DNA of 64,000 bases from Pecten maximus. Lineage: Eukaryota. How positions within the stretch are numbered: position 1 is the stretch's first letter; each line of letters opens with the position of its first letter. Under the pieces are notes generated by a model. The model worked only from the letters and a program-made list of their open reading frames with translations. It did no database searches and had not been told where the DNA came from. The position numbers and the translations under genes are program-made. Shown one piece after another: positions 1 to 64,000 of this stretch. The stretch covers positions 25,792,001-25,856,000 of the forward strand of contig NC_047020.1 in assembly GCF_902652985.1 (NCBI RefSeq). The letters run 5' to 3'.

Positions 1-1468
1 GGTAACACTAGAGTTTGGGACAAATACCAAACGTGCTGGAATGACGAGTTCAACAATACTAGGAAACGTGATGCATATGAATAAGAGCGGCAAGCCACCT
101 GGGAGGGGGTGACAGGGGAGGGGTCAGGGAATGTGCAAAATTGAGAGGGAACAGTTTGTGCAAAAAGGGATACAGAGAATACTAGACATAACATAAACAT
201 GTTGGAGTGGGAGATGGGATGGATCAGGAGGAAACTCTGTGAATAATTATTGATATAACAAATACATGTAGATGCGCATATACGAAATGACATTTTTGGA
301 GACAGAAAAGAGGAGAAAAAATCTAACAATTATACATACGGGATGTCTTAATATCAGGTACATTGTAATAGGTAGGAAAAGCACTTCATTTATACACTTA
401 TGAACCGTGACATAATAGACACTATACATGTGTACACTTATATACACCGACATAAAAATAACATTATTTTGTACACTTACATGTATGTACCATGTCACAA
501 GCCAATAAGATAGTTTGTTCATATTACCACGATTTCTATCGACTGCTGACGAAAAACTAATACACGGTTTTGAAAGATGCAGGTTGATAAGGCCATAGGA
601 ACATTTTATGGTTGATATCAAAGTCTCATTTGGAAAGGTACTAGATCCTCCTGCAATATGAAGTCGGTATCCCATAGGCGGAGGGAATCCTGTTTTGGTT
701 ACAGGATTTTAAAATTTTCTATAAAAATAAACTGGATGAAATATATTAAATAAAATCGACTAATTATACTCGATTCAGAGTTGTCCCTACTTAACTGATA
801 TCTCACTATATTATATATTATATGAATGATATTAACATGTATATATACTCATTGTTACTAAATGGAGAGAACTTACATAGGCTATGCCTGTTGTTCAATC
901 CTTTTTCTTTCAGAACTATTTTCTTTGAGAAATAAAATTTGTTGAAATGAAATATGAAGTCGGATGTTTTTGATGTTTGTTGAAGTGCTTAATGGTTCCG
1001 TTGTCAAAACTCTGGTATTATTTTCTAATTACCTTTTCAATGGTCTCCATTCTCATTAATTTTTTTGTTGTTGTTTAAATTTTGCCCCGGGTTTATCGAT
1101 TTTGAGTGAGAGTGTCGGTTTCGTTATAATGTCTGTATCATTCGTTGTATTTATTTGATCCTTGGTAGTACTTATTGACAGTTTCCCTTTTGATTGTGTT
1201 AGATTTCAAACTTCCTTTTCAAATGTCATCCATCCATCCATCTGTTTTTCGAATTTATAAGTTCTTTTTTTAAAAGCATTTGCTAAAATGGATCTAAGTG
1301 TAACCATTGATTATTCCAGAGCAACACAAACTTCGAACGCACACTCTTGAAGAGGCCAAATAGATATGTAGCATTTTCATAACATTTTATTTACTTAGTA
1401 ATATACATTTCCTTGGATTGAAAATGTGTGTAGGAAGTTTGATATTGTGGAAGCTTAGTAATGTATGC

Positions 1469-1645
1469 ATAGGGGATATTGAAGGGTTTCCCTCCTTTGA
1501 ATAATAACATACAATGTACATTTCACGAATATGACAGAATATCGATATTTTCACAAGTGCGAAGCACGAGCGAAAAGTATCGAAATTTTCTGTCATACGA
1601 ATGAACTAAATGTTTTATTCATGCGGGAAACTATCAATTTTCTTG
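1469..1645. mobile_element. Non-autonomous palindromic element, family with ATATCCTCTAT end (inverted copy of 23462-23599)
   Basis: Imperfect hairpin centred on CACAAGTGCGAAGCACGAG; reverse complement matches 23462-23599. Confidence 0.6.
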
Positions 1646-2885
1646 AACATGCTGAAAACAATGTGAGAAATGTCAATCGTTTTGACAAACATCCTTCATT
1701 TTAACGTTAATACGATTAGGAATGGTCACAGATAAAAGCCGTAATGAGGAAGTAAATCTTCTACGTTATATGATTAGGTTTTGTGTATCATAACCAGTGC
1801 AGGATTTGAGCGTGCCGTCTCCGTGCCTAAACTGTCACCGTCATCAAACCGCGTACTCGACATGAAGGACCTAGTCTTAGAACATTGATGTAATAAAGTA
1901 GAACAAATATATACATTTTTCTTGCCAAGGTTATCGCTCCTGTCAAGATACTCATTTTTCATTTTGATGATGCGCATTCTGAATTCATTCATACAAATAT
2001 TAGTAAAGCGTGATTTGAATTAACATGCTCCGAAATACAACTGTAAATGTTGTTCTCATTCTCTGAATTGCTGACGAAGACTATGTGACACATTCGAAAT
2101 AGCCCAAATAGGTAAAATGTTCTCTGAGTTATGGAAAATTCTTATGATGTATGATAAATATGATACCTTTTAGGTAATATAATCTTAATGACTGATTTTA
2201 AAAAGACAGACCTATTAAATAGTTTGAAATCAAATTAAGGATATAACTGTAGATGCTTTAGCTTATATACCAGTCCAGCTTGTCATCCCGATAAACCTTA
2301 CTTGGTGTGTAGGTCGATTTACACACGCTGGTGTAGTATTACGCTGAAACAACTTATAACGACGATGGTTATGGCATTCATATGCTTATACACTTCCATC
2401 TGTGTGTGACACGAGTCATTTCATGATTGTAATTATACATTGAGATACACAGACGAAGTATCATGACAATTGACATATATATGTTCAGAGTATCTGTAAG
2501 AGTTGGTTACGTTTTTGAGTTGGTTTTACAAGAATTATTGACATTTTCACAGTTTTGTAAATAATTCAAGTACATGTATATTGACCATTATAAGTTGATT
2601 ATCAACCCAATAATAGAATGCATTCATTCATTCACAATCGATTGGTTCCTTTACTGATTTAGATGCTTGACCGGTCGGTGACCTTGCGATTTGCGGTTAC
2701 AAGCTTGTCCATATATGACCAAGGTTCAATGAATGACAAGCATGTAACACGAGCAATTTATGTCAATTCCAATATTCTTATCATTACCCTGCCTAAATGT
2801 ACCATTCTCACATTGTTAATATTTCCCAGCTTCTAGGTACGTTTTTCTGTTCATAGATACATGTATGAAAGCAGTTTATATGAGT

Positions 2886-3040
2886 TACACAGACAAAATT
2901 CCTTCACGTGAATTTCACGTGAAGTTCACATGTGAATTTCACGTGAATCTTTTTCATGTGAATTTCACTTTTTTGCCCTTTTCACGTGAAATTCACATGG
3001 ATTTCATGGGAAAATCACGTGACAGAATATTGCCTGTGTA
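2886..3040. mobile_element. MITE-like element with an internal CACGTG array
   Basis: TIRs TACACAGACAAAATT / AATATTGCCTGTGTA; interior of repeated TTCACGTGAA. Confidence 0.6.
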
Positions 3041-3082
3041 CCACACAGAATGTTAATCGACATTGTTAATTTTAATATACAG

Positions 3083-6000
3083 AACGTGATGGGACCTTGT
3101 GCAACTGTCAGCTGCCCTGCTAATTCGGAATGTGTGGAATTGCCAAATTTGTCGCCTGTTTGTGTCATCAGCGGTAATACCTTCATACTTTACATACATG
3201 TGCCAAAACAATTCATATTCGGTCGAACACTTTCGTTTGTCAAAATGTAACATTCCAGTGTAGTTTTGCTTCCTCGTATAACCTTATCAAAGTAATTTGT
3301 GATAATATTGAATATACTTCTATGTGTATACGTTCAGATAGAAATGTCTATTGGATTTGAAAAACAAATGATATACACGCAAGCTTGCTTCATTAATGTG
3401 ACAAAAATCATCCATGATTGGCAACCGTTAAAAAACATCAAAATTCTGACGACATGATAAAGCTTAGGTAAACCGTTGAACAGTGGAACATGACATTCAT
3501 AGGCCAATAATTTTAACTGAATATTTGGTATCATATAATTGTTTTGCTGTACAAGTGAAATATAAAACATTGAATTTATATACTAGAATGTTAAGACACT
3601 GATTATTTTCGACCAGCCACACATATATCAATCACAAGTAACCATTTTCCATGAGTGTTACGTTTCTTTTGAGACCAACGTGTTCGGTCCAACGGTTTGG
3701 TAACATGTTTTACATACATTTTGATATAGCTATGACTCATAACTATCACATCAATGTGGATGTTAATATAAATCCTTTCTTTGGATGCATAATATTAACA
3801 TTTTCAAAACATTATATCATACATACGTTCAATTAATTGTAGCTAATACAAAGTACTAATTTTGTTGGTGTAAGCATGCATTTGATTAATTGTAGCCTAT
3901 ACATATATACCATATATAAATTAATATCTTAAAACAATTAAAGGAAAGTATATACTTAGTGTGAAAAAGAAATATGTATCTATAGTATGTGGTCAGAAAT
4001 AGAAATTAATTTACTTTGAACAGGCTGTTCAACACTTCCTGACGCTATCGTGGACGCCACGTTTACGGCGGTCAAAGCAGTTTACAGCTTGCATGATACT
4101 ATTACGTTCGAGTGTAGTTCAGGGCTGTCTCTGTCAGGAAACCCGAATGCCACGTGTATGCCGGCAGGTACATGGTCACAGCCTGTTTTCTCTTGTGATG
4201 GTAAGTGACAGAAAGTGTACATGCATCATAAGGTCAATGCATAGCATATTTATATAATTTGTGAGACGTCAGCCTACTGTTTAAGGGTTTTCAATGACAT
4301 TATCCCCGCGAAAAAACCTGTACAGTCTGCATCTTAATATAAAAAGAGTTTTTGATTTCATACATAATATGTTCGTTACTTTCATCACTTAGGAAATTAC
4401 TACCTCAGTTAGCGAATCATTTGGTACCCTGTATTTTTTCTCTAAATGGAGATAATTATTATCATGAAAGATTTGATGTTGTTAATAACTAAGCTGGTAA
4501 GTTCACTGTACTTTAACCTATCTCCTCTTCCCTGCACACCCTCTCCTAGTAGATAATATTAAGNNNNNNNNNNNNNNNNNNNNNNNNNNNNNNNNNNNNN
4601 NNNNNNNNNNNNNNNNNNNNNNNNNNNNNNNNNNNNNNNNNNNNNNNNNNNNNNNNNNNNNNNNNNNNNNNNNNNNNNNNNNNNNNNNNNNNNNNNNNNT
4701 TGAAGGAAGTGGACTAGTATAAGCTTTCAATCTTGTTTCCATATCCTGCTTCTGTTTGTTGGTACAAAAATGTTGTCATATGCTCTATCAAAGGAAACGA
4801 AATACAGTTCACATTAAAAATAATAAGAAATATGGAGTATTTTTCAATTTCAACTAGCAATATGTTCTTTTTCTTCAAAGCTATTGGAAAGCCGCAAAAA
4901 ACTGCATGTGGTATATGTGTTTAAGTAACGGACACGCTCTATCATATACATTATTACGATTTACGAGTATATCAACTTCTTTATACACGAGACGTGTCAT
5001 TTAGAGACTACTACGTTCGAAGTTTGTAATGCGATCAACTATTTCTAGATATTTGGTCAGTAATAAGTATTAAATTATCTTAATCCACTGTTAAAAGTAA
5101 AATGGCATTACATTTATTTTCATTAAATCAATATTAATGCAGGATGTCCATCGAAAATTCCAGGCATCAATAATAGGATGGCAACACGATACCTTATTCT
5201 TCTGTCAAAAGTTAAATAGCATTATATTTCATCTCATCAATATTTATACAGGATGTCCATCGGAAACTCCAAGCCTAGACAATGGCGTGGTAACGGCGGG
5301 AGGCAATTCCATCGGAACAGTACGTACCTACACATGTAACAGCGGATACACTTCAAGCGGAGGTGACATCAAAACCACATGTGGTACTGATATCACTTGG
5401 ACCGCTTTGGTTGCCACGTGCACACCAGGTGACGTACTTTTATCTTAAAAATGAATCAAATGTTCACGCCAATATTAAAATAACAGATTAATAAGTTTAA
5501 ACTCACCCAAACCGGCTATTATGTTATCAAAGTGTTAAATTACTTAACCTATTGTGGCAGTGAGGCCGGAAAAAACACCGCATGCTTACATATCTTGCTA
5601 AAGCAAAAATAGCTTATGGTCAGTCACAATATAACAGCACACGAATAACATTTAAAGAGCATCCACCAACGAATTCTTTCACATCTACTATAAAACATGT
5701 ACATGTATGAAAGCACTAATTCCCAATGTAGAGCGATACCTTTTTGTGTTACTAGTTGATTGCGGACCCCCACCATCCTTATCCGGAGGAATTATTGACA
5801 CCAACTCAACCACCACTACCTACCCGGTATCCCGGACCTACACATGTGACGAAGGGTATACTACAAACAGCGGCAGTGGTACTATTTCCTGTCAGACTTC
5901 CGGAACCTGGTCATCCCCAGCCCTCACCTGTACACTCGTAGGTCAGTCGTGTTATAATACAGGTATTATACATGCCATCAACGTTCGTTTGCTCAATAGT

Positions 6001-8815
6001 GTGACACTTCATGGGGATTAAACAGTGTAAAATGCATCTCGCCTATTTATTTTAAAACCTGATCAAGTCTGAAAAGATCAACATGACCAAAACGTCTCTT
6101 TGAATTACCGGTTACCGTCATTTTTTCTGAATCTGAAAAGTGTGCGGGTGAAACACGAGTGTTCTTGAAATAACAACGATTTCTTAAAAAGTAGCTATTG
6201 AATTAATGCCAATGCAAATTGTGACCACATCTTGGTATTCTTCTGTGATGTGTAGAATCTTCAAATATCAACGTTTTTTCATTAAATTAAGCCTCGATAT
6301 ATACAAATTGTCATGAACCATTTCTTTCTGTAATAATGCCTGATTGAAAAATATCTACCATTTAATTAACTGCTTATTTTATCAATGTATTTATTGATAT
6401 ATATTGTAGACTGTGGTGAACCTACTGTTTCTGAACCTAACAGCGTGGTCAACTCCGGCTGTACGACTTACCTTTGTCCAAGGGCGTTCTCCTGTGTCAG
6501 TGGATATAACATCGGTGGCAGCGTTTTTATGATCGTGTGTGAGGCTACAGGATCGTGGCAAGGTAGTTCGTACTCCTGTACACCAGGTGAGCACCAATTA
6601 CACAATTCAGTAGTGTTAACCCCTAGTAACACAATACGTAATTAATATGTCGTACTGTTTACTCATAGTAACACAATTATTAATATGTAGTACAGCCAAC
6701 CCCTAGTAACACAATTATTATGTATGTAGTACAGCCAACCCCTAGTAACACAATTCTTAATATGTAGTACAGCCAACCCCTGGTAACACAATACATATTT
6801 GATATGTAGAACTGCTAGCCCCTTGAAACACAATACATAATCAATATGTAGTACAGCCAACCCCTAATAACACAAATCATAACGCCCTACAATGCTAAAA
6901 CTCCTCTACTTACAAAATTCAGCATCATTAACAATACAAGCAAAATGACAAACACCGAAAACCCTTTGTCATAAAACAATGAGTATCACATCGTTATTAC
7001 TATCAATGGTATATTGGGGTTAATATTATATCTACGACTCGAATCACAAAGCAACAATTTTGTGCGAACGTTTATTGTAGTTTCTTAAAATCAAAGTATA
7101 TCAATAAGTGATGAATGCATGTTTCAAGCATTGTGATGCCTTTTCACTACATACAAGAACACTTATTATTTTTACTAATCAGAAATATAATAAACGTTGA
7201 TGTTACCTGAGGAATATTCGCTGTGAAACCTGAAAAAAATATCAATGTAATAAAACATAAGCTCTGGAAACAAAACAAAATATATTTGGAAATTAAAATC
7301 TAATTTAATTCCTGTCTTTTAAAACAGTAAACATCTTCGAAAAATGATCAGCGTACATTCAAACTGTAAACATATCTTGGAAATAAATAATTTGAAGATG
7401 ATATTTCACAAATTCGTTCCTATTTTATACAAACATTATATTTTCTCCCATCCTCAATGAAGAGTTTGTTTGTGTTGTTACCAGTTGATTGTGGACCCCC
7501 ACCATCCTTATCTGGAGGAAGTATTGATACCGACTCAACCACCACTACCTACCCGGTATCCCGGACATACACATGTGACACAGGGTATACTACAAACAGC
7601 GGCAGTGGTACTATTTCCTGTCAGACTTCCGGAACCTGGTCATCCCCAGCCCTCACCTGTACACTCGTAGGTCAGTAGTGTTATAATACAGGTATTATAC
7701 ATGCCATCAACGCTCATTTTCTCAATAGTGTGACATGGAGATGAAACAGTGTAACATAATTAATCGCCTTTTTTTTTTAAACCTGATCAAGTCTGAAAAG
7801 ACGTCTTTTTTAAATTATCGGTTAACGTCATTTTTTTCTGAATCTGAAAGATATGCGGATGAAACACGAATGTTAATGAAATTACAACAATTTGTTTTAA
7901 TGTAGTCTTTAATTCATTGCCAATGCGAATTGCAGCCACATCTTGGTATTCACATATTCCTCGATGATGTGTATCATCTTCAAATACCAACGGTTTTTCA
8001 TTAATTCAAGCCTCGATATATAAAAATTGTCATGAACCATTTCTTTCTTTAATAATTCCTGATTGAAAAATATCTACCATTTAATTAATTGCTTAATTGC
8101 TTAATGTATTTATTAATATATTACAGACTGTGGTGAACCTACTGTTTCTGAACCTAACGGCGTGGTTAACTCCGGCTGTACGACGTACCAATGTTCAAGG
8201 ATGTTCTCCTGTGCCAGCGGTTATAACATCGGTGGCAGTGTTTTTAGTGTCACGTGTCAGGCTACAGGATCGTGGACAGGTAGTTCGTACTCCTGCACAC
8301 CAGGTGAGCACCAAGTACTCTGACGAGTTGCTTACGTCATGTTAAGAGTTGAAGGTTCTGCTATTATTGTGATGTACCTAGGAAATTGCACTGCCATCAT
8401 GAATGCAGTACCGCATTGGCGATCTGAAAAGAGGCATTCCTATTTCATAAATTATTTTTAAAGATTTTTTTGTCATTATAAAATTTGCGTGTATGTGTAT
8501 TGAAATATATCAGTAATTGTATTAAATCCTGTAGACATATTATCGATATTGTAGTGACAAAGTGTCAATAATATCTTTGACAGCTGCCGTGACATGCCCG
8601 TCACACCCAATAAAGGCCTACACGGTGATATCCGGGACAGGGACATCAGAAGGGACAACGATTACATACACGTGCGATGTCGGGGCTATCTTAGTATCAG
8701 GGAACAGTCCTGCCACATCGACGTGTAATTCTCCAGGATCGTGGTCAACCCCGAACATCAATTGCGCAAGTCAGTAATTCTAGCTATCACTTGCAAGTGG
8801 GAAGATATAAGTATT

Positions 8816-8891
<76 letters not shown>

Positions 8892-10552
8892 TTTCAGTTC
8901 CCGTGTCATAATAGGGATGAAACTTACCAATACAAATACTGTTCAAGGCCAGACATTGTTTGCACAGGTGATCTTTGAAAATATCGCCGAATCAATTATA
9001 CTTATATGCAAACTGATATAATAACTTGAAGTCATTATGTAGGAACTTGGAAGGACTATGCTTCAGAAAATAAAAATAAATTTACAAAATAGTTCTGTGA
9101 CATTTCATCAAGTCTTTTCGGGCCATCATCACTTGAATTTATTAGAAACATCTTCCCCATAATTGTATCTCAGTTATTCCAAATCGTTCATATCGTCACA
9201 ATCAGGCATGTCTTCGTGGCTTTATCACAGGGGTAGTATTTATTTTTATATTGTTTTTTTTCTAGACGCACCTTCCGTAATTTGTTCACTTGGAATAAGT
9301 CTTACAGAATATATTTCTTCACCAAAAAATATATAGAATGGCAAATTATTTCTTAACTTAAACAAACTGAAACAAAACATCCTTTCATATCAAGATAGTA
9401 ACCCGGAGATACAAATGCTCCTCAGCAACATAACCGTTTATTTTATGAGCGGTCTGAGCAATTTTCATTGAATCTTGAGATTTTTTTTTTTTATTTCAAT
9501 GCTATTTCAGAATGCAACTCATATGCCAACACATACACAAAGCGGACAGACTGGTTCTTCAATCCACCCGTCTCTTTTACACCTTCTGTTGGCGGCGGAA
9601 GTGTCACTGCGTCCTACTGCGCAAACGCGTGTAACACCCGGTCGGACTTTGTATGTGTGGCGTACTACTATAGAAAGAGTACTGGTGGGTACTGTATTCT
9701 ACGACCCATGCGAGTACACGATAACACCAACCACCAACAGTACGACAACACCGACTCGACTTACGACGAGTACATTCGGGATTGTGGTAAGGAATCGAGA
9801 TCACATTTGAATTGAAATTTATGTTTGAAGTAGATGTCATTTACCAACTGGTCTTGTCAATATAATTTTGTTTTTCTAAGTAATGATAGGTTATAATAGT
9901 GCCCTGCCTGCAGTAAACTGCGAGTATGTCAGACCCAAGAAATAAATCATTACTTAATCTAATGTTGGTGTTTGATTACAGATATACCCTGCCCTGACCC
10001 TCCATATGTAGCCTACACATCCGTGTCTGGAACAGGATCAACTAGATCATATACGTGTGATGCCGGTGCTAACCATGTATCGGGGGACAATCCAGCCACA
10101 TCGACCTGCTCGAGTGGTTCCTGGTCAAGTGTTAACATCCAATGCACAAGTACGTATAAGTTTATAGTTCACAAACTACATAGTTCCCCTTACCTTTGAA
10201 AATTCAACATAGGACGTATCTTGTGACAATTACTTCTCGATGTGAAATGTCTTGTTTAACTCCTTTTTCAGAATGTAGTTCGTATGGAAGCACATACACA
10301 CAGCGGACGGATTGGTTCTTCAATCCCCCCGTCTCGTTTACACCTTCTATTGGCGGCGGAAGTGTCACTGCGTCCTACTGCGCAAACGCGTGTAACACTC
10401 GGTCGGACTTTGTGTGTGTGGCGTACTACTATAGAAAGAGTACTGGTGGGTACTGTATTCTACGACCCATGCGAGTACACGATAACACCAACCACCAACA
10501 GTACGACAACACCGACTCGACTTACGACGAGTACATTCGAGATTGTGGATAA
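3083..10552 (+). CDS. Sushi/CCP-repeat plus PAN/apple mosaic protein (FOLN-like module, 7 CCP, PAN, CCP, PAN); multi-exon, 5' end missing
   Basis: Exons 3083-3173 (CATVSCPANSECVELPNLSPVC), 4024-4200, 5252-5428, 5756-5941, 6410-6586, 7485-7670, 8127-8303, 8584-8769, 9511-9786 (PAN), 9982-10149, 10272-10552 (PAN, stop TAA). All boundaries are AG/GT and all ten introns between these exons are phase 1. CCP exons show C..P...Y/FxC..G......C...G.W.....C; PAN exons show YCANACNTRSDFVCVAYYY...YCIL. No TM segment. Signal-peptide exon not identified. Confidence 0.88.
4564..4699. other. Assembly gap (N run)
   Basis: 136 N characters. Confidence 1.
5742..8310 (+). repeat. Direct duplication of a two-exon CCP cassette (about 5742-6593 and 7471-8310)
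   Basis: Both exons and the intervening intron are highly similar between the copies. Confidence 0.9.
6610..6880. repeat. 38-39 bp intronic minisatellite
   Basis: Unit AACCCCTAGTAACACAATTATTAATATGTAGTACAGCC, about 7 copies. Confidence 0.85.
8819..8889. repeat. (GA)n microsatellite
   Basis: Pure GA run. Confidence 0.98.
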
Positions 10553-12779
10553 AATATTGGTCTAGCCCAAGAAGAACCCTGTTCTTATACCGGATTTAAA
10601 ACGAGAAGTCTTTCATATTGCATTTTATTTTCTTTCATTAAATATTCAAACTTAATCGAGATAATAAGTTCAACAGCTGTGCTGTACCTTGTTTTTTTTT
10701 TAAAAATTTAGTTCAGATTTCTGTCTAGATTACAGAATTATGATAAGGTTAGGTTATTATTCAAAATCATCTTGGAATCATAATTATATCAAAGCTGTAC
10801 AAGGCATATCACAATTACGGTGAATATTTTGGCATTTTATTCTTCCGAGTGAAGTATTCATCTTAAGGTTCAACACACCTGGTAATTGTTAAGTCCTTTT
10901 TATACAATAATTACATGCACAAATTGCATATCTGTAGAAACTGTAATTTCAAATAAAGGTACTTAATTCTGTAAATAGTATTGTTGTAAATTTATATACA
11001 TCTTAAAATAGCGTTTTTAACATGTGCCTTATTCTCCATTGGATGTGTTTATTTGTACTCTAGTCAACCATATTTTGTTATCATTATATTTATAATGTTG
11101 TTAATTTTCTATTTATATAGGTGTTCATCAAAAATATTATGTTAACACTGTTAATGTGATGTTAGTATTGTTCCGTGACATTCTATACCGTTATTTAATA
11201 TTTCGATTTGATATAAGTGCCTATATTGGTATTTTGTTTTATTCGACTGTGAAACGACTCGACGTGTTATCGAAGTAAACTCAGACCAGCAAGGGTTATT
11301 ATATAGTGTAGACATGTTTTTGATGACAGGGTAATCTTTAGCTGTGAACATCTTCAACTCGGCAGACTTAAACGTTTCCAACATAAGCAATGCCATGATA
11401 TTGACGACGATATGATGAAAACATTGTTGGGTCCGTCTTTTTATTGATACGTTAATATTGATTTTTAAAGATATGCTATATTTGATCATCGAAAACGTGA
11501 CATTTAGATGCTGGTTGATGTAATTGATTCATAAAATCTGCTTAAGCTTTTAGAGAAAGATAAACTTTCGTAATTTTGTTCAATAACACAGTGACAATAT
11601 GTGACGATTTTTTTGTTAGCTAGCGATGCATACATGAACAGGTTGGCTGCCTTTGAAGAGGCCACCTAATCATTTGATGTCCTGGTGATAGATCCGTTTT
11701 TACAGCGTTGTCAATCGTACATGGGTATTATTCGTATAAACACGTTTGCTAAGTTACCTTAATTAGTTTATCCACGGGTGATACAAAGCAATATAACAAT
11801 ATCTTAATCTATAACAATATAACAATACCTTAGGTATCGCATCAGAGGGCAATGGTCAAGCATTTGCGACATTTTAAAGAGATAATCATCGGAAATAATT
11901 GTATTTTAAATTATTGAGTGACACTTTTCATTTTGTCACCAATCGGAACTATATACAAACACTAATTAGTCCACTACGGATAAATGAACTTTCATGTCAA
12001 AAGTGAAGGCTATATTGAGTTTCTGTTATGGATGATTTTTTATGTTACATGTACAATTCATTTTAGAATCTATAGTGTAATTCGCTCAGTATATATTTTT
12101 ATTTTTCCCTCGCAAATGTTTTGAAATCGTCAAACACTGCATACCTCTTTATTAAAGGCTTTTGAATAATAATATTGGCATTTCAGCGTATGTAAATGAT
12201 GAGTTAACAATTATGTTGCTTCAGTCTTGGAGGATTGCTGTAGCCCGTATATCATGTTTCAAATCCTTTGAATAGTAATATGATTCAGAATTAACACACG
12301 TGCGTTCCTAAGGAATCCTTTCATTTATTTATTTATTTATTTTGAAACCGGTGACTGGCTCCTGGCTTTGTATTATGAAAGTCCACGCCTTCGTCCATAC
12401 ATGCCACAGAAATTATATTGATGATCTATTTCCCTTAACAATTCTTCATTCATTCTATAAAAGATATAAGAAGCATAGTTCGTTAAATATAATACCTCCA
12501 CACCGCCGAAAAATGAAAGCTTTAAATTTTATGCAAGATTAATGTTTTTGGAAATTGAAGTGAGCTACCCTCAATAAGAAGTTGGATGAGACACCCCTGT
12601 TGTCAAACACTATGAGATGAAGAATATACCATTTGTTATTTGTAACATAAAGTAAACGCATGAATATAACTTTGTAATTATCTCAGTTCCAGAAGGTAGT
12701 AATTATGTAAGCATCCCAAACATCTATACTCGGAGTGAGTAGTTCAAGCTAAGATATCGATCTACATAATTCAAAGATA

Positions 12780-13870
12780 TCTCGTTGATGAGTAGATTAA
12801 TTTTCTTAAAAAATCACATGTTGATGGGGGATTTATATACTTTAAAGATAACTCGTTGGTGGGAAGATTTATAATCTTTAAAAATCACTTGTTGATGGGT
12901 AGATTTATGTTCTATAAAGATAAATTGTTGAAGGGTAGATTTGTATTTCATCAAGATAACTCGTTGATGGGTAGATTTATATTTCATGAAAATCGCTTGT
13001 TGGTGGGCAGATTAATATTCTATAAAGATCACTTGTTGGTCGGTAGATTTATATTCTATAAAGATAACTTGTTGAATGGTAGATTTATATTCTATAAAGA
13101 TAACTTGTTGAAGGGTAGATTTATATTCTATAAAAAATCACCTGTTGATGGGCAGATTTATATTCTATAAAGATCAACTGTTGATTGGTAGATTTATATT
13201 CTATAAAGATAACTTGTTGAAGGGCAGATTAATATTCTATAAAGATAACTTGTTGAAGGGTAGATTTATATTCTATAAAGATAACTTGTTGATTGGTAGA
13301 TTTATATTCTATAAAGATAACTTGTTGATTGGTAGATTTATATTCTATAAGGATAACTTGTTGATGGGCAGATTAATATTCTATAAAGATGACCTGTTGA
13401 TTGGTAGATTAATATTCTATAAATATCACCTGTTGATTGGTAGATTTATATTCTATAAAGATCACTTGTTGAAGGGTAGATTTATATTCTATAAAGATCA
13501 CTTGTTGGTGGACAGATTAATATTCTATAAAGATGACTCGTTGATGGTTAGATTTATATTCTATAAAGATAACTTGTTGATTGGTAGATTTATATTCTAT
13601 AAGGATAACTTGTTGAAGGGTAGATTTATATTCTATAAGGATAACTTGTTGATGGGTAGATTAATATTCTATAAAGATGACTCGTTGGTGGGCAGATTAA
13701 TGTTCTATAAAGATAACTTGTTGATTGGTAGATTTATATTCTATAAAGATAACTTGTTGAAGGGTAGATTTATATTCTATAAAGATCACCTGTTGATTGG
13801 TAGATTTATATTCTATAAAGATCACCTGTTGATTGGTAGATTTATGTTCTATAAAGATAAATTGTTTATG
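12780..13870. repeat. 36-bp minisatellite, about 30 copies
   Basis: Unit GATTTATATTCTATAAAGATAACTTGTTGATTGGTA; degenerate at the left edge. Confidence 0.95.
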
Positions 13871-16304
13871 ATCTAACACACTATTTGCATAGAAACGTGC
13901 TTATGTATAGTTTTATCGAATAAAGAGCCCTCGCTTATTTTAGGACATCCTTGCCAAATATGTAGAATAAAATTGCTAGAAAAATTCACTTTAATCATTT
14001 AAATATCTGAAAATCAAATGTTAAAATCTCTACTGCTGATGACCTGATCGTAATAAGACTTTGTATTAACATTTCCCTACTTGTAAAATGGCATTTTGAA
14101 GAGCTTTATAAACAGTGTCTTGTAACTTTAGGTTGTGGGATATACATGTACAAAAGACGTTTATGCTTTATATTCAATTAACCCATTTGTAAATATGGTA
14201 TACAGTGATAATGTTAATTATATAATATCAACACCTATTCCAATTAACCCATTCTATGTGATGATATGATAACGAACACTCCTAAGAACTACGTGGTTGT
14301 ATAAGCAATCGAGATTTAAAGTATTAGTATGATGTACAGGGGTGTCAACACAGCTATTATTGGTCATGTTTTAAGTATGTTTCATGCCTGATGTATTGAT
14401 ATACCAATCTGCGTTCATAACGTTGTGAACGTCACACATTAATACTTTATGTATGGTTAGTGTATACGTCAATGTCAGTAGGAAAGGGAATTAATTTCTA
14501 TCACGCCCTTAATTGACTCCAATTGTTTGCTATGTATTATGCTTATATGTTTTTTATTAACAATAGATTGACACTAAATAGAAGCTGTCATGTATCGATG
14601 TGCGTATCCTAAAACTAATTAACCTTTCATGGGACAATGGTAGCGAACTAAGGGTATGGTACGGGGATATGGAATCAATCTATATGACAGTACAGTTCCT
14701 CCTGATATATAAACCTACATGATTATTAACTTTATTCCTCATCGCAACATTTCGAATAAATTCGAAAGCGACATTGCTAATGCAACAAAAAGACGAAGAA
14801 AATATTTGGAAAGTGTTGGGAAGATTTATGAATACCGATGGGAAAGGTCTGAAATTTTATTAATAAATGTTTATTTTCACGAGCGTTGTCAGTTATCAAT
14901 GAACCACAAGTCCAATTTCCATGAAAAATATAAACCATTTTCATGTACATTGGTCTTGTGTCCAACATGCATCGTATCGTTTAATTCCCAAAACAGTATT
15001 TAGGACATATGGCAACGGATTGTTCGTTGTGTAAGTAATGTGCCTGGTCCCGCAAAAATAATAATGTAATATTTACACAAGCGTGATAATAGTCACTAAT
15101 GAATTCAAGCTATTCATTTCTTGTGTACTGGTTACAAGGTCATTCTTACACACTGAACAACAAACAGACTACATATAACAAAGCAATATACCCACAAACC
15201 GAAAGTAGAGCAGAAAGCACCCACTCATAAACCCGGTATGCAATACTTACTAATTTAGCCAGCCCTTCCGCTATTCTATGAAAGGCTTTACAGTTATTGC
15301 TCTGATAATCGGAGGGAAGATATATTACCCATGCGAGCTAGACATACTGACTTGGGTATGCAGTGATCAGTGGATTGGACGTTAGAATTTTTAAATGGCT
15401 GGAAATACTGCAAGTTGGTCATCATCGTACTTGTCGCATTACGGGTGTCCCGAGTCCAGGTCAATGTCAACATACATGTCAAAACAACAGAGAACACTTC
15501 TGTCTATGTCACGTGACTATAGAATGATTGATTTACATACATATATGTTGTTAATACTTCCCACTGGTTTACAAATATAGCCTCGAGCATCGTTCAATGT
15601 ACATGTACATTTTCTGCTATAGCTACCGGCATCCTTTACAATAGTACAAAAACAATTATAATGCCATATAGGTTATTTACATAATGTCTAAAACATCATA
15701 TACTATAATTTGAAACAACCTAACCTAAATATTAAATACTATCCTATTTCTTCACTGTAGATAGCAACCGATGTTTTAATGACATGCAACACAAGTGGTC
15801 ATACGACTTCCTATGTGGTTATATCAATATTCAGCATTACCACTGGCAGACCTTTGGAATTTTGGGTTGACTTACTTACTTAAACAATATAACGAACACC
15901 CTCGTTGAAAACCAGCAAAACACAACTTTGCTAATGTCACGTAAGACAATAAAATTATTTTATTTCCAAACGGGATTCAGAGAAGAACGATATAGCTCCG
16001 AGCCTGGGTTCCCTTGGTATACATGGGAGAAGTACAATGCAGCTTTCGAGCATTGATTCCCTTGGTTTACCCTTGGACATATTTGTAGAAGGAACTTGTG
16101 TCTCCGTTGTATACATATCATATTGATTACATATACGTGAACACGTCTAGCTTAAATTCACGTAATATGGAATCATAGTACTAGTATGATTCATCATACT
16201 CTACAGTAGAAATAGGAATGAACAAACATACCGGCACATTAAACAGACCATAATCTAAACTCAACATTGGTTAACCGAGTAATTTAAAACATAGCAAAAC
16301 TAAT

Positions 16305-16630
16305 AGTGTCAAAAAGTGCGTTATTCCACGTCAAGTTGACGGCGCCATTTTGAAAGGACTGAATAGCGCAGTTTAAGAGACTGTGCAATAAAAGCTAACG
16401 TCAATTGAGTATTATGTCAAAAGCTAGCCTGAATATTTCAGAAAAACAGCAAAATAACCTATCTATCTCTCTTCGCTTCGATTGGAAAAATCGTCAATTT
16501 TCAATGAGTTGTATACAAAGTTTTGCTCTGATTTTTCACTGCAAAATGTTATATTTTTTCTGCTCATCGCTGCATTGAAGATATAAGTTTTACTAGTTTG
16601 ATACATTTCTATATTTCACTGGCAACAATA
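16305..16630 (+). mobile_element. Interspersed repeat, with an inverted copy at about 23035-23400 and a partial direct copy at about 23690-23850
   Basis: Shared blocks GACGGCGCCAT..TGAAAGGACTGA, GAGTATT.TG.CAAA, CTTCGCTTCGATTGG. Confidence 0.65.
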
Positions 16631-16834
16631 CAATAATATGAATTTCAACGAACATCAACAGAACCGATCAAAACAAAGAAACAGACTGTATCCTTTATCG
16701 TCATAAACCTTCATCTCACAAATATCGTCATTCTTTGACACAAGAAGAAATGTTACTATCAAGAAATAATAGCTCAACAATAAGTTTATATATACAGGGG
16801 TTATATTTACACAAACACTATAGGTAACAATGCG

Positions 16835-17091
16835 TACGAGTATCGTTGGATCGTTTCAAGACCAACTGGTCTCTTTGTCAAGCTGCTTGAGTGAAAATCA
16901 TGTTTACCTGTACGTCTATGCATATATACACTCTGTGTCGATAGAGGAAATGTCGCATTGTCGAGCGAAATATATATAGTTAACATTTTGTCACATAGAC
17001 GTACAGCTAAACCTGATTTTCGCTCACACAGTCACTCAGAGGTTGACAAAGAGACCAATCGGTCTTGAAACGTTGCAACGACACTCTTGTA
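16835..17091. mobile_element. MITE-like element with long terminal inverted repeats
   Basis: CGTTTCAAGACCAACTGGTCTCTTTGTCAA pairs with TTGACAAAGAGACCAATCGGTCTTGAAACG; CTGTACGTCTATG pairs with CATAGACGTACAG. Confidence 0.7.
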
Positions 17092-17173
17092 TAGACAGCT
17101 GTATGTATATCCAAACTGATGGATCTTATTAAAGACATTCCATAATAAGCTGTTTATACCCATTAAGCTGTAT

Positions 17174-17371
17174 GGGAGACGCAATAGCTCAGTTGGTTAG
17201 AGTGCCGGGTCACGATCCGAGGTGCGTGGGTCGACGGTCCCTACTTCCCTGGATGGTATGCGGCGGTCCTCCCGTATGGTGTTCAGTGAGGCAGTCACCA
17301 ACTCCTGCCAGAAGACACCGCTTCAAAATGACCCTGCTGTTGAAGGAGGGATATACCCAGCAAACAAACAA
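17174..17371 (+). mobile_element. tRNA-derived SINE
   Basis: A-box TAGCTCAGTTGGTTAGAG, body shared with 50174-50445, (CAAA)n tail. Confidence 0.75.
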
Positions 17372-20259
17372 GCATTACACTGAAACAGTTTGACATGAAA
17401 TCACAAATATTGGTTCTGTAGTAATACGAGATCGGAATAAAATAAAACATATAGTCATATAAACGAAATCGTGATTCTTACTCAAAATCGATAAAACAAG
17501 ACCATCTGGCACAGTTTGTTCCAATGGATATGTCAATACAGTATTCTAAAATAGTTATTCAAATATTATTGCCACAAAGTTATCTTCACAGAAAACTAGC
17601 TGATCATTAAACACGCGACTCTGTCGTGACAAATGAGTGGGGTAATACTCCTGAACGGTTGACAAGGAATAGTGTTATACATAAATACTAAGTAATTATA
17701 TACTGACGCTCTTATGGACAAAATATTCTCGTCTGCTGTGACCTCACTGGGGGTTGTTGACAACGGTCACAAATATAAGAAGACTTTTTCAGCTCTTGCG
17801 ATCTGTTAATGGTATGATAAGGCGTTACACACCAAACATCTTTCTCCAACCTGACCTGGCATTGATCTACACGTTCTTTATCCTATAGTGATAACTTCTA
17901 ATCTTAGCTTACATCACGTCTTAGACTGCCAATAGTTTCTTCTTATAGTGTTAAGAATTCCTTCTTAGGCCTGAATGTCGGTTATCTGTTAAGCGCCCTT
18001 CTAGGTCCGCACTTGTACCCAAACTGCTATATGTCTAGTGAGGTCAAGTCCAGTTTATCAAGTCTATGTCCCGGCCTGTACCCCTGTCCAGCCAAAACTG
18101 ACAGATGTTCAACATATGCAATACATTTTCCATCTAGTTAAAAAATTAAATAAGCATATGGAAAAATTCTAGGGGAATATCCAAGTGAAATTTGAGAAAG
18201 ATTCTTTAAATTTTCCGATAAGCAACGTTAACAAGCTCTAACTCTTACATGAAAGACTGGGGAACCTGAAAAGGGTCTCTAGTATAAACTAATTCTCTGA
18301 CGGACGTCCGGACGGAGGACCATTTGAATTATAAAAAAAAACACAGTCAAAATAAGGAGGAATTTTGATACGGATTTTCCGAGTTCTGACTTGCGATTTA
18401 CGCGGGAGTAATCACCTTGAAATACCCCCTTTTGTCGAGGGAGGTAGCGCACCAATACCGGAGGAAAGGTAGGGCAAGGTTGAGAAGGATGAGAAGGCAA
18501 GCTGTGCATGTTGTTTCATTGTTGTTATGCTGTCGGCATATTTCTGGAGTGCATCGGTTTTCAATGCGGCAACGAGAAATCTTAATAAATTCGTCAAATA
18601 TCCACGGACAGAAGATGTAAAATTATTTTTGAGAAAGTACACCTTGCTGATCGTGACTGGCCTCCGAACAAAAATTGGCAACTTGAGTTTATCAACTGTT
18701 TTACTACCCGGTACATGTATTTATGAAGCCTCCATATTGCCCATTATTTAGTATCATTTTCTACAGGGTTTTCAAGATAAACATTTGTTTATATTGCTTT
18801 GTTCTTTACAACTAAGATGTCTGTAACTACATTTTCAGTAAAACTGAGATATGTTACGCAAGTCTGAAACGCACCAATAACTACAGGAAACTGATTGATA
18901 TGTCGTCACTGTACCTCGAATAAAGATTTTAACTAATTCATGACGACATTTCGGATTAATAAGTAGAAATTTAGATTTACTCACAACTACAAGATAAATG
19001 CTGCTCCGTACTACTATAAAATATAACAAACGAGACAGATACCAATCTGCTGGGGTGTAACCTGGATCTAGACGTTACACGTACATATGGATTTTTAGAG
19101 CGTATACAGAAAACAGCCTATCAAAACAAAATGTTGGACTAGTTTATGTCAATAATTAGGATAACAAGTCTGGATTCGAATGAATATTTCAATTAGTTTA
19201 TGGATTTGTTTATACAAATCATTGCACATATGACACAGTCGTCATATCTGTTCTGTCTGGGAAAATAGTAACCGTCACTCGAACGTGTTCGTATGAATGC
19301 ATTGGTCTTTTATGTGTCGAAAATGTCGATCATAAACTCATGTAAATATTTGTTGCTGTCCGTTGTGAATAATTAAACGTACAAATGAGTTTTCTGATAA
19401 TTTTGAGAAACGTAAAAGCCAAAGTAATTCACAATCATTCTAGGTAAGATACGTTACTCCATTTGAAGTTATATATAATTATCACAAAGTTCACATCATC
19501 TATTCCTTATCTCTTTTATTATGTTATTTCATTTAAAATATCTAAATATACTATACGAATTCATTTTTACGGATGTCGTCGCCACTCACATGTTTGGTCA
19601 TAAGACGGTAGTAAATGAATTATCATGAACCACAGCCGTCGACGGGTCGTTAAACCAAGACAAACAAACAAACAAACAAATGTAAAATACATGTTCAAAG
19701 GTAGAGCGTACGGATTTGTACATCCTGTCAGTATTAGTGATTTATAACAGAAAGCAAAATTTGCGATCCTTTCTTTTGCTCTTTTTTAAAAACATGTTGA
19801 TCTTGCCAATGTCTCCATTGACCCTTCCCTTACTTTTGATTCCTAATTGAGCGTTCATCGCTATTTGAGAGGAAATGTATGGGCCTTTCATCAGGATGCT
19901 GTATTTTATATAATTTACTGAAATAATATAAGGTTATATGACTGGTTTATCTCTTCAGTATAATTGGCTGGGTATGAATCTGATTAATGATATCTTATTA
20001 AATTGACAATATAAATTGGCATAGACAAGTAGCCATCATTTTAAATTGATCATATTGTATTGGGTGACAGCAACAACTAGCTTACAGCTTTCCTATTCTT
20101 TGCATCGTCTTACTTACGAAGTAAAATGATATATAGCAAACATATTAGGTTATTACATTACCATTCATTTTAATGTATCATATTGATAAATATTTACATT
20201 CTGTGTGACGGTCTCCCATTACTCCTGTGTTAAACCAGATGGTATTGATCACCGTATAA

Positions 20260-20736
20260 ATGCAGCCCAGATCACATGACGTCACTTCCGTCAGCGTCAA
20301 AAAACTGTTTGGCAATGCGTTGCGGGTGAATCAAACCTAGCAAGGATTTCGACTTAGAACAATCGCGTAATTATGACGTCATTTTGGTGCTATGTTGATC
20401 ATAGTCACGCCAAGGCTTTGTATTACACATCAATTTGAATGCAAACCAAGCACTACAATGAAATCGATTTCACATGTGCCGTTCTTTCAATTGAACAAAC
20501 AGGGGAATATATGAACTTAAATCCCAGATTTAGCAAAGAGAAAGTGAAGTTTAACGTATCTAATGTAAATATAACAATTAAACGCTTGTTAGCTTATATT
20601 TATTGTCAATATCAATGCAATCTGGGTGACAGATAAATATTCATGACGCCCTAACGGGCGTCATTCTATTTATCTGTCACCCAGATTGCATTAATCTTGC
20701 CAATAAATACAATCTACCAAGCGTTTAATTGTTAAA
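20260..20736 (+). mobile_element. Element ending in an approximately 165-bp hairpin; inverted copy at about 22005-22392
   Basis: Palindrome about 20572-20734 centred on GACGCCC-TAAC-GGGCGTC; body matches the reverse complement of 22090-22390. Confidence 0.7.
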
Positions 20737-21099
20737 TGTGTACACCTGCTACAGGCTAGGATGTTACTTGATGACTATTACAACATATGGAACTTTTCAT
20801 TTCAAGAATTGTCAAGTGGTGTAATGATTTATTGAATAGAATTTGGTGTCGAGGATCGGGAGTCATACTTCCTGTATGAGTGTGAGCTTTAGTTGTCATA
20901 TCATTAGATGTCGATACCAATATTTGGTTATCAATGTATGCACAGTTAATCAGGGGTCATGATAACTCAGACAATATACCATGAAACAAATATAACTTCA
21001 TTTGTAAGCCTGAGGCGTGTGATTCGACCCCTAACAGGACAGTTTGTGTCGTTGTTGTGTCCTTGGGGAGTGAGGTAGCCATCAGATTTAACAAGGGTA

Positions 21100-21325
21100 T
21101 ATTTACCATGGTATGGCACTGCCACTATATAACCCTACCAATTCAGTTGCGAGTTCACCAGCTTATGAACTGCCAACTGAAATTTGAATTTGAAAATTTA
21201 AAAAAAATCGCACGACAAATAAAAAATCGCAGATGGTAAATACAAAAAGTGTATAAGCATTGAACGGCTTTCAGTTGGCATTCATAGTCAATATGAATGC
21301 CAACTGAAAGCCGTTCAATGCTTAA
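21100..21325 (+). mobile_element. Element ending in a perfect hairpin; near-identical inverted copy at 22538-22740
   Basis: AAGCATTGAACGGCTTTCAGTTGGCATTCATA-GTCAA-TATGAATGCCAACTGAAAGCCGTTCAATGCTT. Confidence 0.8.
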
Positions 21326-22004
21326 ATGAATGCTACCTCAAACTCAAGCGTGGCAAGAGAGACAACTCAAAAATGCAATATGTAATATTATGTCACTAGT
21401 GTGTAGCAAGGTGATCGTGATCGATTGTTACAGTGAATCCGAGATATATCATTGTATGTGGCATATAATTGACACAGAAATATGTACATTTGCTATGTTT
21501 TACATTTTGTATTGAAATATCCACAACATATGGTCTATATATACACATATATGTAAATATATGTAACATGATGAGAAATAGCAAACAAAATGGTTGCCGT
21601 CGTTTGATTATTGCCCTGTGTATTTCGACTTTAAAACCTGTTAAAATGAGCTGATTGATAAAAAGGCATTTTGATTTGTTTTCATTCCAAATGATATTTT
21701 ATTAACTTGTCTCGAAGTTTGAAATCTAGCTCGCCAATACCCGCAAGCTAAAAAAAGCACACCATACGCTCTATTGGACCACAGGTAACGAATCATATAC
21801 ACGTTATTAACTGTACATATTTGATTAAGTGATATATAACATACTTATATTCCTACACTACAGCGAATCAGACACATATTTTATTTTAAGCTAAATTGAA
21901 ATGTACACTTTAGATTAAGCACGTGCTGTTATTTAGTTATGTTCATAAATTCATTATATAAACAAATAGCGACATAAATCACGCACAGGCTGGATCACCC
22001 ATCT

Positions 22005-22392
22005 GAAACACTTGTTAGATTGTATTTATTGCGACATTCAATAGAGGATGTCCTTCTATTTATCTGTCACCTACAGTGGGTTGCATTTAAAGTGACAATA
22101 AATACAATCTAACAAGCGTTTAATTGTAATATTTACATTCAAATGAATACGCCATTCATTTTTACCCATTTCCCTGTTTGTTCGTGTGAAACAAAAGGAT
22201 CTTTAAATCAAATTTCGTTTCCGTGATTGATTCTCAGCCCATTTTACAAAATAAAATCTTGTGTTGACGATGGTCAACATGACGTCATGGTAACGCAATT
22301 GTTTTCAATAAGAATCCTCGCTGCGTTTGATTTATCCGTATCATAAAGCGAAGCATTTCCACTACAATCATGTCACGTGATCTTGACTGCAT
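22005..22392 (-). mobile_element. Inverted, degenerate copy of the 20260-20736 element
   Basis: Shared CAATAAATACAATCTAACAAGCGTTTAATTGT and body motifs. Confidence 0.65.
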
Positions 22393-22537
22393 GTATCCGC
22401 TCATATATGCAGCCCAGATTAACATTGAGGCAACTAGAGGCTGTGGCGCAATAGGCATTGAATTACAATTATGCTCATAATTACAACATACATGTATACT
22501 AAAGAACACATGTTACTCCGAATAATGGAACATTTAA

Positions 22538-22740
22538 CCATTGAACGGCTTTCAGTTGGCATTCATATTGACTATGAATGCCAACTGAAAGCCGTTCAAT
22601 GCTTATATTTACCATCTGCGATTTTTTATTTGTCGTGCGATTTTTTTTTTTGAAATTTTCAGTTGGCAGTTCATAAGCTGGTGAACTCTCAACTGAATTG
22701 GTAGAGTTATATAGTGGCAGTGCCATACAATGGTAAATAT
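22538..22740 (-). mobile_element. Inverted copy of the 21100-21325 hairpin element
   Basis: Reverse-complement match over about 200 bp. Confidence 0.8.
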
Positions 22741-23461
22741 TAAATGGTAAATATGTTAAACTGAAGGTTACATGTAATAATATATCAGCAAAATTGCATC
22801 ATACGTGCATATCATATTTGGGTATATATGTAATATTGTCTAACATAAAATTCTGAATAATCGACACGATATTTGGGGGGAATGTGTAAAATTGAATATA
22901 TTTTTTATGTAATAAAATTATAATTAATAGTATACATAATACATCAAGCGATATTGGATCGTGAACATACCTATGTAGAAATGTAATGTTAGATTGTTAA
23001 GAAACAACAAAATCATACAAGTGTTAAATTGCATTTCGCCAGTGAAATATAGAATTTTTTAAAACTAATAAAACTAATAAAATATAAGATTTTGCAGTGA
23101 AAACATAATTTTCCCTTTTTGATTAATCAGAGTAAGCCTTTGCATTCACCTCATTGAAACTTGCAGATTTTCCCAATCGAAGCGAAGATAGATAAATTGG
23201 TTATTTTGCTGTATTTCTGAAATATTCAGACTAGTGTTTGTCAAAATACTCGCTTGGCGTTTTCAATGCATGCACAGATTCTCCGAAAATAGCAGAAAAT
23301 GCTTAAATTACGTTGATCAGTCCTTTCAGCATGGCGCCGTCAAGGTGACGTGGAGTAACAAAGAGATGACGTTATTACTGATTCCCGCACTTTTTGACAC
23401 TTTTAATTTTTTCGATGTTTTTAATTTTGTGTTTGAGTAGAATCTATAAGAAATGCAATAA

Positions 23462-23599
23462 AAAGAAAATTGAATGGTTTCCCGTTTAATATAACATATA
23501 TTTCACTCGTATGCTTCGCACTCGTGAAAATATCGATAGTCTGTCATACTCGTGAAATATATGTTATATTACACGGGAAACCATTCAATATCCTCTATA
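23462..23599 (+). mobile_element. Palindromic element (CACTCGTG core, ATATCCTCTAT end)
   Basis: ATTGAATGGTTTCCCGT.TAATATAACATATATTTCAC arms. Confidence 0.7.
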
Positions 23600-24220
23600 T
23601 CTCCCTTCTTCAGCTTAGTAAACTCTAACTGCGAATAAATAAGCATATACGCAGTGAAAAAAGGCTTAGCGGATTATATGTAATTAATTAGCGCGGGAAT
23701 CGGTAACATAATTATGACGTCGTTTTGAAAGGACTGATCAACACAATTTAGCGTTTTCTCCTGTTACCCGATGATCTTTGCATAAAAAGCTAACGTCAAG
23801 TGAGTATTTTGTCAAAAACTTAACTGAATATTGCGAGAAACGTGCATATTTAACTTCTCAACGAGGTAAGCTAACAACAAATGGCTAAAGCGAACAGTTC
23901 CTAGAGAACATTCGACCACGTCACTTCTAAATCTGTGTCAATACACGCTGTGCTTGACAGCCATATTTAATCTTAGACTGAAAGATGGATTGTGAATATA
24001 TAACAATTTATTAAAAATGTAATGGGTATTCAACAAAAATGTTGAGTTGTTTCTTTTAATTTTGTGAACGTTACTGGTGTCTTTACGTGGATTCACTGGA
24101 ACTACATTATCTTAGCAACCACGAATGTCGTACAATTGTAGTTACCAGCGTCGAAACACACCGTAATTTTGTTTTCATCGTACTGTATTTAAACGATTTA
24201 TTTCAAGTAAATATAAGGAC

Positions 24221-24363
24221 TGTACCTCATTTTGACTGCGTATACGGTAGTATGTCCGCAGTTGGAAACGGACATATCCTGTGGAGCGCTAACGCGCTAA
24301 CCATAGGAAATGTTTGTTACCAACTGCGGGCATACTACGTATACGCAGTCAAAATGAGGTACA
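24221..24363. mobile_element. Fold-back MITE-like palindrome
   Basis: TGTACCTCATTTTGACTGCGTATACG pairs with CGTATACGCAGTCAAAATGAGGTACA. Confidence 0.8.
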
Positions 24364-25313
24364 ATCATTAAATGATGACGTTGCTCAGTTTTAATCATCC
24401 TTAAATTATCATTAGTTTCGGCTCTCCTGTATCTTACTCTGAAATTGTTTTATAAGGTGCTTATATCTTGTGTGTCTTTGTACCAAACTTTCATATCGAC
24501 AACTTGATGATTTGATAAGGAACATAACACTTGATTTTTCAACTTCCTTATTAGTAAAAAGGAATAAGCGCAACCATACAAATAAGAAATCAAATATTTC
24601 AATATGTTACATGACATTTAAATCATGAAATTATGCAAATAGCTATAGAAATTATACTCTGAAAGTGACTGAGGATTATATTTACAATACCTACAGAGAT
24701 AAACATTAAAAGCATTGATTGAACCCACAGCATGACGGAAAAATGGTTATAACAAGTCATATTTACAACAGGTAAATTTTAATGTCAGGATATACGTTTT
24801 TCTCTTATTACATACCCATCTAATAAACCCCTGCACATATAAATAGTAAATACTTGTGAACTGTTGTTTAAACAGTGACAGTGTACAAATGATAAGAACC
24901 ATGGAACAATACATGGATACGTATTGTTACATATCAAAGTAATAGTAGTACATTGTGTTTGTCCCAGAGAACATTCTCTTTATCCAACATAATGAGTATA
25001 TCTAACTGTGATTGAAAAGAAACCATAATGTTGATAAAAAAAACTAACAATACCTTAAAGACTACATGTATATTGGCACCAGGCCGTGACGGTATGTGTA
25101 TTGGTATGTATTAGTATAGTTAAGACCCATAGCTAACAGTCCCCGCTACCTGTCCATGACACTCTATGTGTGTATACATGTATAATTTGTATAACTCTTT
25201 CGTAAAGCAGTACATTGCTGGCGTGACAAACGGGTAGTGTGGGATTATGGAAGTAAAACCAACGGAGAGCGTATAGCTGCTACGTATGTGTAACCAGACA
25301 GGTCATTTTAAAG

Positions 25314-28300
25314 ATGGTGAAGATTCTTGTGGTGTATTTCTCAATATTTAGTGTGTCACTAAGTCATGGTACGTAATTAGCTCTTATATTCTGCTAGTAC
25401 TTATGTTGTACATAGGTAAATCGCTCTAAATTGGAAATCCGTTCATAAACTCACTGTTGATATAAAAGAATGTGTATCAGCATATATATAAAGGACATTG
25501 TTTTTATATACATATAAGAAGTTACGATGTATATTGTTTTGTCATGTGTGTGCCATGTTGTCAGAGTGTAATTCTATAAATAGACGTGAATGTTTAGAAG
25601 TAGCTACCTACTATTGATTAGTTCGCATATAGTTTGTGTAATGGATTCGACGGACGACACAATGTTTACCAATAACGTGTACACTATTCACATTACCTAA
25701 AAACGTTTAAACCCACGTCTATGTAAGTGGTAGTGCTTTTATACCTGTGTTAATGCTAATACAAAGCCTACCTTATTATCTCAATTATCATCTATGTAAT
25801 GAGTAGAGAAAAATAGCCAGCCCGTGCCCCGCTTCGAAATAGCGACCTTTCGCTCTCAAGGCAATCATCCTACCACTAAGCCTAGTCTGAGCTTGTAAGG
25901 CGACCAATACTCTCTTCTTTTTAGTTGTATATGTAAAAAGTAGTACCTATTTGGATGTGTAATATATATATATATCTTCAATTTCGTTTGTTAACTGTCT
26001 TACGTTACAGCAATATGTTAGGCCACATGAACACAGTTATATGGTACCAAAAAGTAGTTCTATATGTTTATACCTCTTTTTAAATCATACATGTATTGAG
26101 CTTCCATTTTAACTTCCTACCTACACGTCACTGGTAATGTTAACGTTGAGTCCCTATTTCTATGACTATAAGTTACATTGGTTGTATATAAAAGACCAAA
26201 TAGTTACTGATATTTTATAAAATAAATGCAAGTAATATTTTAAGATGAATATATGATATAACATTATCAAGAATATCTAGTAAAATAGATATCAACAGAG
26301 ATTGTGGTATAGACTATATGTACTGTCGGTGTCTTTGACCGTTTAAAACGGTTTTTATTTATAAAGAATGTTGTTATTACACATCTTCTTAATAACATTC
26401 TAATTGTAATATATGTATGGATCATTTAGAAGATTTTATCGACCAGCTAAAACTGTAAGACTGTATTTCGTATTCTTTGTGTTAAATGCCTCACTACGAT
26501 CTCCGAGACACTATAAACCTAGTAGTCATTGCCTTTATGTTTAAAATACCCATTTAAGTTAACTTATAATCGATCCATATCACTATTTTATTCCAGTTGC
26601 TCGAATAGTTCCTTTTTTGCCCTACTGTCACTTATCTATTAAAACAGTAATTTACTTTATTTTATATATAAAAAAGAAAAGTTTGATTGGGCCTTGCTTT
26701 TAGATTTGCTGAATATGTTTGTATGTCTATATTTATCTAGATCCATTTTTCCTGCTGTCGGGCCCCCCTAGTAATGTTATATACAAACTGGACAAAAGGA
26801 CAAAGACTTACACCGACATCCCCATTGTACACCGGCAACCTTCATCAGTAAAGTATGACAGAACCACTGGACGGATATTCTTTGGTACCGTCGACGAGAA
26901 ATATGTCTACAGTGTCAAAATGGACGGCTCAGATTCAAAAGAGGAAGCTGTTTCAGGTGAGTTAGGATAACTACAGTTTAAAGTAGGCGGTCTGGTTTTA
27001 AAATATATAAACGGAAATATACTGTCATACTTAGTCATACATTATGTATGTCTACAGTGTGAAATGGACAATATCGTAGGGCAAGATAATGCTTTCTCCG
27101 ATCATTCACAGATTTGTCCCCTGTCTTACTTGACAAGATTTATCTGTCACTCCCAAGGGTGTAATTTCTCTGTCACTCCCAAGGGTGTGATTTCTCTGTC
27201 ACTCCCAAGGGTGTGATTTCTCTGTCAACCACTAGGGTGTGATTTCTCTGTCATTACCAAGAGTATGATTTCTCTGTCACGCCTTAGGGCGTGATTTCTC
27301 GGTCACTCGCTAGGATGTGATTTCTCTGTCAACTTCCTAGGTTGTGATTTCTCTGCACTTCATAGGGTGTGATCTCTCTGTCACTCCCTGGGTATGATTT
27401 TCTCTGTGAACCTTTAGTGTGTGATATCTCACTAGGGTTGTGATTTCTCTGTCAACCCCTATTGTATGGCGAGTAAGACATATGGCATGTGCTGGAAAAA
27501 CTGTATTGCAAAACATTTTTAATTTGAATATTTGAATAACACTTGTCCCTGCGTAAACAAAATAGTATGATGGGAGAACAAATCATGAATAAACAAGTCA
27601 GACACTAATTGAATAGAGTTCCGATGTAATATGATGGGCAAATCAGATTCAATATGTAGCCAAGTGTCACGGTTATGGCTCTGTCACATATATACCTTAT
27701 TGCTATACATATATAGGTGGTATTTTCGAAAGGGATACAGAAACTGTCTGTGACATATGTACATTTATTATGCAATTATACGAAATCTTGAATGTATAAC
27801 TGATATTGTGATAATGATTTCAGGAGACAGCAGATTATTATGTTACATCACTGATGCTTAGTATCGCTTAAATCTATACATGAATGTGGAAATGGGGCTA
27901 ATGAAACAGTAAATATGACGGATTGACTCTTTGGCTAGTCAGGGAAAATATTGATACTCATTCACGGCAAATATCTTGTGATAAAATAAAATGGCAGTCA
28001 TTTATATTTTTGTGTCTGTAAATGTTGCAAATTCAAATATCTGAATTCCAGATGTGTATGCACAAGCGATGGCAATGGACGACATCATGCGGTTTCTGTT
28101 CGTATACTCTAGTGGTCAGTCGTCCAGTATTAAGCGGGTACAACTAGATGCGACTGATCCGTCCAAGTGGTACACTCTGGTACTCGACAACCCCAACCAA
28201 AATATAACACATATGACTGCTGACCCGGCAACGAGGTAATACTTTAACATATTCAGGTTAATGGTCAATGGATTAGATAAAGTCACTCGATCAATATATA

Positions 28301-31300
28301 GTTTGTCACATGTATTTGTCACATTTCTCTTTAAGGAATTTCAATATAACAATAACAACATTAAAACATCTCATAATTAGCGCGTTCTTCTTTTTGTTTT
28401 TGGTTAATTGCAGCCATTTTTTAATCTTAATCGTTATGGCGCTATATACACGGAGTGCATTCTTGCAATCTATATTAACCGTGAGGCGGTTTTAGGAAGA
28501 AAGAATAATGGGATTTTTCACAAATAAGTGATTTTTGTATTTTATCTCCTCGTCACAGGACATTATTTATGGGATCAGACATAGGCGTGTGTACGTGCAA
28601 CTACAATGGGACAGAATCAGTACGGATTCTCAACAGTACAGCGAGCAGTAACGGAATCACATTTGATGGTATGTCATATTGTTGTTCAATAGGATGATAC
28701 ATGTACTTCACAGTCAATTAAAGAGACTAGAATGTATCGGCAAAATAATTATATATGATGCACCAGTCATTGAATTACTCACGAGAACATCGTGATTTAT
28801 GTGTCACAGTAAAATATATATACCAATGTTGATTTCTGTTGAAAAGCCTCTCATTAACTTTCCATTTTAAAATATATTAAAAGGTTATACATGAAATATC
28901 TAAAATATGGGAATCGTTGGTGTATTGATAAAGTAACGGCCTATCGCTATTGTAACAATTCCCAAGTAGTGTCTGAACGGCATTGATTTTATCCTACCTT
29001 ATGTCTTTATAAATGTTTATATCAAACCTTAAATCATTATGATTTTTTCTTCTTCTTTTTAAATGGTGTTTTAACAGCCAATTTTAGATATGCATTCAGC
29101 ATAGCGGCAAACTATGATAGAACGCTGATATGTCAAATTATACTGTACACATGCTTCCCTGATCATTTGTCTGATGAAGGTGACAGCGAACATACCGTCC
29201 TAGTCATCGAAACGTCATGCAAAAACATCCATTGGTTGTGTTACGAAAATCCTTACATAAAACCATTCATGAGGAAAATATTACGAAATATCCGACATGT
29301 AAAACAACTTACAATTGTATATCCAAATCGATGAAATAAAGAAAGAAATTATGAAATATCGGTTTATAATAGACCCATGAAAAGGAAAAGGAAACATATT
29401 ATAGGCAATGTCCTCAAAATGACAACTCTGGTAGCGGATCACTAGGTATGTATTATCAAGACACAGCATATTAACTACAGGTATCAGTCCATCTTCCTAC
29501 TCCTACATCTTTTTACGATTCGATTCGATAACGGAAACAACTTTGGATAGTTTTAGACCTGAAATTATTAATACCTAAATACGAGTAAAAACAACAGCTA
29601 TTTAGTCCTTTTTAGATGGTTCAGTGATACTTGGGGGCAAATGTGTGGAAATCCAACAGAGTAGTTAGAAAAAATAAATTGGCATAAACAAAGGTAAATG
29701 TAAAATAAAAATATAGAGTAAGGATATACATTTATGGTCGCGACAAACATCCAGATATAAATACGATTTAGCAATCTCAAAATAAATATCAGACATTTTT
29801 TTAATCGTGTGCTATATTTACAGACACCTATATATGCAATACGAGGAAATGTCATTTGGAGGATAAAGAGGTCTAACAATGAAGTGGAACAACTATTTAC
29901 CATATCTACCAAACCTAATCAAACGGTCCAGGGTCTGGCCGCAGTCGATGGTCACCTTTTCTTCGCCCTTAACTACTGTGAGCAAGGTCAAGCATCACAA
30001 TATTGTGATACGTAAGTACGGTGATTAGTCATGCACGTGTATTATTCCTCATTATAACCTCAATGTACTATAGATGTTATCATCTAACATATGTCCAGCT
30101 TTTCTATGATCTGAAAGCGAATGGCTTCTCCCATTGCATCATCTTTGATGTTGATTCGTATGACAAGAGACAGGCTGTCAAAATGTCTCCATGTAGCATT
30201 CATTTTAGTTAATAATTTGCACATGTACTATGGATTTTGACACGTGTATCTTGCTTTTTAATGTAAAAACATGTCTTAAGGCATTCATACTGTTGTGTAT
30301 TCTTTGAATTTACTTACTTAGTTTGACTTATTCCCATTAGTCATATATCAAAACTACATGCAGGTATATCTATCGAATGCTGACGGACGGTACTCAGTAT
30401 GAAGTGTTTAGTGCGTTGATCAGGACGCCTTACTGCGCCATGCTGAAACTTCTGTACGTTAAACCCTTACAGCGAAACGGTAAGTATTAGACACAGTACC
30501 CACTAGGACCTAGATATTGAAAAATGTCGAAAATTTCTTTTTTTTTGTAATTGTGCTTAACGGACAACTACCATAAAACTTCATTTTGTGACCAAACATA
30601 CATTGAATCATACAAATAAAAGAAACACATACTGAATAATTCATTTCGTGTCCGCGAATTATTATCAACTGAGTTTCTGATAGTATAAACCGGTTTATCA
30701 TACAGTTTGATTTTAGATAAAACTGTTAATAAATAAATAATATATTGAAACATGTTAAAATCGCTGGTAGTATGAACCATAATAATACCAGCTCGTGTAT
30801 TACTAATATGTTATTGTTAAATCTACAGAATCAACCACTACACCATGTCCAGAAGATAATAGTGGCACCTGTATCCATGTTGTCGACGATAATTTCAGAA
30901 ACGACTCTTCAGCTTCCAACAGTATGTTCAATTTGAATAAAAACTTAGTAAAGGGACATAACTGCAACGAGTAACGTTATCTTATAAAATGACTTATGGT
31001 GGTCTTAATCTTTTAAAAGAATCACCCAACCACAGAATAAAGTCAAGATTTTGATTTTATATTTTAGAAATACCTTTCTGTAGATTTTTATAATTTTATA
31101 ATACACATTCAGTTTAAGCTTAAGACAATGTTTGACGACATACGTGTATTTTTTTCAGATACATTGGCGCTGTGTCTTATCCTAATACCAATGGCTTTGT
31201 TTCTGTCTGCTATAGTATTATTTTTCTGCTGGAAAAAGTAAGTCGATCGAATAACTGTAGGTTTTTCATTTTAAGATTGGCTCCCGCTTATTCACTGTCA

Positions 31301-32741
31301 ATTTTTGAAAATATTTATTAATTTCAATTTTTCCTGCATTGTCTAAGCTGTAAGCTTTTGTGTTCATATTAAATTTGTTACTAGCGGTTTCATTGGCCTA
31401 CTCGATTGATCAGGTCGAGAAAACACTATATTTTGAATTAAATAGAAAATAACATGACAAAGGGATGTCTAAAGGATGGATAATGCATAAGACATTTTCC
31501 TGATCCAACAGTCGTCAAATGAGTTAAACTATGTCATGTGTTTCCAACCTCCACAAGTTTTCATAAATCTGCCTCCAAAGATTATTATTATCAAAGAGCA
31601 ATTCCTGAGGCTTAATAATGAAATGTTAGGAATGATACAATGAAAGATTGTGTTTTCTTTTGTACTTTGTACTGTTGTAAAATCGGGCACGTGTAAGACA
31701 TTCATAAGGGTTCGCGAACTCCGATTTCCCCCTTTTGTTTGATGTGCCGTAAACGAACATGTAAACCCAAGTTAAGACCCTGGGTACAGTAATACCATCA
31801 CGATATATACATGAAAATAGAGCAGAGGAAATATGAAATTGTTAAACATTCTGCTCAGTCGATTTAAAAAGAAACATGGAGTGGTTGTCTATTTACTGGG
31901 AGATATTTTACAACTCATACAGCGAATTATCGTACAAATTTGCTATTAACGCAAAGCTCATAACTTAGACAATAAAGGAAATATACAAAACAATTAAAGA
32001 TTTTTACGGGGAACAAAAACTGAATGTAAAAAACCAAGAATCCATCTTTGAAAAATACATGAATTTACGATTGAAAATATAGGTTTATGTAATTACAGCA
32101 TAACAGATGAATGAGTACTAGTTTTTTTTTACAGAATGTGTAAACCATAGTTTAAAGAATAAGCCATGGACATGTTATCATTTAGTTAAGATGTCATGAC
32201 TTATTGCCGAGATCGACTGGTTGCCTTTTGTGGTGTACTATCAAGTTTTAGAGTTAGTTCGCGTCATCCGAAATTCCAAATTGACAACTATCACACGCAA
32301 ACGATTAATCTGTTCTGTATAATAACGTACTTAAGCATTTTATTTTTCTATTTCACAAAATTTCAAATGAATATATGCCTGCTATGTGTTAGATTTTATG
32401 CATAAGCATAATATTCTAAAATAGCGAAGGTAGTTATGGCATATTTTAGAGATCTGCTTAATCTAAAAATTCATAATATGTTGAGTTACTATGCAACCGT
32501 GGTACATGAATCAGGCTTCCAACATACAAAACTATTCAAAGTTGTAAACTGCGGGTGATTTTTATGATACAAATATTTGGAAACTTTACCCGATTATTTG
32601 TTTTTAAATAATAAGTAAACATCCCTTTTTATCATGACTAGGATGGCAAAGCCCCAGCTGTGTAGCGAAGGCGATGATGCAGTAAATGAGACTCTACACA
32701 GTGGGCAGTACCTTGAGCTGAGGGAAGATGAGAAGTTTTGA
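25314..32741 (+). CDS. Single-pass membrane protein with LDLR class B (YWTD/LY)-like beta-propeller; apparent frameshift at the exon 4/5 junction
   Basis: Exons 25314-25368 (signal peptide MVKILVVYFSIFSVSLSH), 26741-26956 (YDRTTGRIFF...VYSVKMDGSD), 28052-28235, 28559-28668 (CNYNGT..GITFD), 29824-30011 (GLAAVDGHLFF), 30364-30479 (IYRMLTDGT), 30829-30921, 31159-31237 (TM TLALCLILIPMALFLSAIVLFFCW), 32642-32741 (tail with YLEL, TGA). About 380 aa if the phase mismatch at 28668/29824 is repaired. Confidence 0.75.
27140..27460. repeat. 26-bp intronic minisatellite
   Basis: Unit AAGGGTGTGATTTCTCTGTCACTCCC, about 12 copies, decaying rightwards. Confidence 0.88.
29166..29223 (+). ncRNA. Minimal (Penelope-type) hammerhead ribozyme-like motif
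   Basis: CTGATGA-A-GGTGAC...GTCATC-GAAA-CGTC; stem II of 6 bp; GUC site; stem I TTTGT/A(TG)CAAA is bulged. Confidence 0.5.
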
Positions 32742-32972
32742 TAGAGTGGATCACGACTTGTAATTAATGTGTCTTGTCTACAAACCTTAGAAAGAACAAT
32801 TGTTTTAACGGTATGGATAAAAAAAAAATTCTAGACCGGCGTGTGTGGAAGAAAGAGGATTTCAGTGGTGTAGACGACATATTTCTTAATAGACGACAGA
32901 TCATATTTTTGTTTTTGTTATTAAACAGGAGGATTATTAACGTAGTTCGTAAGCTAAACTGTGATAATCTTA

Positions 32973-32975
<3 letters not shown>

Positions 32976-33032
<57 letters not shown>
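32976..33032. repeat. (GA)n microsatellite
   Basis: Pure GA run. Confidence 0.98.
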
Positions 33033-33039
<7 letters not shown>

Positions 33040-33519
33040 ATTGTTTACATTGAACAAGCTATCGGAGATTAAGATCAAATAAACCTATTTATAAATGTGT
33101 CCGTTTTTGTCACATACTTTACTATCAGAAGTATATATCACATTGATTCCATCAGGAATTACATGAATGTTTCCATTAAATGGAGTAAATATATAATATT
33201 CCATTATTTGACAATAAGGAATCGGTATTTGGTGCTTACATCATTTGAGCTATCTTAAAATATCTATCTATTATGTAGAAAGCAGAATTAGGAAAATTTA
33301 AATATGATTGACTAGTCATATTCAAATGAAACGAGACATCAATATAAATCCTCTTGTGCAATTAATAGATATTCCTGTCGAATAGAGATACAGTAAACCA
33401 ACTCATTTTTGCGGCGACTTAATTTTTTAATTTTTATTTTTTAGAGTAACATATGATTACAATTAAGCAGGATCCTGGCTGTTCCTTGTACAATCACCAC
33501 ATTGAAACCATATCGATAT

Positions 33520-33900
33520 CAACATAACTTCTCTCAAGATATCTCTCTATGCAAATCTTAATTCATCCAAATGCAAACCATATCTCTACATGCAATGCAC
33601 AATTCCCCATCAAACAGATATCCATGCAAACTTCATCTCTGGGCAGATAATGATATTGCATCATAACAATGATATCTCTCTATACCAATAAGTATATATC
33701 TCGATACAACCTACCATATCTCCCCATACAATAATCTCTCTATACAAGTATTCATACAGTATATATCTATACAAATAATCACATCTTTCCATACAAATTT
33801 GATTAAATCTCCCAATACAGATAATTATATCTCCCCATACAAATAATCATATCCTTCCGTTCAAATAATCATATCTCCTTAAAAATAATAATTAATCTGC
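33520..33900. repeat. Degenerate minisatellite, unit about 23 bp
   Basis: Recurrent ATATCTCTCCATACAAATAATC-like units. Confidence 0.6.
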
Positions 33901-35391
33901 TTACAAACACTGTCCTTATGACACGTCCTCACAACAAGTACATACCTTTATGCAAATTATATATGTGAAACATAACATCCATATACAGTCAATTGCTATA
34001 GTGTTAACAGTGTAGGAAAACGTGTGTAAATAATGTAATGCCAATCATCATAATATTTCTGTAAGCTTCAGATCTACTTAGTTTTCAGGCATACAGGTAT
34101 TGCTTTTCCTGTTAATCATTAATATATAACGAGGTTCCTGTTTGGGTTAGCACATTTGTATCTTATTCGAATTATCTAACGTTTCCACGACTGGATGTAT
34201 TGTAAATCGTGTATTGTATTTCTGAGATGTGAGCATGCTTAACAATAGTAGCAATTTCTAGTGTCGGGGTCATTAGGAATCCCAGTTTCACATAAACGAT
34301 TTGTCATCGCTATATGCATAAACTTTTAAATGAGCTATCATTTCATATAAAATACTATGAAACGAGTCATATGTATGACGTCACAGTGGATTTTTGACTT
34401 GCACAGTCAATAAAAAAGGTTAAAAGGTATATCACATTAGGGACAGAAAAAATAATACCTGGTCAAATTCACCGCATAACATGTGGGTTGTGTGACAGTA
34501 TAGATAGGTTAGAAAAGCGATTTGGCGTGGACATGCTTAGACCTTTTCTTTAACAAGAAAGAATTACTGGAGACAGAAACGGAGATATACATATATATTG
34601 ATATCATATTCATAAAAATAACTAAATAAGATAATTAAAAAAAATTACAACAACAATAATAGTAAAAGCACTTGATAAAACACACCAATCAAGCTATACT
34701 TATAGATTAAAATCAATATGCATTTATTGCTGAATTATTGATATTCATATCAGAGTACAATAATTATAAGATCTGGTAAATTAATCGCTGATTTATTGAT
34801 TGTAATTTAACTTGCACTAGTCGAACGTACCATGGCGGTGTAAGTTTCAGACCTCCATTGTTCAAGTAATGTGGGCCGTATTCAATGCGTCACGCGTTGC
34901 CATATACCATAAGCAGTTCGAGGTAACCAGGATATTCGGTTTAAATAGCAATGGGAAACTCACTGTGATTGTCTCACTGGTAATGAATTCCACTGCTATT
35001 GAGTGTATGGATTTAACCTATGATCTGAGTATACCCAAATCAAAATAAACCAGAATAATATTATTAAATTTTCGTTAATTCTATGCTGGTTTGAAATAGC
35101 CATACGACTGTGTGACGTCATTTTGTTGGTATAACACTGTTACTTTACAAGAAATTATGCAAATGCAAATATTTTAAGTCCAAGTTCCAGCATCCCTAAT
35201 CATCAGAGTCACTGTGCCATACAATCTGTATAATATTATGACGATAGGTGCCTTAAATTGTCCCTATATGTTCTGATGACGTGTGGTTAAGTTGTAGTGC
35301 TGAGATGTGTATTTTGTATACATGTCTTGTAGCCGTACAGATGGACTTTTTATCTGCATTTCATAACAAAGATATTCCGGTGTGCTAGACA

Positions 35392-38300
35392 TCAAACTAT
35401 GAGAACGGAAACAGTTCTCTTTCGTCTATAAGATAACAGAAACCTGAACAAATCGACCACGTCAGACATTACGATGATGAGAATGGGCGTGCCAAGCATT
35501 AAAGCACCTGTGTATCCCATTATCTGTGACGATGTACGGTTGTCCTTGGCTGATATTTTCTTACGGATATGCATAGCCAGTGAACTTTTCTTTAGTACCA
35601 GTTCTCTTTTAAGTTCTTCCAATATCTCTTGCAGTTCTTCCCTTGTGATGTTGATATATTTTGGATTGGGAGATTTTGGACACATACATATTCCGGGGGG
35701 AACATTAGGACACTGTTCCGAATTGTTTATGGTAACAGCTGTCGTCGGAGGCAGAGTTATACATGAAGCTGTCGAAGCAGGATCTGGATGAAGATTAAAA
35801 ACAATATACAGAGAGATGCATGTAGAAAAACACTTAAGTCATTGACAGGAATTATGTTATACTGGAATTTGAATTTGCATAAAGATAAGAAATAATGACG
35901 AAAAGACGAAACCTACATTAAGTAAATAGAAATGAGTCAATGAAACTATTAATATAAACACGAATATGCAACATTATCAACTACATAATGTCATCTTTAT
36001 CTTTTAAAAATATCACAATTATTTGTGGCAAAATACTATAGATATAGCTAGTATGTTTTATTAAACTAAACATGTATAATTCCGATCACTGATTTAAGTA
36101 AACTGCTGCGTGGTGGTAGATACGTAAAACTCCCATCTGTCACCATTATAAAGCAATTCATATCAGATATGTATTGTTATCAGGTTATAAACATGCCATA
36201 ATGTATCATTATACTAATACAAACATGTTTTATAGACGACGTTGCAACAGATCAGCGTGTAACGTTTTATTGAATAACAAACTTTGAGTGGCCATATTTG
36301 ATATTGATTATGCTGTAGGTGTGTGTTTTGTGTTTCCCATGGGCAATCTCTCTCATGATTGGTAATAGTAAACAAATATGCCGTGTGAATGTACATATTT
36401 AAACTTTTAAAATACGGACACATTACAGTGACAGAACGTGACTTCTGGGTCAGCGTCCGGAAACTGTCATCGACTTGCATGTGAACACACCTAATATGTG
36501 CGCACACAAAAGATAAAATAAAGACATATTTGATTACATTTTCTATTGTTTAATTAGACACAAGTTAGATACAAGTAGTGTAATGTTTCTAATGAGAGAT
36601 TTCAAAAATTGTTGTAAGGTGTTAAAGATCGTTTCTTAGCATAGTCATCGATATCACCACAATATACACACGTGTGTTAATTACGTCCTAAAACTTTTGT
36701 TGAAATTCGTGGCCAATGGGCCTTAACCGTCATCTTACTTCCTTCAATTACCCTTGTAAGGTACATTTGTATATACTCAGTAGCAGTAGCTGTACTGACA
36801 ACAATTGTGCAATACTGTATGTTGTCCATGGCGACCAACTTTGCTTTTGACTAGCCCGAAAAATAACAGTACTATTTCAGGAGAATTTCAGCTAAGTAAC
36901 AGCTGAATCCAATGATACATGAAGAAATTCGAATTATGAAAACTTTAGAGAAGGCGCTGCGGACGACTATCGACGATACACATGGTATGTAGGTCTACCT
37001 GGCAAGCTGACCTTAAGAAAATGATGCTAAAATAAAAAGCATACAAATAATATCCGATCATGTTGAACCAGTTGTATTGGGCAATGTTTGATTGTTTTTG
37101 TACCATACATTACATAACATGGCTATATTACATCTAAATATGAGTTCATTAAACAGGACAGCCGCTGATACGCTTTATAAAGATGTGTTCTCGCTTATTT
37201 AAATGTAATTGAAATGTCGCGTATAGATTATATTGAATGCTTCCTATTTTTTCTGGATTTCCTACGTTATGAGCTTTCAGTTTTTGCAAAGTAATATACT
37301 TTAAGAGAAATGATACATACCACATACATACATTAGATGATTCTCTCGGGAAATTAACACCAATATCATACATTTTGTATACATATACAATGCTTCCCTA
37401 CGGGAACCTAAACACCAACATTCTATATACAGTTTTACAATGGAATCCCTACACATAATTCCCTTTTACGGTGATTCCCTAAGGGAATATACACCTGTAA
37501 ATTGATTCCCTGAGTGCACCTATATCTACATTGTAACTCCTCTATTTATTTATACAATTATTATCTCAGGTTACTTATACCTAACTTCTCTATTTATACA
37601 GTGAGTTCCTCAGGAAACTTACACTTAACTCCTCCAATAATACAGTGATTTCCTCAAAAAACCTACACCTTACTTTTCGAAACAGTAATTCCCCGAGGGA
37701 ATCTACACCTAACTAGTCCTCTTTTAATTCATATGGGTGATTTTCGTTGGTTACCTCCACATAACTCCTCTATTTATACAGTGATTCCCCAGATAACCTC
37801 CATCTAACTCCTCTATTTCTACAATGATATCCCCAGATAATCTACACATTACTCCTCTATTTCTACAGTGATATTCCAGATAATCTACACATAACTCCTT
37901 TATTTCTACAGTGATATCCCCAGATAACCTACACATAACTCCTCTATTTCTACAGTGATAGCCCCAGGTAACTTTCACATTACTCCTCTATTTCTACAGT
38001 GATATCCCCAGATAACCTACACATTACTCCTCTATTTCTACAGTGATATCCCCAGATAACCGACACATAACTCCTCTATTTCTACAGTGATATCCCCAGA
38101 TAACCTACACATTACTCCTCTATTTCTACAGTGATATCCCCAGATAACCTACATATCACTCCTCTATTTCTACAGTGATATCCCCAGATAATCTACACAT
38201 TACTCCTCTATTTCTACAGTGATATCCCCAGATAATCTACACATTACTCCTCTATTTCTACAGTGATATCCCCAGATAACCTACACATTACCCCTCTACT

Positions 38301-41300
38301 TCTACAGTGATATCCCCAGATAGCCTACATATCACTCCTCTATTTTTACAGTGATATCCCCAGATAACCTACATATCACTCCTCTATTTCTACAGTGATA
38401 TCCCCAGGTAACTTTCACATTACTCCTCTATTTCTACAGTGATATCCCCAGATAGCCTACACATTACTCCTCTATTTCTACAGTGATATTCCCAGATAGC
38501 CTACACATTACTCCTCTATTTCTACAGTGATATCCCCAGATAACCTACACATTACTCCTCTATTTCTACAGTGATATCCCCAGATAACCTACACATTACT
38601 CCTCTATTTCTACAGTGATATTCCCAGATAACCTACACATTACTCCTCTATTTCTACAGTGATATCCCCAGATAGCCTACATATCACTCCTCTATTTCTA
38701 CAGTGATATCCCCAGATAACCTACACATTACTCCTCTATTTCTACAGTGATATCCCCAGATAACCTACATATCACTCCTCTATTTCTACAGTTATATCCC
38801 CAGATAACCTACACATAACTCCTCTATTTCTACAGTGATATCCCCAGATAACCTACATATCACTCCTCTATTTCTACAGTGATATCCCCAGATAACCTAC
38901 ATATCACTCCTCTATTTCTACAGTGATATCCCCAGATAACCTACATATCACTCCTCTATTTCTACAGAGATATCCCCAGATAACCTACATATCACTCCTC
39001 TATTTCTACAGTGATATCCCCAGATAACCTACACATTACTCCTCTATTTCTACAGTGATATCCCCAGATAACCTACACATTACTCCTCTATTTCTACAGT
39101 GATATCCCCAGATAACCTACATATCACTCCTCTATTTCTACAGTGATATCCCCAGATAACCTACACATTACTCCTCTATTTCTACAGTGATATCCCCAGA
39201 TAACCTACACATTACTCCTCTATTTCTACAGTGATATCCCCAGATAACCTACACATTACTCCTCTATTTCTACAGTGATATCCCCAGATAACCTACACAT
39301 TACTCCTCTATTTCTACAGTGATATCCCCAGATAACCTACACATTACTCCTCTATTTCTACAGTGATATTCCAGATAATCTACACATAACTCCTTTATTT
39401 CTACAGTGATATCCCCAGATAACCTACACATTACTCCTCTATTTCTACAGTGATATCCCCAGATAACCTACACATTACTCCTCTATTTCTACAGTGATAT
39501 TCCAGATAATCTACACATAACTCCTTTATTTCTACAGTGATATCCCCAGATAAGCTACACATTACTCCTCTATTTCTACAGTGATATCCCCAGATAACCT
39601 ACACATTACCCCTCTACTTCTACAGTGATATCCCCAGATAGCCTACACATTACTCCTCTATTTCTACAGTGATATTCCCAGATAGCCTACACATTACTCC
39701 TCTATTTCTACAGTGATATCCCCAGATAACCTACACATTACTCCTCTATTTCTACAGTGATATTCCCAGATAACCTACACATTACTCCTCTATTTCTACA
39801 GTGATATCCCCAGATAGCCTACATATCACTCCTCTATTTCTACAGTGATATCCCCAGATAACCTACATATCACTCCTCTATTTCTACAGTTATATCCCCA
39901 GATAACCTACACATAACTCCTCTATTTCTACAGTGATATCCCCAGATAACCTACACATTACTCCTCTATTTCTACAGTGATATCCCCAGATAACCTACAC
40001 ATTACTCCTCTATTTCTACAGTGATATCCCCAGATAACCTACATATCACTCCTCTATTTCTACAGTGATATCCCCAGATAACCTACACATAACTCCTCTA
40101 TTTCTACAGTGATATCCCCAGATAACCTACATATCACTCCTCTATTTCTACAGTGATATCCCCAGATAACCTACATATCACTCCTCTATTTCTACAGTGA
40201 TATCCCCAGATAACCTACACATTACTCCTCTATTTCTACAGTGATATCCCCAGATAACCTACACATTACTCCTCTATTTCTACAGTGATATTCCAGATAA
40301 CCTACACATTACTCCTCTATTTCTACAGTGATATCCCCAGATAACCTACACATTACTCCTCTATTTCTACAGTGATATCCCCAGATAACCTACACATAAC
40401 TCCTCTATTTCTACAGTGATATCCCCAGATAACCTACACATAACTCCTCTATTTCTACAGTGATATCCCCAGATAACCTACACATAACTCCTCTATTTCT
40501 ACAGTGATATCCCCAGATAACCTACATATCACTCCTCTATTTCTACAGTGATATCCCCAGATAACCTACACATTACTCCTCTATTTCTACAGTGATATCC
40601 CCAGATAACCTACACATTACTCCTCTATTTCTACAGTGATATCCCCAGATAATCTACATATCACTCCTCTATTTCTACAGTGATATCCCCAGATAACCTA
40701 CATATCACTCCTCTATTTCTACAGTGATATCCCCAGATAACCTACACATAACTCCTCTATTTCTACAGTGATATCCCAAGATAATCTACATATCACTCCT
40801 CTATTTCTACAGTGATATCCCCAGATAACCTACATATCACTCCTCTATTTCTACAGTGATATCCCCAGATAACCTACACATAACTCCTCTATTTCTACAG
40901 TGATATCCCCAGATAACCTACACATTACTCCTCTATTTCTACAGTGATATCCCCAGATAACCTACATATCACTCCTCTATTTCTACAGTGATATCCCCAG
41001 ATAACCTACATATCACTCCTCTATTTCTACAGTGATATCCCCAGATAACCTACACATTACTCCTCTATTTCTACAGTGATATCCCCAGATAACCTACACA
41101 TTACTCCTCTATTTCTACAGTGATATCCCCAGATAATCTACACATAACTCCTTTATTTCTACAGTGATATCCCCAGATAACCTACACATTACTCCTCTAT
41201 TTCTACAGTGATATCCCCAGATAACCTACACATTACTCCTCTATTTCTACAGTGATATTCCAGATAATCTACACATAACTCCTTTATTTCTACAGTGATA

Positions 41301-44241
41301 TCCCCAGATAACCTACACATTACCCCTCTACTTCTACAGTGATATCCCCAGATAACCTACACATTACTCCTCTATTTCTACAGTGATATCCCCAGATAAC
41401 CTACATATCACTCCTCTATTTCTACAGTGATATCCCCAGATAACCTACACATTACTCCTCTATTTCTACAGTGATATCCCCAGATAACCTACACATTACT
41501 CCTCTATTTCTACAGTGATATCCCCAGATAACCTACATATCACTCCTCTATTTCTACAGTGATATCCCCAGATAACTTTCACATAACTCCTCTATTTCTA
41601 CAGAGATATCCCCAGATAACTTTCACATTACTCCTCTATTTCTACAGTGATATCCCCAGATAACCTACACATTACTCCTCTATTTCTACAATGATATCCC
41701 CAGATAACCTACACATTACTCCTCTATTTCTACAGTGATATCCCCAGATAACCTACATATCACTCCTCTATTTCTACAATGATATCCCCAGATAACCTAC
41801 ACATTACTCCTCTATTTCTACAGTGATATCCCCAGATAACCTACATATCACTCCTCTATTTCTACAGTGATATCCCCAGATAACCTACATATCACTCTTC
41901 TATTTCTACAGTGATATCCCCAGATAACCTACACATTACTCCTCTATTTCTACAGTGATATCCCCAGATAACCTACACATAACTTCTCTATTTCAACAAC
42001 ACTTAAACGTTTTACGAATTGATAATGATATTGGTAGCCCTCTCATTTGTTTTTGAAAGTCGTGCATAAGGATTTATATTCTAAGACATGTTATAGGATA
42101 TTCATATTTATTTTTAATGATCTAATGTCTCCCATTTGTTTTTGGCTCGATTCGTCTATTTCTATAGATAATATTATGCATACTCTATAAACCCTTCTTG
42201 GTATTCTGAATATATCAGACTGTATTAAAACCCAAAAACATCATCGATCATGAGAAACCATACCCCTAATAAAGGTGATATCACTGATGCCTTAACCCCT
42301 CTCGAAATGGGTGCCACTAATGAGATGGTAAAAACTTCATTTAGGGGAGCATCGATGAGAATCCCCCTCCACCATGCATGCATGCGAAGGCGGTGTCACA
42401 AGGAGGTGCCAGGGAGGTGGTAAGGGTTATATAGGAAGGGAGGTGGCCCAGAACGCTTGACTTGTGTACTACTATGTTAAGTTATATTTCCCAAATATGT
42501 GATACATCTTATTCCTTTATCATGAATTCATTAGCATTAATTTGAATACAGCTTACCAAAAGGACATGATGTATTATATCCAGTCACACATGTGTTAACT
42601 TGATGAGTCCATTCTGTACCTGGAGGACAAGGCTGCTGAATCCAGCCTCCATGGACGCAATGGTAATACGTTGAACTGTCGCATGGGTTGTATTTATAAA
42701 CATACCCGATGCATTTATCTGCAACAAAAGACAATAGATTTGAGACTAGAAACAATCCAGGCGAAAATTACATAAAAAGTAGTTTTATTTGATTAAAGAC
42801 TATAATTACTACCAATCGTTATAGTATTCACCATGACAACGCAGCACAATGTCGTAAGATAACAACACAATACCATGTTTTATTATAAGGAATATACATG
42901 TCATGACAATAGATGTACCCAATAGTCAACAATAGGCCATTTGTTTAAAACGTGTAACTGCAATACACATTATGTTTTTGTTTAATAATCGTGTGTTTCA
43001 GACAATATGAAAACGTGTTTAATAGTTCACGCTTCATATGCTAATACAGGTCACAGTGCAGAATGTGAAAACCGTACCATTGTTATCTATGCAACTAAAG
43101 GCCGCCGAAATGAATGTACCAAGTGTGAGAATCCAATACATGTCCTGAAACAAATGAATAACATTCAAAGTATAATTACAATTTTGTATAAAGAACAACA
43201 ACTCAAATTCACACGTTGTTTTTTTTGTGAGTAAGGGTGTGTGACAGACAAAAAGCCACTTCCGAAATGGGACCGTCGCGCTTTTTCCAGCACTTGTGAC
43301 ATTACAAACGATTTTTTGTTTGTTTTACTTAATTTTGTTCCTTTATTTATATTTTATTTTCGTTTTTAATGCGTCGTAGACCGTTCTGAGCGGTTATATT
43401 TGTCATTTGCGTTCGACGCTGTCGGACGATAAACCTTCCACAACTAAGGGAGATGGAAGGCTAACCATAGGACCGCTGGAGGCATGCTTCAGCTTAATGT
43501 GTGGTGAGTGAAGGCTGTGGTGGAGCAGTTGGCGGACGATACACGTTCAGAAAATAATGTGTCGTCATATCTTGACGAATTATTGACACAAACATAATCT
43601 ATATTAGGTTAATCTAAGTGATCCCCTCGTTTTTCAAACTCCTGAAAGAGCAAATGTAGACAATATTTCTTTCGATATCTTAGCTAATATTAAGGTCGAT
43701 AGACCGATATGTTTTTGTCATCCCGGACCTATATGCAGACAACGATGTCTTGTCAAAGGACATAACCACGAAAGTGCAGACCGGTCCGATTCTAAGTTGC
43801 CCGAGAAACACAAACCGCCCTGGGTAGGTGAAATGTCGAACCACACACTCTGGAACTTCGTCTGAGGTTAAGGGGCCGGCACTCTAGCGCGGCCCTGAAG
43901 CATGGTGTAGCACGACTTGGGTTTTCTGATTGTTTGTCAAGCATAGCATTTAAGCATTCTATTAACAATTAACAAATTCGAAATGCATTTGTTTCCAGTT
44001 AAATACCATATCCATTTAATCCGTTGATGTTCACTCGTAAATATAGTGCTCGTGAAATATAAAATAATGTTGAATCAATTAGCTATTCATTATAAGTTTG
44101 ATTAAATACTTTGTAATGCAATCAAACTAAGGATAACACAAAATACAACTCTTAACTCATCAAAACAAGCAGCAATGTTATAATACTCACCATGGCCATC
44201 AGTACCCTCCAGTGAAGTATGTTAATACTCACCATGGCCAT
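35392..44241 (-). CDS. Membrane-anchored chitin-binding (CBM14/peritrophin-A-like) protein, paralogue A (short stalk)
   Basis: Exons 44241-44233 (ATG GCC ATG; duplicate copy at 44199-44191), 43144-43078 (signal peptide DMYWILTLGTFISAAFSC), 42718-42557 (6-Cys domain, YYHCVHGGWIQQPCPPGTEW), 35783-35392 (stalk, CMC, SAKDNRTSS, TM, stop). Phases 0,1,1 are consistent; about 209 aa. Confidence 0.82.
37750..41995. repeat. 44-bp satellite array, about 96 copies, in intron 3 of paralogue A
   Basis: Unit CAGTGATATCCCCAGATAACCTACACATTACTCCTCTATTTCTA (period confirmed: 660 bp = 15 units); degenerate copies extend left to about 37390. Confidence 0.98.
43690..43900 (-). mobile_element. SINE relic
   Basis: Reverse complement gives tRNA-like TAGAGTGCCGG...GGTTCGAC followed by TGTCCTTTGACAAGACA, as in the other SINE bodies. 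Confidence 0.45.
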
Positions 44242-44274
44242 CACTACCCTCCAGTGAAGTATGTGGCGGGAATG

Positions 44275-44288
44275 TCAGCGTTATACTC
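44275..44288 (-). promoter_or_regulatory. TATA-like core promoter motif of paralogue A
   Basis: GAGTATAACGCTGA on the - strand about 40 nt upstream of the first donor; 13/14 identical to the motif upstream of paralogue B. Confidence 0.45.
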
Positions 44289-45478
44289 ATACATATTCCT
44301 GGTACTTACCAATTTAATCAATTCGCTCATGTTACAGAGAAAAATTATTGTTATACACCAGGCTTGGCCTATTATTCAAATGCAGGTAACAATAAATTAT
44401 GTATAGTGCTGTGCTATGTTTCCTGATACTGTGTTACGCAATATTTATGATCGAGCACATGATAGTTCTGCTCACGTTTTCATATAACGGTATTGATGTT
44501 AATCAATCAATGGATGTAATAAATCGTAAAATTTTATAAAATGCTTTATCTAAAACGTATTCCGATTGATAGGAATATCATCATAGAATGATACACGTTC
44601 GTTGTATACACATATCTGCTGTGTTTAGGTTGACAAGTAACCATGAAAATAAATACAGCGAATTATGTTGAAATACTATCATATTATTTGTTCACGAGGT
44701 ACCCACACATATTTGGACTTCAATGTGTTGTTGAAACATATGTAGCTTAACACAAGGAAGGAGAGTACCCACGGATATGACTTATTGTACATTTATTCTT
44801 TAGAATGAAAACAATGGCGACGGGCGATTTTTAATGAATACAATCCGAAAACGTGTCATTTTGCCTCCACTGTAATAAAACTCTCTTCAAATTTATGGCA
44901 AGTGCTTATCCCCCTCCCTTTTACAAATCAATTTGTTATTTGACATGTTACCTCCATGTTGTAGAGCTCTGTTTGCTGCATTGACTCATTCTAAACGCGT
45001 GTACCAAATAAAAACCAGCAATACAAATGTGTGGCGATAAATTGGCTCACTTTTTTAGGAGTGGCCGCAATTATTTTATTTTATTTTCATTCTTTTATGT
45101 TGATAATGATAATTGAAAAGATTTTGATTATTAATAGTATTTCTTTGAATTCTTTGTATGAATAACACCTTATACAGCAAAGGTGAGCGGAAGATAGATT
45201 AGTCCGCCAAAATGACAATATATAAATGATATATATTGTCATCCGAAACGTGTCATTTTAAGCTGAAGAAGTGTTTAAAAATGAACATAACAATTCTCTA
45301 CATCCGTGGTGATGATGATGAGTCATATACATCAAGCAGTATCAATACACAGCAGACATTTTTCATTAATACATCCTTCAATAATAACTTTTTGACAACA
45401 AATAATATATAAGTGTGAAAGGTGAAAGGCAGAAGAGCAAATTAAAATGATTTCAACTTTAAATAGCGGGAAGTAAAT

Positions 45479-45508
<30 letters not shown>
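45479..45508. repeat. Poly-G tract
   Basis: About 30 G. Confidence 0.95.
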
Positions 45509-45511
<3 letters not shown>

Positions 45512-46379
45512 GATCATACCCTTTAGCCACTTTTGAAATAAACCTTTATGCATATTTGTACAAATATCATTCCAATATACATGTATATAATGTATTTTAG
45601 ATTTGAATTAGATTTGACTTTATATGTATATCCTAGGTTGATAAGTCATATACTTGATCGGATGCATATCAAAAACAAAAATGCATGAAAAAAATGGAAG
45701 CCATACAGACAACCAGCATATGCTGATTATCAATTATTGTATTCTAGATTTTTGCCGTAAAACATGCATACATAATTTATCGACGATGCTAAATTCTGTA
45801 AATTAACCGTCGGTACATTGATTGTAATTGATATATATTGATTTTACTGGTGAAACGTGACATTTGTCTTCATTTTTCGGTTTACGTGGGCATATCACTA
45901 TCACGTGCTGACATATGTCACTCTAGAAAAAGGATATTCGGTTTGTTTGTTTATTTTTTATTTTTTATTTTTTTATTTTTTTATCTTTATTTTGATTTTT
46001 GATTTTTGTCAAGCTGAAAGTATTTTAGTGAACGACTTATCGCATCACCCTTTAGGTAAGGGCATGCTTTTAGTTTTCCTCACACAAATGAAAGCGCAAT
46101 AAGTATTTTCAAATACAAAAATAAGTACACCTTCGTTCTTTTTTTTTTTTTTTTTTGCTTCGCATCTTACTAAATATGTTATTTTAAGACGAAATATTAT
46201 ATGTAAAGAAATGATATTAATAATACAACATTAATATAGCGCACTATCTAATTTGTATTCACAATACATAAGTTAAACAATGTACAGAATATAAATAACC
46301 TATATCGACTAGAACATTTAGATAATACATGTGTACATGACGTCATCAAGAGACTCCAAAAAGCACATAAACAAGTGAG

Positions 46380-47030
46380 TTTTAGCCTCATTATTGACTT
46401 TGTCCAAGATAACAGATACTAAGCTGTTCCACAAAGTGGCTGCTACCTTTCCAAAGCACCGGTTACCTTTAGTCATGGTACGTGAGTTTGGAACGCGTAA
46501 CTAGGGTTCTGCTAGTAGTAGTAATACATGTAGTAGTGATCGTGACGGCTGGTAGAGAGTGACAAGTTCCTGTTAATACACCGGAGCTGTTCCATTTATT
46601 GCATTGTATGTGTACATCAAAATATTGTATTGTGACCTGAAGCGCATAGGTAGGCAATGCATTAAATAATGCACTGTCATGATGTACTTTCTCTTTCGAG
46701 TGCGGGAAACCAGGCGTGCTGCAATGTTCTGGACCCTCTACAAGCAACTAATCGATGAATCAGATACAACAAAAAGCAAAGCATTACCATAGGCTAATCG
46801 AGAATTAAGCCGCGAATGCACCAATGTCTTGCATGCAATAGTTGTCATGAACTGCCAGATACGCCCGATGTTTCTGATTTGGTAATAAAAGGAACTTGTG
46901 ATAGCGTTTACCTCTTTCTCCGTGTTCAAAACGTTATCATAATGTACATGTACATGTACACCAAGGTTCTTCACCACTTTCACTGCCTCAATAGTTTGGG
47001 CACCAACCATTAGCTGGAGACCTTTCGTGT
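46380..47030 (-). mobile_element. L2/CR1-group LINE 3' fragment (ORF2 C-terminus, degraded)
   Basis: Translation VKNLGV...VNAITSSFYYQIRNIGRIWQFMTTIACKTLVHSRLNSRLAYGNALL, typical of the post-RT region of L2/CR1 ORF2; stops and frameshifts present. Confidence 0.85.
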
Positions 47031-47199
47031 GTTGTCACTTACACTTCTTTTTAACATTGACGATCTAATGTTGATAGCAATTATTATGTCTGTTCTCGTT
47101 AATTATTCACATAATACAGTTTTACACATCACAAGAATATAAATTGAATGAAATGACATACTATAGGAATGGCTTCGAGGAAATACCACCCACCAGATA

Positions 47200-50100
47200 T
47201 CACAATGGGAAAACAACTCGAATTCGCCTGAACGCTAAAAAATACGTGAATAAATCAACCAAGTCAAACATTACAATGATGATAATGGGCGTGGTCAACA
47301 GAGTGGCCCCTGTGTATCCCATTATCTTTGACGTTATACGATTGTCTTTGGCTGACAGTTTCCGACGAATATGTGTCGCTAATAAAGTCTTGTTTAATAA
47401 CAGATCTTTTTTAATTGCTTTCACGATATTGGTCAATTCTTCCTTTGTGATGTTAGCATACTTCTGATGGACAGGTAGGCATGGACACATAGGTTTGGTG
47501 GTAAAAATAGAAAAATGTGAAGTAGTCACTAGGGCACTGTTTAGAGTAACGTCCGAAGAAATGTCTAGTGTAATGTCTCGTGAAGTGTCTGGGGTTATGT
47601 CTGGTGTAGTGTCGCGTAATATGTCAGGAGTAGTGTCTTGTGTAGTGTCTGCAGAAATGGTTCGATAAGTGTCTGGGGAAGTGTCTAGTGCAGTGCCGGA
47701 GGTGTTCATTGTAGTGTCTAAAGAAGTGTCTAGAGTAGCGTCTAGGGTGATGCCAAGAGTACTGTCTGGAGAATTATCTAGAGTATTGTAGGAAGAAGTG
47801 TCTAGATTATTGTCTGTAGAAGTCTCTAGAATAGTGTTCGGTGTAGTGTATATAGTAGTATCTGGAGATGTGTCTGAAGAAGTGTCCGGGGAAGTGTCAA
47901 TAGTAGTATCTGGAGATATGTCTGAAGTAGTGTCCGGGGAAGTGTCTATAGTAGTATCTGGAGATGTGTCTGAAGTAGTGCCCGGGGAAGTGTCTATAGT
48001 AGTATCTGGAGATGTGTCTGAAGTAGTGTCCGAGGAAGTGTCTATAGTAGTATCTGGAGATGTGTCTGAAGTAGTGCCCGGAGAAGTACTAGGAGCAACA
48101 TCTAGAGGAGTGTCTAAAGTAGGGAATTTAGTAGTTCGTAAAATATTGTATTGATAAGTGTATGGAGCAGTGGCTGGTGAAGTGTCTGGATAAGCATCTA
48201 GAGTAGTATGTCTTTTAACAGCCGACGTTGGTGGCGCAGCTCCAGGTGTAGTACTCGATGCAGAACCTGGATGAAAATTATAGGGATTGTTTTAATGAAA
48301 AATAAATAAATAAAAGCTTCATGTATTTACAAGGAAATCAGAAATACATAGAATATATAACATTGAGATTTATATAAATTGATGAAGTTTTGATAATATT
48401 TTAATAATTTTAACAATATATGTATATGTATAATCAGTGCAGCTAAGAAATAGCAATGTCAGTTTATGACATTTATTTATGTTTAAGTGTAGTTACAAAT
48501 ATATTTTCCACAAAACTATTACATAGTTATAGATATAAAATACAAATTAGAAATATATTTTTGAATGAGTCCAGTCCCTAACCTGAAGTTATAGCTATCT
48601 TCGTCACTACAAACAAAAAGCTCTGTATTATTCTAAGAACTGTTACCCGTATTGGAGAAGTATACTGCTAATTGATAGGTATTGCATTACAGGCATTATA
48701 TCATGTTTTCACATTTTTTTTTGCCATTTCGTCTTCGTGAATTGGATCACTTACAAGTCAATATCAATGTCCTTTATCTATATTCGAAGATTAATTGAAA
48801 AGTAAAAAGGAGCGAGTACTTCGAAATGAAAATGTATCTCTTCATAATTTAACAACTCGCTCATATTCAGTATAACATTCCTTCTCCCACACCTAAGATA
48901 TACATTACCCTACACGACTGTTAATTACCATAAGGACACGCCGTATTGAATGAAGATCCAGGAATAACACACGATAATATGCTTTGACTCCACTTAGTAC
49001 CTACAGGACATGGCTTGGTCAACCATTTGCCAGCACTGTTACATAGGAAAAAAGTCGAAAGATTGCTCGGGTTACATTTAAAATCACCAGCATCGCAAAC
49101 GCCTAAAAACAAAAAACAAAAACAAAAACTACTGATTGGGTAGTTAGAATAATCAACGTCCAATTTAACATTAATGATCGCAATATCATAAAGATAGTAT
49201 TTTCTCTAATGTAATTGGAAATATATGAAGTACCACCTGTAAAACATGACTCGGATTATTATTCCGATAGTTATTACAATAAACTTATTTTCGTCTCGTA
49301 AGTCTTTAGGAATTCACTTTCGTTTTATTATTTGAAAATGCACTTTTCTAACTTAAACCCAATGAGTTTAGGCGAGGAAGAGCTCAAGTATTGATGTTTT
49401 CTGCCCGTCCTCGTTTTATTATTTGAAAATGCAAGCTCAAAATTGATTCATATCTTAGAAGGTGACTTGCTAGAGATTTCCATCCAATGTATCCGTTGGG
49501 TGTCGTCGGTGAAGCAGAAACGTGCAACCTTCCGGAACAACTAGTCTTAATCCCCTTGTGGTCTTTAGTTTCTCTGCATAATTTATTCTTTTGATATTTT
49601 TTTCCCCGTTTCATCGAATAAGAGATTGAGCCACGATCCACTTTCATTGATTGACGACATACATAAACTATAACATACCAAGCCTATGACACTTATAAAT
49701 TATGGACCTATGGTGGAGTTAAAATGGCGTTATACCGACCGGGTCGAAGTCGCCCGATGTTATTTGCGAAAGGGTGGAATCGCACTATATTTATCTTGAT
49801 GACATGAAATTCACACTGGGGCATTATGACGTCTCAATGCGTATTAGGCCATAAACGCAATATTAAATCGATGTTTCTAAAAAAAGAAATAACAAGTCCA
49901 TGTCTTAAAATATTAATCCCCATATGACCATATTTGACAAATAAGATTTTAAAATGTCGGATCAAAGCTAATATAACGAATGCTGCAATGTACAATATAA
50001 GATGACACGGGCAGCCTAACAAGACAACCGATGATAACATACACAAACTTTGATGACGTCACACAATCCATGCTGTCTTTAAAACATGTTACGTATGGAT

Positions 50101-52211
50101 TTGTGCACATCAAGGCAATTGACGGAACAGTGACATTTAGCTAATTAAACCACCTACTTTGTATATTTGTATTGTTTGTTTGTTTGCTTGGAGTATCGCC
50201 CCGTCAACAGCCAGGATCATTTTGAAACGGGGTCAACTTTGTAGTAGTTGGTGACTACCTCATTTAACAACATACAGGAGGCCCGTCGCATGCCACTTAG
50301 GTAAAGTGAAGTGTCTTGCCCAATGATACAACCAGGACAGCACGAACCGGCCTGTTTCTCAACTTGAGAAACACTAACCACTTCAGATTAAGAGCGTCGA
50401 ACTACGAACCTCGGATCTTCGACACCAAGGTTACGTGGCCGTAAGCATCTTGTTATTTTTTTTATAGTAACATCCTGTAAATATCAATTATAGTACCACG
50501 TGTAGATAGAGAGTGTTTCTGGCAGTGATAAATACGTTGTGTTCAATACACATACTAAACCGTATACACAAGCCACGCCACATGATTTTGAGACATGGTA
50601 TAGGGATCAAACTTACTCGAGACTTTGCCTTGTGTCATCCAAATGCTTGTGCACAGGGTAAGAATCCAAAACAAGTCCTGAAACATACGGTTAAGATGCA
50701 TACCGTAATTGTTGAATGCTATTTATTAAATGAAAAGAGAGAGCATGCACTGCATTGAACTTTCAAACGATTGCAATATATATTTAAGTTTCAATACTTT
50801 TAAACAATATTTTGATGACTGATAATTATTCATTCTTTTATTATTACCTGAGCACAGAAAACCACACGGTTGTGTATATACAAATAAATGTACATTCTTA
50901 CTGAGATTGAGTTGTATATGCCTTTATATCACAGCAACGTAACCGGCTCAAAGCGGTTTAAAAATTGCCGTCTCAATCAAATTTTTTTTGTCGTAAAGAG
51001 GCAGTCGAATTAATCTCCCAGACAAGAGGAAACAGATTATCAATGAAAGTCAGTTTGAAAATTATTTAACAAACTTCTAGGGGTACCGACTACTTACCAC
51101 TAAAATATCCAAATTGTTCATGCTAACAAATTATATAATCACTGCAAATGCTGTTAAAAAAATTTAATCGGCATGTGCAATCTTGAAATTATGTGTTTCT
51201 GTCTCGATGGCACTTTCTGCTTATTAATTTATTATTATTCATTCTATAAAAGTGATATTTTTCACTAGTGAAAAAATATCACTTTTGCTGATTTGACCAA
51301 TCAAATTAATGATTAGAAAATACCAAAATAATTGACCAATCAGAAAGCCCGACATATGTCAGCACCTGGACAGGGGAAACTACTTTTTTTGTTTACAAAT
51401 TATCGCTGTAGGCCTAGTTAGCATACGGGGTAGGTTTTTCGTTGATAAAAAATTTAATAAACAGAATAATTTAACAGTGTCTTCAGTAATACCAAATATA
51501 TTTCACTCGTGTGGCTAATATTTTGATATTTTTCACTCGTGCTGTGCACTCGTGAAAAATATCAAAATATTAGCCCCACTAGTGAAATATATTTGGTACT
51601 ACTGAAGACACTGTTAGATATCCTCTATTTTTTGTGACGGAAAAAAAAACAAAAAAAAACGCTATGAATACGCCTCAAATGGTTGTACCAAAGAAACACA
51701 AGGCATCTTTAAGTACAGATTGACAGCTAGAAACGAAACATTATAGCAAACATGAATTAGACTGTATCATACAGCTGATTCGTCCTTCTAGGATTCGTCA
51801 GTGACACCAAAGGCCTAAAGTGTTGTTACCTAGGAGACAACTTAAAAATACAGAACTAAATGTAAAAGTCTAGATATGGAGGTGAAATGGTCACATAATT
51901 GATAACATTTCATAATTCTCAATATTGGGATATAAGGAATGAAGGAAATTTAACGTTTTTGCTTTTTTACTTTCAAATACATACATAGTTCATTACCACA
52001 ACATATTCATGGAACCTTTAGATATATATTATTAACGCCAATAAAATAAGATATTTAACTGAATTCAATTCTATTTAATTTGGAGGTGACCTTCCAAAAC
52101 GCGTCATGTAGTGCAGATTAAGAAATAAATGCGAATTATTTGTCAAACAATTGTATCTTAAGTAAATTGTCTATTTAAAGCATCACCTCATTAGAATGCT
52201 GTACTCACCAT
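47200..52211 (-). CDS. Membrane-anchored chitin-binding (CBM14-like) mucin-stalk protein, paralogue B
   Basis: Exons 52211-52209 (ATG|gtgagt), 50677-50617 (signal peptide DLFWILTLCTSIWMTQG), 49102-48929 (6-Cys domain, FFLCNSAGKWLTKPCPVGTKW), 48266-47200 (open frame checked by hand: DT(T/S)(P/S) repeats, CPC, SAKDNRITS, TM). About 434 aa. Confidence 0.85.
50174..50445 (-). mobile_element. tRNA-derived SINE, same family as 17174-17371
   Basis: Reverse complement shares GAGG.AGTCACCAACT...TTCAAAATGA.CCTG.CTGTTGA and the (CAAA)n tail. Confidence 0.7.
51241..51628 (+). mobile_element. Non-autonomous element with a terminal hairpin (CACTCGTG core, ATATCCTCTAT end)
   Basis: Hairpin about 51472-51616; related, internally deleted copy at 63296-63618. 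Confidence 0.72.
51764..51807 (-). ncRNA. Type I minimal hammerhead ribozyme-like motif, two core-adjacent substitutions
   Basis: Minus strand GTGTCA-CTGACGA-ATCCT-AGA-AGGAC-GAAT-CAGCTG-TA-TGATAC; 6-bp stem I, stem II, palindromic stem III. Confidence 0.55.
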
Positions 52212-52258
52212 TGCATCTGTCCCTTCCTAGATGTGATGTGTATTAGAAAGTCCAAGAA

Positions 52259-52272
52259 TCAGCCTTATACTC
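52259..52272 (-). promoter_or_regulatory. TATA-like core promoter motif of paralogue B
   Basis: GAGTATAAGGCTGA on the - strand about 50 nt upstream of ATG|GT; shared with paralogue A. Confidence 0.45.
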
Positions 52273-54860
52273 CTACTACCCAAGATGATTTAATCAACCT
52301 ACATTTAGATCATGTCACAGTACAACGTTGGGGTATACATAGGTTGACCCTCTTATTCAGTTTCTAAAAACAAAATGCATAAACTTTTCGATATTTTCCG
52401 ATACTTTGGCACATAAAACGATAAAATGTAATGGAGTAACATATATTCGTGCTCAGCTCAATCTCGAAGTGATGCAATCAAAAAGATGGCACAACCAGCT
52501 AAGCAGATCAATATGAAGCGATTGTATTTTGGAAAGCCTTCCATATGTTCTTCGCTTATTCGTCATTTTTTCTGAAATTCCATTATATGTATTCGTTTTT
52601 GCCCCCACTCGTTCACTGTTTTTGTTTAGTCAATTAATAATTAAGAATAGGCGCATGTTCCACCAAAAAAATGGAAGTTTTGCTTGACATAAACCAAATA
52701 ATGACGAAATTTTCATTCCTGATGTCATATATAATCTCCGTATACGTTAAAAGGAAAACACTTGGAAATAATTTTCATATAATGCTTCTTATTATTTTCG
52801 AAGATGTTGTCAACTCCATGAATTCCTCTGTATAAAAGTAATTAGCTTCGGATTTCTCGTCTTTATGATTGATGTACAAATCTGGAAATCAATTTCTAGC
52901 AATTTATTCTTCCAAGGTTTCCTGGCTCATCCTTTTGTAGTTTACATCTTATCGATTAAAGACGGAATCATGATGGGAAAACTTGTTTTCTAAAGAGAGT
53001 CGCCCTTTGTGTGCTGGGATTATCATCGTAATCTTCTTATTCAAGTAAGGTTGATTCCGTACGTCCAGTTTATTAGTTTTACTCATAAATTCAATGTTAT
53101 TACCTCAGTTCCACTAGAAACGTTGATATGCATGAGAAACCTTTCATTGCGTCCTATCTGTATCAGTTATTTTTACCCTACAAATCGGAGTTTAATTAAT
53201 TGAAATCAGCTTTGCAATTCGCATTTAATTCAGACATAAGCTTTTCAGCAATAGTTTGTGATATATATATACATGTGTTCATATCATTCTTATTGCATGA
53301 TAGGAATGTAAAACTAATAATGTTAATAATATCCACTTAATACTATTAAATAGGGTTTTTAAAAACCAATTCATCAATATATCGAAGTTATGTCTGGTTG
53401 AAAAATCTTTTGGATTTTCTTCATTCGATACGAATACTCCGATGTTATAGTAATGATGATAATACAGCGACTGTATTTGTTAAGTATTGGTTTAAAATTA
53501 GCACTGCAAATGTTAACTATTAACCTTTCAAACGATCAGAGGTACAATTTAGCAAGCACAAGTTATCTTAAATAGAGCAGTTTTCTCACATCCGATTGAA
53601 ACTCCCGTCTAAACAAACATTGTTCGAAGTAATGCTAAATGTTGACCAATCATAGGCTTCCGTTCAAATTACCATTACTAGTGCTTTTATACCCCACGAA
53701 ATTTGCTTGATGTTGTAGGACAACATTGTTTGATCCAATGTAAAACATGAATCATTGCACCACGCCAATCGATCAATGAATCCGATATAATTTCAATCAA
53801 TTAAAGTATTAGCAAAGCTTCGAGTGTAATATCATTTTTAATTAACCAACCAATTTTCTGTCACTAAAAATCTAAAAATATCAACAGCAGTAAAATATAA
53901 ATATTTACACATCACAAAATATATAAAGCTCATTTTTCTGTCCATGTATATTAAGCACATGAAGTAAATAGCGAAATAAACACGGTGCAGCTCTGACAAT
54001 ATATTGAGCGAGATGTGATACGTTAAAAAAAACTGCACATCACCTTTTGTTTTGTGTCACCTAAGAAGACTTCTATCATAATATGAGTCAAAGCTTTGGT
54101 ACTGCGCAAAACAATATTCACAGATATTTGAAATTGTTTTTAATGGATATGTTCAAGGCTGAAATATGAGAAATGCACATATCATCTCCTCGGTGACATA
54201 CATGGACATTGTGTTGATATCATTAACATGACTGTTTATTAATCCCTTTTACATTTCTAAAATTACCGATGAATGATAAATTATGGATTTTTAACTTCCT
54301 CGTTTACAGTGGATTTCTAAATTAAAGAATTCTTATGATCCTTGTTTCAATGCAGACTCGGCCCGTTATCCAGATAAGTCTTTGTCAAAACTTTCAAGTA
54401 CCATCTTTACTTTATTGTGATACTGTATAATGAAATGAATGTATGTCTTTTTATGAATTTACGAAGCTTTTGAACGAATTATGAACATGTGCTCCTTAAG
54501 ACTTCTCTCCTATCAAAAATTATTCACTTTCTTGATTATCATCCTTATTTTGATTCGACAAGATCGCCCAACAGACTATTGACATAGATACGTGAACAAC
54601 ATGTACCCCTCTCTTACGACTTTATTGAAGAACTTATCAGAAGAGGTAACATAGTCCATGCAAAAGCAATGATGTTCCTTGATATGAAGTAAGATGCGTT
54701 CGATGATTATAGATATGAAGTAAGACACAGTTGATGATCGTTGATATGAAGTTCGTCGATGAAACAAAAGACGCTTATTCTTCCGAAACACACGGTCCAA
54801 TACAATTTATATTCTTAGCATTTCTGTCACCGTTTTATCTGATTTGATAAAGTATTTCGT

Positions 54861-57800
54861 TTAAAATGTCAGTATTCTGGTCAGGTCAGCGACCAAAGCA
54901 AGAAGTAAGGGTAAAATGACAACCAATACAAATGCATAACCAATGGTCTGTGAAGACATGCGTGAGTCGTCAGCACATGCTTGCCTCCGACGTGTTGAAG
55001 ACAGTAATTTCGCATTCAAAATCAATCGGTTTCTCATATGACGCAGTAACATTTGAAATGACACATGGTTGGCGTTGAAATACCCCGTTCCTATGCAGTT
55101 ACATGAACACATATTTCTAATGTAAACTATGTCAGTATTGTTCGGTGTGGAAACGGTAACTGTAGATGACCTGTTATCAGATATCGCCGTTACTGTTGTT
55201 CCATGATCAGACGCGACTGTTGCTTCAGTGTCAAAGGTCGCTGTTGTTCCAGGGAGAGATGTGACTGTTGTTTCAGTGTCAAATGTCATTGTTGATCTAG
55301 GGTCAGATGTCACTGTTGCTTCAGTGTCAATGGTCGCTGTTGTTCCAGGGAGAGATGTGACTGTTGTTTCAGTGTCAAATGTCATTGTTGATCTAGGGTC
55401 AGATGTCACTGTTGATCCATGATCAGATGTCACTGTTGCTTCAGTGTCAAAGGTCGCTGTTGTTCCAGGGTCAGATTGCATTGTTGATTTAGTTTCAGAT
55501 GTCACTGTTGATCTAGGGTCAGAGGTCACTGTTGATCCAGTGTCAGATGTCACTGTTGATCCAGTGTCAGATGTCACTGTTGTTCCAGGGTCAGATGTCA
55601 CTGTTGATCCAGTGTCAAATGTCACGGTTGATCCAGGGTCATATGTCACGGTTGATCCAGGGTCATATGTCACGGTTGATCCAGGGTCAGATGTCACTGT
55701 TGATCCAGGGTCATATGTCACGGTTGATCCAGGGTCAGATGTCAATATTGATCCAGGGTAAGATGGCATTGTTGTTTCAGGTTCAGATGTCATTGTTGTT
55801 CCAGGTTCAGATGTCATTCTTGTTGTAGGGTCAGATGGCATTCTTGTTCCAGGGTCAGATGTCACTGTTGATTCCGTGTCCGATGTCTTTGTTGACTCAG
55901 TGTCAGATGTCACTGTTGATCCCGTGTTCGATGTCTTTGTTGACTCAGTGTCAGATGTCACTGTTGATCCCGTGTTCGATGTCTTTGTTGACTCAGTGTC
56001 AGATGATGCTATTTTTCCTGTCCCAGACATCGTTGTTGCTTCTGTAATATATGATACCGATCATATGCTATTTAATATTTTGAAGTGATTGCAATTATTT
56101 CATTTACTCAAGTTTTTCTTTTACACAATGTGTATTTATGGTATGAGTGTGTCCGGTTCAGTGTTCCATTTAACTATTGCCCAATATACAACAGATATAC
56201 ATATGTATATATGTAAATGAACTTGTATCCAAATTTGTATGATATATTCTTCTAATATTGCGTTGTAGAGATTACAAATTTACGAGTTATTCATCAAAAT
56301 GTAAAGCGCCAGTCTGATCGGTATAGAATAATATAGTCATATTACAAAAGGTAAATTATAGGCGTGTTTGAAATCTCACCGTTGGATCCATCCACGTCAC
56401 AAATTACATGTGAATCTGGAGGGACACAAGCGACTAGTGAGAGGTTAAAAATAAAACCAGGAGTACTGCATGTTCTTTCATATCTCACGCCATTGTTGCA
56501 CCTGTAGAATTTATGTGGATCACTGTCATGGCATTCATAGGTGCCTTCAGTACATTCTTCTTCGCCTGTGCCATAAAATATGACTATTTCAAATACATTT
56601 ATCGGCAAAATTGTATAATTTATAGGATAAATTTGCTATAACATTTTTTTACTGTCACGACGTAGGTTTTTCAAAATGGAATTGTATGGAAATGGATACA
56701 CCCGTGTTGTTGACGTTCCGAGTGACACCAACATATCCTGTATCAGTGAAATTAAACGCGTGAGTCTTAGCCCTACGTTGTTGAAATAAGATGTTGCTAC
56801 CGTTTCATTAAAATGATTACGATTACGAACCATTCGTTGTACATTTGTTATGTTTTGTTTTGATGATACATACAAGACTACCGATACCACTGCATATACT
56901 GCATATACATAAATATATATGTAATACATATCGAGAATCACGAGAGCGGGACGTGGTCCGTTTTGGTTCGCCATGATCAATGCAAATCTTCCTTCCGTTT
57001 AGTCTATTTTATCATCAAATTTTATTTCGTTCGACTCCAACCCAAGATTAATCGACCTTTCCATGATGACACCCTTCCCCAATCCAGTCATGCCAAAGTT
57101 GTTTCCCGGTAAATTCACAAAACGTGCTCAGGTTGATGAACTTGAGCGAACGTAGTAAGAGAAGTCCGTGGTCAAAGGCTAGAGGTCAACCAATCAGAAT
57201 TATTGGAGGTCAGAAATTACCAATCGGAGCCTTTAAAAGTGGTTACCTACCGCGACGTGTTGGCAATAACACTCTTTCACGAATTTTATCACGTGCCTTA
57301 TCAGTTGTAAAACAAGCGAGAGAGAATCTAGGCATATGTTTTCGCTCCCGACTTCATAGAATACAGAAGAAAAAGAAAAATAAACATTTCAGGAAGGAAA
57401 ACCTTTTTTTTCTTACTTGAATCAGATTGGCAAGCTACGTAGGAAGGGAAATCTTCCCGGTTGCATGCAGAAATTGAGGTATCCCATACCAAGCCTCCCG
57501 CGCACGATCTACTAAACCAAGCACCATTGAGGCACACGAAATATTTCTGAGGATCATCCACATCACACCGGAAATCGATTCCACTACAACCATTGGCTAA
57601 AACAAAATATACAGACAAAATACATCTCAATAGAATGTTAACTCAGTTATGCTGAAATATCAATACAACGGTTTTATGGAATATGAGTTTGATTACAGAT
57701 TAGATATAATAGCGATAAAACCAAACAATGAAATATCAACAAAACCAGACAATGAGATATCAATAAAATCATACAATGGGATATCAATAAAACAATTCAA

Positions 57801-60800
57801 TAAAACCATACATTGGGATGTGAATAAAACCATACAATGAAATATCAATAAAACTATACATTGGGATATCAATAAAACCATGCAATGAAATATCAAAGAA
57901 ACCATACAATGGAATATATTAAAAAAAAAAACATAAAATAGAATATTAATGAAACCACACAATGAAATATCAATAAAACCATACATTGGGATATTAATAA
58001 AAACATTCAATAAAAAGAAATACAATAGAATATAAAAAAAACCCCATACATTTGGATATCAATAAAACCATATAATTAAATATTACTGAAACAATGAAAT
58101 ATCGATAAGACCTTACAATGTAATGTCAATAAAACCTTACAATGAAACATCAATAAGACCATGAAATGGGAGGGACCAACCAACCAATTGTTTTCCCATA
58201 GACTTTAGTGTTAACGTTTTGGAGTACATTATCTTTTTTTTTGTATTTCATTCAAATTCTTGAATTCAATATGACAATTACTGTTTATAACAAAAGTTTA
58301 GGGTCTGATATAACACATAATCAAAAAAAAAGTTGGGTCCTTCAGCTCAAATTTTCTCCAGGGTAGCCATTTTGAAAAGGGGTGAATTTCGCACTAAAAA
58401 TTCTCAAAAATCTTAATTGTTTACCTGTTAATTATTATTACCTGAACTTTTGGGAAAATTCAATCGGACTTACGATATTTATATCGACATTTCTTATTGA
58501 TAGTTACCTATCAGGCTACATATCTATTTTCTCACTTCATAACATACTGGCCAATCAGTGGCTGCCAGACATTTTATCCTTGGCTCAACTTTCTATACAC
58601 AGGGGCTGTTTCAAAAATATTTTTTTTTCAATTGGTTGGTTGTTCCCTATAAATGAAACCATACAATAGAATATCAATAAAACCATACAATGAAATATAA
58701 ATGAAACCATACAATGGAATTTGGAAAAATAAACAAGCAATGGAATATAAATGAAACCACGCAATGAAATACAAACAAGAAATATCTTTAAAAAGATAAA
58801 CGGCATAGTTTTAATGCTGGCGGTTATAATGTTAGACTGCTGGTGAAATAAATTAACGAACTAAATTAAATGCGTTTCAGCACGGATAACAAAATTATAT
58901 CAGTTTGAATCATTTTTAGTGATAATAAGACTGCATTTGAATCAGGAACATAATTTTATTGATTCAGCTTGCATTCAATCTTAACCTTTTTTCGTTTTTA
59001 ATTGCATATCTGCATTTTGCATTTAGCGCTACATTGACCAATCACATACTTCATCTTGACCAGTAACGCCACCTGTCGCGTCATATCCGGGACCAAGAGA
59101 ATATTATACGGCTATGCTTAAACATACTGGAACCTCTAGATTGGCAGTGGCTGAGTCAGTAGATTGCCCAAAGGACAATAAAGTGTCCATGCTTTCTCAC
59201 AGTGACAAGTGTGCCCGTGTGTTTACCGGGCTCAAAAATCCTATGGGTCAGTGAGACATTGTTGACGACTATTTCAGTGCTGGTGAGGTGATCAGGAAAC
59301 GGTTTGTTTGGAAGATGATTAATTGCTTACTGTCAGCGTAGAGCATCTGAGGAGATCAAGTTGCCTGAAGACGTGGCGGAGGGAGGAGGCAATATCACAG
59401 CAGTTGTTGCTATGACAGTTACCTTGTCGTATGATAGAATATGAGTATTCCATGGTGTCGACTGGATGGTTGGTTGGTTTTGGCGATGCTGTGTGTATGA
59501 CATTCTGGGTATCCTAAATGTATCATCCAATGACTGTTTTGGTGTAGTGAACGGTCTCTGCCTTCTCGAGACCGTCCTCAAGATGTTTGGACGGTGTTCC
59601 GATGTATGATTGGTGTTGCACCAAGTCAGATAGTCGGAAAGTTACCTGACTCCTTCTGGAATCGAATGTTTTTGCGTGGTGCCACTGTTTACTATGGTGT
59701 AGGGATCGATGATGGAACATCGGATTGACGGAGAGCATAGTTTCTTCTGCTGAATGAGGGTCAGTGTCCTGTCGGTCGTTCTCGTATAGATAGGGACTGG
59801 TGTCGACTTCACAGGGGGCCTGCCCTACAGGTAGGGCGTAAGAATTGTACCTGCTGCCCCCATTGCATGATCGTAAGAGGCGACTAAACTTGGGATCTTA
59901 TCTTTTCTCTTCTTTCTTAACAACTTTCTTCTTCCTAATGTCTCCCTTGACAATGCCTCACTTTTGGCCTTTAGTTGAGCGTTCGCCCCTGTGAGGCACC
60001 CATAATGTTGATATCGTTTTGCCAGTGCTGGTCATGGTCCTATGGTGAATCGGGGAGAAACACTCCTGCTGGGGAAAGTTGACGGATGGTCTGCATTCCT
60101 TCAGAGGACTAGTTATTCGATGGATGGTTTCCCGTGCTGTGCGGCTACATGGCTACATGTCGGTTATGGGCCGACTGTTCGGGGACGCCATCCGAGGTTC
60201 GGCGATATGCTCAGTTGGCTCCATCGTTGCTGACATGGGTCAACGCTCTGCTCAGTTCGTGAGCGGCCGTTGAGTTCCTACTACGAGAGAGGTTGATACA
60301 TTTTTTAAGTTTTTCATGCAATGACATTGGGGTTGAACTTATTGTTACGATCCAACTGCAGATGTTGGTGCTTATAGCGTATTCCATTAAGACGGGGAGG
60401 TGTGTTGTGAATGTACGTTACGAGCTGACTTCTCTAAGCGAACGTGTTTATGTCACCTCCTCCCGAATGTGATGGTCGGCCGTGCGTGACTACAATCGTC
60501 GTAGTCTACACCTGGTCAAGCTTGTGCACGGATGTATTGACGTACCTCACTAGCGTCATCGCAGACTACACCTGCCATTGTCGGCAATATAGATATTGAG
60601 TATATAGCATTGCATACAATGAAATATCAATAAGACCATTCAATTAAATATCAATAAAACCATACAATGGGTATCAAGAAAACAATACAATGGAATATAA
60701 AGAAAATCATACAAAGTGATATCAATAAAACCATGAAATGGAAAATCAATACATTTTCGTAGTTGAAAACGATTAAACTCTATATCATGGAAAATGATTG

Positions 60801-61583
60801 CAATTTTACAGTAAAAATGTATAATGTCAATTAAACTATAGAATGAAATTTCAATGAATTAATTTGTATAAGGAAATATTGTTATATCTTTGTAGAGGAA
60901 CATATTCACATCTTTTATGTGTATCTTTATATGGACAATACTATTAACTATCATATCCTGGTTAACACACATTATATATATCGCCTTCATAGTGTCATAA
61001 AGTCGTAAGTGGCAGTTAAGACTTATTTTGAGATTCTGTTCCATATCCTGAAAGGCCTTAGCTTCTCTACCACGTGTAAAAAGGTCGTATCTGTAGTCTG
61101 ACAATGTATTGAAATATTCAACTCGGTTTTATTGCTAAGAACCAGATTGTAGTGTAATAATAATAGCCTTGTATTTTACCGAGATTTTCAATGCTTTCTT
61201 TCTCTAGTCACACGTGTACTTGAAATCAAATATTATGAGAATATTGCACCTCCCCACCTAGATTTTGAAATTTCTTTCGACCGATTTTAGTCGCTAATTC
61301 CAACGAATCGACACTTCAAGCATACATCACTGGCGAGTCCTATAATGACGAAACATATGCATTTTAATTCATTTCTTGCTCTTCTATATCGAATTCTGTA
61401 TATAAAGGTGATAATATATTATTTGTCTTTTATAAATCTTTACATTTATGTACTTACTACATTTCTTCGATATTTGTACACATAACATGAACGCATATTA
61501 CATGTGAAAACGTATAAAAAGTACTTACCTTGCGAATGCAATAATATGATGGCAATACACAATCCGTTAATCAGGAAGTAAGC
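54861..61583 (-). CDS. Membrane-anchored mucin-stalk protein with two CBM14-like domains, paralogue C; ATG exon not fixed
   Basis: Exons 61583-61529 (signal-like AYFLINGLCIAIILLHSQ, phase 0 start), 57596-57417 and 56565-56380 (two 6-Cys domains), 56041-54861 (SDPGSTVT repeats, CSCNC, CADDSRMSS, TM, stop). Candidate start exons: ATG GTA CAG|gtaaca near 62150, or ATG|gtaact at 63780-63778. Confidence 0.82.
58171..58648. mobile_element. MITE with 20-bp TIRs
   Basis: AGGGACCAACCAACCAATTG / CAATTGGTTGGTTGTTCCCT. Confidence 0.8.
59260..59740 (-). mobile_element. Degraded Penelope-like element, GIY-YIG endonuclease region
   Basis: Across a frameshift: SQVTFRL...SYIGTPSKHLEDGLEK...TNHPVD/WNTHILSYDK, resembling PLE VVYKI..YIGET.R.L..RL.EH..H.IDW.N..IL. 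Confidence 0.5.
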
Positions 61584-62385
61584 CTGCAATGGACAATATT
61601 GTGATTTAACCATTTTTTATAATAGATAGACCAACTTGAAACATGGTCTCTGAAACAACACAAGATATGGTTATCGTTATATGGCTGAGGATAACGACAA
61701 CGATTATTCATATGTCGATTTTTAGGCAATCTACCAATGATAAGGAGCCTAATTAGTCTACATAATTGATCTCGGACTACAGAAGACTAGAACTAATCTA
61801 TAGACCACGAAATAATGAAACATAAAACAAACATTAATTAAAACGCCTGCCTCAATAGACTGAACTGAAAATCTTTAGTCTTGATAACATTTGTTTGCCT
61901 ATATCATCATTGCTGGTTCCTAGAAGGAGGAAACATAGTAAATGATAAATTTAAAACGCACCATAATATATGTAAGGCACGGCATATGATATGACCCAAT
62001 GGCAGTTCCGGTTGTATGCTCCCCATGAAGTTGAGAAAGACACTGGCTGGTTACTAAAAACCCGATAACCACGGATAATATTTTGTGCAACTTTAAGACG
62101 GCTATATTGCTGTCATACAGCGGTATATAACCCCAAATTATTGTTACCTGTACCATCACTATTTTTTTTATTTATTTTTTCTTATATTTTGCAAAAGCCT
62201 TTGTAGCTACAGAAGATAATATACTGAAATTCATTTGAAAATATGTTAGGTTAAAATGAAGGTTTTTTAATTGAGGGAAAAAAGGCAAATATAAAATTGG
62301 AAAGAAGATATAGCTGTGATGCAAATAGTATATACGAGCGGAAATAAAGAAAAAAGTTCAGTTTTCTGCTTCCACTTGCATCTAA

Positions 62386-62693
62386 TCGGTTTCGTTTCGC
62401 CGATTGGAGACGCGTGTTGTTCACTGACGAATCTCGCTTTACAGGTCAGATGGACGACAACGTGTCGTGTATGGTATTGAGCAGGGATATCTCAAGGCGT
62501 GAAAACACCTCTCGTGGTTATCCCTGCTCATCTTACAGTAGTAAGATATCGGGATCAGGTGTTGGGACACTATGAATTTCCTCTTATCCATCAACGTTAC
62601 CTTACGTTGCAGCAGGACAACGAAAACGCGAAGTCCCATGTTGCTAGGGTTTGTCGTGTCTCTGTGGCTCAAAACAAAGTTCCAGTTCTTGAA
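62386..62693 (+). mobile_element. Tc1/mariner transposase fragment (DDE domain, pseudogenised)
   Basis: WRRVLFTDESRF..SDGRQRV and AGIS..VKTPLVVIPAHLT..RYRDQVL..LQQDN..SHVAR motifs, with a deletion and a stop. Confidence 0.9.
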
Positions 62694-63295
62694 CACAACA
62701 TCAAAGAATCATGTAAAATAATAACTATCGAAAATAAACATTTAACGCTAATATAATTATTGTTAAAACAACATAAGTTGAAATGGGTTCGCGTAATTCA
62801 GGATATTTTTTCCTTAATACTACTATAATGATATATGTGTTTAATAGTTAATCAATTGCTGTTTAATATTCGATGAAAAAATCGGTTTTAATGTTGACGA
62901 TAGATATATTAACCTACCTGCTAATGAGTGTTGCCTGAACTGCCAACTTCCCCCACATATGAATTAATTGTTTGTTTAAACACGTATTCCGTTTACATAA
63001 TCATATAATTACTAATTACACAGTTTGGCTATTGTGTACAGGTGGACGCTCTCTACACAGCTGCTATAGATCTTAAAGATTGTGTGTATATAAAGATATG
63101 GCAGACATATTATATTGTTAAAAAGACCATTACGCTAGTCGTTTAGATAAGTCAGGTTGATTTTATAATAAATGAATTAACACGATAATTTTTATATCGA
63201 CACTACGATTTCGATAAAGGCTATTGCTAATTGCATCATATGTTTATGATATCCTTTTTGTTATAATTTTACCAGTGAAATATCGAAAATTGTTC

Positions 63296-63618
63296 ATTCT
63301 ATAGAAGTGCTGGTGAAAAATATCTCTTTTTCTGATAGTTTTGACAAGTGAAAAAAATCTAGTGAAAAATATAACTTTTCTTATTTGACCAATCAAAATA
63401 CTGCTTAAAAACGACAATAGAGAAAAATTAAATTTGCATATAGCTCTCCGTCTTGTTAAATGCAATGCAAGATAGAATACATAACGTCATAATTTGGCGT
63501 ACATTTGTGATCCGCGATGAATATATATTTTACTATAAAATAGTATAAAATGTAATAAACAGAATATCTAACAGTATCTTCAAATATATTACGGAAGATA
63601 CTGTTAGATATCCTCTAT
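63296..63618 (+). mobile_element. Copy of the 51241-51628 element with a collapsed hairpin
   Basis: Shared CTAGTGAAAAATAT.ACTTT..ATTTGACCAATCAAA and AATAAACAGAATA..TAACAGT.TCTTCA...GAAGA.ACTGTTAGATATCCTCTAT. Confidence 0.7.
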
Positions 63619-64000
63619 TTATAAAATGTCGAGTTACATCAAAATCAATATACAATGTATTATTCGGAACCACGAATAATTATACAGACCGGGCATTTAT
63701 TGATCGGGTTCGTACCAATTGTACCGGAAAGGTGTAGTACAATATAGTGGATATAAATTTGATCTCCATTGAGTTACCATGATGGTGGACGTCTACTAAC
63801 ATAAACATTATCTAGTTTTTAATCGCGTGACGTTTGCAAAATTAATAACTGATTATTTTCATCATATTTGTAATCTATACAATTTCATAAGGAAATAAAG
63901 ATCCCCGTCTTTTTTTTAAACAAACGTACATAGGCAAAGGACTATATATCCCACAAACCGTGTCCTTTGTCTTGTCTTGTGTTTGTAACTATATGCCACT

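Follow-up and report, generated by a model that had tools for sequence, protein, structure and literature searches.

Peritrophins and invertebrate intestinal mucins, among them proteins of the arthropod peritrophic matrix and cuticle, pair CBM14 with mucin domains; they are secreted into a matrix and mostly have several repeats of CBM14. To our knowledge, peritrophin-type chitin-binding domains have nearly always been described from secreted matrix proteins. We analyzed a 64,000-nt window of the genome of the king scallop Pecten maximus (contig NC_047020.1, assembly GCF_902652985.1; the window is the whole stretch of DNA analyzed, and all positions are counted within it), in which three genes, A, B, and C, share with those proteins six-Cys CBM14 domains, Thr/Ser/Pro-rich mucin-like segments, and, for A and B, a signal peptide. 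Unlike peritrophins, A to C carry one head or two and have a membrane helix at the C-terminal end together with a juxtamembrane cassette that is specific to molluscs. The shell-matrix proteins Pif/BMSP combine a VWA domain, CBM14, and an acidic mineral-binding part (PMC11291548). Like A to C, they are molluscan and join CBM14 to a strongly acidic repetitive region; however, A to C are membrane anchored rather than embedded in a matrix, and a Pfam scan of their exons found no VWA domain.

The membrane-tethered mucins and stalked lectin receptors of vertebrates resemble A to C in their type I topology, short tail, binding or barrier ectodomain, and repeat stalk of the O-glycosylation type with variable repeat number, but there is no homology, and A to C lack a SEA or other Pfam domain near the membrane. 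In Biomphalaria, GRC/PTC1 and PTC2 are clusters of polymorphic single-pass TM1 genes that control schistosome resistance (PMC7494358, PMC13712769), and the TM1 proteins are reported to have no known domains and no homology outside gastropods, with a proposed role in recognition (PMC7494358). By description, these tandem clusters are like A to C: the encoded type I proteins are small, cross the membrane once, vary in their ectodomain, and have no recognized cytoplasmic domain. They also differ by description, in that no TM1 homology is reported outside gastropods, whereas the cassette occurs across four molluscan classes. Within P. maximus, XP_033743910.1, named “secretory phospholipase A2 receptor-like,” is built like A to C at its C terminus, with the cassette below a stalk, and other members of the cassette superfamily carry different heads. 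A literature search on molluscan stalked lectins and membrane-bound peritrophins returned no paper with the architecture of A to C. We consider it likely that A to C are type I single-pass, mucin-stalked, chitin-binding surface glycoproteins within a large uncharacterized, receptor-like superfamily of molluscs.

Gene models and CBM14 heads

All parts of A, B, and C lie on the minus strand at the positions given by the first-pass annotation. Each gene comprises one or two CBM14 exons and a single terminal exon encoding the stalk, the conserved cassette, and the membrane helix. The features are as follows.

35392 to 35783, minus strand: terminal exon of A, residues 77 to 205 of XP_033743182.1
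37753 to 41998, no strand: noncoding 44-bp tandem array (96.6 copies, 94% matches; GC skew, –0.62 to –0.65) within the 6.8-kb last intron of A
42557 to 42718, minus strand: CBM14 exon of A, six Cys, phase 1 on both sides, 29.1 bits, residues 23 to 75 of XP_033743182.1
43078 to 43141, minus strand: coding part of the signal exon of A, ATG at 43141 to 43139, MYWILTLGTFISAAFSCIDNN, phase-1 donor, residues 1 to 21 of XP_033743182.1
47200 to 48266, minus strand: terminal exon of B, open frame through a 259-aa stalk, the cassette, and the membrane helix to the stop
48929 to 49102, minus strand: CBM14 exon of B, six Cys, phase 1 on both sides, GT/AG borders, 22.2 bits
50617 to 50701, minus strand: signal exon of B, MHLNRMFQDLFWILTLCTSIWMTQGKVS, phase-1 donor gtaagt, ATGs at 50701 and 50686
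54861 to 56041, minus strand: terminal exon of C, 310-aa stalk, divergent cassette, membrane helix, 8-aa tail, and stop, covered by contigs
56380 to 56565, minus strand: second CBM14 exon of C, intact, phase 1 on both sides, 28.0 bits, absent from RNA contigs
57417 to 57596, minus strand: first CBM14 exon of C, 32.4 bits, 3′ end set by an RNA contig, 5′ border uncertain

The region delimited by the first-pass annotation ran up to 61583, and the parts of C located here span 54861 to 57596.

Gene A corresponds exon for exon to XP_033743182.1, an uncharacterized RefSeq protein of P. maximus, and both of its split codons encode Asp, as in that protein. Its terminal exon encodes, in order, a 32-aa Pro/Thr linker, CxC, an NIT sequon, a helix, RKK, SAKDNRTSS, the membrane helix, Asp, a basic tail, and the stop. 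On inspection of the borders, the predicted introns of all three genes are GT..AG in every case, and the domain exons are in phase 1 at both borders without exception, which confirms the phase-1 six-Cys exons proposed earlier. The tiny ATG exons that had been assigned to A and B call for revision: the annotated start of A is the ATG within its signal exon (43141 to 43139), and the in-frame ATGs of B at 50701 and 50686 are contiguous with its signal exon. An alternative signal for B just upstream of its CBM14 exon (49189 to 49111) was rejected, since the implied intron would be only ∼30 nt. A and B are the only close paralogues among the three. A 25-nt stretch of the B signal exon is 92% identical to that of A, the CBM14 exon of B is the closest genomic relative of the CBM14 exon of A (41% identity, E = 6.7e-7), the acceptor of the terminal exon, ttcatccag, is common to both, and their cassettes are 57 to 59% identical (E = 3.2e-27). 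The cassette of C is only 26 to 28% identical to those of A and B (E = 4.8e-5 against A). The description of three paralogues with one exon plan applies well to A and B, whereas C is very divergent and fits the plan in part only. Exons of B and C were searched singly rather than as joined proteins; word-indexed protein searches with the cassette region of B and with the terminal exon of C, the latter dominated by low-complexity words, returned no annotated protein for either gene, and the same kind of search with XP_033743182.1 matched only itself, none of which is informative on absence.

The four six-Cys exons all exceed the gathering cutoff of the Pfam CBM_14 model (PF01607; 22.1 bits), with scores that are modest overall and, for B, only 0.1 bit over the cutoff. 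A profile of the four exons matched solved CBM14 domains, namely, those of chitotriosidase (6so0, E = 4.9e-6) and Der p 23 (4zce, E = 1.3e-5), as well as 5hbf (chitotriosidase CBM14) and CBM14 domains of insect and mite chitinases. In their alignment, five Cys columns are invariant and the sixth is present in all four exons, but offset by three residues for A; the G-x-x-W/F motif and the two aromatic residues that precede the third Cys (YY, FF, YF, or FY) are kept. The spacing of the first two Cys is atypical in that the second comes early and, in A, lies three residues off. The chitin-binding-type identity first assigned to these exons is supported by the cutoff and by the matches to solved domains. 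At E ≤ 0.01, scanning the genome in six frames did not recover the CBM14 exon of B. A CBM14 exon upstream of a same-strand cassette exon was found at no other place among the matches listed genome-wide, both lists being lower bounds.

The C-terminal cassette

The conserved module had been described as a feature of the three paralogues; it is instead a pan-molluscan cassette found under many ectodomains and at at least 150 places in this genome (247 candidates), where its copies always close open frames with Thr/Ser-rich runs. In order, it consists of CxC(xC), an NxT sequon, an amphipathic helix, a short basic helix, an S-A-x-D-x-R-x-S loop, a long membrane helix with an invariant Gly at its start and an invariant Asp at its end, and a tail whose median length after the conserved Asp is 20.5 aa. 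The 24 copies compared share six invariant residues (L, R, D, R, G, and D), and all six are present in A, B, and C; the cassette helix has the invariant Leu, and the invariant Arg sits in a basic cluster. The NxT sequon immediately ahead of helix 1 is in keeping with an extracellular or luminal location. The terminal exons of A, B, and C end in a strongly hydrophobic 19-aa window (mean Kyte-Doolittle value, 1.97 to 2.82) and a short tail, and the AlphaFold2 model of the terminal exon of A (pLDDT, 81.6) has three helices, predicted with high confidence, at residues 49 to 63, 71 to 80, and 85 to 129. The hydrophobic window and the last of these helices set A to C apart from the secreted peritrophin/intestinal mucin class, which has no membrane anchor. 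A C-terminal PDZ ligand was also considered for the cassette tails and rejected, as their last residues are mostly Lys or mixed.

A Pfam scan of the terminal exons returned low-complexity noise only, with no domain model covering the cassette; comparison of the cassette profile with PDB sequences gave chance matches only (E > 0.1), and a Foldseek search of the cassette model against the PDB gave no match. A literature search with cassette motif strings returned several matches on MUC1 peptide vaccines and no molluscan paper. Among protein clusters, 2,772 carry the cassette when the threshold is E ≤ 1e-3, and 1,858 do so when it is E ≤ 1e-10; the match nearly always falls at the C-terminal end. 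Taxonomy was sampled for 30 matches, 29 of which were named, and all 29 are molluscan (bivalves, gastropods, one cephalopod, and one chiton). The commonest ectodomain on 77 long matches was Lectin_C (20/77), further ones being IgGFc_binding, Ephrin_rec_like, TSP_1, WSC, F5/8C, EGF, Ig, and PAN; CBM_14 occurred once, in gene A itself. As judged from these matches, the pairing of CBM14 with the cassette is a rare domain combination within the superfamily. A, B, and C group with one Mizuhopecten protein in the tree of cassettes (support, 76/97), and the placement of C with A and B is without strong support. The N terminus of the Mizuhopecten protein, YSTNCFPQPDP, resembles the junction of CBM14 exon and stalk in A, which hints that the CBM14-stalk-cassette architecture is present in a second scallop genus.

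Probable surface anchoring and its alternatives

The signal peptide, found in A and B only, would direct the N terminus outside the cell, where the N-terminal CBM14 domain (peritrophin-A type) may act as the ligand-binding head for chitin or a chitin-like glycan, held on an acidic Thr/Ser-rich repeat stalk that is probably O-glycosylated and extended. The cassette is a common molluscan exon beneath many heads that are adhesive or bind glycans, C-type lectins being the most frequent, and the A-to-C locus would represent the chitin-binding branch of this large family of surface recognition or adhesion proteins. A and B arose by recent duplication, and C is an old, fast-evolving duplicate. Because the tail has no signaling domain, the proteins may serve solely to attach the cell to chitinous particles or a chitinous matrix, or else they may signal via a partner. 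The earlier reading of A to C as membrane-tethered proteins of chitin-binding type is in line with the predicted signal peptide (A and B), CBM14, mucin-like stalk, single hydrophobic helix, and short tail.

The first-pass annotation went further and proposed a molecular ruler, in which three anchors would hold the chitin-binding head at set, stepwise distances above the membrane. Its stalk lengths were accurate, since we measured 32 (A), 259 (B), and 310 (C) aa in three adjacent genes, and the stalks contain 42 to 47% Thr plus Ser with a net charge of –29 to –32. Nevertheless, the lengths of B and C are built from 24/48-nt tandem repeats: the acidic Thr/Ser/Asp/Pro stalk of B has 8/16-aa repeats (12, 24, and 48 nt in the tandem-repeat search), and the Thr/Ser/Asp stalk of C has 8-aa repeats (24 nt, 33.9 copies). 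The consensus units of B and C are alike in period and composition but have little sequence in common, one RNA contig and the assembly already differ in the C stalk by 96 nt, or four repeats, and open frames of the same cassette exon span 55 to 771 aa across the genome. Since C is only distant kin of A and B, the three genes are not a matched set. A designed ruler is therefore highly improbable; graded stalk length is what unstable repeats yield without design, and in the explanation favored here the differences would be a by-product of repeat instability. It is somewhat less improbable, though still unlikely, that only A and perhaps B are functional and that C is in decay, with a transcript that does not give rise to a CBM14 membrane protein. 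Its branch in the cassette tree is very long (4.35 changes per column), its cassette has lost the NxT sequon and has Cys for the nearly invariant Ser in the S-A-x-D motif, and its tail is 8 aa. No in-frame ATG lies between the stop at 57643 to 57645 and the first Cys, and neither DNA similarity to A and B nor a scan for hydrophobic open reading frames gave a convincing signal exon. Contigs 57481 to 57628 and 57607 to 57754 read across the predicted acceptor at 57597, the frame continuing to at least 57642 and the contigs to at least 57754. The four sequencing runs used for expression are RNA by presumption only; depth over 56079 to 56866 was zero in all four, leaving the second CBM14 exon unused, and because of this absence from RNA the exon either has fallen out of use or is a cassette exon. 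On the other hand, the terminal exon of C (392 codons) is still open across 34 repeats, its cassette retains the six invariant residues, each CBM14 exon retains its six Cys, and the frame upstream of the first Cys contains a signal-like hydrophobic run, LLRCILSVYFVLANG, which a short upstream ATG exon would complete. Moreover, one contig (run X2, depth 3) contains an in-frame GT..AG splice from 57417 to the acceptor at 56041, so that the predicted joining of six-Cys and terminal exons was seen for C, with the first CBM14 exon joined straight to the terminal exon and the second left out. None of the exons of B was evidenced in these four runs.

Another alternative takes the proteins to be pro-forms of secreted chitin-binding mucins, with the membrane helix as a transient anchor. 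Cleavage between helix 1 and the membrane, at the basic cluster (R-K/R-K/R), would free the CBM14-stalk portion into mucus, gut lining, or shell matrix. The nearly invariant Arg does sit in a di- or tribasic cluster ∼15 residues outside the membrane in all 24 copies, and acidic Thr/Ser/Asp segments together with a chitin-binding domain recall shell-matrix and peritrophic proteins. However, the cluster is mostly not a canonical furin site (R-x-K/R-R) and is predicted to lie inside the short helix at residues 71 to 80, which is modeled with confidence, and the residues past it (S-A-x-D-x-R-x-S, Gly, and Asp) are even more conserved, which would be odd for a leftover stub. We regard release of the ectodomain as improbable and surface anchoring as the better account.

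Possible chitin recognition and the cassette family

A membrane-anchored CBM14 protein would be a specific candidate for the means by which epithelia or blood cells of molluscs grip or sense chitin. This chitin might be that of the shell and periostracum framework, the gill rods, or the gastric shield, or that of fungi, prey, or parasites. Of wider importance is the cassette, which is present in ∼2,800 clusters, in at least 150 copies in one genome, and in four molluscan classes, with neither a Pfam model nor a solved relative. The automatic names of cassette proteins (“integumentary mucin C.1-like,” “secretory phospholipase A2 receptor-like,” and “serine-rich adhesin”) are misleading. If it were defined as a family, mollusc genomes could be better annotated, and immunology and biomineralization would gain a handle on a large class of surface lectin-like receptors. 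A bolder and rather doubtful proposal is that the cassette is more than an anchor, namely, an undescribed mollusc-wide receptor module through which, in each genome, hundreds of different glycan-binding heads are coupled to one shared partner or step of processing. If so, it would be a small three-helix unit in which the invariant Arg, Asp-x-Arg, Gly, and membrane-end Asp do the coupling, the molluscan recognition repertoire would consist of phase-1 domain exons shuffled onto one signaling or shedding cassette, and A, B, and C would be its chitin sensors. Some members of the cassette superfamily lie on the same chromosome-scale contig as A to C. One cassette match comes from the planorbid snail Bulinus truncatus.

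Gene models of the CBM14-bearing cluster

The three genes A, B and C, each combining CBM14 exon(s) with one long terminal exon, all lie on the minus strand, as the first-pass annotation had placed them. Their predicted introns are all GT..AG, and the domain exons are in phase 1 on both sides.

CBM14 exons and start codon of the cluster (Pfam CBM_14 cut-off, 22.1 bits)
43141-43139, minus strand: start ATG of gene A, inside the signal exon
42557-42718, minus strand: six-Cys CBM14 exon of gene A, Pfam CBM_14 29.1 bits
48929-49102, minus strand: six-Cys CBM14 exon of gene B, Pfam CBM_14 22.2 bits
57417-57596, minus strand: first six-Cys CBM14 exon of gene C (C1), Pfam CBM_14 32.4 bits
56380-56565, minus strand: second six-Cys CBM14 exon of gene C (C2), Pfam CBM_14 28.0 bits

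In the alignment of the four CBM14 exons, the six Cys are conserved, as are a G-x-x-W/F motif and an aromatic pair preceding the third Cys. The distance between Cys 1 and Cys 2 is unusual, and the second Cys of A is displaced by three residues. A profile of the four exons matched the solved CBM14 domains of chitotriosidase (6so0, E 4.9e-6) and the mite allergen Der p 23 (1.3e-5).

The product of gene A was identified by protein search as XP_033743182.1 (uncharacterized protein LOC117329368, Pecten maximus); the in-frame parts of its exons correspond to residues 1-21, 23-75 and 77-205, and the two split codons, each Asp, agree with this protein. Because the start ATG is located inside the signal exon, the tiny upstream ATG exon proposed earlier is not needed for coding. 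Most of the last intron of A (6,773 nt) is made up of a 44-bp repeat arrayed over 4.2 kb (37753-41998; 96.6 copies, 94% matches), and this array is extremely strand-biased (GC skew of about -0.62 to -0.65). Predicted genes B and C were searched against databases exon by exon. In B, in-frame ATGs adjoin the signal exon contiguously, a 25-nt stretch (92% identical) is common to the signal exons of B and A, and the acceptor ttcatccag ahead of the terminal exon is identical in both; a word-indexed protein search with the B cassette region as query matched no annotated protein.

For gene C, four public runs (three studies), only presumed to be RNA, supplied contigs that were aligned over 54700-60600 and cover the terminal exon. 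In run X2, a single contig at depth 3 carries a direct junction between 57417 and 56041 that is bounded by GT..AG and keeps phase 1 and the reading frame, indicating that the link between CBM14 and membrane exon is real for C. Of the two six-Cys exons of C, C1 is thus spliced to the terminal exon; C2 is skipped and is absent from the contigs of the four runs, with zero depth at 56079-56866 in all of them. Two contigs (runs X1 and X7) are unspliced across the predicted acceptor at 57597, upstream of which the frame encodes a signal-like LLRCILSVYFVLANG; reading this frame upstream of C1 gave no in-frame ATG past the stop at 57643-57645. A 208-nt skipping joint in the intron between C1 and C2 (57070-57279; non-canonical ends AC..TC on the plus strand; 4/4 runs, depth 45-67) probably represents either an indel allele or a copy of a repeat located elsewhere.

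A molluscan membrane cassette

The terminal exons encode a stalk, a conserved cassette, a hydrophobic helix and a short tail. The first-pass annotation had treated the conserved module as a feature of the three paralogues; it proved to be far more widespread. When the last 95 residues of A were searched against the genome (918,306,378 bases, 3,983 contigs), at least 150 places matched, with 247 candidates, and these lists, like those for CBM14, are lower bounds. Each match ends an open frame of 55-771 aa, many are in tandem clusters, and the 30 loci read have Thr/Ser-rich runs in frame followed by an identical motif order. Contig C17 carries dozens of cassette-bearing terminal exons in dense tandem clusters (0.87-3.98 Mb and 19.67-19.75 Mb) and contig C8 five near-identical ones in tandem (39.52-39.82 Mb), both of which have the look of receptor-like gene arrays undergoing rapid duplication. 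In a 24-copy alignment, Leu, Arg, Asp, Arg, Gly and Asp are invariant and Cys and Ser residues nearly so, with the consensus CxCxC ... NxT-EEL..I..LK.EL.V.K..LSS..RK.ISA.D.R.S...IG.VG...L......IV..D.

A search of 1.84 billion cluster representatives with the profile of these 24 copies retrieved 2,772 proteins at E<=1e-3 (1,858 at E<=1e-10), almost always with the match at the C terminus. Among 30 matches looked up, all 29 that were named are molluscan (among them scallops, oysters, mussels, a freshwater mussel, the gastropods Lottia, Bulinus and Batillaria, cuttlefish and chiton), and their names are "uncharacterized" or plainly borrowed. Pfam scanning of 77 longer matches found Lectin_C in 20, IgGFc_binding, Ephrin_rec_like, TSP_1, WSC, F5/8C, EGF, Ig and PAN in fewer, CBM_14 only in gene A, and no model covering the cassette itself. 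Its look-alikes in the ESM Atlas are molluscan clusters that have neither a name nor a Pfam family; no relative was found among solved structures by sequence or by fold, and our literature search found no paper describing it.

The AlphaFold2 model of the A terminal exon (122-row alignment, mean pLDDT 81.6) has a disordered stalk and helices at 49-63 (amphipathic), 71-80 (short and basic) and 85-129 (long, crossing the membrane and continuing into the tail). The conserved NxT sequon before the first helix, the upstream signal peptide and the disulfide-rich head fit an extracellular cassette with type I topology. Candidate sites of contact or processing are the invariant Asp that marks the inner end of the membrane helix and, outside, the invariant Arg and Asp-x-Arg. 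Past the inner-end Asp, the tails of 148 family members have a median length of 20.5 aa and contain no domain; with such a tail, the proteins would either only tether or act through a partner.

A, B and C are very probably surface-displayed, mucin-like proteins forming a CBM14-headed branch within a large family of stalked, lectin-type surface molecules in molluscs; whether their heads bind chitin we judge an even call, and adhesion and sensing are equally conceivable as their role. Secreted peritrophins and intestinal mucins are familiar examples of CBM14-plus-mucin proteins, and vertebrates have membrane-tethered mucins and stalked lectin receptors; what is new here is the pairing of CBM14 with a lineage-specific membrane cassette. 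Shell-matrix proteins such as Pif/BMSP have CBM14 together with acidic regions (PMC11291548), and schistosome resistance in Biomphalaria is controlled by single-pass transmembrane gene clusters without known domains (PMC7494358, PMC13712769).

Kinship and stalk repeats

The nearest genome relative of the A CBM14 exon is that of B (41% identity, E 6.7e-7), and the A and B cassettes are 57-59% identical. C1 matched only itself at E<=0.001 in the genome, and the C cassette is only 26-28% identical to those of A and B, with many unlinked copies at least as close. Yet in a maximum-likelihood tree of 25 cassettes, A, B, C and OWF44967.1 of Mizuhopecten yessoensis share one side of a branch (support 76/97), the C branch being 4.35 changes per column; this makes a common local origin plausible, though not firmly established. 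The OWF44967.1 model begins MYSTNCFPQPDP, resembling the CBM14-exon/stalk junction of A, a hint that another scallop genus has the combination too. By-eye comparison found, among the genome matches listed, no other place with a CBM14 exon upstream of a same-strand cassette exon.

The three stalks had been proposed to form a molecular-ruler series, and the graded lengths themselves were borne out by measurement (32 aa in A, 259 in B and 310 in C). The B and C stalks contain 42-47% Thr+Ser and 9-15% Asp, with net charges of -32 (B) and -29 (C). However, tandem-repeat search showed that the stalks are built of 24/48-nt repeats, and the units of B and C have period and composition in common but little sequence. 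One X2 contig is shorter than the assembly by exactly 96 nt, or four 24-nt repeats, in the C stalk (55880-55977), reflecting either repeat-number variation between individuals or assembly collapse, and open frames of cassette exons differ more than tenfold genome-wide. Since repeat instability alone suffices to yield graded lengths in three neighbors, without selection for a series, a designed ruler is highly improbable.

Other sequences in the window

Minisatellites with a 24-nt period and similar consensus units recur at 57715-58162, 58648-58775 and 60613-60751. Upstream of gene C, 58049-59230 and 59822-60018 reach contig depths of 10^3-10^4 in 4/4 runs with many variants, and are a very abundant or multi-copy repeat. 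An N run occupies 4564-4699. On the plus strand, exons at 5137-6645 encode Sushi/CCP repeats (Pfam 34.6, 42.8 and 17.3 bits), followed downstream by two near-identical Cys-rich exons without Pfam match (9468-9815 and 10196-10552). The long plus-strand open frame at 12856-13876, built of a tandem peptide repeat (GRFIFYKDNLL...), lies in a GC-poor stretch with a strong positive GC skew and is more likely a minisatellite than a gene.

Follow-up and report, generated by a model that had tools for sequence, protein, structure and literature searches.

A C-terminal stalk-and-anchor module of predicted chitin-binding surface proteins in Pecten maximus is shared with unrelated ectodomains across molluscs

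Three genes on the minus strand of the window (the whole 64,000-nucleotide stretch of Pecten maximus DNA analysed here) end in much the same way, and the question raised by this locus is what the common ending does for the proteins that carry it. Three-way alignment showed that genes A, B and C each encode a homologous C-terminal stalk-and-anchor module of about 90 residues, running from a Cys motif through an amphipathic helix, a basic/acidic juxtamembrane motif and a transmembrane helix to an Asp and a tail of 7–22 residues. The identity of the module was 59% between A and B and 28% between A and C, with 16 invariant columns. The three segments proposed in the first-pass annotation were all located on the minus strand, and the strings quoted there were matched. 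An Asp ending the membrane helix with almost no tail had also been described; the tail is indeed very short, but the reading frames extend beyond the Asp, by 22 residues in A, 20 in B and 7 in C, and the first eight or so of these are amphipathic-hydrophobic and the next part basic. Similarly, the C-x-C noted earlier is present in A and B, which have only two Cys in this motif, but the family consensus is C-x-C-x-C, matched by C.

The positions of the features are listed in Table 1. Pfam CBM_14 matches above the curated cut-off of 22.1 bits were obtained for the gene A exon and both gene C exons, with 23.8 bits for the public model P0007 of gene A, and the CBM14-like exon of gene B scored 19.9 bits, slightly under the cut-off; B and C were searched exon by exon, unspliced. 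The evidence for a signal peptide was the N-terminus of P0007. The first exon of gene C was sought and not placed, because the candidates fall in a hydrophobic-coding tandem repeat. The stalks of B and C are encoded by 24-bp coding repeats, giving in B 8-residue repeats rich in Ser, Thr, Pro and Asp, and in A the stalk is replaced by a linker of just 25 residues. Judged from their sequences, A, B and C are chitin-binding (CBM14), mucin-stalked surface proteins, with the signal peptide, Ser/Thr/Pro tandem-repeat stalk and single membrane helix of a membrane-tethered mucin. Podoplanin, CD43/endomucin and MUC1-type SEA-TM mucins are alike in signal peptide and Ser/Thr/Pro-rich tandem-repeat stalk, and share the single membrane helix and very short basic tail. 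However, there was no sequence similarity to them apart from a lone weak Podoplanin match (E = 0.09) in one of 26 members; the module proteins have no SEA domain, and their conserved part is the membrane-proximal ~90 residues common to differing ectodomains.

Table 1. Positions of the gene A, B and C features in the window
Gene	Feature	Position	Strand	Evidence
A	Exon 1, start codon and signal peptide (21 codons + 1 base; phase-1 donor)	43078..43141	-	P0007 (205 aa) maps exactly
A	CBM14 (peritrophin-A) exon, phase 1-1	42557..42718	-	CBM_14 E = 1e-6; P0007 residues 22–75 100% identical; splice sites
A	Last exon, 25-residue linker, module and stop (35392–35394), phase-1 acceptor	35392..35783	-	P0007 residues 76–205 100% identical; P0007 end is the ORF stop
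A	Cys motif, C-x-C, without third consensus Cys	35674..35688	-	hmmalign to family profile
A	Extracellular amphipathic helix	35578..35643	-	Family alignment
A	Juxtamembrane motif (S44..R48..S52..D55.R57.S59)	35527..35577	-	Family conservation
A	19-residue hydrophobic membrane core, then invariant Asp (35461–35463)	35461..35520	-	
A	Tail, 22 residues, amphipathic/basic	35395..35460	-	Reading frame
B	Weak candidate exon 1 (Met and hydrophobic stretch, phase-1 GT)	52496..52544	-	Putative only
B	CBM14-like exon, putative phase 1-1	48929..49102	-	CBM_14 E = 8e-4; putative splice sites
B	Last exon, stalk, module and stop (47200–47202), putative phase-1 acceptor	47200..48266	-	
B	Cys motif (C-P-C)	47473..47487	-	Family alignment
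B	Extracellular amphipathic helix	47380..47445	-	AF2 helix 22–37
B	Juxtamembrane motif	47329..47379	-	Family conservation
B	Membrane core and invariant Asp (47263–47265)	47263..47322	-	AF2 model, alignment
B	Tail, 20 residues	47203..47262	-	Reading frame
C	First CBM14 exon, putative phase 1-1	57417..57596	-	CBM_14 E = 1e-7
C	Second CBM14 exon, putative phase 1-1	56380..56565	-	CBM_14 E = 3e-6
C	Last exon, 24-bp-repeat Ser/Thr stalk, module and stop (54861–54863), putative phase-1 acceptor	54861..56041	-	
C	Full Cys motif C-x-C-x-C	55095..55109	-	Family alignment
C	Extracellular helix	55002..55067	-	Family alignment
C	Juxtamembrane motif, Cys replacing S52 (same in 3% of family)	54951..55001	-	
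C	Membrane core and invariant Asp (54885–54887)	54885..54944	-	Family alignment
C	Tail, 7 residues	54864..54884	-	Reading frame

The module was by no means restricted to this locus, a case that the first-pass annotation had considered. A profile search of the 918-Mb genome gave 150 or more significant copies, found on 18 of its 19 large contigs, with copies in tandem clusters. In public data, 2,754 protein clusters matched the module profile at E ≤ 1e-3, and the median length of the sequence following the module was 11 residues. The similarity of A, B and C is far beyond chance. A profile derived from 26 genome copies other than these three matched 1,892 public clusters at E ≤ 1e-10. In a listing of the 150 best matches, all 30 named ones were molluscan and came from three classes (bivalves, gastropods and a chiton); the names on matches included phospholipase A2 receptor-like, SCUBE1, SVEP1 and fibulin-5-like. 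In the ESM Atlas, the clusters were solely molluscan, and either unnamed or named after the ectodomain. A word-index protein search with the gene B module returned no match, and the one with a 49-sequence alignment returned 15 short molluscan proteins, a length filter limiting the yield. A transposon-borne ORF was rejected as the cause of the many copies, which are 25–50% identical and lie behind ordinary, differing ectodomain exons.

The earlier failure to assign a named domain was confirmed by the searches for characterised sequences and folds. Pfam searches with the module from A, B, C and 26 further copies in the genome gave sub-threshold scatter, none of it common to more than three members. 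The PDB profile search reached E = 0.29 at best, which is no match; Foldseek gave none either, and VIA-align returned generic long helices only (best Z 5.3). In a limited literature search, no description of the module was found.

In the family members, the module was always C-terminal, and at least 12 unrelated ectodomain types end in it. For 65 long members, Pfam assigned Lectin_C to 10, IgGFc_binding to 9 and Ephrin_rec_like to 4, with EGF, TSP_1, SUEL, F5/8-C, WSC, V-set and PLAT also present; the ectodomains within this species include CBM_14, Lectin_C, SUEL, TSP_1 and Methyltransf_FA. The acceptor of the module exon was in phase 1 in six of six annotated genes of this species, and the putative acceptors of B and C are likewise in phase 1, with 1-1 CBM14 exons. 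A terminal exon entered in phase 1 fits exon shuffling of class 1, with which the 1-1 domain exons are compatible. The portable cassette suggested by the first reading is upheld by this range of ectodomains, by the phase of the terminal exon and by the lack of a named domain. On these alignments and gene structures, an unnamed cassette has been reused across molluscs, in each genome on hundreds of predicted receptor-like proteins that otherwise have no relationship.

Additional cytoplasmic exons, joined through a splice donor just after the Asp, were also considered and rejected. The codon after the Asp is variable and the frame is conserved for about 8 residues further, P0007 stops at the ORF stop, and a contig of run X7 continues through the B module and past the stop for 300 nt or more. 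This contig is unbroken over 46900–47928, which overlaps the last exon of gene B; its RNA nature is a guess only, although the intron is uncovered.

Residue conservation was calculated from 194 family members. The residues R48, S52, D55, R57, S59, G64, G67 and D82 were 91–100% conserved (R48 98%, D55 97%, R57 99%, G64 and D82 100%), and C8, C10 and C12 were conserved at 94, 96 and 89%, respectively. All the features first described as invariant (basic triplet, A-x-D-x-R, G-Y, mid-membrane Pro and Asp) hold in A, B and C, but some do not extend to the family: only 36% of members have the Tyr of G-Y and 15% the mid-membrane Pro, and the third basic residue is Lys or Arg in 57%. D82 stands immediately after the 19-residue core (positions 63–81). 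Furthermore, conservation over positions 61–92 had a period of 3.6 residues (permutation p = 0.002) and followed one face of the membrane helix (G64, G67, L71, I78, D82 and L86). The extracellular helix has hydrophobic positions at 25, 29, 32, 36 and 43 and a conserved Asn/Asp at 39. The AF2 model of the module (pLDDT 82.6) contained helices at 22–37 and 44–53 and a long helix at 58–99. In diverged paralogue pairs, dN/dS was 0.18–0.40 for the module compared with 0.43–1.0 for the stalks.

Such conservation might be that of a plain membrane anchor, a tether only, kept alike by common descent, recent tandem duplication, gene conversion and the needs of insertion or glycosylation. The tandem clusters are in agreement with this. 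In addition, the module dS was far under the stalk dS in the cluster of contig C8 (for instance, 0.04 against 0.90), which hints at gene conversion in that cluster, and gene conversion inflates the apparent conservation among close paralogues. However, members from bivalves, gastropods and a chiton retain the same residues although their overall identity is just 25–40%, about 190 sequences show no exception at G64 or D82, and dN/dS was 0.2–0.4 where dS was 0.2–0.8. Generic anchors are also not known to retain an acidic residue at a place for which the positive-inside rule predicts Lys or Arg. A mere tether is thus regarded as quite improbable.

The module is probably a portable anchoring and assembly cassette, mollusc-wide and exon-shuffled, that would associate with itself or with a common partner. 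A single terminal exon supplies the variable Ser/Thr/Pro stalk, C-x-C-x-C, an N-glycosylation sequon, the amphipathic helix, the juxtamembrane motif, the 19-residue core, the invariant Asp and a short basic tail. This exon would convert a secreted ectodomain, mostly glycan-binding or adhesive and in this window chitin-binding, into a type I surface protein on a glycosylated stalk. The cassette may do more than anchor passively. The suggestions made at first reading, oligomers through the Cys motif and a partner recruited by the Asp, both agree with the pattern of conservation. An odd-numbered Cys motif beside a hydrophobic stripe spaced by 3–4 residues suggests disulfide-locked self-association, and the extracellular Arg/Asp/Arg motif together with the conserved face of the membrane helix suggests a helix-helix interface. 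The interface would serve self-assembly, a common partner chain or both, and the partner chain would provide signalling or trafficking beyond the reach of the near-absent tail. In matrilin, COMP, thrombospondin and the IgG-hinge-type C-x-x-C, close Cys beside a 3–4-spaced helix lock parallel oligomers by disulfides. The module may be compared with these Cys-flanked coiled-coil stalks in its close Cys adjoining a 3–4-spaced amphipathic helix, but its helix covers only about 2.5 heptads and there is no sequence relationship.

Several observations run against assembly. The Asp is placed at the cytosolic boundary of the core and not mid-membrane, where classical receptor-adaptor pairs have their charged residue, the Cys motif is reduced to two Cys in A and B, and the periodicity of the extracellular helix alone was not significant (p = 0.11–0.16). 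A complex prediction for two copies of module residues 1–60, the extracellular part alone, gave a score of 0.01, which speaks neither for nor against binding.

A weaker rival of assembly is a shedding or processing signal, in which the juxtamembrane Arg would be a protease site 6–15 residues outside the membrane. The ectodomain would be released, with haemolymph, mucus or shell matrix as possible destinations, and Gly residues that break the helix would permit later intramembrane cleavage of the stub. The highly conserved R48 and R57 (98–99%) and K/R49 (85%) just outside the core, G64 and G67 at the outer end of the membrane helix and the minimal tail agree with this reading, as does R-K-L-[IV]-S in about one third of the members, which we take to resemble a motif of the site-1-protease type. 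However, R-x-[KR]-R is absent from A, B, C and the family consensus, with 48% of members having Lys and 35% Leu at position 50, and a conserved face along the whole membrane helix to the cytosolic Asp is unneeded for a sheddase site. The analogy once drawn with the polybasic cleavage site of ZP proteins was not supported, since only R48 of the basic triplet is invariant family-wide, and a furin- or ZP-type site was rejected on the consensus, which has no Arg at P4. Like the C-terminus of ZP-domain proteins, the module has basic residues shortly upstream of the membrane helix and a short tail; unlike in those proteins, there is no ZP domain upstream, the window exons being CBM_14 and none occurring in the families of the 65 members. 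Shedding is therefore considered doubtful.

The stretch after the Asp might also carry a sorting signal, either an acidic-dileucine-like Asp with Leu at +4, or a membrane helix directing apical or endosomal sorting. D82 is invariant, L86 is found in 56% and an aliphatic residue at position 87 in about 57%, and the stretch past the Asp is amphipathic (p = 0.013). However, [DE]xxxL[LI] occurs in a minority only, with Leu or Ile at position 87 in 28%, and the remainder of the tail is not conserved. Compared with characterised acidic-dileucine motifs, an Asp abutting the hydrophobic core, as here, is too near for adaptor binding. The acidic dileucine was rejected as a family feature on these grounds, and sorting as the role of the module seems very unlikely.

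In DAP12, FcR-gamma and CD3-zeta and the charged-helix receptors paired with them, extracellular Cys lie near the membrane, a charged residue is found at the membrane helix, tails are too short for signalling alone, and many ectodomains share one assembly principle. The module may be likened to these immunoreceptor units in its Cys, its charge (the conserved D82 at the membrane helix), its short tails and its variety of ectodomains. It differs in having the Asp at the cytosolic boundary, Cys about 50 residues from the membrane, no ITAM and no sequence similarity. It might be the docking unit of a mollusc-specific multi-chain receptor system. In each genome, one partner chain or a few would then be shared by hundreds of ectodomains of lectin-like, adhesive and chitin-binding kinds, and the contacts would be made by the invariant juxtamembrane Arg/Asp/Arg, the Gly-x-x-Gly face and the Asp at the membrane boundary. 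This is unlikely; if true, such a system would correspond in function to the DAP12/FcR-gamma-coupled receptors and would account for signalling by tail-less pattern-recognition receptors in molluscs. A comparable case is that of the snail polymorphic single-pass receptor clusters (PTC1), which are reported to have a TMEM154-like membrane-spanning domain (PMC10875847; PMC7494358). That domain and the module are each common to diverse clustered single-pass receptor-like genes of a mollusc, and TMEM154 gave no match in the Pfam tables for 26 modules and 65 full-length members.

The lectin-like and adhesive surface proteins of molluscs form huge, poorly understood repertoires, in which many members are "uncharacterized" or misnamed after the ectodomain. 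A single module profile is a handle for an inventory of such proteins, and it flags gene models that fuse tandem genes. The module also shows how such receptors originate, by the joining of phase-1 domain exons to one terminal exon. Moreover, about ten invariant residues are named as mutation targets for assembly, partner recruitment or shedding. The module thereby bears on how near-tail-less single-pass receptors function in mollusc immunity, mucus and shell biology.

The C-terminal module of genes A, B, and C, a segment of about 90 residues made up of stalk and membrane anchor, could be aligned across about 95 residues, with identities of 59% for A/B and 28% for A/C. The first-pass annotation had described these three copies, and every string that it quoted was found again. 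The genes were arranged head-to-tail on the minus strand, each with one or two exons matching the Pfam domain CBM_14 (chitin-binding peritrophin-A domain), and in the last exon the module was preceded by a linker or by a tandem-repeat stalk rich in Ser/Thr. The structure of gene A was confirmed by the public protein model P0007 (205 residues), which mapped to it at 100% identity, covered its signal-peptide, CBM14, and last exons, and ended at the stop codon of the open reading frame. Genes B and C were examined one exon at a time. For gene B, a contig of 1,622 nt from the public sequencing run X7 ran unbroken across the module, the stop codon, and 300 nt or more of the 3' flank, leaving the intron beyond position 48064 uncovered. 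The contig looks like mRNA, the RNA nature of the run being a guess and transcript ends not being readable from contigs. An open frame in the 3' flank, covered by the same contig as the module, had no Pfam match; it may belong to a long 3' UTR or be a repeat embedded there.

Coordinates of features in and around genes A, B, and C
Feature	Position	Strand	Remark
Gene A signal-peptide exon	43078-43141	-	public model P0007
Gene A CBM_14 exon	42557-42718	-	domain match
Gene B CBM_14-like exon	48929-49102	-	score slightly below cut-off
Gene C CBM_14 exons	57417-57596 and 56380-56565	-	domain match
Unbroken run X7 contig	46900-47928		
Open frame, gene B 3' flank	46741-47034	-	98 codons
44-bp satellite	37753-41998		96.6 copies, 94% identity, GC skew about -0.63
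High-copy element	51168-51943		gene B first intron
Core of high-copy element	51478-51609		folds hairpin-like
24/48-bp tandem repeats	57700-58800		upstream of gene C
Near-identical ORF segments	9468-9815 and 10196-10552	+	about 730 bp apart
Repeat open frame	13145-13876	+	243 codons, 29% GC, positive GC skew

The satellite filled most of the 6.8-kb intron of gene A between the CBM14 exon and the last exon, and was non-coding because its unit carries stop codons on the gene strand. Contigs of the public runs X1-X3 piled up on the high-copy element to a summed word depth of about 24,000 and showed numerous internal joints. Its core matched miRNA-precursor families below threshold (58 bits, the gathering score being 140), and the element resembles a MITE-type repeat. 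The minus-strand translation of the 24/48-bp repeats gave hydrophobic pseudo-ORFs, so the first exon of gene C was left unplaced. The two near-identical ORF segments encoded a Cys-containing stretch of about 70 residues, had no Pfam match at E ≤ 0.01, and may have arisen by exon duplication within a further secreted-protein gene. The repeat open frame consisted entirely of a repeat of about 13 residues and is probably a minisatellite, not a gene.

The module was not restricted to this locus. A profile of the three copies gave at least 150 significant matches (273 candidates) in the 918-Mb assembly of 3,983 contigs; they were spread over all but one of the 19 large contigs, frequently as tandem clusters, and internal stops were absent from 142 of the 150. 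Against 1.84 billion cluster representatives, a 26-copy profile matched 2,754 clusters at E ≤ 1e-3, of which 1,892 reached E ≤ 1e-10. The module was C-terminal in the best 150 of the 2,754, with a median of 11 residues beyond it. Among these listed matches, all 30 named ones were molluscan: bivalves (scallops including Pecten maximus, oysters, mussels, pearl oyster, a unionid, and Mactra), gastropods (Physella, Bulinus, and Littorina), and the chiton Liolophura. Public Pecten maximus records were identical (100%) to loci in the genome. Seven of the best 150 models (P0001, P0002, P0003, P0006, P0009, P0030, and P0100) carried two modules and hence two membrane helices, one per module. This is topologically odd, and they are most likely tandem genes merged by automatic annotation.

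The reading of the module as a portable anchoring cassette was supported. In the 65 members whose upstream part was 150 residues or longer, many unrelated ectodomain types preceded it: C-type lectin (10), IgGFc-binding (9), and ephrin-receptor-like (4) domains, as well as EGF, TSP1, SUEL lectin, F5/8 type C, WSC, V-set Ig, and PLAT; many members had a Ser/Thr/Pro stalk alone. The partners in Pecten maximus included CBM_14, Lectin_C, SUEL lectin, TSP_1, and a Methyltransf_FA-type domain. Moreover, a phase-1 intron preceded the module-bearing last exon in all six mappable annotated Pecten maximus genes. The CBM14 exon of gene A was phase 1-1, and the inferred splice sites of genes B and C were phase 1 throughout. 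Phase 1 is the class typical for shuffled extracellular domain exons, and such entry offers a simple route for joining any 1-1 ectodomain exon to the terminal exon.

Conservation was scored on 194 modules (153 once pairs more than 70% identical were removed). The Cys motif was well kept (C8 94%, C10 96%, and C12 89%) and was followed by an N-x-T sequon (51 and 69%) and by hydrophobic positions 25, 29, 32, 36, and 43 at a spacing of 3-4, with L36 in 97% and a conserved Asn/Asp at 39. The juxtamembrane motif comprised S44 (94%), R48 (98%), K/R49 (85%), S52 (97%), D55 (97%), R57 (99%), S59 (94%), and A/S60 (98%). The hydrophobic core spanned positions 63-81, with G64 (100%) and G67 (91%), and was followed by D82 (100%). 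Of the features previously called invariant, D55, R57, G64, and D82 stood family-wide. Three did not: Tyr65 was kept in 36% and the mid-membrane Pro in 15%, and the third basic residue, at position 50, in 57%. Conservation across positions 61-92 had a period of 3.6 residues (permutation p = 0.002), indicating one conserved face: G64, G67, L71, I78, D82, and L86. After D82 came an amphipathic stretch, hydrophobic at 83, 86, 87, and 90 (p = 0.013), and then Lys/Arg. The tail had been described as almost lacking; it was indeed very short, but the frames continued 22 (A), 20 (B), and 7 (C) residues past the Asp. Since the post-Asp codon was variable across the family and the following eight or so residues could still be aligned, there is no place for a conserved splice donor.

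In diverged paralogue pairs, dN/dS was 0.18-0.40 for the module vs. 0.43-1.0 for the stalks. In a tandem cluster on contig C8 (39.5-39.8 Mb; copies L004, L006, L007, L009, and L011), synonymous divergence was far lower in the module than in the adjacent stalk (e.g., 0.04 vs. 0.90 for L004/L006), which suggests gene conversion or poor alignment of the repetitive stalk.

The proposal of cleavage at the basic site before the membrane helix was weakened to a less probable reading, and the analogy with the polybasic site of ZP proteins was not supported: the furin-type consensus was absent from A, B, C, and the family. However, the invariant Arg residues lie where sheddases usually cut, and the sequence R-K-L-[IV]-S occurs in about one third of members. 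Sorting through an acidic-dileucine-like motif fits only a minority of members.

As the first-pass annotation had stated, no named domain could be assigned. Pfam gave no consistent match for the window proteins or the 26 module copies, and the best profile hit among all PDB sequences had E = 0.29. When the AF2 model (mean pLDDT 82.6; helices 22-37, 44-53, and 58-99) was submitted to Foldseek and to an exhaustive structural search, nothing beyond generic long helices was retrieved (Z ≤ 5.3). The ESM Atlas neighbours of the module were molluscan clusters, unnamed or named by ectodomain. A limited literature search found no description of the module. In snail genomes, clustered polymorphic single-pass receptor genes have been reported, some sharing a TMEM154-like membrane domain (PMC7494358, PMC10875847). 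They are a parallel, as a membrane domain common to diverse single-pass receptors; TMEM154 was absent from the Pfam tables for the 26 modules and the 65 long members. The module seems to constitute a molluscan domain family not described before.

The original observation is confirmed and greatly extended: throughout the phylum, the module serves as an unnamed cassette, encoded in the terminal exon, by which ectodomains of many kinds are anchored; the resulting type I proteins have a glycosylated stalk and almost no cytoplasmic tail. Beyond anchoring, three features would serve assembly: an odd-numbered set of closely spaced Cys next to a short heptad-like helix, the conserved charged juxtamembrane motif, and a membrane helix conserved on one side and ending in an invariant acidic residue, at an end where basic residues are usual. 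They may be likened to disulfide-locked stalks and to charged-helix receptor assemblies. As these features exceed the needs of a passive anchor, we infer that the cassette is an assembly interface, which would be used for self-association, for binding a common partner, or for both.
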